From contig CM120644.1 of the NCBI GenBank assembly GCA_051362555.1, forward strand, positions 9,618,954-9,682,953: a stretch of DNA of 64,000 nucleotides, read 5' to 3'. The notes under the pieces were generated by a model. That model had not been told where the DNA came from and did not search any database. It saw nothing but the letters and a program-made list of their open reading frames with translations. The stretch's first letter is position 1, and the number at the start of each line of letters is the position of its first letter. The translations under genes and the position numbers were made by a program. The DNA comes from Lingula anatina. Taxonomy: Eukaryota; Animalia; Brachiopoda. This document shows, piece after piece, positions 1-64,000 of this stretch.

Positions 1-1899
1 GTCACGTGGTACTGTGACGACAATGAGGATAAAGGTCTATGAGACTCAACTAAGCCGCATGGTGCAAACAGACAGAAGTTTAGGAAAGTTGTGTTGAACG
101 GAGTTCAGCAATTTTCGTTATGCCTTAGTGTGTTGCCGTGGTATGGGATTCACCAAAATTAAAGCACTCGTTGACAATCTTTTCTTTGTATGTGACAATA
201 GTTGCGATGCTCGAGATCATGGTCACCTCAGGTGGTTTAGATCATTTCAAAAGCTGATAGCCTTTCAGATTAACTGCCATCAGTTGGCAAACTTACTGAT
301 TGCTGATGCATTGTAGTTGACCAAGAGCTCGTTTACAATAGAACCTGTTAATTATGCACCGCTGCACTTCCCAACCCAGGTAATAACAGGTATCAAAATC
401 GTCTGATGAGCCGTAGGGCTCAAATTTTTAATAAATTGAAAAATCAAAATCGTCTTGGTGGGCTTTCATATTTTTCAAAATATCTCATTTATTTCATGGG
501 GTAATTTTATTGGTATTTGTAAATGACGTTTAATATCAATATTTAAACAATTGAATTCAAACACCGTCGCGAACATTTATAAAAGTAATTGCTCTCTTGA
601 AGCATGCGTATGCCCAGGCATTACTTCCGTGGAAGAAAACGTGTTGAGGAAAAACAGGACAAAGAGCGGTATATTAAAGAAAAAAATGGTAACTTCTGTA
701 ATAAAATGGTTCGTAATCCTAATTCGTTTATGCTTTGAGGATTTGTTTCTGAAGGTTATTTAATCTCAAATATTAAATAATTAAAAAGATTTATCATTTT
801 ATAACTTGAAAAGCAAGTTCTGCGTCTGTACGCAAAACTTTTTGCAAATTTGTAAGCTTTATCAAACCCAAAAACATTTAGCAGATCAAGGTAAAAGAGC
901 ATTGTTTGCTATTAGTAGCATGGAAAATCATTACTTGAATGTTTACTAAATGTGCAGTTTTACGTACGTTAGTATATGAATTAAAAAATTCCAAAATGTA
1001 GACTAACGCAAAATATCAAGGACAGCACATGTACCACATGTACCACATAAAGTAGCTTAATTTCCATTTATAATAAAATCATCATTTAAGTTTTAAATAT
1101 TCTGGCGATTTAATAAATATTCTAATTTACCCAGAACGGTATATTTATTTTAAAGGAGGCTATCTGAAATATAGTTTTATTAACTGTTTGTGAAAATTGC
1201 CCATGTCACCCTGTTATTTTGGAGGTCTAAGCTGGATCAAGCCCGTGTTAATATTCCTATGAAGCAGTGCAGGAAAAAGTCTTCCTTTGTTTCTCTAGCT
1301 CCTCAATAAACCTGGTGTTCAGATTTTATCTAGTACCCCCAGGTCTGCGGGAGCCGCTCTTTGAACTAACGCACAGGTAGATTTTTACCTGAGATAAATA
1401 CTGCCAGCGAGAGTGCAAGACAAAGGCTACAGGAGAATTGAATGCCATTTAACCCTCTAATTAAGAAGTAAAGGATGTTCCAGTTAGATGGATGATCAAG
1501 CTGGACTTGACAACAGGCATTGTTTACCTCAGTTTAATAAAAGTATGCAAGACAGGGTGTCAGCGTAATAAAATTAATTGAATTTCACAAAGAACATGGA
1601 GCTCATATTGAATAATCAACAGTACCCTTAAGTCATTCAAATCACAGCTTCACGAGAATTTAGACCCCTCGGGTAAGAGATTTGAATAAGTATAGCCTTT
1701 TAACAGAAGCCAGAAAAGTCATCTTACAGGTAGACAATGCAGCTGAGTTTGACAGCTCCGCCGGTGGCTCGATTGTCGTCATCGGACCACGTGACCACGT
1801 AGCTCGCAGGCCAAGCAGAAAGGACGTTTATTAGAGTCCAAAATTTACAAAATGAGCTTTTACTTTGTGTATTTAGATAAAGATATCGTTAGTTGGGCA

Positions 1900-3538
1900 T
1901 GTTTTCTGAAGAATATGTACCATTCAGGCCATTCTGACGTCATGACCATTGTTCTTTAAGCAAATCTGCAACTTGAGTAAAGACAGTGAGAATTTCAGGC
2001 ACAGATAACCTCTGATTCTTCACACTTGAGTCAATTGCCTGTTTAGCAGACTTCACCAATGGACTGTCAGCAGGCCCAAATTTCCAATTTAGACCCATAT
2101 CTGAACCTTGGCCCATACTCGTGGTACTTCAGCACCAGCACCTAGAAGTTGAGAAACAGGGTCCGAATAGAAAACATTAACAGTCGGCCATCCTCGAATA
2201 GCTGCTAAACGAAGCAGTGTCAATAAAAATGACTGTGTATCATATCCAAACACCACTTCAATGTGAACAGTCCTTCAACAAATATCAGTAAAAATGACCA
2301 AATACTTTACCAGTAGTGCGTTTTGAACTTCCCTTCTTGCCTGATAGGGTCCAAATAAATCCAACATCACAGTAGAAAATAGAGGAGAAGGCATGAGACG
2401 AGCAGTTGGCATAGGGCCCATTATTTGATCAATGTATTTTGTTTTGAAAAGTTTGCACGATTGACAATTGTCACAAATACTATTGCTTAATTTTGCAGTA
2501 TGACCGTGACCTTAACTTTTCCACTGTAACATCGCGATCTTTATGATCACAATTTGACTGTGCATCATTCATAAACAACTTGGTCAAAGGATGCTTTCTA
2601 GGAAGTAAAATCGACGGTTTGTTGTCAGGTTTCAGTGGATTTTGATGTGCAATGCGTGTCCCTACTATACATAATCCATCTTGTCTCACAGGCATCAAAG
2701 TACGGAATAGTGCTTTCACAGTATCATTAGACTATACGCAGAATTTCGAGCATCAGAAATCAAAAGCATTTCAGCCTGTGCAGGTAATTAGTGTGTAACG
2801 CTGGACTTATTTCCTCCTCAGAAAGAACCTGCTCTGAAGATTGCCAAGATCCTAGCGTAAAACACCTGGAATAAGATGTTTTTGCATGGGATAATGTACC
2901 GGTATCCACTGTTTTCACAGATGCTTGTTTTTTTCTTTCTGGTGTCACCAATCTAAACAAATGGGTTTTCACGGAATCTAATCAAGAGTCCTATGTTTCT
3001 AGCTACACCTCTAGTTTCCATACCATGTATTTGTACTTCTCTGTCCATTGAGGGTCCTTTTTAAGTTTTCTTTCAGAATTTTCCAAAGTGGCCAAAAGAG
3101 CATTATAATTGTCAGGTAATAATGCTGGGTCAAATAACCAGGAATATTCAGTAGACCAGCATTCTCATTCTTTGTCATAATGCAATTTTGAAGTTATCAG
3201 TTGTAATTCTTGCTCCTCTTTAAAAGCGTCGTCCCAATGCATGGAGCCGAGATTTAATAACTGTACCCCCGCAGGGACGATGCGTTGGGAGGCGTGTGAG
3301 AGGCAGAGAGACCATTTAAGGATTAGGCGGTTCTCCTTTCATGTACGTCCGCCATATTTAGTTCTCGGCTTAGTAGAGCCTCGGCTCTTCTCGATGTGAA
3401 TGCGGCCATAGAGTATATTAATAACCAATGCTGCTGGATTTCTCTGTTTATTCCTCAGTTAACTGATGATATCCTTGCAAACATACACCCAAATCCCCCT
3501 CCATTACACTGAGGTTAGCCCTATCAGATCCGATTTCT

Positions 3539-3570
<32 letters not shown>

Positions 3571-4560
3571 TTTTTTTGTTGGGGGGGGGGGTGTAAACCA
3601 AAATAATCCCCACCTAACAATATGTCAACGGGTCCGTTTGGGCTTTGAAGAGTTTTTGGATCAAAATTTGGAAATATGTTTGCAATGGCAGTCTCACTTA
3701 ACTGAGAAACAGAGCTTGAGAGTGTAGGCAAACAAAAGGCTTCAATTTTCATTTTTCTACCAGACAGTAATGAGAGCAACTCCATACAAAGAGAAATTGT
3801 GTCTGTGGAGTTCAATATAGTCATTTGCATGGAATCTTTTCCCAATTTCTTTGCGTTCAGCTTTTTTACACCATTCTGAAAAATGAAAGTAGTATCAGTA
3901 CCATCATCACAAAAAAAACGACAACTTTGTTTTTGGGTGAAGAAACTGTGACATCATATATGGATAGAGTGTCTTACCATTGCTATTGGATGCATTGCTA
4001 TCGGCAAGTTTGCTCTCCCCAGAAGGGACACCTATGTTATAGCCTGTATCTACAGTGGGTCCTTGCCAACACATCAGGGAATGGTGGGAACGTCTGTTGC
4101 AGTGACAGCACCAACTGGCTCTGACTTGCTCTTACACCGTGACTCAGAGTGACTTTGTTTTTGTGTTTTGTCAGGTTTTAACAATGCTTGATAATTAGCC
4201 ATTTGTTTGAGAGCCCCTAACTTTGAATTCCTGATGTGGACCAAATGGATGTAATTGTGCTGAGACTGGCAACTTATTGAGAATTCTGCCCAATCTTTTC
4301 TGAGTAAGGGAGAAAAAATGATATAATGCGTGCAACGTCTTTGCAAGAAACCATGCGTATTTGGTCTAGCATATCTAGCTGCTGAAATATAGAATCGATA
4401 TTTCTGATCAATTTTACCTGATCCTCATAACTACCTTCAGAGGAAATTGGTTTTAGATGGCTTATCTCCTCTAATGCAGTAGACACAGCTAATGGGACAT
4501 TGTCATAGTGAAGACACAATCTTATCATATAAAACAATAATTTTCATAAATTAAAGCAAA
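1900..4560 (-). mobile_element. Degenerate BEL/Pao LTR-retrotransposon remnant (gag/protease/integrase fragments; RT-RNaseH apparently deleted)
   Basis: Minus-strand fragments: gag-like (4274-4537); protease-region PVDILLGGDYFGLHP (3504-3845); FKEEQELQLI...LLPDNY...ERKLKKDPQW (~3020-3225); ILLPRKHPLTKL (2480-2719); integrase core RLMPSPLFSTVMLDLFGPY and WKFGPADSP..LVKSAKQAI (~1950-2420). Many stops and frameshifts; no LTRs recognised; boundaries approximate. Confidence 0.75.
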
Positions 4561-5649
4561 CACACTTACATAATTTGTAATTTATAGAAGAGAGTCATAT
4601 CCTTCCCCTGTCTTTCTCCAGTGAAGTCAGTGTGTGCGTGTGATCTCAATATTTGTGGTCTTTTGTAGTTATGTATCAAATGAGTGAGTGACCACATTTC
4701 ACATTTGCTCGACTGAACAGTTATCAATATTTTGTGGAATCCCAGAACAGCCTCAGCCAAAAAATGAATATTTCTATAATGTCCATCATGTGCAGCGCTA
4801 GGAGTCGGCTTTTATGCATGTATATAAGCATGCACAACTGAGAGATAGAGGTAAGTGGTGATAAGTCATTCTTCTCATCACTTTCATTTTAACAAATCAA
4901 TATGTAAGGCAAACTTACACATTATAAAACGAGCTGGTGGGTGAATTTCGTTCCATTTTAAGCATGCATTATAAATGAAATACGCTATGCATTATTCAAA
5001 CGTTAACAAAGAGTGGGATTGCACAGTTTTGCCTGAGTCATTCATCAACGATAAAAACAGATAAGCCGAAGCTATTTGCTACCTTTAGGTCTCTTGAAAA
5101 GTTAGCATTCGGGGACATCAGAAGTGGGTCTGCATTGCAGGCGCAATTAAGGTGTATCAAGCAAAAATAATCAAGTCCAAATGCTAGAATCGACCACAAA
5201 AAAAGATAGTACAAAGTCAAAACGAATGTACATGTCGCAATCGCTATATCAAACATATTGCTTCATTAAAAGATAAAACTTTGTAGATTTTCTGACAAAG
5301 GATTCATAATACAGGTAAATATATATTTTTTGTTCCAACAATAAAACTGATGATTTTCTAACATCTGTGTGCGTACGACTTACTAGTGTAGAAGCTTTCT
5401 AAAAAAATACCTACAGAGCTGAGACGTTACTCTATCCCGTATTGGTCTGCCGCATCAACAGTCTACTACAAACACTGGACAATAGAACTGTCATCCCCTA
5501 ACTCAGAGTAATAAAAGTACAGAGATCTTGGGTAGTTATAATGCATGGTCAACTTATAATGTGACTAATGAGTATAAAACCGCTATACCATGGAATTGTA
5601 TTGTTGGTCCCGTACATGTACAGCAAATATTATTCCTGTCTTCCTCCAA

Positions 5650-6595
5650 TATGGCAAGACAAGGCAATTATATAACGGTTATATACCTGTTATTAACCTG
5701 AAGAGGCGGAATATAAGCAATGTCAGAATAATACCAAAACAATTGAATTGTTCAATCAGAACCGTGCAGAGGGTCTGGTCTCGGTATAGAAACACTGAAT
5801 CAAGAGAAATTGCCTCTGATGGGTCGTCCAAGAAAAACTACCGTGAAGAATGACGACTGATTTTGATGTCCAGGTTGCCAAAGTTCGACACTGCTTGTCA
5901 GTTGACAACACAATGGAACAATTTCATACATAAGAATCTGTCTGTGAAAATTGCTAGGCGTCGGTACCACGCTCATAGAGTGTTCAGTAGGGTAGCAAGA
6001 CTGAAACCTCTTATATTGTTACAAAACAGGCAACGTAGAGTGAACTAGGGTCAACAGGATCTGAAACTGGACAGTCCATGACAATTGGTCCTATAATTTT
6101 TTTTTTCAAATGAGTGTCGCTTTGGTCTAACCTCTGATGACACACAGGTACGATGCTGGCGAACTGCTGGTAAAGCATTTGAACCACATGCACTGAATTT
6201 TCGAACCCAGAGCAGCATATTCATCATGGTGTGGGGCTGCATCAGCATCCAAGGCGTGGGCGAATTGATAGTGGTTGATGGAAACATGAAACACTAGAAA
6301 TATATCGATGTTTTGGAGTCAGGCTTGCTACCATCTATTACTAACATGTTTGGTGACATGAATTATCCATTTCTTCACCAGGATGACAATGCTCCTTGTC
6401 ACAGGCCCAGAGCAGTTGATGATTGGTTTGACCAACAGGACATTCGCAGGGTAATGTGGCCTGCCCAGGGTCCGGATGCAAACATAATAGAAAATGTGTG
6501 GAATGATATGTCAAAACTATTGACAAATGCCCGTCTACCTAGCAGAGAAACTCTGTTATATTCAGTGTTTCATGCTTGGGCCAGCATAAGCCCTG
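5650..6595 (+). pseudogene. Tc1/mariner (DD34E) transposase pseudogene, 5' part
   Basis: N-terminal HTH (LNCSIRTVQRVWSRY), RVARLKPL, MVWGCIS..GVG and QDDNAPCH...WPAQGPDANIIENVW motifs across frameshifted ORFs 5590-6669. Reading stops at HAWASISP, where a Harbinger terminus begins (CTG at 6593-6595). Confidence 0.9.
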
Positions 6596-6708
6596 GCTCC
6601 CGTTTCACAAAGAATCTTAAATCCGTAGACGACTTACTCGAGCTGGGTGGCCTAGCTAGGTCGACTTAGCTGAAGTCGACTTGGAGTGTTTCACAAAGAA
6701 TCTAACGT
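6596..6708 (+). repeat. PIF/Harbinger terminal repeat (inverted partner at 23718-23830)
   Basis: GCTCCCGTTTCACAAAGAATCTTAAATCCGTAG... is the reverse complement of 23718-23830 over 113 bp, with 2 mismatches by eye. Flanks are CTG and CAG (CWG-type Harbinger target). Confidence 0.9.
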
Positions 6709-7844
6709 CTTAGCTTGATGAACTTACCGAAGTCGACTTGGTTCACGCGCGTTCGTCGCTCTTGTGGAGGTTGAGAGTTGCCGTTGTTTTGATCACGTGT
6801 CCCACGCTCGCTGCTTCGTACGACGTAGGTGAGTTTTTATTTATGTAGCTTTTATTTTGATGAAACGAAACTAAAAATGGCATTATATCGGCATTGTATT
6901 GCTTTGAAATAAATAGAAAAAAGTTATATATGGTTTTAGTCCCGTCCAGATCGTTCCGCCGGCTCCGCCGGCTCCGCCGGACGGCTACCGTTACCGCTTC
7001 TCCTCCTAGACGGTAAGGGCCCCCATACCCCTCTCTTGGATTTAGGTCACCTATAATCTCAACTCGTTCCACGTAAAATTTGGGCTTTGTCGGTATTGGG
7101 GTCTAGGTGTGGCACTCAGTGCAATGCACCCTTGTCTAAAAATCGCAAAATTAAATGCTAATTATCTACCCTACGGAAGGAATTATGGGAACAATTTCTA
7201 CAGACGGCTTTCCAAAAGTCATATGTGTAGACTTCAAATATGCCCTTGGATTTGACCTTTGACCTTTATTTCAAGGTCAAATGGGCCAAAATTTTCAAAA
7301 AAAAATCAGACACCACACAGACTTAACCAATAATATTATTGGAAGTGTTACCCTTCAGGTCATCTTTCATCTCCGTGAATTTGGGGTCAATCGGTGCGTT
7401 TTCACAGGAGTAGCGGCCATAAGATACCGAAACTGAAAACTGTCTCTAATTCGGGAACCGTTAACGCTAGAGACCCATTCTTTTTTGCATTTTGTAGAGC
7501 ATGTAAAGCCCAACACTGGGTGTGGTCTCCATTTTTTTTTTGTATTCCACACGGTTTTCGAGTTACGCTGTATCAAAAAGTACATATTGGTGGTGAAAGC
7601 AAAATGTGCAGTACGGTAATGGATAATAAATTTTGAATCCAGAAAAAAAAATATAAGGCTTGGCAAAGCAGACAACTTGTGGTCAAAAATGACATTATTT
7701 CATCAAATTTGAACTTCTGGAACTTCAGGGCACCTCCCATTTCAAGAATTTTGACCAAAATGACCTTTTCTTTATTTTAATTAATTATTTTCTGTAGGAA
7801 ATTTATGGCACATTATGGTAACTCCAAAATTATAACATTTAGTC

Positions 7845-10045
7845 CCTTATATCTCCAAAACTGGCAGAGATAGGTCCATAGTTACTATTGAACTTGAATA
7901 GGAAGTCATATACTGGCAATCTAAATGTGACTTTAAAATTGACCTTTGGCCTACTTTTCACCATGAATTGAACTTTGGAAATTTTGCTTCCCTTTTATCT
8001 CCAAAACTGGCAGAGATAGGTCCATAGTTTCTATTGAACTTGAATAGGAAGTCATATACTGTCAATCTAAATGTGACCTTATAATTGACCTTTGACCTAC
8101 TTTTCACCATGAACTGAACTTTGCAAATGTTGCTTCCCTTTTATCTCCAAAACTGGCAGAGATAGGTCTATAGTTACTGCTGAACTTGAATAGGAAGTCA
8201 TATACTGGCAATCTAAATGTGACCTTAAAATTGACCTTTGACCTACTTTTCACCATGAATTGAACTTTGAAAATTTTGCTTCCCTTTTATCTCCAAAACT
8301 GGCAGAGATAGGTCCATAGTTTCTATTGAACTTGAAGAGGAAGTCATATACTGGCAATCTAAATGTGACCTTATAATTGACCTTTGACCTACTTTTCACC
8401 ATGAATTGAACTTTGAAAATTTTGCTTCCCTTTTATCTCCAAAACTGGCAGAGATAGGTCCATAGTTTCTATTGAACTTGAAGAGGAAGTCATATACTGG
8501 CAATCTAAATGTGACCTTATAATTGACCTTTGACCTACTTTTCACCATGAACTGAACTTTGCAAATTTTGTTTCCCTTTTATCTTCAAAACTGGCAGAGA
8601 TAGGTCTATAGTTACTATTGAACTTGAATAGGAAGTCATATCCTGGCAATCTAAGTGTGACCTTGAAATTGACCTTTCACCTACTTATTATCATGAACTG
8701 AACTCTGCTAATTTCTTTCTCTTTTAACTCCAAACCTGGCAGAGATAGGTCCATAATTACTATTGAAGTTGAATAGGAAGTCATATACTGGCAATCTAAA
8801 TGTGACCTTATAATTGACCTTTGACCTACTTTTCACCATGAACTGAACTTTGCAAATTTTGCTTCCCTTTTATCTCCAAAACTGGCAGAGAAAGGTCCAT
8901 AGTTACTATTGAACTTGAAGAGGAAGTCATATACTGGCAAACTAAATGTGACCTTAAAATTGACCTTTGACCTACTTTTCGCCATGAACTGAACTCTGTT
9001 AATTTCTTTCTCTTTTAACTCCAAACCTGGCAGAGATAGGTCCATAGTTACTATTGAAGTTGAATAGGAAGTCATATACTGGCAATCTTACTGTGACCTT
9101 GAAATTGACCTTTGACTTACTTTTCACCATGAATTGAACTTTGCAAATTTTGCTTCCCTTTTATCTCCAAAACTGGCAGAGATAGGTCCATAGTTACTAT
9201 TGAACTTGAATAGGAAGTCATATCCTGGCAATCTAAGTGTCACCTTGAAATTGACCTTTGACCTACTTATTATCATGAAATGAACTCTGCTAATTTCTTT
9301 CTCTTTTAACTCCAAACCTGGCAGAGATAGGCCCATAGTTACTATTGAAGTTAAATATGAAGTCATATTCTGGCAATTTACTGTGACCTTGAAATTGACC
9401 TTTGACCTTCTTTTCACCATGAACTGAACTTTCCAAATTTTGTTTCCCTTTTATCTTCAAAACTGGCAGAGATAGGTCTATAGTTACTATTGAACTTGAA
9501 TAGGAAGTCATATACTGGCAAACTAAATGTGACCTTAAAATTGACCTTTGACCTATTTTTCACCATGAACTGAACTCTGTTAATTTCTTTCTCTTTTAAC
9601 TCCAAACCTGGCAGAGATAGGTCCATAGTTACTATTGAAGTTGAATAGGAAGTCATATACTGGCAATCTATATGTGACCTTGAAATTGACCTTTGACTTA
9701 CTTTTCATCATGAATTGAACTTTGCAAATTTTGCTTCCCTTTTATCTTCATATCTGGCAGAGATATGTTGATAGTTACTATTGAAGTTGAATAGGAAGTC
9801 ATATACTGGCAATCTTACTTTGACCTTGAAATTGACCTTTGACCTACTTTTCACCATGAACTGAACTTTGCAAATTTTGCTTCCCTTTTTTTTTCCAAAA
9901 CTGGCTGAGATAGGTCCATAATTACTATAGAACTTGAATAGGAAGTCATATACTGGCAATCTAAATGTGACCTTAAAATTGACCTTTGACCTACTTTTCA
10001 CCATGAACTGAACTTTGCAAATTTTGCTTCCCTTTTATCTCCAAA
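7845..10045. repeat. 146-bp tandem satellite array (~15 units, two subtypes)
   Basis: Anchor CTGGCAGAGATAGGTC recurs at 7861, 8007, 8153... (period 146). Subtypes ...GAACTTTGCAAATTTTGCTTCCC... and ...GAACTCTGCTAATTTCTTTCTC... Confidence 0.95.
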
Positions 10046-10048
10046 GTT

Positions 10049-10735
10049 ATGCTGTATCAAAAAGTACATAGTGGTGGAGAAAGCAAAATGTGCAGTACGG
10101 TAATGGATAATAGATTATGAATTCCAGAAAAATATAACATAAGGCTTGGCAAAGCAGACAACTTGTGGTCAAAAATAACATTATTTCATCAAATTTGAAC
10201 ATCTGGAACTTCAGAGCACCTCCCATTTCAAGAATTTTGACTAAAATGACCTTTTCTTTATTTTAATTATTTTTTTCTGTAGGAAATTTATGGCACATTA
10301 TGGTAACTCCAAAATTATAACATTTAGTCCCTTATATCTCCAAAACTGGCAGAGATAGGTCCATAGTTACTATTGAAGTTGAATAGGAAGTCATATACTG
10401 GCAATCTTACTGTGACCTTTGACCCACTTTTCACTATGAACTGAACTTTGCAAATTTTGCTTCCCTTTTATCTCCAAAACTGGCAGAGATAGGTCCATAG
10501 TTACTATTGAAGTTGAATAGGAAGTCATATACTGGCAATCTAAATGTGACCTTAAAATTGACCTTTGACCTACTTTTCACCATGAACTGAACTTTGCGAA
10601 TTTTGATTCCATTTTATCTCCAAAACTGGCAGAGATAGGTCCATAGTTACTATTGAACTTGAATAGTAAGTCATATACTGGCAATTTACTGTGACCTTGA
10701 AATTGACCTTTGACCTACCTTACGATGAATTAACT
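10049..10735. repeat. Internal duplication of spacer 7564-7845 followed by a second short array of the 146-bp unit
   Basis: GCTGTATCAAAAAGTACATA...GCAAAATGTGCAGTACGG at ~7567 recurs at ~10051, followed by about 3 more satellite units. Confidence 0.9.
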
Positions 10736-11258
10736 TTGATTGTACCATTTTAAGTTATATATATTTTTGCATATTTTGAAAATTCCTGTTGATTGCATTT
10801 TTACAACTTGTCAAGCACAAGACTGGTGGCTGTGTCCCTTACTTTGTGTATGTGGGGGTCTATACGAATGCGCTTGCTCCAGCTGGTGGTACAATATTCG
10901 GAGGCGGTATCGCCTCTCTGATCCTCTAGTTTAAAAGTGGGATCATTACATTGATTTTAATTGAATTACAAATGTACATATATAATAATATTTAACAAGG
11001 TCCATATATGCATTTCTTAAGGAAACCAATAGAAAACCAAATTTTAGCAAAACAGAAGAGATTATTATAGTTGAAGAGTTTAACAAGAGAAAAGCTGTGT
11101 TAGAAGGGAAATTTTCCTCAAAAATTACTGTGGCAGAGAAGAAGAAGAAATGGGAGGAGATAGCCTCAGTAGTGAAAAGGTACAGAGACCTCTTTTTAAG
11201 TTATCCTGGCCTGAATTTCAATGACTTTTTTTCTTTGTGAAAAAGCAAACTTCTTTCC

Positions 11259-11261
<3 letters not shown>

Positions 11262-11308
<47 letters not shown>
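11262..11308. repeat. (TA)n microsatellite
   Basis: Direct reading. Confidence 0.95.
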
Positions 11309-11310
<2 letters not shown>

Positions 11311-11806
11311 CTTGTAAATTTGTGTCAGTGTATGTTTTGAAAAAAATGCTTAAATTTTGACAGTTTCGACTTATAAATTATAGCCAAAATCCATTTGTCA
11401 TCCGGGATGGACTAGAGATCAGAAAGAAAATGAAAAACATTACACAGAGCGGTAAGAAATTTTGTACTGCAGCTGCATGGGTCATTTTCTATGCAATTAA
11501 ATTGTGCAGTACTTATTTTCATTATTAAATTAATATGTTTACTAATTATGTTCCTTTAATGTTAATTTATAACATTTCCCATAAATATCAATATACTATT
11601 AGTTGTATAGGTTACTTGGGGTAGTTACATGTATCTAAAGAAACATTTTTAATAACTTGTCCTTGCTTGTAGCCAAAAGAAAGAGGGATGCCACCATGAG
11701 GACTGGTGGAGGCCCTGCTGTGACCATGTCCACAGCTGAGGACATGGTCATGGAGGGCCTCCATGGTAGGCCCTCCGTGGCTGGTTTAGAAGTAGGAATA
11801 GAAATT

Positions 11807-12509
11807 TATAACGGAGGCTCATATTGCAGTTGTATTATCTTTATTCTTCCTTTAAATACAAGTCATGATTCTCCATTAGATTGTCAGTGAAAACGTTGAT
11901 GTCTACACCCTCTACTGTAATCCTGCAATAAACAAATAAAAGTACTTAGACTGCGTTCGTTATTATTTTGCCTTTCGTTGCGTTATGATCTAAGTATACT
12001 CGTTAACATGTGTTACAGGTTCTCTAATGATGGCTTTCGCTTACACACTTAAGTTATAAGACTTACTTCTAGATTTGCCCATTGTTTACCTTTGCAATTC
12101 AAACTATTAGCCTTTAACTATTGTTATATAGTAAAAAAGAGAGAGTAATTTACCTTGACATTTAAGAAATATCTGTTAAATGTGAAGCGCTCTTATTCAT
12201 GAAACCACATGGTTTCGGACATCTTACAACAAAAAATAGTACCGGAAGAACAAAAATGACTGCGTTTTAACAATGTAAAAAAATACATATATGTTTAACT
12301 GCAAAATGTAACATATGAACACCAAAAAACAACAATCATTTAATGAAACACAATCACAAAGTATAAAAAGATAAGTAAAATAAGCTATAGTGAGCAGGAC
12401 TTATTTCCCGCATAGTAAAGCAACGCAAACAAAAACTGCATACCTCCGTAGCAATCTTGTGAGAGCATATATCACAATCACTACACTATTATTACTGGCT
12501 GCAGTTTCA
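11807..12509 (-). repeat. 3' LTR of BEL/Pao element
   Basis: Direct repeat of 19338-20040; adjoins the C-run at 12510-12528 (polypurine tract on the minus strand). Confidence 0.95.
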
Positions 12510-13083
12510 CCCCCCCCCCCCCCCCCCCAAAATCTATCTAAGATTTTTAACAACATGAAGAGTGCATGACCTGCACACTACCTGAAACATTAAATTAAAT
12601 GTAATACCAAAAAAATCATTTCCAATGTAAAACTGGATCCAAAGATCAAGGAGTAAATGATAAACACAAAATAAACACTATTTGCTATCAATACATTAAT
12701 CGCTGCATGTAAAGGTTATATGTTCTACCTTAATTTCCTTTATAACTTGTTGCTTAAGGTAAATCCACGTCACCTTAATATAGTACACTAACATACTTTC
12801 TTACACCCATAACTCACCGTTCACGCCCTAGACCTATTGTGAAACTAGCTTTGTCTATTTTCCAAGTCACCGTGAAGACTGAGAACTAAAAATGAAATGA
12901 CATTTTTTAAAGGACTCATGATCTAAGTTACCAACTCAAACAGTGGGAATGAATCCAACAAATTTATATCCTGCCTTAAACAATAAAACTCACAACATCA
13001 ACATTCAAACTTAACTACAAGTTTTAAACAGTTAGTCATTGAGCAACTCACTCACTTACAGTCCTAATTACATTCAGAGAGTA

Positions 13084-14469
13084 CTAACAACTTTCAATCA
13101 AAAGCACTAACTTCTGAATTGGTCTTTCTAAAATAACTGGCTTGGTTTCGCGTTTTCCCAGTGAATTTAAGTCATCAGTTCCTACACAAATCTTGGCCTT
13201 GCGCACTAATTTATCCTTGCTGGGAATACATTCAACCACTCTGCCTAGTGGCCAACTGTTTCGCGCTACATTAGGTTCCACAACAAGAACAATATCTCCC
13301 ACTGTGATATTTCTCTTACATCTTGTCCAGCACTGTCTCTTGTTAAGATTCTGAAGATACTCTTTCCTCCATCTGCTCCAGAACTGTTGTGTGAGAAACT
13401 GAACTCTTCTCCATCTCTTCCTGAGATACATGTCCTGAGAAACAAAATTTCCTGGGGGTGGTAGTGGCACACTAGATTTCATTGTAAGAATGTGATTAGG
13501 TGTCAGGGGCTCTGCACACTCAGGATCATTGATATTGGCCATTGATAGAGGACGGCTGTTTACGATTGCCATTGCTTCATAAAACAGTGTGCGTAAAGAT
13601 GAATAATCCAATCTACCTGGGCAGAGATTAATCACTCCTGCTAATACATTCCTTATAGTACGAATCTGTCGCTCCCATACTCCACCAACATGACTAGAAT
13701 GAGGTGCATTCATAAGAAAATCACAATCTTGATTGGCTAGGTAACAAGCTACCTTCTGAGCATCCATTTCCTTTAATGCAGCTGTGAATTCATTCTTTGC
13801 ACCTACAAAATTGCTCCCTTGATCTGATCTGATCTGGCGAACTTTTCCTCTAATAGAAATGAAACATCTAAGAGCATTTATAAACGCATCTGATGACATG
13901 TCGTCCAGCATTTCAACATGCACTGCTCTAGAACATAAACAGGTAAATAACAGACCATAGCGTTTGAACTCCTTCCTATTCTGTTTCACAATGAAAGGAC
14001 CAAAGCAATCCATTGCACTATATTCAAATGGAGATGATGCTTCCACACGATCAGAAGGCAAATCTGCCATTTTCTGCTCTTCCACTGGTTTTCTCATTTT
14101 CCTGCATGTAACACATCTGAGAATAATTTCAGATGTCAACTTCCCTCCAGCAAGGATCCAAAATCCATTGGCTCTGACTTCATTTAGAGTCATACCACGG
14201 CCCATATGACCAATGCGTTTATGAAAATGAGATACAATCAATTTTGAAACATAGCTATCCTTGGGCAATATTACTGGATGCTGAACAGAAAAGGCAAAAC
14301 TTGATTGTCCTAGCCTTCCTCCCACACGAATTACTCCTTTATTGTCTTTAAAGGGGTTCAATGTTGAACTAGGAGGTTTTCCCTCGAACTTCTGTTCTTG
14401 AGCTAATTTCCTCTTCTGAAGTAAGACTTGCATTTTTGATACCTCTTGCTCTTCTTTTGAGCCTTGCAA
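13084..14469 (-). CDS. BEL/Pao integrase region (zinc-binding HHCC, DDE core, C-terminal domain); frameshifted relative to the upstream pol segment
   Basis: HPVILP..H..GH..C..C, MDCFGPF, FTCLCSRAVHVE, IRSDQGSNF, GGVWERQIR, PLTPNHIL, FWSRWRKEYL, ERPIQKLVLL. Confidence 0.93.
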   Translation of the reverse strand: MQGSKEEQEVSKMQVLLQKRKLAQEQKFEGKPPSSTLNPFKDNKGVIRVGGRLGQSSFAFSVQHPVILPKDSYVSKLIVSHFHKRIGHMGRGMTLNEVRANGFWILAGGKLTSEIILRCVTCRKMRKPVEEQKMADLPSDRVEASSPFEYSAMDCFGPFIVKQNRKEFKRYGLLFTCLCSRAVHVEMLDDMSSDAFINALRCFISIRGKVRQIRSDQGSNFVGAKNEFTAALKEMDAQKVACYLANQDCDFLMNAPHSSHVGGVWERQIRTIRNVLAGVINLCPGRLDYSSLRTLFYEAMAIVNSRPLSMANINDPECAEPLTPNHILTMKSSVPLPPPGNFVSQDMYLRKRWRRVQFLTQQFWSRWRKEYLQNLNKRQCWTRCKRNITVGDIVLVVEPNVARNSWPLGRVVECIPSKDKLVRKAKICVGTDDLNSLGKRETKPVILERPIQKLVLLIESC

Positions 14470-15739
14470 TTGCTCTGACTGCTCTAGACCAATCTGAAAA
14501 TTTCTCGAGTCTTTCTATCATGGACTTCCCTTCTACTGTCTTTGTACTCCTCACAGTAGCTGTTTTGATCTCTGGGTCCATTTCTGGTAACTGTACATCA
14601 TTGTGGGGCATGTCAGCCATCTCTAAATCAGGATTCCAAAGAAATCTTGGTCCTGTAAACCAGGTAGAGTCTCTCAACTTCTCCACTGATAAACCTCTTG
14701 ATGCGTGATCTGCAGGGTTGTCTTCACTTCTTACATAGTGCCATTGCTGTGGGGAAGTTGCTTCTCTGATCAGCTCTACTCTGTTGGCTACATATATTTT
14801 TAATCTGCGTGTGTCATTGTTTATGTAACCTAGCACAATCTTTGAATCTGTCCAAAAATAATGACGGTACTTCTCTGTCAATTCAGATTCAAGAACTTTG
14901 CTCATTTTGAGAGAGACTACTGCAGCATTGAGCTCCAATCTTGGTAGAGTGATAACCTTCAGTGGAGTTACTCTGGCCTTTGACATGACAAGAGAACAAT
15001 GTACTTCGTTTTTCTCGTTCACAAGTCTTATATAAGAACATTGCCCATATCCAGATAAACTCGCATCAGAGAAATGATGAAGTTCTCTTCGCATTACTGT
15101 TCCAAAGTTCTTTGGTATAAAACACCGGGCCACTTTGATAATTTGAATATCCTTCAATTCTTCAGACCATTTTTCCCACTGTGGCATAAGATCATTGGAA
15201 AGTTCTTCATCCCATGCAGAATTCTCTTTACACATTTGTTGCAATATCTGCTTCCCAATAAGAACAAATGGGGATAGAAAGCCAAGGGGATCATACACGG
15301 ATGCCACTGTAGATAGAACTCCCCTGCGTGTTTTTGCCTTGACTTCATTTGTAAAAGCTCTGTACTGAAAGACATCTTCTTCTACATTCCACTGTAATCC
15401 CAACGCAGTGGAAACTGGCAATCTGTCTTTATTCAAATCCACACCATTCACCTCTGTAGCACGCTCAGACTCTGGGACCGTTTCCAATACCTCCCTGCTA
15501 TTGGACAAGAATTTGTGCAAACGTATGCCTCCATTGTCACACAATTTCCTTGCCTGATCGATAATCTGAATGGCGGTATCTACGTCATCAGAGCTGGTCA
15601 AACCATCATCAACATAGAAGTGATGCTTAATGAATTCTGCTGCCAATGGGTACTCATTCTCGTAACTTTTAGCAAGATATTTCAAACCAAAATTGGCACA
15701 ACCAGGTGATGAAGTAGCTCCAAATAGATGTACTTTCAT
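14369..15739 (-). CDS. BEL/Pao RT C-terminal part and RNase H (Pao peptidase A17 region)
   Basis: HLFGATSSPGCA, FYVDD, VYDPLGFLSP, LHHFSDAS, PRLELNAA, FWTDS, NPADHASRG. Separated from the upstream ORF by an in-frame TGA at 15782-15784, where FLWW is expected. Confidence 0.93.
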   Translation of the reverse strand: MKVHLFGATSSPGCANFGLKYLAKSYENEYPLAAEFIKHHFYVDDGLTSSDDVDTAIQIIDQARKLCDNGGIRLHKFLSNSREVLETVPESERATEVNGVDLNKDRLPVSTALGLQWNVEEDVFQYRAFTNEVKAKTRRGVLSTVASVYDPLGFLSPFVLIGKQILQQMCKENSAWDEELSNDLMPQWEKWSEELKDIQIIKVARCFIPKNFGTVMRRELHHFSDASLSGYGQCSYIRLVNEKNEVHCSLVMSKARVTPLKVITLPRLELNAAVVSLKMSKVLESELTEKYRHYFWTDSKIVLGYINNDTRRLKIYVANRVELIREATSPQQWHYVRSEDNPADHASRGLSVEKLRDSTWFTGPRFLWNPDLEMADMPHNDVQLPEMDPEIKTATVRSTKTVEGKSMIERLEKFSDWSRAVRAIARLKRRARGIKNASLTSEEEISSRTEVRGKTS

Positions 15740-15781
15740 CCTGAAAGCCGTTGGCTCCTTGGTAATGTCACCCTTCTTCCA

Positions 15782-17449
15782 TCACAGAAATCGCAGGTAA
15801 TTTCTATCGTTATCGTGGACTAGGAATTGATGAAACATTTTTTCAATATCACATGCTACTGCCACTGGGTGTTCTCTAAATCTAATCAAAACTCCTAGAA
15901 GGCTACTTGTTAAGTCAGGACCACTTAGTAAATGTTGATTAAGTGAGGTTTGTTTGTAAGTTGCAGAACAATCAAATACCACACGAAGTTTTCCTTTCTG
16001 TGGATGATAAACTGCATGATGTGGCAAGTACCATACTTCTCCTTTAGTGGTATCATCTGGAGCTTCTTCAGCCTCACCTCGGTCTATAATACCTTGCACC
16101 ATGCTCGTGTACGATTCACGATAACTTGGATCTCGCTCAAACTTGCGTCTCAGATGATCAAGGCGTTGGAGTGCCTGGGACTTGTTATCAGGGAGAGCTG
16201 GTCGTCTTCTGAATGGCAATGGCATCTGAATGTGACCATTATCCAACTGCTGTATATTGGTTTCTTGTACTCTCAAAAACTGCAAATCTTCTTGAGACAT
16301 CTCAACTTCGGTCTTGTCGTGAACAAAATCCTTTTCTAAGGCATTAATAACGTCTTTTGGCATACAAGGAAACACCTCCTTTGTCGTCACACGGTGACAA
16401 ACTGAAGCTAAGTTATCTCTTGAAGAGCAGCCAACAATACTCCACCCAAGTATAGTCTGCACTGCATATGGCTCGCTATTTCCACCAACTAGAGTCTCTC
16501 TAGGTAGCAATGCTTGTGGACAATTAAAACCAATGAGTAAACCCACATCACAAGTCTGTAGGGGAGGAATCTTGTTCAAAAGAGGCTTTAGATGTTGCCA
16601 GTCTGTTACAGTTTTTCTCGTAGGAATTTGTGTTCTGTCTGCAGGTATAAACTCTCTAGTGAATGCTTGATCAATCTCTAATGTCTCAGTAGACTTGAAT
16701 CCTCTTACTCGCAATCTTCTGATTTTCTTGCTATCTATGAGGGATTTCTGAGCTGACATTGTTGATAAACTAAGTGTGGTATGCTCTGTTTCAGCATTTA
16801 AAGCAGCAGCCGTATCTTCTAATAAAAATGTAGTGTCACTCTGTGTATCTAAAAGTGCGTAAGTCAACACCTCATGCTCTGGATTTTCCTGTGTAGACAC
16901 CCAAACAGGCACTATCATGGTGATGCTACTCTGACGGTGATGCTGATTGACTTTGAGAGAATTTACACTTTGAGTTTCTCTGCTGGTAGGTGGCTGCCTT
17001 TCTTCGTGCATGCAGGTTGGATGCTTGACCTTACAGGTACCACATACATGTTTTCTTCTGCAGTCACTGTTTCTGTGTCCCTGTCCTAAACATCCAAAGC
17101 ACAAATTCTTCTTCACCACAAACTCCCTTTTCTTGGATATCGTTAAAGCGCCAAAGTCATGACATCTAGAGATATAATGACCTTCTTTCTCACAATATGT
17201 GCACAATTTTTTCTCTGCTACACCAGCATTAACATTTAGAGCTCTGACCGTATCATGCACCTTGTTCACCAATGGAGAGGTAATGGGATTGCAAGCCACT
17301 TCTGATTCTTCTGACAGGAAAGCACAAAAGTCACAAAAGGAGGGGTAGCCTTCAGTCTTCATAGACCTTGTCACTTGACGGTTCCATCTGTGTGATACAA
17401 ACTGTGGTAGCTTGTTAACCATTTTCCTGTTTTCACTATAATCATTCAA
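15782..17449 (-). CDS. BEL/Pao Gag zinc knuckles, aspartic protease and RT N-terminal part
   Basis: Three CCHC knuckles (CTYC..H....C, CFGCL..GH....C, CGTC...H...MH), YALLDTQSD protease motif, WYLPHHAV, LRVVFDCSA, CDIEKMFHQF. Confidence 0.93.
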   Translation of the reverse strand: MNDYSENRKMVNKLPQFVSHRWNRQVTRSMKTEGYPSFCDFCAFLSEESEVACNPITSPLVNKVHDTVRALNVNAGVAEKKLCTYCEKEGHYISRCHDFGALTISKKREFVVKKNLCFGCLGQGHRNSDCRRKHVCGTCKVKHPTCMHEERQPPTSRETQSVNSLKVNQHHRQSSITMIVPVWVSTQENPEHEVLTYALLDTQSDTTFLLEDTAAALNAETEHTTLSLSTMSAQKSLIDSKKIRRLRVRGFKSTETLEIDQAFTREFIPADRTQIPTRKTVTDWQHLKPLLNKIPPLQTCDVGLLIGFNCPQALLPRETLVGGNSEPYAVQTILGWSIVGCSSRDNLASVCHRVTTKEVFPCMPKDVINALEKDFVHDKTEVEMSQEDLQFLRVQETNIQQLDNGHIQMPLPFRRRPALPDNKSQALQRLDHLRRKFERDPSYRESYTSMVQGIIDRGEAEEAPDDTTKGEVWYLPHHAVYHPQKGKLRVVFDCSATYKQTSLNQHLLSGPDLTSSLLGVLIRFREHPVAVACDIEKMFHQFLVHDNDRNYLRFL

Positions 17450-19353
17450 AGCTGTGAGTCCCTTGACGTCGGCATGGCATCACATACAGCATTCAGAAAG
17501 TCTGAGTAGTCTCTGAGTGCATTTCCATCTTTTTCTGGAATCTTTGGCCATTTATCAAGCTTTTCTCTGAAAGACTTCTGTATCAGGAACTCATCTCCAA
17601 ACCTTTCGTTCAGCTTTCTCCAGGCATCATCAAATGCTGCTTCATCTGTTCTTAAGAAAGCTCCCTGAATCATTTTAGCAGCAGGCCCTGCTGTATACTT
17701 CCTAAGAAAAAAGAGTTTCTCAGTAGCATTGAGGGCTTTTCTTCCAATTAAGACAGAGAAGGAGTTCTTCCATTCAGGAAACAGCAATGGATTACCTGCA
17801 AATACCTTTGGTTCTGGAACAGGTAGGCGTCCTAAAGACAAACTCTGTTGAAGAGCTTCTGTTAATCCATCGAGGAAAACTGCTGGCGTGTGATCAGTTG
17901 TGGCCATAGGCGTAGAGACTGCATGCATGTGTGCAGTTGAAGCTATGGGCACCGAAACATCAGGTGCAGACGGGGAAACTGAGGGTACACACACAACTGC
18001 AGTTGTAGACACGGGAACCTCTGATGTGTAGACAGCTGCAGTCACAGGCATGGGAACCTCGGGTGTATGAACAGCTATAGTCGCAGGCATGGACACCACA
18101 TGTGCATGAACAGCTGTATTCGCTGACACGGGAACTGAGGGTACGCGCACAGCTGCAGTCACAGGCATGGGAACTTTTGATGTTGAGGCAGCTGCTGTCA
18201 CAGGCATGGGGACATCAGGTGTATAAACAGCTGTACTCGCAGGCACGGACACCACATGTGCATGAACAGCTGTAGTCGCAGGCAGGGAAACAGAGGGCAC
18301 GCGCACAGCTGCAGTCACAGGCACGGGAACCTCAGGTGCATAAACAGCTGTAGTCGCTGACAGGGGAACCTCTGGTGGTAAGATAGTTGTAGTCACAGGC
18401 ACAGAAACCTCGGGTGTATAAGCAGCTGTAGTCGCAGGCACGGACAACATATGTGCATGAATAGCTGTAGACGCTGACACGGGAACCTCTGATGTTGAAG
18501 CAACTGCAGTCACAGGCACGGGAACCTCAGGCGTATAGACAGCTGTAGTTGTAGGCACGGACACCACGTGTGCATGAACAGCTGCAGTCACAGACACGGG
18601 AACCTCTGATGATGAGACAGTTGCAGTCACAGGCACGGAAACCTCGGGTGTATAAACAGCTGTAGTTGCAGGCAGGGAAACATCTGTTGTGTGTGCATCT
18701 GTAGTCACTGGCAGGGAAACTGAGGGCATGTGTATCTTGTCAAACTCATTTAAAGCATCAATTTTCGCCTGAGAAACACGTAAACTAGTCTGTATTTCTA
18801 AATCTTCCTCTTTAAATTTCAATTCTAACCTTGCTCTCTCCAATTCCTGCTTTACTTTCATGGCTGATGCACGAATGCTCAACTCAGCTTGTTTCTGTGC
18901 TTCCTCCAATTTCAGAAGACTTGACGTTGAGGAGCCACGAGAACTGGTGCTTGATCTGGTACTGACTGATTTAGAGTCTTCAGTGTGCTCAGTGACTGAC
19001 GATAATTTCTGCTCCATAATTCTCTTGAATTCCAATAACATTTTTCTGCGAGGCTCATCAATAACTGCCGTGTCAGAATGGCTTTGTAATTTCAACAAAT
19101 TATCTTCAATTTCAAAATATTGGTCACAGTTCTGCAACCATTCTGCATATTCTTCTTTGAGTAGTGTACTGCTACCACCTTCTTTAATTATGGCATTGCA
19201 CCGTTCCATAATTTTTGACAGTTCTCCAAAGAGTTGCTTACATCTTTTACCTTGTATCTCAACAGAATATTCCTTTCCCTTTTCTGTCATCGTTACAGTT
19301 CTTTTCTTCGTTAGGGAATTGGTTGACTCGTTTTCACTATAACGGAGGCTCAT
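17446..19353 (-). CDS. BEL/Pao Gag N-terminal part with a long 13-aa P/V/T/A repeat insert
   Basis: MTEKG motif, coiled coil, LPVPEPKVFAGNPL.FPEWK..F (DUF1759-like). Frameshift to the next ORF at ~17450. Confidence 0.88.
   Translation of the reverse strand: MSLRYSENESTNSLTKKRTVTMTEKGKEYSVEIQGKRCKQLFGELSKIMERCNAIIKEGGSSTLLKEEYAEWLQNCDQYFEIEDNLLKLQSHSDTAVIDEPRRKMLLEFKRIMEQKLSSVTEHTEDSKSVSTRSSTSSRGSSTSSLLKLEEAQKQAELSIRASAMKVKQELERARLELKFKEEDLEIQTSLRVSQAKIDALNEFDKIHMPSVSLPVTTDAHTTDVSLPATTAVYTPEVSVPVTATVSSSEVPVSVTAAVHAHVVSVPTTTAVYTPEVPVPVTAVASTSEVPVSASTAIHAHMLSVPATTAAYTPEVSVPVTTTILPPEVPLSATTAVYAPEVPVPVTAAVRVPSVSLPATTAVHAHVVSVPASTAVYTPDVPMPVTAAASTSKVPMPVTAAVRVPSVPVSANTAVHAHVVSMPATIAVHTPEVPMPVTAAVYTSEVPVSTTAVVCVPSVSPSAPDVSVPIASTAHMHAVSTPMATTDHTPAVFLDGLTEALQQSLSLGRLPVPEPKVFAGNPLLFPEWKNSFSVLIGRKALNATEKLFFLRKYTAGPAAKMIQGAFLRTDEAAFDDAWRKLNERFGDEFLIQKSFREKLDKWPKIPEKDGNALRDYSDFLNAVCDAMPTSRDSQL
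17900..18730 (-). repeat. 39-bp coding minisatellite (~19-20 units) inside gag
   Basis: 13-aa units such as VSLPATTAVYTPE / VPVPVTAVASTSE / VPVSASTAIHAHM. Confidence 0.9.
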
Positions 19354-20040
19354 ATTGCAGTTGTATTATCTTTATTCTTCCTTTAAATACAAGTCATGAT
19401 TCTCCATTAGATTGTCAGTGAAAACGTTGATGTCTACACCCTCTACTGTAATCCTGCAATAAACAAATAAAAGTACTTAGACTGCGTTCGTTATTATTTT
19501 ACCTTTCGTTGCGTTATGATCTAAGAATACTCGTTAACTTGTGTTACAGGTTCTCTAATGAGGGCTTTCGCTTACACACTTAAGTTATAAGACTTACTTC
19601 TAGTTTTGCCCATTGTTTACCTTTGCAATTCAAACTATTAGCCTTTAACTATTGTTATATAGTAAAAAAGAGAGAGTAATTTACCTTGACATTTAAGAAA
19701 TATCTGTTAAATGTGAAGCGCTCTTATTCATGAAACCACATGGTTTCGGACATCTTACAACAAAAAATAGTACCGGAAGAACAAAAATGACTGCGTTTTA
19801 ACAATGTAAAAAAATACATATATGTTTAACTGCAAAATGTAACATATGAACACCAAAAAACAACAATCATTTAATGAAACACAATCACAAAGTATAAAAA
19901 GATAAGTAAAATAAGCTATAGTGAGCAGGACTTATTTCCCGCATAGTAAAGCAACGCAAACAAAAACTGCATACTTCCGTAGCAATCTTGTGAGAGCATC
20001 TGTCACAATCACTACACTATTATTACTGGCTGCAGTTACA
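19338..20040 (-). repeat. 5' LTR of BEL/Pao element
   Basis: Begins TGTAAC at 20040 on the minus strand; direct repeat of 11807-12509. Confidence 0.95.
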
Positions 20041-21497
20041 AAATTGGTTTGGAAGGAGAAACCAACTCAGTAGGTAAGTACATTGGTAAATTCACAATTA
20101 AAAAAATAATAATAAAATGTTCAAAGCAAACTCCAGCAACATTTTCTATTATTGCTTTTGTTATTATTTAATTATTAACTGTCATGTACTTATTAGATTA
20201 AAGATAACCACCATACTCAAATTTTAATATTGTAATTTTGTTAATTACAGACTATGCTACAGGACCCTCAAGTGGTCGCACATGTAAGTACAACTTTGAT
20301 TATAACATAAATTACATACAGTTTTAATTTCACATTTGAGTAATACCTGCATGGTTTCTATTAGTAGGATTTTTACAAGTTATTTCAGTAATAACAGCAA
20401 AAGAAATCTTGAAAAAATTATTTTACTGATGTTTCATTTCTTTGTTAATAGTACAAATGTTTTACCTTTTTGTTTATAGTGGAATTTGAAGAAGGAATAG
20501 GGAACAATAACAATGTAAGGATCAATAACATTGTCAGATGTACATGATTGCAGCTTGTGGTTTTAACAATAATATCAATGGAAATATATTTAATACATAC
20601 ATACATAATGGTGTATATTAGCTAGATTGTGTATGTAACATATAAATGGTTTAATTTTCCATAACCACGTTGTTATTTTCATTTCCTAGGCTGCAGATGA
20701 AGAGAAGTCCATGCCAGAGGTTTGCAAATTACATTGTTACTTGTCAAAACTGCAATCTAACTGAATTCTATTGTCTATAGATTTTATGGTAATTTTTTTT
20801 TTATTAATTTATAGTATGCACTGGCTTATGGTAATTGAAATGCAGTAGTAACACAAACTTTCACAACATGTTTCAACTTTATTTACAGAAAGTTGCTGAA
20901 AATAATTCAGTAGCAGAAAAACCTGTAAGTGATTTTCAAACCTCAATCCTCAAAAACTAAAACCATATATATCATTCTGGTCAAACATTGTTTGATCTCT
21001 TGTAAAGTACTGTCACTTTCGGTTAATAATGAAATATTAAAGTACTGTCATTTCGGTTAATAATGAAATATTATAATTAATTCTGAAAAATACATTTATC
21101 TTTTAAAAATTTGTTATTGTTTCAACAAATTTTCTTTTTTAATGTACAGGTTCCAAACAAGAAGGACAGTGTAAATGACTTGTACAAACAATATTTAAGG
21201 GAGCGGACGGATGTAGCTAAATTGAAAAAGAGAAAGCTGCAGTTGGAGATTGTCTCATTGGAGGCTAATATGCAGCAACTTTAAGGTCAGTGTGTTAATG
21301 ATTCAAAACAAGGCACACTTTTATGATATAAATGCAACTACAGTTATGTCAAAGCTGAAAGTGGAGCTGAAAAAATTAGAAAAATTTATAAATAGAAATT
21401 ACCAAATGTACTGAAGACTGCTCTTAATGTATAGATTAAAAATCACTTAATAAACCTGTGCTTTTAAAATAAGTATCTTAAATATATGTATATTTAC

Positions 21498-22176
21498 CAT
21501 TTTCTAAGTGCCTGCACAAATTGGACTGCCTAAATATTCTTGAATCATGTACAGATCCAGGCCACTTGACCACCATGTTGGTCACAACAAAGGCATGATC
21601 ACAAACTAACTGAAAAAGTATGGGGAAATCATATATATAATGTGTGTAAAATATTTTCATTTTTATTACTTAGCTTTGTGTAATGTATAATAAATGTGCA
21701 AAGTGTTTACTTTTTATTTACAGCTAAAAACCATGTCAAAAGACCAGAGAAGAGTGCAAGGAAATGTGGAGAGTTAAAAGATTTAAATTGAAATTGTAGT
21801 GTTCCAATAAATTTTGTATTTTTTGTGCAAAGTACAAGTATTAAATTGTTAGTGTTTTTCAGCATATTATTGTATATATATTATAAATGTACATACATAT
21901 TTTAGTGTTTGAAATTTTGTAATTTATTGAATTATATTTTTATATTGGAGAAAGGAAAACATTTTTTCAGAAAAGGAATTTGTAAAAATACATGAATTGT
22001 TAAAGTTTGTTATATAAAGTTATTGTTATTTTTTTTCACATATTATTGTTACAGCAAATTTTATGAAATTTTAGATTTTAAAAGACATTTTCTCTCTATT
22101 TAATCAAATGCTTTATGAAGCAGTGTTGTTCATTGATGTGTTAGGGAAATCAGTGAATTTACAAATGTCAATAAAA

Positions 22177-22255
<79 letters not shown>

Positions 22256-22483
22256 GTATGAGTTTTTCATATTTCCCAAAATAATGTATTGGATATAAAA
22301 TATATACAATAACAAATATACTTTTTCGACATGTCAATAAAACATCAAAAGTAATTAAATATTTTACCCGTACATTTAGGCTGTGTCTGCCCTTTCTGTT
22401 CACAAAATCTGGCTCCCTAGCCCCAGTTGGTGCCAGTATATGTACGTGAGTACAGTCGATGGCACCTATTACATTGGGCATTC
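21498..22483 (-). pseudogene. PIF/Harbinger (HARBI1-like, DDE_Tnp_4) transposase, two surviving exons
   Basis: Exons 22483-22368 (GMPNVIGAIDCTHVHILAP...FVNRKGRHSLNV) and 21609-21498 (LVCDH...KWPGSVHDSRIFRQS) with GT-AG sites in compatible phase. Flanking exons not found. Convergent with the Myb/SANT gene. Confidence 0.9.
22159..22225. repeat. (TA)n microsatellite
   Basis: Direct reading. Confidence 0.95.
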
Positions 22484-22604
22484 CTGTGGAAAATTTTGAA
22501 TTAGTTATGAAAAGAAGTTATCAAATATATATTGATGGCCACTTGACCACCATATGCCGGGTTTTGAATCCAAATAATTCGCTTTTCTTGCAACCGCTCT
22601 CCTA

Positions 22605-23027
22605 CGGTGGCCCACAAGTGCACTCCAAATTCCAAACGACACTCCCAATTCTAAACCTCACACCGAATACTTAAACTTCACTCTCAATTCTTAAACCCCA
22701 CTCCGAATTCGTAAACCCCACTCCGAATTCGCAAACCTCACTCGGAATTCGTAAACCCCACTCCGAATTCGTAAACCTCACTCCGAATTGAAAAGGCTCA
22801 CTCCGAATTCGCAAACCTCACTCCGAATTCGTAAACCCCTCTCCGAATTCGTAAACCTCACTCCAAATTGAAAAAGCTCACTCCGAATTCGCAAACCTCA
22901 CTCCGAATTCGTAAACCCCACTCCGAATTCGTAAACCTCACTCCGAATTGAAAAAGCTCACTCCGAATTCGCAAACCTCACTCCGAATTCGTAAACCCCA
23001 CTCCGAATTCGTAAATTCGTAAATTCG
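22605..23027. repeat. 20-bp minisatellite (AAACCTCACTCCGAATTCGT)n, probably the truncated end of a TA-flanked MITE
   Basis: About 17-18 units with period 20 from ~22655; preceded by TA|CGGTGGCCCACAAG at 22603-22618; no matching right end. Confidence 0.8.
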
Positions 23028-23100
23028 TAATAGCCACGTGACCTTATAATAGGAGCCAGTCTACGAGACAAGGATTCTTTTAATTGTCTGATGTGTTCAG
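23028..23100 (-). pseudogene. C-terminal fragment of the Tc1 transposase whose 5' part lies at 5650-6595 (+)
   Basis: Reverse complement from 23100 reads CTG-AACACATC..., which continues the 6.6-kb frame as (SP)EHIRQLKESLSRRLAPIIRSRGY. This matches the Tc1 C-terminal pattern W..I..E.I..L..S..RR...I...G. Confidence 0.8.
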
Positions 23101-23830
23101 GCCCCCGTTTCACAAAAAAACTTAAGTCGGTTTCCCTGACTTAGGGCTTGGTTACCAACGTAGATCTAATTAAGTCGTTACGTCACTAAGTCCCGTTTCA
23201 CAAAGAATCTAAAAGGTCGCTTACGTCGTTTTTCCTTAGCTGTAAGTCGACGATGTCAAGCCTCCTCGGGATGGGACTTAAGTCGGCAAGCCCAACTAAA
23301 ACTCGGTAAATGAGAGCATAAATAACAAAAATGTGGAAAGAACATACCTCCTTAAAGATATTGTGTTATAATGTCCTTGAATAGCACTGACATTTATGGA
23401 ATATTGAAATAAAAAATAAAATGCCACTTCACCCAGCCGATCGCGTGTTTGTTTATGTTTTTGACCGCTAGACGTCCTTCAGCAGTGTTCCACGACAAGC
23501 TTAAGTTTAACTGTTACTTTGAAGTTGTATCGAAGTTAAACTAATCAATAAAGTTCAAAAACAAACTTTGTTTGTGATTTGGCTGATTTTTATTGTTGAT
23601 AAAAGATCGTTCTCGGCCGAAAGAGGCCATGGAACGTCATGTCTTGCGAAATTTTACACCTCCTTTTCTTGAAGAGTTTCTCGTGCGCGTCGACTACGGT
23701 AAGCACGCCAAGGTAACACGTTAGATTCTTTGTGAAACACTCCTAGTCGACTTCAGCTAAGTCGACCTAGCTAGGCCATCCAGCTCGAGTAAGTCGTCTA
23801 CGGATTTAAGATTCTTTGTGAAACGGGAGC
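23101..23830. mobile_element. Harbinger-family MITE body (730 bp), now chimeric through inversion
   Basis: Left end GCCCCCGTTTCACAAA, right end TGTGAAACGGGAGC, CWG flanks. The left ~330 bp resembles the MITE at 30890-31192. Confidence 0.75.
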
Positions 23831-23880
23831 CAGGAGCATATCATTCCACAGTCATTTATCTCCCCCATAGTAGGCCTATT

Positions 23881-26800
23881 CCCAGATAGCAAGCATACGT
23901 TGGGCCAACGTAGGGGAATCGTTGGTTTGTTGGCATATAGTTGGCGTTGGTAGTAATACGTTGGCCCAACGTTGGCCCAACCACATCATAATATGCACTA
24001 CATAACTGCAATATGCTCACGTTGGCCCAACGTATCCAATCAACAACTCATTAGAAATGAATAATGTTTCTGTTATAATAAAAATGTTTCTGTTCACAAC
24101 TGAGAATCACATGTGCTTATCTATTGATCAGTAACATATAGGTTTTAGGATTAAAAGAAATTAATTTTTTTTATGAACAGTTTGTCAAATTCCTTGGGTT
24201 AAAAAACAGTTTTCTGCTTTTATTGGTCTTCCAAGCTATATACTCTCATATATAGTACATAGACTTCACCTATAAAAAATAACTGAGTGAACAAATTTAT
24301 ATTTTTAAATAATGCTGTGAACATATTTATTATTATTGCTATTATAATTGTTGTTATTGAAATCAGACAAATGATTGAAATCTTATTATAATGTACAATT
24401 GCAAAATATATAAATTTTAAACTTTATAGTTAGCATCAATTGACTTTTGATTAAAGTAAACCGGTAACTTTCACTGGACCAGATTCATTACAAGCCAGGT
24501 GTTTATCTTAACTGTCAGTTTGATATAAACAGTTTGCCTACTGCCTGCTCAAACAGGTCAAATAACTATACATAGCACAGTCTTAGGCGCGCGGTCCGTT
24601 GAGCCAATTCAAAAATCTAAGCCAGAAGGTCAGAAATGTTCTAAGGAAGAGGCAAGAATTACGACTGAAAGCATTGATTTCTGGATATAAAAAGAAGACA
24701 TCTTTTTGGAAATTAGAAAATGAAGAGATAAAGAGACAGGATAAGAAGTGAGCATGTACTGGTAAGTGGCTTTTTAATTGTGTATTTTCCCATTATTTAC
24801 TGATGCACCAGGATCCATACAGCCTTGAAAAGTGTTCAAATTTAGTCCAGCACTTTGGACTAGCTAGTTTAAATGTATCTAGTTTAAATGTCTCTACTTT
24901 AAATGTAACTTTGAAAAGTACTTGAAAATGCTATTAGGCTTGAAAAAGGTTTGCATTTCAGCATTTTGTCTTTGTAAAAATATTATTTAAAACTTTGTAG
25001 TTTATTGACATGAATACAGACAATAATTCACAGATGGGGGTATACCCTAAGTTTTAATACAGTACATCATTACTTGTACTTTTATTTTCAACTTTTCATC
25101 GTCAATGTGTTACAAAGACAAAGTTTAAATGAAATCAGTCCTTTTTCCTTTGGTATGTACACTTTAAAATAACTGTATTAATGTATAACTTGCCCTCATT
25201 AGTTAAAAATCATTGAAAATGATTTGAATTAGAGCCTTAAAACTCCTTGGAAGCCAATTGTTCTTATGTGTCTGTATGAATCCTGACCAGTAAATTCTGT
25301 GATAGAGTTGTTGGAATGATTAAATGATGTGGAATTTAGTGGGACATTACAGTTGTCTAAAAACTGAATTCATGGTCAAGTGTATACGTAAGAACTAATT
25401 TAAATAAATCACTATACTAGTAAATTACTGCACACAAGACACACACTTTTGTAGTTAAGATATTGGCTGTTGACTTACTTAGAAAAGGTGGGGACATTAT
25501 CATATAATACACACCTACTAGTACTAGTTTGTATATGAAAACAGTGATTGGGGAAGAGGTACAGTCATGTTATGTACCATACATTTTCTAGCATTATAGT
25601 TCAAGTTTTTTTAATATTTAAATTTGTAGGTGCAGCACACTCTTCTGTGACTGGTTAGACAAATATATTGAGGATACATCCAACTAATTGTGCTTTGCCA
25701 AAGATCACACAGGTGCAGGACAGGAAAGAGAGAAAAAACACAAAGATTTAACTCATATGACCACTGACTTGATTTTTAAAGAGACAATGTCTGAGATTTT
25801 GCCTGAAGGAAGAGACTGTGATTTTATAGACTTGACATATAACTTATGAAAAACATCTTACCTGACATTAACAAGGGTTTCTGGTTTAAAATTTAATTTA
25901 ATGAAAATATTTTTAAAAATTGAAATGGGACAAAAAAGACTTTACTAGTAGAAAAATGCCTTGACTCCAGGAATAAGGTGAAAAGTCATAGGACTGTTGA
26001 TATTTTTTCTTGATGTGAATCATGTAACAATTGATATAAGACACACTTATTAATGTTTAAATTCAATATTATAATATCTTATAAAATTTTCTTTGTCTTT
26101 TTGTATTATTTTTCAATCCACATATCATTATTTAGTTGGTATCAGGTACATGTTTTATGTAATGTTATGAATTAATTAAACAGTTCAAAATATATCATTA
26201 ATCTTTTTATTTTAACCACAATTATTAATTGACAATTTTCCAGGTGTAGTGTAAATGATTACAGGCAGATCAAGTCCTCTGAAGGATTCATCCCTTAGAA
26301 AGCTTGCTAATTTTTCAGTCATATATCTTGCAGTTTGCAGATTTCAGATGCTCAAGACATTTCATCAGGACATTGATCTGCCTGTGCATCAGACGTGTAA
26401 TTACAGTGCCCTACCACCTATATGATTTTTAAAAAAATTATTTTGCCTTTAGCTCAATGTTGGGTCACTGTAAATCACTGTGCCCCTGGTTTTAGGTTGG
26501 GTCATAAGTTGTTGTGCAAATTGCAGATAACTTGGTGACCAGTTGGCTTACCGTTGGGCCAATGCGGATGCATTGTTGGTTTGAGGTTGGGAAATTGTTG
26601 GACCAATGTTGGTTATTAGTTGGCCCAATGTAGGGCCAACGCAGTTTGGTTGGATAATTGTTGGACTGATGTTGGCTATTAGTAGAACCAACGTAAATAC
26701 ACTGTTGGTTACAGGTTGGGTAATTGTTGGACCAATGTTGGTTATTAGTTGGCCCAACGTAGGGCCAACGCAGTTTGGTTGGGAATACGTTGGCAATGCG

Positions 26801-26905
26801 TTGGCATTAAAAAGACGTTCAGCCAACCGTTGGCCAAAGTGAGCACTTAGATGGAACCCAACGTTGGGCCAACGTTGCACGGTCAACCAAGGCAACGTTG
26901 GGCCA
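23881..26905. mobile_element. Non-autonomous EnSpm/CACTA-like DNA transposon, right terminus truncated
   Basis: Starts CCCAGATAGCAAG. Clusters of palindromic GTTGGSCCAAC subterminal repeats at both ends (23898-24035 and 26550-26905). No coding capacity. Superfamily call is by resemblance only. Confidence 0.5.
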
Positions 26906-29239
26906 AAAAATGAGAAAAAATGAGAAAATTAAAAATGTGCACATAATGAAAATCTGACTCCCCCATGAAAATATGACTGCCCCTCCACAAAACTTCATGA
27001 ATCTTATTTTATTTTGAGTATATGACTGTGATCTTGTAGAATGTAAAAAGGAGGATAGATTGGCACATTTTTTGTAGTTTGCTGGTGAAAAATTATGTGA
27101 AAAAGTAAGAAAATTAAAAATGAGCAAATAATGAAAATCTGACTCCCACATGAAAATATGACTGCCCCTCCACAAAACTTCATGAATCTTATTTTATTTT
27201 GAGTATGTGACTGTGATCTTGTAGTATGTGAAATGGAGGATACATTGGCGCTTTTTTGTAATTTGCAGGTGAAAAATATATTGGAAATATTTAAAGGTTT
27301 GATGATAAAATAGTGAAAGCATGAAAAAGAATTCATGAAAATCTTTATTTTTACACCTATGAGATTTGGACTCCCATGGAGAAAAGGACCCATTTTATAT
27401 TCAGTCACCATACCACTGTTTTCCACATAGTTTGCATAGAGATGGATATTTTGTCATTATTTGAAAGTTTGATGATGAAAATTTTGGTCAATATTTTTAA
27501 AACAAGTATCCATCTTTATTCTTGTAGGTTTTGCACTCCCATGTCAAAACACTACATTTTTAACACAAGAAATTGGCCACATCGCCTTTTTATTTAATTC
27601 TTCTTATATAGCATACCCAACAAAACACTTGCTTTTGTTTTCCCATTATTTTCCCCAAAGCTGGATGAAAGATGGGGGTTAAAAATTTTTATTTTCATAT
27701 AGCTTAGTTTGCAGAGTTATCATTATATATACAATGAAAAGTATGTGGAAAATAGTGATATAATGACTGAATAAAAAATAATTGTCCTTTTCATGGGTGT
27801 AAAATAAATATTATACTGAATTTCTCACTATTTTTAAATTTCAAACACTTATTGCAAAAATTTTTACCCACAAAATTTAAATATTCCACATATGTTCTCC
27901 ATAAGAAAACTAAAAAGTAGAAACATTTAAATGTGTGCTAAATATAAAATAAGTGCTTTTAACTAGGGGTGTCAAAATCCCACTGGTACAAGAATGCAAA
28001 TTTATTATCCATTTTTCATTTATTTTCACGCAGTATTTTACCATAAAACTTTTTAATATTTCCAATTTTTTCATAAAGGTTCATAAAAGAAAAGTTGTCA
28101 GAATGATCATCAAACATCAAATAAATAGCTTTTTATAGGGGAGCCATTGGGTGTTAGAAAACAAATCCTTAATTTTTCTTATTTTCATGTGTTTTATTAC
28201 TTTTTTTCTCTCAATTTTTTAACCATGTGCACATTTTCAATTTTCTTATTTTTTCATTAAAATTTTCACTGCAAACTACAAAAAATGTGTCAATGTATCA
28301 ACCATTTTACATGCTACAGGATCACAGTCATATACTCAAAATAAAATAAGATTTATGAAGTTTTGTGGTGGGTGAGTCAAATTTTCATGGGGGAGTCAGA
28401 TTTTCATTATGTGCACATTTTTAATTTTCTCATTTTTTTCATTAAAATTTTCACTGCAAACTACAAAAAATGTGCCAATGTATCAACCATTTTACATGCT
28501 ACAGGATCACAGTCATATACTCAAAATAAAATAAGATTTATGAAGTTTTGTGGCGGGGGAGTCAAATTTTCATGGGGGAGTCAGATTTTCATTATGTGCA
28601 CATTTTTAATTTTCTCAATTTTTTATTAATATTTTCACTGCAAACTACAAAAAATGTGCCAATGTATCAACCATTTTACATAATACAAGATCACAGTCAT
28701 ATACTCAAAATAAAATAAGATTTATGAAGTTTTGTGGAGGGGGAGTCAAATTTTCATGGGGGAGTCCGATTTTCATTATGTGCTCATTTTTAATTTTCTT
28801 ATTTGTTCATTAAAATTCTCACTGCAAACTACAAAAAATGTGCCAATGTATCAACCATTTTACATACTACAAGATCACAGTCATATACTAAATTAATAAG
28901 AGATTAATGAATGTTTTTTTTTGTAGGGGAGTCAAATTTTCATAGGGGAACCACATTTTCATTATGTGCACATTTTTAATTTTTCTTTTTTTATGAAAAT
29001 TTTCACCTGCAAACTACAAAAAAGTGCCAATGTATCATCCATTATGCATACTACAAAATCATAGTCATTTACTCAAATAAAATGAGATTAATGAATGTTT
29101 TTTTTGGGGGGGGAGTTAAAATTTCATAGGGGGAGTCAGATTTTCATTATGAAAATCTGACTGGGGAGTCACATTTTCATAATGAAAATCTGACTGGGGA
29201 GTCACATTTTAGGGCAGTCAGATTTTCATGGTACACCGG
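26906..29239. mobile_element. Foldback-like element with inverted arms built from a ~184-bp tandem unit; left arm truncated
   Basis: ATCACAGTCATATACTC recurs at 28321, 28506, 28690, 28874, 29058, with reverse-complement copies at 26906-27290. Axis near 27600. Ends ...GATTTTCATGGTACACCGG. Confidence 0.75.
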
Positions 29240-29269
29240 AATGTACGTTAAACAATTAACATGGGCAAT

Positions 29270-29545
29270 ATGTTATCTTGACGTCTCCTAAGAGACCAAT
29301 CTTCAGTGAACGATGTACGCGACTTCACTATTGAAACCCTCACTTCATATGTGGTGTCCTTCATTACATGTTACATTTTCCATATCGCTGTTATTCATTT
29401 AAAAACATACGTCCACTATGACATACGTCTTTTTCATGGGATTTCACAAGCATTTTGCTGTAAAATATTCCTTCATTGATCCTCTAACCGCCCAGTCATC
29501 AGCAGAAGATCAGATGTCTTTCACTCTTTTGTAAATCTTAATTAG
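29270..29545 (-). pseudogene. Decayed partial copy of the KEN-domain last exon plus 3' flank
   Basis: KIYKRVKDI*SSADDWAVRGSMKEYFTA aligns with the last exons at 31391-31556 and 60234-60399. In-frame stop; 5' half of the exon missing. Confidence 0.8.
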
Positions 29546-30889
29546 CCATTTATGTTGCTAAATTTTCACAAGTACAATGAAGCTCTGTTTTAGCTGAAAG
29601 GTAAATAAGATAAAGTCCATATGACTGAAAATCGCATTTATTAATGACGAAAAATAATGAGATACAAAGTTACAAAAATTGGAGGATAATCATACATCTC
29701 CATTCTATATAACTGTCATTATATGAAATTAAGTGGGTTAATGAGTGCAGCCAAGATAAATTAAGAAAATATGTGAAACAGCAACAGCTATTAAAGCAAA
29801 AAGTTGGCATAAGTGAAAATTTTTGACAGGCTGGCAAAATGTCCACATAAAAATTATACAACAAAGTGAATAATCTTCCAATGTATCTGCAAACCTGCAT
29901 TAGGGAACAATACGGGTAAATATCACCGTAGTTAAAACACTAATATACATGTAGCTGATAAATATAGCTGCTAAAAACATTGATCATAACAACTACATGT
30001 GTGTGCCTAGATACACAGCGGTTGAGACATTTCAGTTCCACGGACATTTGTTATCACCCTGCCTTGGTCAACTACTTTAAAGTTAAATGTGCAAAGACAA
30101 ACCCCAAAATAAGACTATTTCCTATAAAAAATATCGTTGATGTATACATAAATATAAGTGAAACCACCACAAAAACAAATCATTTTCTACATAAATACAA
30201 TTATTTGTAATTATCTAAAATGTTGCTTAGAGAAAATACAAAAACACAATATCCCCTTCCAATAACGCAATTTTTCGCTGCAATCTAAATTGTAGGGAAA
30301 TTTAGCGATTAAAACGTGATAAAACTATCATTACGTTAATAATTTTATAAAAAGTAAGCGAAAGAGGTAAAAAAATAATTCCAGTTTCTAGCAGTCGGGC
30401 CCACCTTAAAAAGAACTCGGTGCCTAGTCAGTAAGCAATCCATTTTCAGATACATTCCCGCTCAGCTGTCTCCCTGGTCGGCTTATCAATCTAAAAGCAC
30501 TTAAATTATCAAAATGTCTTAAGTATTCTACATTCTGTACCAAAAATGAAAACAAAAATTAAAGAACACACAATCGTTGTCATAAAGAATGCTGCAATTG
30601 CTGTTTCGAAAATATTGTTTCATTCAAGATAAGCATTTTGTTGGTCCAAACTAATTTTTGTTTTAGTGATAAAAAATTTTTGTAACATTTTTGAGTACTA
30701 TTTCTACTATAGAAGTTTTAAAACTATATATCACAACCCACCTACACAGCTGTGACGTCACCCACGGTGTAGGTGCAGTTGAATATAAAACTTCACAAAG
30801 ATAAATGACATAAAATTCGCTACGTAAAAACCACATTTGTGATCACTGAATGTATGTTCACCATTTTACATGGGTAATATCTTATCCTG

Positions 30890-31192
30890 GCCCCCATTTC
30901 ATACAAAAAAGGTTAAGTCGGGTCATTCGGTTACTTCGTCACTATGTCCCAATTCAAGGAATTCTTAAAGGCCGCTTACGTGGTTCTTTTCTTTCTTAGC
31001 TGCTAGTCGACGAAGCCTAGCCTCCTCGAGAGGTACCTTAAGACAGCAAGCACAGATAAAACTCGGTAAATCAACAACAATACTTTCGAAAGTATGTACC
31101 TTACTCAAGATATTTTTATGATATCTTTGAATATTAATGAAATTATTGGTTTTAAAAAAAGCAGCATCACTCAGCTCTTTGTGAAACGGGGT
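30890..31192. mobile_element. Harbinger-family MITE in the 3' flank of the kinase-RNase gene
   Basis: CTG TSD (30887-30889, 31193-31195); ends GCCCCCATTTCA / TGAAACGGGGT. Removing it restores colinearity with the paralogous sequence at 60101-60135. Confidence 0.75.
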
Positions 31193-31390
31193 CTGGGCTC
31201 CACCGTGAGGTCAATATTCAGTAAAAGACATAAGCGACTTATGCCAGTAACAAAGTCCTCTTATGATATAGGCCATCGCTTCTTTAAATGTTACATTTCG
31301 ATACATTTCCATATCGCTAGTATTTCTTTTTTTTTTAATGTAATGACAGACATCAATCATGACATCGTCTTTTAAGGGGATTGATTAACA

Positions 31391-31556
31391 TTATGCAGGA
31401 AAATATTCCTTCAGTGACCCTCTAACCGTCCAGTCATCAGCAGACGACCGGGTGTCTCTCACAGTTTTGTAAACCATCAAGAACAGCTCGTCAAAAGGTA
31501 GCTTGGCGGTGAAATACGTCATGGGATTACCTACAGTGGCTTGTATAGCGGGCGGC
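31391..31556 (-). CDS. Last exon, KEN RNase C-terminus
   Basis: PPAIQATVGNPMTYFTAKLPFDELFLMVYKTV...W..RGSLKEYFPA*; acceptor TTTCCAG. Confidence 0.85.
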
Positions 31557-34500
31557 CTGGAAATAGATTCATTAAATGTATAAGATCGTCACTTTCCTTT
31601 AAAATACATATGTACTGAGATCCGGCATAACAACTGGAAATTTCCTCTCAAGTAAAAGAGAAAAAAGCACACTACATACAGTTCTCATGTAGATGTTTGA
31701 ACAGTTTCATCAGTTTCGTCAGTTTGAACAGTTTCATCAATTTGATACCTTATAGGAAGAAAATTCCTTTTGTTACAGTGCAGTTCAGATTATCAGAGAT
31801 TTACATTTTAAAAACTGGACATTTTAATAGAACTTAACCTTTTAAGATGTGTTTGTGAAAAAGTCTTTTTGATTAATATTTTCTGGATTAGCTATTATTA
31901 TGCTGCAAGTCATATAGTTTTCTGTCTCTCCAAGAACTCTGATGTGTTACTATAAACTATATTAGTTGGATTAATCGTGTTTTACATCCTTCTTCCCAAA
32001 CTTAACATAGGGTTATCCCACTAAGATGTCCGTATCGCTGAGCTAAAACCAACTTATTCAGAAATTTCCCGAAAATGGATAAGTATATTTACTGCTACAC
32101 ACTGAAAATAATGTTAATATTAGGAAAATTAAGAATATATCATTCTTACTTATCTTTGAGATGGACGTCCACATTTCGTATGAATCGAAGAAGTCTGCAT
32201 ATGCTAGAGCTGTAGCTAATTGGTTTTGTAAATTTGTCATAAAGAGCTTGATTGAGCAAGTCCTTCTGTAAAACATTGATTTATAAAACTTGGTATATTT
32301 ATCTCTGTTAGTACAGTACAAAAATGGTGCGACAGATTTTCCATTGGCCCTTGTATTGTGATGGTAAAAGAATCAATCGTTTTTGAATTGAGGAAACGTC
32401 ATGCATCATGAAAAATAACTATTTATTTCCTTTAAATCATTATTAATGACTAACTATTTTTTGTTTCACAGCTTAGATATGCACCTAACGCTGCATAATA
32501 AACGGTTGACGTACAGTGCCGCCTGAAATCCCCCTTACTTACTCTGCGGGTCGCCGCGGGTTGTTCAGACGGTCAGGCTCGGTATCTATGGAAATAACAT
32601 TGTCATCCATGCGCTGTTTCTGTTAACAATAGTACCATGCCCTGCCCCGTCGGGTAATTATCGTGACAAACTTTCTGCTAAAAAAAGAGCCTAACCCTAG
32701 CTCGCTGAGATAAAGATCGAAGCTTAGCGTGATCGCATCTACAGTGGTCGGAATAATTTTGTTTCCGTTGTACACCGGTGTAACCACGTTCGAAATGTTT
32801 TAATCCCTATCTTGTGAATAGAAGGGGGCGGACAAACAATGGAGGGCCGTATAAATCCCTTCAAAATTCGAACGCACAAACACAATAGCTTAGGTGGAAT
32901 AACACAATACTTAATACGTGTGAACCCCATGACGCCGGTTTCTGTGGCCCAGCGCGAGCGTGACAATCCGCTGTAACTAGGTGTAATTAACAGCAGGATA
33001 TATCAGCCAGAAGGTCCCTATTGTTTGTTGCGGCGATAGGATTATAGCTTGAAGAGGCTAAACCCATGCTACCGTACTTGGATTAAGAATGTGTACATTT
33101 ACCCCGTGGACCATTTGAAGATTACACTGCGATTAATGAGGTGGAAAATACAATAGAGAGAGTGTATAATGATAGGGTCGCTAAACGATTGTTGACGGCA
33201 TATAGTAACTAGCCTAATCCCCTGGTCGCCTGGGTAGCCACGCCCCCTTAGAGTACTTATGTAAACAAACGGTCTCCCGTAGCGAACTATCCTTTTGTTC
33301 AACAGCTTCGCGCGTGCAGCTGATTATGTATGTAGTGACACTATAGCTAACTGCATATAAATTTGTGCTAGCTGTTATTTGATTCATTCTGCTGTGTCGG
33401 ATGTTGTGGATCAGCCCACTGGTTCGTCGACTTATGTTTTTCTGAAGTTTGGTGGTGCAGATTTTGAGTGCTTAGTTATTTACCCTCCTTCTAACAAGAG
33501 AAAGGGGAAGGGAGATAAAAAGAGAGAGTGTCAAATGAAACGGGTAATGAGTAATACATTACATTAAATAAAGGGACTCGCGGTGGAAGAAACGATAGAC
33601 TGTTTTGCATCAAGGTATGCCATTATAATCCGACATGGCCCATAACATGATCCATAACATGACTCATTGTTGTATGCCTTATATTTGTGCCGACTTATAT
33701 TTTACTCTCGTTCATTTCGTGAAACTATTTCCTTGAATAAAGTTTTGCCTGTATAAATTAACTTTGTGACATGAAGTAATTAATAAAACGCGCCTGTTGA
33801 AAAGGGGGCTTTTCGTAACTAATAAAGGTTCACTATTCAGAAAAATATCGTCGCCGTTCGTCGCCGCTACCTTCAGGAAAGCGTACCCTCCGCGTGGATC
33901 ACCGGCATTTTTGATAATCTGACAAATTAGCACAATTTACGTTTTAGCTAATAATTCTGAATTTACTAATATTTTGGACTAAATTCGATGTCAGATTGAT
34001 AGCAATGACGGAGAGCCGCCAGAGTAACTGACGGACTCTCTACTGATTGTTTCATCTATGCGGATGATACTTCCCTCTTTATGCCCTCGCGTCGGGGAGA
34101 TGTTGATTCACATGCTATATTACAAGGTGACCTACGTACCATTGAAAATTGGTCCAATAAATGGAAACTCAATTTTAAACCGGCAAAGTGCCGCGAAATT
34201 ATATTCGGCAAAGAAAATGATAATAGTGCATACCCTGAATTGTATATAAACAATACCATGATACCTAGGACAAAGAGCCACAAACACCTGGGACTAGTAC
34301 ATGATTCAAAACTAAATTTTAATGATCATACTGATCATGTTTGCGAAAAGGTTCAACGGGCCGTAAATGCACTAAAACCTCTATACTGCAAAGTTAGGTC
34401 CAAACATTTAAATGTTATATATAATGCCTTTATCCAATCACAATTTGATTACTGTGACATATTCTATCATAACTCACTCCAGAAGAAATTATCGAAACTA

Positions 34501-37500
34501 TCGTCTCTTCAATACCAAGCCGGCAAAATAGTACTGGGAGCCTTACCTAGCTCTTGTACCTCCAAAATATTTGAACAACTAAATTGGATTTCTCTATTTG
34601 ATAGAAGAAAAATGCATGCTCAAAAAATTATGTTTTCAGTCATGGCGAATTTGGTCCCCTCCTATGTTTCTGATATATTCCGCCCATTCAGAAACCCTTT
34701 TCCAATCATAACCCGAGAAAATAACAAAAGAGACTTTAAACTTCCTCCTAAATACCCCCGTACCTCAGTTAACTATTTTCTGATGTCTTCATGGGATCAA
34801 CTCTCCTCCTCCACTAAATCTTTACCTTCAATCTCATCTTTCAAGAACTCGATAAAAAAACACCTCACTGCTGGGTCGCTTTCAACAACAACACTAAACT
34901 TGAACAGAAACCATGAAAAAATTCTTAACAGAGCGAGGGTCGGTTGTTTATTTAGAGCAGAATTGTTTAGGCATAACTGGACTACTATTGATACACCACA
35001 CTGCACCTGTGGTGCCCTTGAAACCCCTCTTCACTTTTTCTTCAGATGCCCTCTACTCAATTCAAAGTACCCTCCCCTTTACCAAAAAATAAATGAAACT
35101 CTACATGCAAGCAAGACCTCTTTCAAAACACAAAAAGAAAAGCTGTCGTTATTTCTCTACGGTCATAAATCCTTATCACCCACCCAAAATGAAATTATCT
35201 TCGACACTGTTGCAAATTTTCTTCTCGTAAACTTTGTTATCACTTAATAGGTATTATCTCTTTTCCTCTTCTTTCTTTCTGTACTTAACTTGTGCTCCTG
35301 ATATATATATGAAGTTTTACATTTACTCTGTTGTATATATGTATATACTTATTCATTTGTTTTATTTATTTATTTACTTATTTAATTTAATTTTGTGGAG
35401 AGCATATAATGCTTCCAGCGCCTTGCCTCCACTTCATTCTTTTGAATAAACGTTGTTTAAAAAAAAAAAAGTAACTGTTTAATTTTCTAAACTAATCAAA
35501 CTAGAACGCGTGGCGATAAAATGTGTCGCTAGATCTTGTAAACACTCAGTGAAATGCACCTAGTGACTATATTCAATGTGCCGTCACTTAATTGCTTTCT
35601 CGATTTCATTAATTGACGATAGTAATTGCAGATAACAAGGAAGAGGAAATGCTGAAGACAAAACAACGTCGGGTCTTTGTGTGGCTTTCTCCCTAAACAC
35701 TTTTTATGTTGCTGTCAAAGAAAAAGGAGTCTAGATAGCGATTATTTAAACCACTGCTGCTGCTTTTGCAGGTAGACTTCCTCGTTTATCATTTAAATGC
35801 TCCCCTCCCCCAGCAGACCCAACTTGATGCATGTACGTCTTGGTAGCTATAGTACAGATCTTGGTTCAAGTAATGAAATGTTTAAGCACAAAACGATAAT
35901 TTGAGGCTATTTTTTCATTCAAGACAAAATAAAGTATCTATGGTGTGTGACAATAGGGACTTTACAAAGCTTAATTTGTCCTTAAATATATATTCCAGTA
36001 GCATAGGCGAGCGATGTAATAGTAACCTCAACTTGAGGTATCCTCGATGAAAGCGGAGTACAAAAATTAACTTTTTTAAATATCGATTACAACATGCTGT
36101 ACAATGATGTTGAGACTAAAGGGTTTAATGGACTTCTTTGCCTTAAAAGCAATTCATTTCAATATTAAAAGAAACAGTTTTTTCGGGGAGCGCGGGTAGA
36201 CAGTTTACGTCAGGTGATTCGTTAAAATCGAGGAGTGTTTCACTATCAAATGTGTAAATCATATATGTCATAAAACACCATATAGTAGAAAGTTTTTTGT
36301 TACGATCTGCAACATTTGTTCATTTATATAGCAGGGCGAAGTTAAAGCCAGAGGTAAATAGAACCTAATACCGTAATCCTCCTCGTCCATTTATTTAAAT
36401 CGTATCAAAACGTTTGATACACAATGTTCATTAAATTCATAATTTTGGCGATTTATTAAAACCATATTGGTACATAAAAGTTTAAGATTAGCATAAGTTA
36501 AGCAACAACCAGTATGAAGAACAACACCCTTTTTAAATGAGGCAAGACACCCTCTTCACACTGATTATAACCTTGAGAAAGACATAATGCAACTTAAGGC
36601 AAAGGAGTTATGCAAAGTTCTTTCAACTCGTGTGTGAATACAACACTTTCTTTGTCACTTTTACAAGACAATGGAGGCGAGCAAGTAGAGTAATTACAAT
36701 ATACAATAAAAAGGACATTAGTATAGAAAGCTTACTTCGGGTCAGCCCTTTGCTTGTTCGAATGAAAGAGATAGATATCGCGCCGCGACTCCCTTTATTA
36801 AACCTTCGTGTGATTGTGTAAAAGTGTGAAAGACAGACAACGGTCTTTAGTCGCTGTTGATATTGTTCGCGATTAATATTGAAGTATAACTCCTTCGCCT
36901 GCATGTAAACGTGTTACTTTTCCTCATGTTCACTATATTTCTTTTAGGTGGTTAAGACAATGGGATGAGATCGATAAAAGTAAAGGTTAATCTAAACAAT
37001 ATTAGATGCGATTTTTGTGAAATGACTTATTAAGTGATGTGCATGTACCTAGCATGTTTAAATTCTTGAATTTCTAATTTGTTAAATCTTTCATACACGG
37101 CCTCATATATGTATTACTCTCAGGCCTTCAATATTATTGTGTTACACGGGACTCCTGGAAACCTGAAGCACAGGTCTACGGAGTCTTGTTATCCTTCATG
37201 CAGTTTTATGGCTGGGATGAACACTGCGAAGTAGAAACAGGCTTTAGTTAGCTTTACTTGATGCACGACAGTTTAAACAAAACCAGTCTGCAAGGCTTGC
37301 TTTGATTTGGCGTTATAACCTTACACTGGGTTTAAAAGAACAAATATAAATATGTTCGATGGATTAAATGCCGGCTTCGTTATATTTTAACTAAATGCGT
37401 TCATTTGCACAGTTACACAGATAATATTTTTAAGTTGTCTGTCGTTCAGCACGCATTATAGGCGAGTAGCTAAATAGTGACGGTGATCAATCTAAGCTCA

Positions 37501-40500
37501 ATCTTGGCAAGTATCGTTTACAAAATAGATCATGTTGAATAAACTTAATTACGCTTTAATAAATAATCAACACACGGTTCGGTTATTGTCACTTGAAAGC
37601 TTTCGATCAAAGACGTTCAATGAAATCACAAATCATTTGACGATTAAAAAATGGACATGTTCAAGGGGCAGTTTTTGTTTCAGCTAAAGGGACTTCAGGT
37701 ACAGGTAGAGGGTTCAGTTACGTGTTTCATCGGATGATAGCATCACGCTCTAGGTCTAAGCGAGTTGAATAGAAGCTTTTTATCCAAACATCCTATTCCT
37801 AACTACTGAGCCTAACTACTTGCACTGTGCAATTACTATTAAAGGATCAGATGCATACTTGATTGTTTTTCCTCTGGTGTCGCACGTATGCATCCTTTCT
37901 TGAGTGATCTAAAACAAGTCGCTAGTGTACCATGTTTCTCACTGTAGCAAAATATGTTCGACATAGTGTTTCTGAACGGCAGCCGGAGACACAGTAATTG
38001 TATAGGCACGCTTTAAGCTTGTTCGAGAGATAATAACAGTCGGGTTTAACAATAGATAGCGAGCTATAGTAAGACCCCCTCCTCTTTAACTGATGATTTA
38101 CACTTTTAATTGACCGTACTTTCGTATATTGTATGATCATACAGCCAGACTTCCCCCTGTTGCACGTTGTAGTTGGATTGTCATTGCGCCTATGTCAATG
38201 CACCTCATTTAATTTCAATATTATAATATAAGCAAAATATAAGTAATATGTTATTTCCTTATTCCTCTTTCATTATCATCCATGTTCTATAAATACTTGA
38301 ACGCTTGAATGCAGATATTTCAAATTAAAACGTAAGTACATAAATGAATTATACATTTATAAATTAATGCAATAGGAATATTTTGAGACAGATTGATGCT
38401 GACGCTCATGCATTTTAACCAAACAAACAATAATTAGTTCAATTTTTGACTGCGGAAATTTCATATAGGATGAAATAACTGATAACAAATTTAACTAGCA
38501 GTTTGTTAGCAACACTAAAAACCAGCTGCGCGTGCCAAACTAGTGAACAAAAGGACAGTTCGCTTCGCGTGGCACGCCTTAGCATGGGTTTAGCCTCTTC
38601 AAGCTATAATCCTATCGCCGCAACAAACAATAGGGACCTTCTGGCTGATGTATCCTGCTGTTGATTACACCTAGTTACAGCGGATTGTCACGCTCGCGCT
38701 GGGCCACAGAAACCGGCGTCATGGGGTTCACTCGTATTAAGTATTGTGTTATTCCACCTAAGCTATTGTGTTTGTGCGTTCGAATTTTGAAGGGATTTAT
38801 ACGGCCCTCCATTGTTTGTCCGCCCCCTTCTATTCACAAGATAGGGATTAAAACATTTCGAACGATGTTACACCGGTGTACAACGGAAACAAAATTATTC
38901 CGACCACTGTAAGGCGTGCCACGCGAGGCGAACTGTCCTTTTGTTCACTAGTTTGGCACGCGCAGCTGGTTTTTAGTGTTGCTAACAAACTGCTAGTTAA
39001 ATTTGTTATCAGTTATTTCATCCTATATGAAATTTCCGCAGTCAAAAATTGAACTAATTATTGTTTGTTTGGTTGAAATGCATGAGCGTCAGCATCAATC
39101 TGTCTCAAAAAATTCCTATTGCATTAATTTATAAATGTATAATTTATTTATGTACTTACGTTTTAATTTGAAATATCTGCATTCAAGCGTTCAAGTATTT
39201 ATAAAACATGAATGATAATGAAAGAGGAATAAGGAAATAACATATTACTTATATTATGCTTATATTATAATATTGAAATTAAATGAGGTGCATTGACATA
39301 GGCGCAATGACAATCCAACTACAACGTGCAACAGGGGGAAGTCTGACTGTATGATCATACAATATACGAAAGTACGGTCAATTAAAAGTGTAAATCATCA
39401 GTTAAATAGGAGGAGGTCTTACTATGGTCGCTATCTATTGTTAAACCCGACTGTTATTGTCTCTCGAACAAGCTTAAAGCATGCCTATACAATTACTGTG
39501 TCTCCGGCTGCCGTTCAGAAACACCATGTCGAACGTATTTTGCTACAGTGAGAAACATGGTACACTAGCGACTTGTTTTAGATCACTCAAGAAAGGATGC
39601 ATACGTGCGACACCAGAGGAAAAACAATCAAGTATGCGTCTGATCCATTAATAGTAATTGCACAGTGCATGTTACTAGACCTTTGTCCTAACTCAGTGGT
39701 TAGGAATAGGATGTTTGGATAAAAAGCTTCTATTCAACTCGCTTAGACCTAGGGCGTGATGCTATCATCCGATGAAACACGTAACTGCACCCTCTACCTG
39801 AACCTGAAGTCCCTTTATCTGAAACAAAAACTGCCCCTTGAACATGTCCATTTTTTAATCGTCAAATGATTTGTGATTTCATTGAACGTCTTTGATCGAA
39901 AGCTTTCAAGTGACAATAACCGAACCATGTGTTGATTATTTATTAAAGCGTAATTAAGTTTATTCAACATGATCTATTTTGTAAACGATACTTGCCAAGA
40001 TTGAGCTTGGATTGATCACCGTCACTATTTAGCTACTCGCCTATAATGCGTGCTGAACGACAGACAACTTAAAAATATTATCTGTGTAACTGTGCAAATG
40101 CAAATGTTAAAATATAACAAAGCCGGCATCTAATCCATCGAACATATTTATATCTGTTCTTTTTAAACCAGTGTAAGGGTAACGCCAAATCAAAGCAAGC
40201 CTTGCAGACTGGTTTTGTTTAAACTGTCGTGCATAAAGTAAAGCTAAGTAAAGCCTGTTTCTACTTCGCAGTGTTCATCCCAGCCATAAAACTGCATGAA
40301 GGATAACAAGACTCCGTAGACCTGTGCTTCAGGTTTCCAGGAGTCCCGTGTAACACAATAATATCGAAGGCCTGAGAGTAATACATATATGAGGCCGTGT
40401 ATGAAAGATTTAACAAATTAGAAATTCAAGAATTTAAACATGCTAGGTACATGCACATCACTTAATAAGTCATTTCACAAAAATCGCATCTAATTGTTTA

Positions 40501-43500
40501 GATTAACCTTTACTTTTATCGATCTCATCCCATTGTCTCAACCACCTAAAAGAAATATAGAGAACATGAGGAAAAGTAACACGTTTACATGCAGGCGAAG
40601 GAGTTATACTTCAATATTAATCGCGAACAATATCAACAGCGACTAAAGACCGTTGCCTGTCTTTCACACTTTTACACAAACACACGAAGGTTTAATAAAG
40701 GGAGTCGCGGCGCGATATCTACAGGTATCTCTTTCATTCGAACAAGCAAAGGGCTGACCCGAAGTAAGCTTTCTATACTAATGTCCTTTTTATTGTGTAT
40801 TGTAATTACTCTACTTGCTCGCCTCCATTGGCTTGTAAAAGTGACAAAGAATGTGTTGTATTCACACACGAGATGAAAGAACTCCTTTACCTTAAGTTGC
40901 ATAATGTCTTTCTCAAGGTTATAATCAGTGTGAAGAGGGTGTCTTGCCTCATTTAAAAAGGGTGTTGTTCTTCATACTGGTTGTTGCTTAACTTATGCTA
41001 ATCTTAAACTTTTATGTACCAATATGGTTTTAATAAATCGCTAAAATTATTAATTTAATGAACATTGTGTATCAAACGTTTTGATACGATTTAAATAAAT
41101 GGACGAGGAGGATTACGGTATTAGGTTCTATTTACCTCTGGCTTTAACTTCGCCCTGCTATATAAATGAACAAATGTTGCAGATCGTAACAAAAAACTTT
41201 CTTATAGTGTTTTATGACATATATGATTTACACATTTGATAGTGAAACACTCCTCGACTTTAACGAATCACCTGACGTAAACTGTCTACCCGCGCTCCCC
41301 GAAAAAAACTGTTTCTTTTAATTTTGAAATGAATTGCTTTTAAGGCAAAGAAGTCCATTAAACCCTTTAGTCTCAATATCATTGTACAGCATGTTGTAAT
41401 CGATATTTAAAAAAGTTAATTTTTGTACTCCGCTTTCATCGAGGATACCTCAAGTTGAGGTTACAATTACGTCGCTCGCCTATCATCATCATCATTGCTC
41501 TTCGTCCCGCGTGGGACATAAGGCCACAGTCACTTCTTTCCACTTGGCCCTGTCTCTGGCTACGTGCTGGGCCGTCGCTCGCCTATGCTACTGGAATATA
41601 TATTTAAGGACAAATTAAGCTTTGTAAAGTCCCTATTGTCACACACCATAGATACTTTATTTTGTCTTGAATGAAAAAATAGCCTCAAATCATCGTTTTG
41701 TGCTTAAACCTTTCATTACTTGAACCAAGATCTGTACTATAGCTACCAAGACGTACATGCATCAAGTTGGGTCTGCTGGGGGAGGGGAGCATTTAAATGA
41801 TAAACGAGGAAGTCTACCTGCAAAAGCAGCAGCAGTGGTTTAAATAATCGCTATCTAGACTCCTTTTTCTTTGACAGCAACATAAAAAGTGTTTAGGGAG
41901 AAAGTCACACAAAGACCCGACGTTGTTTTGTCTTCAGCATTTCCTCTTCCTTGTTATCTGCAATTACTATCGTCAATTAATGAAATCGAGAAAGCAATTA
42001 AGTGACGGCACATTGAATATAGTCACTAGGTGCATTTCGCTGAGTGTTTACAAGATCTAGCGACACATTTTATCGCCACGCGTTCTAGTTTGATAAGTTT
42101 AGAAAATTAAACAGTTACTCTGTCGGCTCTCCGTCATTGCTATGAATCTGACATCGAATTTAGTCCAAAATATTAGTAAATTCAGAATTATTAGCTAAAA
42201 CGTAAATTGCCCTAATTTGTCAGATAATCAAAAATGCCGGTGATCCACGCGGAGGGTACGCTTTCCTGAAGGTAGCGGCGACGAATGGCGACGATATTTT
42301 TCTGAATAGTGAACCTTTATTAGTTACGAAAAGCCCCCTTTTCAACAGGCGCGTTTTATTAATTACTTCATGTCACAAAGTTAATTTATACAGGCAAAAC
42401 TTTATTTTAAGGAAATAGTTTCACGAAATGAACGAGAGTAAAATATTAGTCGGCACAAATATAAGGCATACAACAATGAGTCATGTTATAGATCATGTTA
42501 TGGGCCATGTCGGATTATAATGGCATACCTTGATGCAAAACAGTCTATCGTTTCTTCCACCGCGAGTCCCTTTATTTAATGTAATGTATTACTCATTACC
42601 CGTTTCATTTGACACTCTCTCTTTTTATCTCCCTTCCCCTTTCTCTTGTTAGAAGGAGGGTACATAATTAAGCACTCAAAATCTGCACCACCAATCTTCA
42701 GAAAAACAGAAGTCAACGAACCAGTGGGCTGATCCACAACATCTGACACAGCAGAATGAATCAAATAACAGCTAGCATAAATTTATATGCAGTTAGCTAT
42801 AGTGTCACTACATACATAATCAGCTGCACGCGCGAAGCTGTTGAACGAAAGGATAGTTCGCTACGGGAGACCGTTTGTTTACATAAGTACTCTAAGGGGG
42901 CGTGGCTACCCAGGCGACCAAGGGATTAGGCTAGTTACTATATGCCGTCAACAATCGTTTAGCGACCCTATCATTATACACTCTCTCTATTGTATTTTCC
43001 ACCGCATTAATCGCAGTGTAATCTTCAAATGGTCCACGGGGTAAATGTACACATTCTTAATCCGAGTACGGTAAGTGTTCGTCCAAGCGTTAATTGACCT
43101 TTAATGCGCGGTGGCTTCACTTTATCTTGATCACTCTACTCTGATGCGGAGATTTTAAGTATAAGAACTTGCCAACAGTGATTTTTAAGTCACTTTAACA
43201 AAAAGATTCAGTGACTAAAGCAACTTTCGTGTACATTGTAGCTATAAATTGATTTAATTCACATAGAGTTGAATTAATGAATTTATGAATTTATGAAATA
43301 TCAAATAAAACACGTACTACTCGTACTTGTACAAGTAATATATATTAGGCTTCAAACCGTCTTTGCTATAGGCCCCTATTCATATTATAAGCACGACTGA
43401 AATTTAATTTTATAGTAGGTCCCTATATTTCTGTAAGCTTTGTTCATGGATGAAATGCATTTTTTTCCAAAAAGACTTGTTGTTTGTTGTTTGAGTAATT

Positions 43501-46500
43501 AACATTTTGTAGGCCATATCTTTTATATAATTAAATCTATATTTGCATATAGGATCTCTCCCATCTACACCCGTAACATTTCTGTCCTTTTGTATTCGTT
43601 CATCAACAGTAAACAATCTTCCCATTAACTGAACGCAAAAATTGCCTGGGGAACTGGCCCGTTGTGGAATAGCAAAAATTACTTACTAACTTCACTGTTT
43701 GGCACGTGTCATCTCACATTAATTAACAATCAGTTCAGGTTAACTTTATTCATGCCGGGTTAACACAGTGATTAAGCTCTGACTATTACATAATCACTAC
43801 TGTGTGACATGCGTCGTCTTAAATTAATGTTAAAATTGCGATGACGCTTTTCGATCCAAAATATTCAACTTTAACTAATTCTCAATCAACTGACAAGTGT
43901 CAACAGGATTGTTTGTCTATCTGGACTTCCTAAATGGCCAGTAAGTATTTTGTATAATATGATATGTTTATGTCACTGATTCCTATGCCTTCGTGTCACC
44001 TGCCAAGTGAACGGTATAAATCGATACTCAAATTTTCCAAATCTTCACAATTCCAATATGCCTCTTTGCGATTATGTACGTCTGCGTATCATCGGTCTCC
44101 GAGAACAAGGGGTGCAAATTAAAAACATAACCGCACAAATGGAAAATGAAGACCATAAAGTGTCGCGACAAGCCATTTACAATGTGCTAAAGAAATACGA
44201 CGAAGGGTTTGGTATTGCCGATAAGACACGCAAACTTAAGAAACTTAAGTGAGGCAATTAAGAAGGAGCAGAGCGTGTTCGTTGAACCGACTAATTTGGG
44301 TGTCCGAGAAGGATTACTTGCCGATTCCCCTACCCTGTAATTATCATGCGGTCTCTATTGTTCGACCATTTGGGAGACCATGCGGCCTTTTGGTAAGGGG
44401 AATTTCTGGCGCCACTGTACGTTACATTGAAATTCCCATTTATATAATTATTTCATTGAAATAAAATGTAAGCTGTGGTTTCGCTGTGGTGCGTTTCTGG
44501 AGGAATCGTAAGAGGATTGGGACACAACATCTATGATTATACGCTCAGAAGACAGGACTTTCTGACACCTTGTTGTTTCATGAAAAGCAGAGTGAATTCC
44601 AGGTATTTAAATCATGAATTTGAACGACTTTGTATAGTTCGCGTGTATGAGAGATCACACCTTGTTGAAATTGAAAACGATGGTAACGCACAACAACCAG
44701 TTTTCTTTACCCATCAAAATTTGCGACGAAGAGCAACTTTTATATTTCTCTCATGTGAGTGCCGTAAATGATTCCTGGGATGACCAAAGACATGGTTACA
44801 CTATTCTTAGGGCTCTCTTTTCATAATTTATAGCTGAAAACAAACTATGTCTGTGTCCAAGATTAAAGAGATGTTTTATAATTAAAAAGTTTAAAACACA
44901 CAGTAATGTTTGGAAACACAAAATTGTTTGTTATAATAAGAAAAATCCATCCCCTTTCACATGACTGCAACCCCATTGCTATCCAACACAGAAATATTTA
45001 GACAGATTTTCAAAGATGATAACCTATTATTGTTACCCAGCATCATAAACGTGCAAATGTACAGTCAGACTGTTGTACAATGCTGTGGGGATTCCCTTAA
45101 CGAGAATACATCAAATTTGATGATAGCATTTGATCGTAATACTCAGTACTGTTTGAAAGAATCTGGGGGAAACTCAGGAATGTTACAGTCCTGAGCACAT
45201 AGGATAGGGGACATGTGACATTCTTGGTCAGTTTTTGGCAGGCAATGATATTGGGTCGCCCAATCGATTTTCTTTCTCCCCTCTACCTCCCTCCACCCCC
45301 CAGACGAGCTGATATCGTCTTAATATTACATGCACACCAGCAACTACCTGATGATCCATATTAAGGCCGGTGATAGGGTTAAATACGCTTAAAATCATGT
45401 TTTTGAGTTTTTTTTTGTGTTTATATCAAAAAAGTATCTAACGTTGGATGTAATAATTTTTATGAATTTGCATCGCAAAATGTGTCTTTTGATGAGTTTT
45501 TCAACCGGCACGCGCCCCAGTCAGGCTGACAACTAAGCCACGCCTCTGTTACTAAGGGCCGTTGTCATGAGGGGGTCGGAGCACAGTTAATGAGTTATAA
45601 GCCGGTTACGTGTGCGGTAATAGGTCATAAGTCTTACATCAGCTTAGCAGCGAAGACGTCTAGCTAGTACACTATGGGGAAGAGAAAAGTTCGTGTTAAA
45701 AGTCCATTTCCAGAGGAAAGAAAGAAAATTTTGAAAGAGAGTAGGGCCTATGCATGGCGGTTGGGGAAAACCGGCCCTATTTGTTCAGTCGGATAACTGA
45801 TTTCTGTATACCTAATAAATGGGTGAAAGAGTTAATCGAATCGCCTAAATTAATTGACAAATAAAAGAAAAATCGATAAATAAATTAAAATAACCGCTAA
45901 AAAGGATACTTTTAGCCTAGCTCTTAATTTTTGCGATATATATCGGCGAGCGTATCTGCGACACGTTACGAAACCGGAAATGATTGTTGGTCGCCGTTTG
46001 CAAAAGGTAAATCTTATGTTGACAAAATAAAATTTTACTCTCCAAGATATGATATCATGGAGCTTGAGAGACACGCGAAAAATTGTGATATGAATGGCAA
46101 AACGAGAGAAATCCAAGCAAGGGTTGACAGCATGATTAAAACAATAAAAATAAAAACGCATGTTAGCGGCTTTGCATTTTGCAATGTTTGGAGATAAACA
46201 ATTTCAAAATCACTGATCAAGCGGGAAGAAAGAGTTCAAAATGTATCCAAAAATGAAAATCACAAAAAGACCCCGAAAATAGTCAAGACTAGCAGGTAAA
46301 AAGCAAATAGGGTCTAAGTGTCATGTGTGTAAAAATAAAATATTTATTCAAAAGCCTTCTCTCGGCCACTTTTACCGCTGAATCTTGTGCAGCTGAGCGT
46401 CTCCCCTTTATCTTAGCTGGCATTTTGAGAGAGACCGCTCTGAAGTAATCATTGGATTTTTCCGTTGATCTGACGATTACCAAGTGCCGTGCAAAATAAT

Positions 46501-49500
46501 CCTGCAGCGTTACCCGTCAAAAAACTCTTATTAACACAAGTGACGGCCACTTGCTCTCGACAGACAGTTTTATCTGATCACTTTGCCGATAACAGAAAAG
46601 GAATCTCTCAGGTAAAATTACTCGTTTGCCGAGAAAAAGCCATTGAAACGTTCAAATGCAACTTCACACTCTTAATTGCGGTTAAATGTAATCGCCTTTG
46701 TTAGCGCTTCCTTCTACATATCCTTGACACCCTACTGGGCATCACTAGGCTAGGGCCCTCTCCAGAGCTGTCAATCAAAATGGCGGCACGCTTACACGCC
46801 TAACGAGTGGTCGGAAAATGTAACAAAAGCACGATTTTCTGCCCTTTCAAAGCACCCAAACAAAATATTTTTAGATGACAATGAGCAATGTTTCCACCTG
46901 ACCGTATAACCGATAACAGGTAAACCTGCCAGCTAAGCATTTGACTAATAAGCTCTGTTAACCAACCTGTGAACGTTTTTGGCTGTTTTAACAGCTTTCT
47001 ATATTGACGAGATAAGTGAATCGCTGCCAAGTATATCTCACTATCTGAGCAACCGATCGTTACAAAAGTTGCACCTATTGTTGTTGGGAATGTGGACTAC
47101 AGCATGATATCAGGGGTTTAAGAGGAAATTGTTTGTTTGAAAGTTATCGCCTTTTGAAGTGAATAACCCATTGAAATATGGGCTGATTTAACGTAAAATA
47201 TGATAAAATCATAAGTAAATAGTTTAAGACAATTCCCTGGTACCCCGCTGTAGTGCTTTCACCCAGCTTTATGAGGCCTTTTGAATCACTTGAATAGCTG
47301 TCCTGGTTATAGAGAAAATCCCAATACCGAAAACGGCATTTTTCCCCTCAAATTGGTGCCAGAGCGTCATCCGTTGGACACTGTACTTGATCCCCGTCTT
47401 TAATTGGCCTTTTGGGAAGTTCGTTTTAATTTTTTATAAAAACTTTTAAGCCCAGGGCTTTGTTTCTATGACTTTGGTCCTTTTACTATCAGTCACCTTA
47501 AAGTACATTTACAGTCTGATAATTAACAAAAATTACGTACCCAATGTGCTACTGTGTTAAACACGGATACCGTCAACCCATCCAGTGTCAACGTTACGGA
47601 ATGTGGCTGTCGTTTCCAACTGAAATAAGTTCATTGGATTGACATGAATCTTATACAAAACAAAGATCTTAATAACTAGAATTGTTGTCAAGCTAAACAC
47701 AACATAATATTTAACTGCTCGTATAAAGTAATGTTGGTATAATATTATCAATATTATTTTTCAACTTTTCTAACTGTTCCAAAAATGACTAACTGCCTAG
47801 GACTATTACAAAATAAAGCGATCTTTTAAGTTACAGACGAAGTATAATACAACGTTTCATTGAAAGTCAAGAATAAATAGTAATGCAAGCTGGCATGAAG
47901 GACGTAACATTTATCTTACAGGTACACAGCAAAATACTGCTGATGATGCATTTTCACATTTTGTTGCAGCTATTTCTTTAATTTTATTTCTGAAAATGAC
48001 TAGTATCCAAATGTTTTGGGTGGTACCTTTCTTTCACTTCCTTCTCGTCCCCCAGCACACAAAGAAAACGATATCTCGTATTCACATTCCAAAAGAACGG
48101 GTGCCTGTTTTTTAAAAAAAGAGGTATATCCACATTAGGTTAACATCATACGCCAATTATTCATACGTTTATCGGTGCGTTAACACATCAATGATTGATT
48201 TACTTAACTACTTAACAGCATACATTTTGCCCTTTTATGTTTTTGAACAACATAAGACACATCTAAAATATATTCTTTCACCGCAAAGTGTGTGCCTTTA
48301 ATTTTGCAGTGAGCAAGTAGTTGTAATTGCTTAATTTAATTATCGAAAACGTATTTAAAAGGCATGAGGTATCAGCATGATGTTGGTGGTGGGACTGGTG
48401 TTTGCACTGGACACTTTACATGACTATTTACAGTTATAAAGCATTGTCGATAAATTATTTTTCGCCTTCTGAAAATCACTGAATTTGTTTTATAGTTTAT
48501 AAACACATAAATGTCTTTTACGCATTATTTGTGCCCCACATGAATACAAAAGAAAATATGTGTTCTGCTTTTCATAGATTTCATTGTGTTGCAAATTGCA
48601 ATTTTAAAACGGGAGTTAATTAAAAACACAAAGATAACTTACGCCAGTGCCTCATCAATGGTCGGCCTCAGCTCAGGGTCTGGCTGCAGCATCCAGTCCA
48701 CTAAATGTCTCCCGACGATGTCGTCCAAGGCTGAAAGGTCATGTTTTCCGTCTTGAACGTTCTTGTTACACAGAAACATGTCGGCCTCGCCATTGGGCAT
48801 AAATGGGTGTATGCCACCTGTTAGTGTGTAGTAGACTAACATCCCGGCCACCTGCAAGGGAAACAGAACAATGAACGGTTTTATGAATTAAGTTTTGACA
48901 CATGTACAGGGTACCTTGTTTTTTTATAATGCAAGGTTCCTCAATAACTACAAGGAGCTCATTTCCATGTGCGTAATTGTTAAAATCCAATAATTCATGC
49001 TTCAGATTGTTAACAAATTTACTTAAATAATACGTATGTCCATGATATCATCATGAGGATAATTTTAAAATACTAATGTAATATCCTGTAATTTTTTTTT
49101 ACCTGGATATCCGCATTTTTCTTGTATTTCACTTTTCTTTTGGCGCTATCCAATATTTCTTTTGCTACCCAGTGGTATGTTCCTAAATAAACAAACATAT
49201 CTCAACCATGGTTGGACAGTTGCAAATAAAATTCATGTTCAAGCTTGGTATTTTAAAGATCTAAATGTAACTGTAAATTGGCAATGAGTAATATAGTGGA
49301 GGGCTTTCATTCATTCTTCTTCTACAACTAATAGATCCTGCATGACTCGAAATTTAAAATCACTGCACTTTACCCAAAACATCTTCCAAGATAGGCGGAT
49401 AAACTGAGATAGAGAAACACAAAGTGACAAACATATTTTACCTTTAGCAGTAGTGTAGAAAGCACTCTGGTCATCCGGGAGGATCACACTTATACCAAAG

Positions 49501-52500
49501 TCAGACAATTTTGCCCGGCAGTTGACATCTATCAGAACGTTATGGGGCTGGAATTGACGTAGTACGTAATGAAACTTTAATTCCCCAGTCTGTTGTTTAT
49601 TTTTCAGTTCTTTTATCTAATCACTACTAGCAAGAAACCTTTGACATTAAAAATCATTTGCAACTAAGAAAACAAGGCAACAAAGCTGTCAAATGTACAG
49701 ACAAAAAAAGCAGAAAATAACGATGCAAAAATAGGCTACTGTCAATTCTGATACAAAAATACATTATGCTTAACATTATGCAAATTCAACATCAAATTTT
49801 AATTATGCTCAACAGGTTATACCAATGTAAGTAACAATCATAAGGCTTCAGGCCCATGGGAGTTCAAGCTCACACTTTGAAAATGCCAGAATGAGAAAAA
49901 TGAACATTTCCCACAAAATTGCATAAATTCAATAATAATTGATAACCCAATTGAGCTGGCTTTCTAATTTGAACTGCATGCCAATCCTAAAAATCATACT
50001 TGTAAGTTAAAAATAATAATAAGTAACACAGTTTTATTTTCATAATGTTTGTAGTAGCAGTGCAAAAAAGATTTTTGTCAATTTTGATGTAAAATTAGAT
50101 AATAAATTACAGAATAATCATCACCAATTTTTGATTATTGACTATAAATAGCACGGATATGTAGAAAATTTGATAACCATTCGGCTTCATGTCCATGGGA
50201 GCTCTGAGTCCCACAATGTATATGCAAACACGATAAAAAGAATATTTCACTAAAATGAATAACTTTCAGAAAAAAAGGCAATTAGACTGCTTTTCCAACT
50301 CAGGCCGCATTTTAGTCCTGTGTTCTTTTTCAAAAGTTTGACAATCATAAGCAACATGGCTTTCTCATAATGGTCTTCATGGCAGCAGCAACCTAAATTG
50401 TGGTTTCTTCGATTTTGATGCAATATCAAATAATGCTTAAAGGGATAATAACTCTTCGTATGAGAACTATATTTCACAATAAAAACATTGTGAATAACTC
50501 ATAGAAATATAATATATTCTGTTTTACCGCAAAAACGGCAGTTATAGTTATTATTCTGATATCTGAGCTTGTCTTTAGACCACGTGACCTCCATTGATGG
50601 CTATACTCTGTTATAATCGCTTAAGAGATTTTAACCAAAAAAACCAAACTTTTTAGAAAAAAAACAGCTGCAGGGACTAACTTTGAATGTAAAAATGGAT
50701 TCATTAACTATTGATAAGTATGGGAAAATTGTTGTTTACTCCAGGAAAATTAATTTAACAGCATAATGACCATCAATTTTTAATAATAAAATATTCGTAT
50801 CATGGATTTTCAGAAAATGCGACTAGCATGGGTCTTCAAGACTGTAGAGGTTCTAAGTCACACCTTGAAAATGTCAATATGTGAAAAATTAAATTTTCAC
50901 AAAAAAATGTTTAACTGCCAGAAAAATTTACCAAACAAACTGCATTGCCTACTGAAACTGTATTTAATCTCATGTTTCTTTCCTGTAAGTTTGAGAACAG
51001 TAAGTGACATTGTTTTCCTTAAATGGTCATCAGGGGAGCAGTGCCCAAAATAGGGGGTTCTTCAAATTTTGATGCAACATTACATGATGTTAAATAGCAT
51101 AATGACCATAAATTTTTTATAATAAAATATTAGTATCATGGATATTCAGAAAATGTGACTAGCAAAGGTCTTCAGGACCATGAAACTTCCAAGTAACACC
51201 TTGAAAATGCCAATATGTGAAAAATTAAATTTTCACAAAAAAAATGTTTAACTGCCAGAAAAATTTACCAAACAGACTGCATTGCCAACTGAAGCTGTAT
51301 TATAGTCTCATGTTTCTTTCCTGTAAGTTTGAGAACAGTAAGTGTCATGTGTTTTTTTAAATGGTCATTATGGGAGCAGTGCCCAAAAAAGGGGTTTCTT
51401 CAACATTTTGATGCAATGTTACATAATGCTTAACAGTATAATGACCATCAATTTTTAATAATAAAATATTAGTATCATGGATATTTAGAAAATGTGACTA
51501 GCAAAGGTCTTCAGGCCCTTGGAACTTAAAAGTGACACCTTGAAAATGCCAAAATGTAAACAAGACAGCACTGTTCTGAAATGTTTTTTTTTCCCATTTT
51601 TAACTATTTTTACATAAACAACATCAACAGTTTTCTGCTATTTTTATATGATCAACTAAGAAAATTGATGAGATGGGGAAAATATCAATAGAACAGTGTT
51701 AAATGTCCAATTTCCTCCATTCTGAGATTCTGAACATAGTGACTGATTGAATCTGACAAACTGTAATGATATAAGTTTATTTCCATTTTTGAATCTCTAT
51801 TACACAATACACGATAACAAGCTTACCATCATTTTACATAATCAACTAACAATGTTGTAAAGATGCAGGAAATGTCAAACAAACACTTTTACATATCTTA
51901 TTAGTTAAAAATGAGACTGTGAACATGCCTAAGAATTGAATCTGAGGAAATGTGAAAAAACAGCGTATCTTCTAAAAAAAAATGGCCCGATTATGCTGAT
52001 TTTCGAACTCACCCTGCGTTTTAGTAAAATTGACCACTCCGGTGAGTTTAATGACAACTGACCTATCTGTTTTTCTTATATTGTGTTTACAGTGTTGCAT
52101 ATATACTGAAAAGTGGAAAAAAAACAGCATAACTACTAAAATAGTGGATAGATCATACCGATTTTCGAACTTGACCAGCTCTGAAAATATAAAGCCAAAA
52201 AGTAAAACTGTCTTCCACTTATCGTGTTAACGCTGAAAGTGCACGGCGACGGCGATGACAGACGCAGGTGATGGCAATATGTACAGACACATCTGATGCA
52301 TTTTTATGTACAGACACATCTGTGTCTGTACATAAAAATGCCTCAATTAGTATTTCAAGAACAATTTGTGTGAAATCCCGAAAATAGCTGTCAACTGAAA
52401 AGGTATTTACCTTGATATCCATGTGGATAACGTTATGTCCGGCGTGTAAGGTCCTAAGGCTCTCCAAGATCTGCCCTACGAGATCTCGAGAGATATTGGT

Positions 52501-55392
52501 CTGGTTTTGTTTGTATTCATCTGAAGATATGAATTCATTGAGAGTAAACTCTCCAAGTTCAAGAACCAAGTACAGAAACTCGTCGTCCTGAACAATATCA
52601 TAATACCGGATGACATTTGGGGAATCCAATTTAGTTAACAGTTCTTTCTCGTTCTTGAAGTTCTGTGACATGGACCGTGGGTATCATTTTACGGCGACCT
52701 CTCTGCCATCATGCCGAATACCCAGAAACACCTCAGTTTTGTTTCCACTGAAAGAAAAGTATCATAATTTAATTTGAGGAATCTGAAACTATAACCAGGA
52801 TTGATTACTCTTGCCCCGGTCAAAAGAATAAATGGAAAATGTGTGGCAGATATCTAGCCTTGGTCATTTATACTAGTATGCCAGTAGTGAAAATTACTAT
52901 GATAGAAAACATACTTCGATTTACAACATCAGCAATGAGAAACACTAAAATACACAACAAACAAAATCTAGCTATGTATTTCATTTCAATTTCATTCTTT
53001 TCCGCATGTTCTAGTCAGTGGGAAAGCGTCTATAAACAAAACTAAAATATATAAAACCAGCCAGAACACGATTTGGAGCATAAACATTTTTTAAAATGAT
53101 AACATAATCAAATTGAAAAATTAAATAAAATAGATTATATACTAAACTCCTCACTATACTTACGATCCAATTATAAACCTGTCGATCTTTGTGCTGAAAC
53201 ATACATTGTTCACTTCCTTCAAGTGTCCGCCGCTGACCTGCAAAAGTTCTTCAAAGAAAGGCCTCCATCTGGCACTAACAGGTGTCCAGTTTGAGGAATA
53301 CTTTAGGGCAATCTGTTCCTTCAGATAGATTGAACTACTTGACGGTACTATAGAATCACAGAGCAGTACGTCGTCGGCTATATCGATGTATTCTCCATCG
53401 CTTCGAATTTGTAGGATCTGGCGTGAAACAGGAATGTCTGCGTCTGCCTCTATTTGATTTTTCAAAAACGCCACGTTATTATTTGGTGAAACTTGATAGC
53501 CTCTAAAAGTACCGGTAGGGAGCAGCACTGATACTCTCCAGGGCTGACTGGTAAGAATGATGTCTATTTCATCTTCCATTTTGGAGGTCAGGTATTCGGC
53601 TAACATCTTATCGTCACTAAGAACGTTACCATTGAAACTAAGGTGTTGTTCAAAAAGATGGATATCTGTATCCACCGCCAGAGTCCGCTTTAGTCCGCCG
53701 ACGGCATTGCTTGCCAACAAAGAGTATTTATAGATTTGAGTGCCAAAAGCTACAGAAACCTTTAATGACCAGTCAACAGTCACAACTGACCCTTCTTGGA
53801 GACTACAATCCTTCAACTTTTTGTCACACTCGAGCTGTGTCCCTTCGTAAATGAAAATAACTGTCTTCTGAAAGTGCTTCGCCAGTGCGTCCACTGAATC
53901 CGTTGGAGATACTTTAACCGATATTTGGGTGTTCCGTCCTATAATCTTAAACACGACTTGGAATAAAAAAGACATCTTTATTTTACGTAGACAACATAGA
54001 AGAGTCTTCTCGTCAGATTCGACCAATTCTTGCAGTGAAGGTTTTCCTTCCCACTGGGCTTCTATTGGAAGCATATCCTTTCGTGCTGCTTGCGATTTAA
54101 AATCAATCATATTCAAAAAATCTTCAACTGTAAGAAGGGGATTCATAAAGTGTTCTTCAATGTTGTCATCGGGATATTGGACGAAAACACTATGTGCAGC
54201 AAAGGTGACCGCAAATGTTTGGTATGTTTCTAAGTAAATGCCATAATCTGTGAAAGTTTTGTCTTCGTCAAGACTGTCTGATTCTCCCGGCACAAGACCA
54301 CGATATACATTCACGTAATAAAGGGGTAGATTTACAAGTTCAGTGACTTTGGTCTTTATGACTCGAATTTTATCCGTGCTCTTTACGGACATGCGCTGAC
54401 TATGTCTGTCTGGCAGACGAATAGATATAAAATGAACAGGTTCTGAACTATCCGGTTCAGTTTGTGCAACCATGGGTGTGCCTTCTGGATCTGATTTGCA
54501 TATGCACCTCTAAAAGGAAAATAAGTATGCAGTATTACATGAATGATATGAATTGACTGATGAATACAAATTAGTCCAAATTAAAGAAAAAGATTAGAAA
54601 TATTTACTGCAAATTTCTCTCTTTAGTACTTTCTTTATCGCCATTGCTTCAGTAAATCATTAATTCGTTACCTATTAAATTGGTTTACCGTTTGGTGATC
54701 AACATGACTTAACTGATGCATATTTGGCATCATTAAATAATCTTTACATTTCCATCTTAACAAACATAGTTCATAGAAGCATTTGTTAGTTGAATATATC
54801 TGGAATTTTATTGGATGCCACGACTGCAATAAAAGACGATTATCGATAGAAGAAAGCAGTGAACGAAAAAACGTACCGAGAAACAGTTTTCGCAACAATC
54901 AGAAAACCAATCTCTACATCCCTCTCGACATTGCCCGCAGTCGTCGTAGTCCTTGCAACAACAACACAGACATAAATCACTATTTTCCTGACAGCTGAGA
55001 TACACACAGACTCCCACACAGCACAGGATCAGCAGCCCAGCAACGCTGGTTGACACGGCAGTGGCTATGATCCATCCTTTGACTCCAGGCGCGGGCGTGG
55101 CACCGGTGTTTGTGGGCGTGGTCGCAATAAAAGTAACCGTGGTTTGGGTGGCGTTACCGATGTTCTTGTTGTTGGCCGTGCCTGATTGGTTTATGCTGGA
55201 TATAGGCGAGGTCTCCGTGAAAGTAGGCGTGGTCTCGGTGGTGTTGCCGCTTTTATGTCTCTGGGAGACCGATCCATTTGTGATAGAGGGCGTTGTTGTT
55301 GTCCCAATTTTCATGTTATTGGTATCAGAGGATATGACGTTTGGTGTTATAAAGACCAAAATGGCGGTTACACTGCACAAAATCCCGTACAT
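31391..55392 (-). CDS. Multi-exon IRE1/RNase L-like gene: signal peptide - S/T stalk - TM - Cys-rich - tandem ubiquitin-like domains - kinase - KEN ribonuclease (~1010 codons; one in-frame TGA at 52684-52686)
   Basis: Ten GT-AG exons in compatible phase: 55392-54877, 54509-53164, 52747-52411, 49547-49442, 49182-49103, 48851-48643, 48104-48027, 47619-47541, 32265-32150, 31556-31391 (3033 nt in total). Motifs: IGSGNKTEVFLG, VAVK, HMDIKPHN, DFG, GTYHWVAKE, HPFFW, LLRFIRNVDVH, YFTAKLP. Confidence 0.85.
32150..32265 (-). CDS. KEN RNase catalytic exon
   Basis: KDLLNQALYDKFTKPISYSSSICRLLRFIRNVDVHLKD, compare IRE1 DLLRAMRNKKHH and RNase L DLLKFIRNLGEH. Acceptor TTTTACAG, donor GTAAG. Confidence 0.88.
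34031..35469 (+). mobile_element. 5'-truncated CR1/L2-group LINE (RT C-terminus, ORF 34081-35247)
   Basis: YADD at ~34057; LQGDL..I..WS.KW.L.F...KC; C-terminal CTCG..ET..HFFF.CP; AATAAA and poly(A). TSD AGTAACTG (34023-34030, 35470-35477). Empty site present in the other arm (~42112). Confidence 0.92.
41484..41572 (-). mobile_element. Extremely 5'-truncated RTE-type LINE 3' end
   Basis: Encodes AQHVARDRAKWKEVTVALCPTRDEEQ*, followed by a (GAT)n tail. 14-bp TSD CGTCGCTCGCCTAT (41470-41483, 41573-41586). Absent from the left arm (~36003). Confidence 0.85.
44058..44252 (+). pseudogene. Truncated N-terminal HTH of a Tc1/IS630-type transposase
   Basis: MPLCDYVRLRIIGLREQG..IKNITAQM......VSRQAIYNVLKKYDEG; lies ~170 bp inside the right TIR. 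Confidence 0.65.
45365..47497. mobile_element. Non-autonomous TTAA-flanked DNA transposon (Kolobok-like)
   Basis: TTAA at 45361-45364 and 47498-47501; short imperfect TIRs GGCCGGTGATAG / GGTGACTGATAG; GC-richer interior without an intact ORF. Confidence 0.5.
47541..48104 (-). CDS. Two exons starting the KEN domain (48104-48027, 47619-47541)
   Basis: HPFFWNVNTRYRFLCVLGDEKEVKE|SWKRQPHSVTLTLDGLTVSVFNTVAHW. The second exon is conserved in the paralog at 63961-64000. Confidence 0.82.
48643..49547 (-). CDS. Kinase C-lobe exons (49547-49442, 49182-49103, 48851-48643)
   Basis: PHNVLID...KLSDFGIS; GTYHWVAKE...ADIQ; VAGMLVYYTLTGGIHPF...WMLQPDPELRPTIDEAL. Confidence 0.92.
49671..52338 (-). mobile_element. 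Non-autonomous Helentron-like (HINE/DINE-type) element in a kinase intron
   Basis: On the minus strand: 5' TTTTT-ATGTACAGACA with palindromic copies (52281-52338) and a CGCCGT tract. 3' subterminal TGTCTGTACAT, a short imperfect hairpin and TTGTT (49671-49703). Internal ~340-bp tandem repeat. Confidence 0.65.
50750..51555. repeat. ~340-bp tandem repeat (about 2.4 copies)
   Basis: ATAATGACCAT...AATAAAATATT.GTATCATGGAT recurs at ~50763, ~51099 and ~51438. Confidence 0.85.
52411..52747 (-). CDS. Kinase N-lobe exon containing an in-frame stop
   Basis: GNKTEVFLGIRHDGREVAVK*YPRSMSQNFKNEKELL...LYLVLELGEFTL...HMDIK. Confidence 0.9.
53164..54509 (-). CDS. Large exon encoding ~5 tandem ubiquitin-like (beta-grasp) domains and the pre-kinase segment
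   Basis: Repeated pattern of two beta strands, V...D.V..LK helix, IP...Q.L.F.G..L.D.K.L.DY. Ends WTPVSARWR..FEEL...F.IGS. Confidence 0.8.
54877..55392 (-). CDS. First coding exon: signal peptide, S/T-rich ectodomain, TM helix, Cys-rich juxtamembrane segment
   Basis: MYGILCSVTAILVFITPNVISS; Thr/Ser-rich stalk with N-x-S/T sites; WIIATAVSTSVAGLLILCCVGVCVYL; CLCCCCKDYDDCGQCREGC. Phase-0 donor GTACGT matches the phase-0 acceptor at 54509. Confidence 0.8.
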
Positions 55393-55718
55393 ATTTATTG
55401 GTTTAGATTAATCTGAAAATACGAAAACATGATTGCCCTGTGCAAATAAAATAGATATCGTTTTGGTTTTTATTAGTTTTGGGAGAGAGGCTTTGGATGC
55501 ATCATATCTATCATGCGTACTGTATCAACACATTAATGTCAGTATACCAGCCATAAAAAGTAGGACTAAGTCATGCCTGTCCTGGATTTATGACATCTGT
55601 ATTGCAAATGTTTGCCTATATATTAATTTTTTTCTGGAGAGAGACATGGGAGATGGTTGCTGGTTATAATGACTGGCCAGCCATTTTAAACTAAATCAAC
55701 ATTTATAAATGTAATTAA

Positions 55719-55828
55719 AGGTCGAATCCAAGTGCAGAGAGTCATGGATAATTCATGAGAGAGTACGGAAATTTCCTTGTTTTCCCGGGAAAATCTATTT
55801 TGGCTGGAAAATCCCATGGAACGACCCT
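55719..55828. mobile_element. Short TTAA-flanked MITE remnant
   Basis: TTAA|AGGTCGAATCCA ... TGGAACGACCCT|TTAA. Confidence 0.35.
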
Positions 55829-56900
55829 TTAAGTTAATGAACTACATGTATACCTTTCACCCATATTATTAACATTTATGAAAATAAACAAAGTGCGTTT
55901 CTAACAATAATGTCTTAGTAATTATTCCAATTAAATAAAGAGGGAATTATCTCCTGAAACATGTTTCATAATTTTAGAAGAATATCCATTTAGAAGCATC
56001 TTGTATTTGCTATATAGATCTAATATATGACATTACCATTGTGTGATTGAAGCCCACTGTTCATAACTAATTCTATTATTTCAACCTCTACCTATTAACA
56101 GTTAACAACGTAAATTGTTTCATGTCGATTATATTCTTATTTCTAGCTGGGATATATAGGGACAGGAAAATCGGAGAGAAAACACCCTATGAAAAAGTTT
56201 TCTCGAACAATATTGCAAAGAAATTTAACAGGGTTACATGCATCTAACATGCCTGTACTTTGGAAGCTGGCATTTCTCTAACATATACCTGTTGAAATAC
56301 AGACTAGAGTTGTTTAACTGTGGAATAACGTAATTCCTATGCATGATAAAAACATTGTGCGGATAACCTACCGGTATCTTGAGATATGTCTTTTTGCGAA
56401 ATGAAAACATCCCACATGAGATCTATCCAAAGACGTCAGACACTTCATGTATGGTTTCTGTACTGTATGTCTTCATCATGCATATGAGAAAGCCGAAAAG
56501 GCTATGAACACGGACTAAGACAAGAATGAAGTGCTTAACTACAAGACAGAGCTACCGTTACTATCCAAAGATCCACTGAAGTCCAGTGAAGCCACCGCGC
56601 ATTGAAGGCCAATTAACGCTTGGATGACCACTTAATTGCGACCGAGCTCTTCATCTCAGCGAGCTAGGGGTTGGTTCTTCTAGACAATAACCGACACTGC
56701 ATAACATTAATAATGAAACAACACAAACAACATATTAAGTGCATATGGACGCAGTTATCGCACAAGTTTTATTTCAAACCATCTTCAATCATTTACAAAC
56801 AAACAATATAAATAAATAATTAAATAAATAAATTATAAATACGAGGAGACCCTCTCCTCACTAAACCTCTATATCATCTCTCCCTTTTATATATAAAAAA

Positions 56901-57330
56901 AGGAATCACCGGGATATTACATCCCAAACAGCTCTTCCGAGCTCATCTGTCCCTTACCTAGGGAATCACCGGGATATCACACCCCAAACAGCTCTTCCGA
57001 GCCCATCTTTCACTTACATAGGGAATCACCGGGATATCACATCCCAAACAGCTCTTCCGAGCTCATCTTTCCCTTACATAGGGAATCACTGGGATGTCAC
57101 ATCCCAAACAGCTCTTCCGAGCTCATCTTTCCATTATCTAGGGAATCACCGGGATATCACATCCCAAACAGCTCTTCCGAGCTCATCTTTCCCTCACATA
57201 GGGATTTAACAAAATACCACGACCCAAGCACTCATTTCTCTCGTACGTAGGGAATCACCAAGAGAGCACCTCTCAACGACTCTCCGAACTCATCTCTTCA
57301 CTACACATGTGCAAACTACCTCCCAAACAG
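56901..57330. repeat. 60-bp minisatellite (5 good copies plus a degenerate tail)
   Basis: GGGAATCACCGGGATATCACATCCCAAACAGCTCTTCCGAGCTCATCTTTCCCTTACATA stacks in register on consecutive 60-nt lines. Confidence 0.95.
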
Positions 57331-60233
57331 ATCATAAATATCAATCCTTAAATCAATATATTGATAAACATAAATCGCACCCCCAAACATGCCCCATGTA
57401 CACTGTACTCCTACACACTAACACAACAAACACTGTACTTATTTTGAAAAACAAAACATTGAAAAAATAAAAATAGCCACTGCAGCAAAAACCAATGCAG
57501 CTATAAAACCAAAAGAATCACAGGTACTTATCAAATTAAAGCAACAAAACCATAAACAAAAATTGAAAAAGAAAAATAAAAATTTACGTGTCAACTAGTC
57601 TGCGCTTACTGGTCGAATGAACAACTATCGTAACTTACCCACAATTATTACCAATATCACAACTAACACAATATATACAGTGTCTCCCCCCCCCCCCCCC
57701 CCCCCCCCCCCAGGAGAAAAAAATTCCATTCTTATTCACTTCGCTCAACCGAATAGAATTATATTTCTTTCGTTAGCAGAAAATAAGACACGGTAAGATA
57801 CACTCATCAGACCTATATTTTATCAAATACATGTAGATGTGGAATTTTGGACTCATCTTCAATTATGCAAACTACTCAAAACTCACTTGAGCAAACATGA
57901 CTGTGAATTATCAGTTGGGGTTATTCATTAACCATTTTGTAAAGACATATCTTTGTGATGAGATAACAAGTCTGCAATTGTGTGACCTCAGCAGGAATAA
58001 TATAGTCTAGTCAGTAAACCAGAGGCAAATGCTATCAACACCTGATTATCAACTCTTATACAATATTTATAGCAAAAGAAGGACTGTATTAAAACTACAG
58101 AAATGTTGAGTGCAGTTTATAGATAAACTATAACAATACGTGAAACCATGAAAAATATAAGTATGACACGGGGAATGCAGAATGTATTACTTGGTCATTT
58201 ATCTAGGGATCAGTTTCAAACACTTTACTTGATAAAGTCGAGATGGGTGATACACGTAAAATGCTGCGGATAAAACATATAAAATAACACAGTGGTAATT
58301 TTAGAGAAGCAAATCATGTTTTTAATGATTACTTTAAATTTCTAGAATCAGCTTGATGACAAATATAGGGGAATCAGCGGCTGCCAAATCCTATAGAATA
58401 GTTTACAACATTCTCTAAAACCTGCATGTGCAATAAACGCACACTGTGCTTTAGTCAATTATTATTTTTTTCGATCTGATTCAAGGTAAGGTATTCACTT
58501 CTTGTGTACAGGAGGACGTGAATGGAAGAGCAAAACATAACTCTAACAACACGACATGCAATCATGTATGCACCACGTTTAACAACAATCGAATGGCTTC
58601 GTTTGAAAACCCATATTAAAATTTCACCTCGAATAACTTGCTGATAGCTGCATTAACCAACTTTACTTACCTTGTTGACTTAAAAGCATATACCTGAAAA
58701 TGAAGTTGTAAGGTCGAAATCTTCACGAGATATAACTGCTGGATAACTGCAAAAAGGCTTGACCTACAAAGTGCTTGTCAACGTTATCAAGTCAAAGACA
58801 ATGGCAAAATTTAGATAAGTATATATGGAAAGATAAATAAGTAGGAGCATAGACATATTAAGGATATACAGTACATGTACATATGTGCGGCATTCCCCTT
58901 CTCTACAGTGTCTGACGTAAGGTTACTGTTGCATTGTGAATTTATTTCTATATAAGCTTGGCACTAACTTTAAACTGTCATTTGATTCGGATAATACCGG
59001 GGTATTCTTGTTAATGTTAATCATAGCGGTATTAACTGCAAACCCTTTAATTGTAATTCTCGTTAAATCTGTTTTTAATAGAAAAGTCAAGCTGCTGTTG
59101 GTGAACAAAAAATTCATCATTATTCCCTTAGATTGAATGTTCAGGTAAAATTTGCAAGAAAAAAACACTTCGTATTTATATTATAAAACCATTTGCAAAA
59201 TTTTGTTTTTGCCTTTTTTTGCATTAAGTATGTATTTCATTTTCAACAAGTAAAACATTACATTGAAGAAGAATCATTGTTTTTACCGATTTAAGATAGG
59301 ACTTAGGGAAGTTAAAATGGTTGTTAACGTTGTATAAAATGTTTTTCTAATAACAAACAGAAAGCCATTATTTTGGAATACAGGTATTTTTATTCCCTCT
59401 GATGAAAATAAAAGTTATTTGAAAAACTAGTACTTGCAAGATATCAGCCTAACGCTTTCTGGTCCATTATAACAAAAGTTGGTGGAAGTATATTTCAATC
59501 TGAAAATAAAATCCAAGAAGAAAGGCCACAATTGGCCAAAAAAATGCGTTGGAAGGATCATTTAAGCTTGAATTTTAATGAAACGAGATTTCTAAATTTA
59601 TTTTTGCTGGAAACAACATGCCGCCAAGCAACATGTGCAATAATCATTATAGGTTTAAGCAATTCAAACATACATGTACCATACGTACATAAAGGCAAAA
59701 CCGCTTGTAAATTTTATACATAGTACTTCTACTTTTATACATAGTACAATGTAGAATAATTTAAATGCGTTAATATTGACATTTGTAATTTGGTAAAAGA
59801 TACATGTAATACAAAGTGAAGAAATGAATGTTGCAATCGCTGTTTCATTCACAATAAAACCTTTTGTTGATTTTTTAACTATAAAAACTAAAATATTTTC
59901 TTACATCTACAGTATCTATAATTGTGTACGATGTACTGTAGAAGCTATTAGCATATGGCACAACCCACCTAGATAGCTGTGTCCCGTAATCCTCTGCCCG
60001 TCAGCAATCTACGAATAGCTGAATATAAAAACTTCGCAGAAATAACTATCATTAAATTTCCAGTGTAAAACCAAATTTGGATAAAAGTTTTACAAGGACA
60101 ATATCTTACCCTTAAGTCTCTTATGAGGTCAATTATGAATAAAATATTTAATCAAAATGGCTGTTGAAATCCTCATATTGCGTCGCTTCTTTACGACTTA
60201 CATCTTCCATTTTGGCATCTTGATTTATTAGCA

Positions 60234-62123
60234 TTATGCTGGAAAGAATTCCTTCAGTGACCCTCTAACAGTCCAGTCATCAGCAGACGACCGGGTGTCT
60301 TTCACGGTTTTGTAAACCCTCAGGAACAGCTCGTCAAAAGGCAGTCTGGCGGTGAAGTACGTCATGGGATTACCAACATTGGCTTGTATAGCGGGCGGCC
60401 TGAAAAAAATATCCATTAAATGTTTAAGATCACCATTTTTATTTAAAATACTGTTCAACATTTTGGTACACATAAGTAATAAAATGACTCTTCTGTCACA
60501 ACTTTATAATAAAATTTTATCAAATGCGTGAAATATGCCCATGGACAAAAGAGTTATTTTATTGGAACATGCAACTCTCCTTCTTGTGTATCTTTCTCTT
60601 TGAAAATTGGTTTGTAAAATTTAAGAGAACCTAATCATAAACTACAATTATTATTTGGTAAATGTAATTTTCTGAATAAGACATGTGCCTCTCTAAAAAC
60701 TTTGGTATGCTAATATAAACATCTCTGTTCGTTCCTTATATTTGCGAATAACCATTGGCAAAGTGCCCATCGTCAAAATTTAAAATAATATGCTATTATA
60801 AAGATTATGCAAATATTTGTTGCATGGAAAAATATTATTTGGTTTGAGGCATCGTAACTTAGTATGTTAATGAGTTATATGTGGGGGGGTAGCCGGATTT
60901 ACCTGTTTTATGCAGTCTAATGAATCAGAGCATCTTGTTTCAGCATTTATATTACATAAACGATTTTTTTCTAATGAAACTTGTCTTGTGATGTAAAAAA
61001 GAGTTATATGTTAAATAATTGTGGTGTGGCACAAGTAAATGAGCAAGTAATTATTGTTTTTTTAATCCTAGAGAAGAGAGGGAGGGGTGGTATATTACGG
61101 TATTTTATCCATCACTGATTTCACTTAACTGTATAAAAGTCTTGTTACTAGAAAAACTTGTTTCATCTGCTATTATGATAATTAAATAACTTTGAATATC
61201 TGAAGCAAATTTTACATTTATCCTAAGAAATAAGAATGAAAGTAAGCTATACTTACTGTATTTGGATTCTATTTCCTTTTTTATTTTTGATGATAGCATG
61301 CATTACATATATGAAAATGACTTTTCTTTTTTTTGGTTGTAATTGAAAATATTTTACTGACTCTAACCCCTAACTGACTCTAACCTCCTTTCATAGACCT
61401 ACATTTTATTTTGGGTTGTTCTTTAGTACAAAAGTTTCACTGTATCTGCCTAGCCATCCTATGTAAGCATGTAGCAGCTACCTCATGGCAGGAATAAACA
61501 TGGCCGCCTGCTAGCATATGGATTGAAAATGTCCCTATTTAGTTTGAGTACATATCGAGCCCAACCCTCAGACAAGCTGATTTTCACATATATCTCACCT
61601 TATATTCATGTCTTTTCAACCGTGATTAATTAGCTTGTCTGAGGCAGGGGCTCATATAAAAAATGAACATCTTTTATCCTCAAGTCACTGTAAGATTCTT
61701 CTTTCAATTAGCACTACATGTATAAATAAAGCAATCAAAATATTGATCACAACCAATGATTGGCCACATGTTGCTTTACTTTTTTACATTGGCACCTTCT
61801 GTACCGAATTGCAAAATTTCACAGCTGTTACCTTACTATAACTAAAGATTTGTAGCATTGCAATTCAGACCCCCCCTAGAACACACATTTTCATGAATAT
61901 TTGACAAGGTCATTTTGACATTAATTTTTTATATTTCAAATTCAATAAAAATATTTTTCAAGTGGATCATAAAAGTGTAAGACCCCAACTTTAATTTGGC
62001 ATCAATTTTTCCCATTCATTCACAATTTATTTTTCATGTACAAAAGTGGGCACTCATCCTTATCAGACTAAGATGACCGGTATGTTGGGCAAAAAACAAC
62101 CGCATTCATTAATTTCCCAAATT

Positions 62124-62196
<73 letters not shown>

Positions 62197-64000
62197 TACA
62201 AACTGAAGGTGATGCTAAAATTTGCAAAAAGAATATATATCTTTCCTACTGATCTTTGAGATGGACGTCCACATTTCGAATAAATCGAAGAAGTTCACAT
62301 ATGGTAGACCTGTAGCCATTTTTCCTTGGTTTTGCAACTCCGTTATAAACAGCTTGATCGAGCATGTCCTTCTGAAAAACGTCGTTATAAAACTCGCTAT
62401 ATTTATCTCGTTAGTACAGTACACAGATTTTAAAACACAAATCCATATCCCCTCGTATTGTGGTGGTAAAAATAAATCGTTCCTGAAGAGACGAACCGAT
62501 AAAATTTTATTTTCTATACATTATTATTTATGACTATATTTATGTTCTACATATTAGATATGTACCGATCTCTGCATAACAAAAGGTCAAAATCACACTG
62601 CAATTGTTCTTTAAAAATTATTTAATCGAAAAAAATGTTATTAGAAAGTTGAAATTTGCCTTTGAGTAATATTCCAGATGTTCTGTGCATACTATAACGT
62701 ACATGCGCTGTAGGCAATTTGCATCCTCAATTAATCAAAGATGGGAGATGAAATGAACGGTGATTTATTATGTGACAGAAACAATTTGTACAATGATGTA
62801 GGGGAAAGGGATGCCGTATACAAATATGCCTTAATTTTGACAACAGATCTGATTTCATTTCATCATAATGCCCAGTGCATGATGAAAAATTATACACAAT
62901 TTTAAAGTACGATGCAAATGGAATTTGTGTCATTTTATTCAGTTTTTGGAAGGCAATGATATTGGTACTAGGAAAAAGGGTCGCCTCCATAAACTTTTAT
63001 CCTCCCCCTCTCTTCCACCACTCTGAATTTCCTTATGTAGTCTTTATATTCAAGATAAGATAAGATAAGATAAGAGTTTATTCAGCCATTAATATATAAA
63101 TATAAAATTCATATAAAACGGAAATTGGACTGCTATTCAGGTTACAAATTATAAATAAATAAATTATAAATTTCCATTTTTGTTGTTAAAATGAAACACA
63201 GCAGATGGGTAAAAACTCTTTAAAAACCTTTTAGATCCCTTAAAAGTTAAAAGTCTGCAGTTGCTCGGTAAAAATTTAAAAAGCCCATGTGCGGGGTGGG
63301 TATAGTCAGACATGATTTTCTCTGTTTTTGTTACTGATCTGTTAGTATAGATGGCACCTAGAGAGGGGAGTTCCAGACCGATGATTTTGCCGCACGTTGA
63401 TGTGACCATAACTAGACGCTTGCGCTCTTCTACAGTGGCCCGCCCATACCATACTATGATTGCAAATGTTAATATACTTTCTATAACACATTTGTAAAAG
63501 TTAGCTAAAATCATTTCATTTGAAGTAAAATCCTTCAACTTTCTTAAAAAATATACCCTTTGCCTCGCTTTTTTTTAACTGTTTGTCTATGTGGTCCTTC
63601 CATATGTAAGTGAGCTATTGAATTCTACCTCCAGTAGTCTAAAATTGGCTACTTGCTTTACTGCAGTGCCACTGATATGAATGGGTTCTTTCACATTTCT
63701 ATTCTTTCTGAAGTCAACAATCATTTCCTTAGTCTTCCCTACATTCAGTAACAAATCGTTGTCTTTACACCATTGTACAACTGAGTTGACATCGTTTCTA
63801 TACCAGGTCTCATCATTATCACTTATTAAGCCAATTAAAGTGGTGTCGTCGGCAAACTTCAAGATGCAATTACTCAATGTACGCCAGTAACCCAATGATA
63901 TAATACACATTTTAATACACAAAAAAGCAAAATTGATGATAAACATCCAACAGGACCTACCCAGTGCGGTACTGTGTTAAACACGGATACCGTCAACCTG
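60234..64000 (-). CDS. 3' exons (KEN RNase domain) of an upstream tandem paralog; the gene continues beyond the window
   Basis: Exons >64000-63961 (LTVSVFNTVPHW), 62371-62250 (KDMLDQAVY...TICELLRFIRNVDVHLKD) and 60399-60234 (PPAIQANVGNPMTYFTARLP...LKEFFPA*). Same phases as the downstream gene; open. Confidence 0.87.
62127..62193. repeat. (TA)n microsatellite
   Basis: Direct reading. Confidence 0.95.
63051..63885 (-). mobile_element. 5'-truncated Rex1/Babar-like LINE fragment in a paralog intron
   Basis: LKFADDTTLIGLISDNDE..YR..V...V.WC..N.L.LNV.KTKEMIVDFRK; FY.CVIESILTF.I.VWYG; HPAH.LF..LPS; SFYPSAV; (TATCT)n tail at 63051-63075; frameshift. Confidence 0.85.

What the first reader, a model, noticed from the sequence alone, without database searches (positions are those of the whole stretch)
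31391..55392. Membrane-anchored tandem-ubiquitin-like kinase-RNase: an unusual IRE1/RNase L family architecture
Seen: ten exons splice in phase into signal peptide, S/T-rich stalk, TM helix, Cys-rich (palmitoylation-like) segment, ~5 ubiquitin-like domains, kinase and KEN RNase. Known: IRE1 is activated through a folded ER-luminal domain and RNase L through ankyrin repeats binding 2-5A; tandem UBLs are known from OASL and ISG15. Neither canonical sensor is present here. Instead a cytosolic UBL array with no di-glycine ends sits between the membrane and the effector. Inference: a lineage-specific membrane-tethered RNase in which the UBL array could act as an oligomerisation module, or as bait for ubiquitin-binding proteins or pathogen proteases/DUBs. 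This would be a candidate invertebrate innate-immune or stress effector. I do not know this architecture from characterised proteins, but I could not search databases.
Basis: partly seen in the sequence, partly recalled or inferred. Interest (0 to 1): 0.88.

Follow-up and report, generated by a model that had tools for sequence, protein, structure and literature searches.

The report
Membrane kinase-RNase with ubiquitin-like array
A gene family of lamp shells (Lingula) joins a membrane anchor and a string of ubiquitin-like domains to the kinase-RNase module of IRE1 and RNase L, likely as an innate-immune RNA-cutting receptor, but the copy in this window carries a stop codon that would cut off its kinase and RNase.

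Summary
The architecture is real; this copy is broken. Ten GT-AG exons splice in phase (1010 codons): signal peptide, S/T-rich stalk, TM helix, Cys-rich tail, four clear and one degenerate ubiquitin-like (UBL) domain, kinase, KEN RNase. Three intact Lingula anatina RefSeq paralogs ('uncharacterized') have the same layout. RNA reads join TM to UBL (14 reads) and UBL to kinase (23 reads), but none is 99% identical to the window and all 33 covering the stop read Arg, so they come from related copies. The kinase-KEN is not a duplicate of animal IRE1 (AU p=3e-6). It shares RNase L's pre-kinase linker motif, keeps catalytic residues (non-RD kinase; R-N-x3-H), and is closest to teleost kinase-KEN proteins. 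Relatives in fish, corals and hemichordates carry swapped immune domains (ankyrin, PYRIN, CARD, TPR, GT4). The UBL-kinase fusion was found only in Lingula. Best reading: a clustering-activated immune RNase with the UBL array as its input; function is untested. Non-RNase L kinase-RNase clades are published (Chu 2023); ten literature searches found no account of this layout.

The parts
54877..55392 (-). Exon 1: signal peptide (about 55392-55327), S/T-rich glycosylated-type stalk, TM helix (about 55074-54997), Cys-rich juxtamembrane tail
   Evidence: Hydropathy, sequons and S/T count; Cys count; same layout in paralogs P0002 and P0003; 14 RNA reads join 54877 to 54509
53164..54509 (-). Exon 2: five tandem UBL units (U1 54437-54195, U2 degenerate 54194-53964, U3 53963-53766, U4 53765-53544, U5 53543-53313), then the pre-kinase linker with W-x3-S-x-R-W (53312-53175)
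   Evidence: Pfam; profile plus shuffles; model and Foldseek; register with linear polyubiquitin; linker shared with RNase L
52411..52747 (-). Exon 3: kinase N-lobe to the HMD catalytic loop (non-RD; 52425-52417)
   Evidence: Pkinase 1.7e-14; 23 RNA reads join exon 2 to exon 3
52684..52686 (-). In-frame TGA at codon 642, directly after the VAVK lysine; the only lesion in the reading frame
   Evidence: Arg in 3 of 3 full-length RefSeq paralogs and in 33 of 33 covering reads
49442..49547 (-). Exon 4: K-P-H-N continuation, DFG (49502-49494), activation segment
   Evidence: loose read ends at 52411 translate to the start of this exon
49103..49182 (-). Exon 5: kinase subdomain VIII (AKE in place of APE)
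48643..48851 (-). Exon 6: kinase C-lobe
48027..48104 (-). Exon 7: kinase end and start of KEN
47541..47619 (-). Exon 8: KEN
32266..47540 (-). Intron 8, 15,275 nt, holding a roughly 10 kb fold-back repeat and a LINE fragment; the same intron of the upstream paralog is about 1.6 kb
32150..32265 (-). Exon 9: KEN catalytic motif Y...R-N-x3-H (32178-32161)
31391..31556 (-). Exon 10: KEN C-terminus and stop
60234..63996 (-). 3' end (exons 8-10) of an upstream tandem paralog, frame open over exons 9 and 10
   Evidence: tblastn; exon 10 identical at 152 of 166 nt
29420..29551 (-). Decayed relic of a last exon of a third copy

Best explanation
This is a stop-codon-interrupted copy of a Lingula gene family whose intact paralogs encode a predicted single-pass membrane protein with tandem ubiquitin-like domains, a kinase and a KEN RNase, and which likely acts as a clustering-activated innate-immune RNase. 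Shown: domain order, splicing of related copies, intact kinase and RNase catalytic motifs, tandem duplication, and an RNase L-type linker just upstream of the kinase. Inferred, by analogy with IRE1 and RNase L: monomers are off; clustering in the membrane lets the kinases pair back to back and builds the composite RNase site; RNA cleavage then shuts down translation or kills the cell. Inferred, least secure: the non-cleavable UBL array sits where RNase L has its ankyrin sensor, directly before the same linker, so it is the likely input. Kinase-proximal U4-U5 would pack on the linker, and the faster-changing U1-U2 would bind a partner or pathogen factor that handles ubiquitin or UBL proteins. 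The window copy is most likely a recent null allele or young pseudogene (about 70%), otherwise a truncated TM-UBL decoy (15%) or a base error (15%).
For: Three full-length intact paralogs, 72-80% identical to the window copy over the UBLs and 88-91% over the kinase. Spliced reads across exons 1-2 and 2-3 in 4 of 4 runs. K, E, D-x-K-x-x-N and DFG are present, and KEN has Y...R-N-x3-H aligned with IRE1; the R and H of this motif are needed for RNase L activity (PMC3710099). BLASTP to mammalian RNase L starts at the W-x3-S-x-R-W linker; 0 of 4 IRE1 rows displayed have it. In RNase L the ANK-kinase linker takes part in ligand binding and interdomain contacts (PMC4718504), and RNase activity needs a back-to-back dimer (PMC4536996). 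Relatives carry ankyrin, PYRIN, CARD, caspase, TPR, UEV, HEPN or GT4-conflict domains (47 proteins scanned; names). Identity rises from U1-U2 (57-75%) to U4-U5 (78-92%) to the linker (89-96%). A second Lingula subfamily keeps the UBL-linker-kinase cassette at 29% identity and groups with this one (SH-aLRT 93). A Nematostella 'RNase L' homolog is induced by poly(I:C) (PMC8476169).
Against: No activity, ligand, localisation or induction was tested. Paralog P0005/P0227 keeps TM-kinase-KEN with only half of U5, so the array is not required in every model. The ubiquitin I44 patch is eroded and LRGG is absent. The U1-U2 divergence may be relaxed constraint; no dN/dS was computed. Deep placement is unresolved: a sister relation to RNase L (AU p=0.52) or to all IRE1 (p=0.31) is not rejected, and the teleost link has only SH-aLRT 90-93. 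The AlphaFold alignment included poly-UBL proteins and is biased toward that fold. No read matched the window copy at 99% or more (0 of 413), so its own expression and its stop codon are unverified.
Confidence: 0.45

Rival explanations
1. A receptor triggered from outside or within the membrane: the stalk, TM helix and Cys-rich tail, or a co-receptor, drive clustering, and the UBL array is a spacer or scaffold.
For: P0005 has TM-kinase-KEN almost without UBLs. TM and Cys tail are 87-96% identical to P0001 and P0003. A paralog model puts an LRR ectodomain in front of the same cassette. Non-RD kinases are typical of pattern-recognition receptors (recalled, no call).
Against: The ectodomain is only about 80 residues, low-complexity and without a Pfam hit; it is 53-57% identical to P0002, with large deletions, and the TM only 37%. 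The LRR model has no TM segment and may be mis-joined.
Confidence: 0.25
2. A fast birth-and-death cluster in which the kinase signals, or many copies are decaying, and RNA cleavage is not the main output.
For: The window holds a nonsense copy, a relic exon and a 15 kb repeat-filled intron. Several relatives give no Pfam KEN hit, and model P0228 ends before KEN. Read depth is low.
Against: The R-N-x3-H motif is kept in all five RefSeq models that reach it (P0001-P0005) and in the window copy; KEN is 82-87% identical between copies. Related copies are spliced and expressed.
Confidence: 0.17
3. A lineage-specific IRE1-like ER-stress RNase (RIDD-type decay) that senses membrane or proteotoxic stress through its TM helix and uses UBLs to engage the proteasome or p97.
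For: Type I topology like IRE1. IRE1 chains are the best PDB matches. A sister relation to all IRE1 is not rejected (p=0.31).
Against: Grouping with animal IRE1 is rejected (p=2.9e-6). There is no luminal domain. The RNase L-type linker and the FIRN-type KEN motif differ from IRE1's RNKKHH. Tandem duplication is unlike a housekeeping sensor (inference).
Confidence: 0.1

Closest known systems
RNase L (2-5A-dependent ribonuclease; PDB 4O1O, 4OAU)
   Same: Kinase-fold + KEN module; W/Y-x3-S-x-R-W linker before the kinase; LL(R/K)FIRN-x3-H motif; an N-terminal module directly before the linker.
   Different: No ankyrin repeats; membrane-anchored; DFG and activation segment retained rather than the pseudokinase DFD; 24% identity. 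2-5A activation is unlikely without ankyrins (inference).
IRE1/ERN1 (PDB 3FBV, 4PL3, 5HGI)
   Same: Signal peptide + single TM + active-type kinase + KEN; best PDB match, E=4e-36.
   Different: No folded luminal domain; about 375-residue UBL array between TM and kinase; HMD instead of HRD; not within animal IRE1.
Teleost ankyrin/PYRIN/CARD kinase-KEN proteins (auto-named 'IRE1-like', 'ppk4-like', 'irlB-like') and coral, hemichordate and mollusc relatives; the non-RNase L kinase-RNase clades of Chu et al. 2023 (PMC10400998)
   Same: Closest sequences, 37-42% over kinase-KEN; shared linker; swappable N-terminal domains.
   Different: None of the non-Lingula proteins among the 212 scanned combined UBL with kinase; the fish proteins showed no TM segment by hydropathy; they are mostly RD kinases.
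Linear polyubiquitin, ISG15, OASL and USP7 tandem UBL arrays
   Same: Head-to-tail beta-grasp units; U3-U5 align in register with polyubiquitin; Foldseek E=2e-20 to linear tetra-ubiquitin, then USP7 UBL1-5, ISG15 and OASL.
   Different: No di-glycine, so not processed or conjugated (inference); I44 patch eroded; internal to a membrane enzyme.

Membership tests
IRE1 | Folded ER-luminal (PQQ-like) sensor domain | tested here: not met
   About 80-residue S/T-rich stalk, no Pfam family on exon 1
IRE1 | Signal peptide and single TM helix | tested here: met
   Hydropathy only, no SignalP
IRE1 | Kinase-KEN falls with animal IRE1 | tested here: not met
   AU p=2.9e-6 for Lingula + 3 animal IRE1; sister to all IRE1 not rejected, p=0.31
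IRE1 | XBP1/HAC1 splicing or RIDD upon ER stress | not testable with these tools
   Needs a bench assay
RNase L | N-terminal ankyrin repeats binding 2-5A | tested here: not met
   No ankyrin family in the paralogs or exon 2
RNase L | Pseudokinase (DFD, lost activation segment) | tested here: not met
   SDFG and GTYHWVAKE present; absent in both RNase L rows
RNase L | Structured sensor-kinase linker | tested here: met
   Motif aligned, and BLASTP begins there; sequence level only
RNase L | Forms a clade with RNase L | tested here: inconclusive
   Not recovered in three quick trees, not rejected by AU, p=0.52; only 2 RNase L rows
KEN/HEPN RNase (PF06479) | Pfam match above cut-off and R-x4-H catalytic motif | tested here: met
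   51-56 bits against a cut-off of 23.3 in two paralogs; R-N-V-D-V-H in the window copy
KEN/HEPN RNase (PF06479) | RNase activity as a dimer | not testable with these tools
   Needs a bench assay
Active Ser/Thr protein kinase | VAIK Lys, alphaC Glu, catalytic Asp, DFG in one open frame | tested here: inconclusive
   Residues present and frame open in the paralogs, but the window copy has TGA right after the Lys
Ubiquitin-like domain (PF00240) | Beta-grasp fold / Pfam match | tested here: met
   U3 and U4 above the cut-off alone; U5 E=0.019; U1, U3, U4, U5 above all shuffles, U2 marginal; model and Foldseek
Conjugatable ubiquitin/ISG15 modifiers | C-terminal LRGG di-glycine | tested here: not met
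   Junctions read DWSLKV and TSQPWRV
Non-RNase L kinase-RNase clades of Chu et al. 2023 | Placement in one of their ten clades | not testable with these tools
   Their figures are not held and the supplement could not be read

The most novel reading that the evidence does not exclude
Brachiopods evolved a class of receptor RNases: one UBL-array/kinase/KEN cassette mounted behind several membrane or ecto modules (mucin-like stalk + TM, a hydrophobic multi-helix N-terminus, an LRR ectodomain). The non-cleavable polyubiquitin-like array acts as an integrated decoy that detects pathogen deubiquitinases or ubiquitin-binding effectors and fires RNA destruction without OAS or 2-5A. It would be one branch of an animal-wide, modular RNase L-like immune arm that also survives in teleosts, which lost RNase L.
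Probability: 0.2. Interest if true: 0.85.

Novelty: new variant of a known kind. Interest (0 to 1): 0.55.

Why it matters
RNase L and its 2-5A trigger are reported to be confined to jawed vertebrates and lost in ray-finned fish (PMC10400998), and Lingula was scored as lacking RNase L (PMC6307210). This family shows an invertebrate fitting the same RNase module, with RNase L's linker, to a different input at a membrane. If it is an active immune RNase, it gives a concrete, testable case of 2-5A-independent RNA-destroying defence in invertebrates. It also points to the uncharacterised teleost and coral relatives as a wider immune arm. The yeast assay used for RNase L can test it directly. The window copy itself matters less, as it is interrupted.

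Tried and rejected
No whole genome is held for this window, so copy number and an intact allele could not be checked. No indexed RNA holder was listed; raw-read runs were laid instead. The first lay was swamped by a transcribed repeat in intron 3 and showed no exon joints. A single-sequence AlphaFold run failed (pLDDT 29). The kinase-KEN homodimer job gave no verdict (score 0.00, alignment not used) and is not counted either way. The ESM Atlas gave only weak UBL leads for U1-U2 (0.87-0.90). Rejected: separate genes for the TM, UBL and kinase exons (spliced reads; single RefSeq proteins). Rejected: duplicate of animal IRE1. Rejected: RNase L orthologue by architecture. Rejected: reading the RNA as proof that the window's TGA is an error, because in the 40 best-supported of 240 differences all 20 amino-acid changes give the residue of P0001 and P0003, so the reads are from another copy. 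The careful tree did not finish; all trees are 'quick'. Rows dropped: 5 short rows; the trees use 50 and 51 hand-picked proteins of about 227. Literature: 10 searches found no paper on this layout; subscription journals are mostly not covered. PMC3710099 lists a KEN-UBI fusion by one gi number, without organism in the passages seen.
Full report
Observation. Ten minus-strand exons with nine GT-AG introns splice in phase to 1010 codons. The order is signal peptide, stalk (39% S/T, four sequons), TM helix, Cys-rich tail (17 Cys in 54 residues), UBL array, kinase and KEN. One thing was missed: codon 642 (52686-52684) is TGA, directly after the VAVK lysine, and it is the only internal stop. It lies 943 nt upstream of the last exon junction, so nonsense-mediated decay is likely (established rule, not tested). 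Everything downstream is still open and keeps its catalytic motifs, so the lesion is young or a base error.

Identity of the gene. A search with exon 2 among longer proteins returned 2 hits from 5196 candidates, both Lingula anatina 'uncharacterized' RefSeq proteins with ubiquitin, Pkinase and Ribonuc_2-5A. A third full-length model is a cluster member. They are 72-80% identical to the window copy over the UBLs, 88-91% over the kinase and 81-85% over KEN, and all have Arg at codon 642. The window is therefore likely from Lingula. It also holds the last three exons of an upstream paralog (63996-60234) and a relic exon near 29.5 kb, so this is a tandem cluster. Intron 8 is 15.3 kb here against about 1.6 kb in the neighbour.

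RNA. Laid on 52370-55700, four runs gave 413 reads, with depth on the exons and almost none in the introns. 14 reads join exon 1 to 2 and 23 join exon 2 to 3; loose ends at 52411 translate to the start of exon 4. All 33 reads over the stop read Arg. But 0 of 413 reads are 99% identical or better, and in the 40 best-supported of 240 differences all 20 amino-acid changes match P0001 and P0003. The reads show that the TM-UBL-kinase transcript exists in the family. They neither show expression of this copy nor correct its stop. The exon 8-9 junction was not tested with reads.

UBL array. Pfam passes U3 and U4 alone. A profile from 137 units of seven non-Lingula poly-UBL proteins scores U1, U3, U4 and U5 at 24, 21, 28 and 33 bits (0 of 500 shuffles reach each) and U2 at 6.8 (1 of 500). 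An AlphaFold model from a 13-row alignment (mean pLDDT 66, pTM 0.44) shows five beta-grasp-like units, U2 with a disordered insert. Foldseek ranks linear tetra-ubiquitin first, then USP7 UBL1-5, ISG15 and OASL; the alignment contained poly-UBL proteins, so this is not independent. U3-U5 align in register with polyubiquitin, with LRGG replaced; I44 is Ser and Gln in U4 and U5, and V70 is Asp in U3. The whole array lies in one 1346-nt exon, which fits capture of a polyubiquitin-like cassette (inference). Identity between copies rises toward the kinase: U1-U2 57-75%, U4-U5 78-92%, linker 89-96%.

Kinase-KEN. The kinase keeps Lys, alphaC Glu, D-x-K-x-x-N and DFG but has HMD for HRD; KEN has Y...R-N-x3-H. 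Of 66 hits at E<=1e-20, the closest outside Lingula are teleost proteins (37-42% over kinase-KEN), ahead of IRE1 (about 30%) and RNase L (24-27%). Three quick trees place Lingula with teleosts at SH-aLRT 90-93, outside fully supported IRE1 and RNase L clades. AU tests reject grouping with animal IRE1 (p=2.9e-6) but not a sister relation to all IRE1 (0.31) or to RNase L (0.52). A W-x3-S-x-R-W motif about 40 residues before the Gly loop is shared with teleost, abalone and RNase L rows and absent from the four IRE1 rows shown. A family profile also reaches further upstream on porcine RNase L than on IRE1 chains, though the IRE1 constructs are truncated.

Spread of the architecture. In a local scan of 212 proteins (the best 150 of the 50%-identity library plus earlier hits), UBL with kinase occurred only in five Lingula models. 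A second Lingula subfamily has the same UBL-linker-kinase cassette at 29% identity. There it lies behind an LRR ectodomain (P0213; no TM in the model, possibly mis-joined, ends in the kinase N-lobe) or a hydrophobic N-terminus (P0228; ends before KEN). P0228 groups with the window's family at SH-aLRT 93. P0005/P0227 is TM-kinase-KEN with only half of U5. Among 47 relatives scanned, N- or C-terminal partners include ankyrin, TPR, PYRIN, CARD, caspase, UEV, HEPN_DZIP3 and GT4-conflict, in teleosts, Xenia and hemichordates; several give no Pfam KEN hit. Only the top 150 of a much longer list were seen, and brachiopods are thinly sampled.

Mechanism. IRE1 and RNase L activate through a back-to-back dimer (PMC4536996, passages), and RNase L's ankyrin-kinase linker takes part in ligand binding and interdomain contacts (PMC4718504, passages). 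The Lingula proteins put a UBL array directly before that linker and tether it to a membrane. I commit to a clustering-activated immune RNase with the array as input (0.45). Rivals are outside-in triggering with the array as spacer (0.25), kinase-centred or decaying duplicates (0.17) and an IRE1-like stress RNase (0.10). All steps beyond domain content are inferred.

What is known. Chu et al. 2023 (PMC10400998; parts 1-3 of 6 and a term search; figures and supplement not seen) sort RNase L homologs into ten clades, most with a kinase, and derive RNase L from a kinase-RNase that gained ankyrins. Their main text has no mention of Lingula, brachiopod or transmembrane; their unseen trees may include these proteins. 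Anantharaman 2013 (PMC3710099, passages) lists KEN fused to kinase, ankyrin, CCCH, UBI or BRCT. Hu 2018 (PMC6307210, passages) scores L. anatina as OAS-positive and RNase L-negative. Lewandowska 2021 (PMC8476169, passages) reports a Nematostella RNase L homolog induced by poly(I:C). PMC8195603 (passages) has no mention of KEN, and PMC5620054 (one passage) has nothing relevant. Ten searches found no description of a TM-UBL-kinase-KEN protein.

Verdict. A real, expressed, apparently undescribed architecture of a known enzyme module, already present as unnamed database models of one species, and seen here in a nonsense-bearing copy. New variant of a known kind; interest 0.55.

Noticed in passing
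window 32740-43073: A roughly 10 kb fold-back repeat inside intron 8 (arms 92-99% complementary, 14 pairs); its centre (38580-38911) is an inverted copy of the outer flank (32740-33071). It may be a real inverted duplication or an assembly artefact.
   Followed up: no
window 34009-35247 (+): A 412-codon LINE-like reverse-transcriptase fragment (RVT_1, 7e-5, below the Pfam cut-off) present in one arm of the fold-back only.
   Followed up: partly
window 13084-19365 (-): Four long ORFs (476-639 aa) that read like gag, protease, RT and integrase of a BEL/Pao-type LTR retrotransposon; the label is from recall and was not scanned.
   Followed up: no
window 49550-52350: Intron 3 holds multi-copy repeats that draw thousands of RNA reads, mostly at 90-95% identity, so this repeat family is abundant in transcripts.
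   Followed up: no
window 56842-57290 and 28217-29132: Tandem arrays with 60-nt and 184-nt periods on either side of the gene.
   Followed up: no
window about 63880-63180 (-): A further RT-like fragment in an intron of the upstream paralog, seen by eye in the sequence.
   Followed up: no
proteins P0089, P0092, P0123, P0100 (teleosts); P0119, P0125 (hemichordates); P0143, P0158 (Xenia): Kinases of the same broad group fused to PYRIN, CARD, caspase, UEV, GT4-conflict, TPR or HEPN domains; a modular animal immune group that merits its own survey.
   Followed up: partly
proteins P0213/P0124 and P0228 (Lingula anatina): LRR-UBL-kinase and hydrophobic-N-terminus-UBL-kinase gene models; both are incomplete, and the LRR join lacks a TM segment.
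   Followed up: partly
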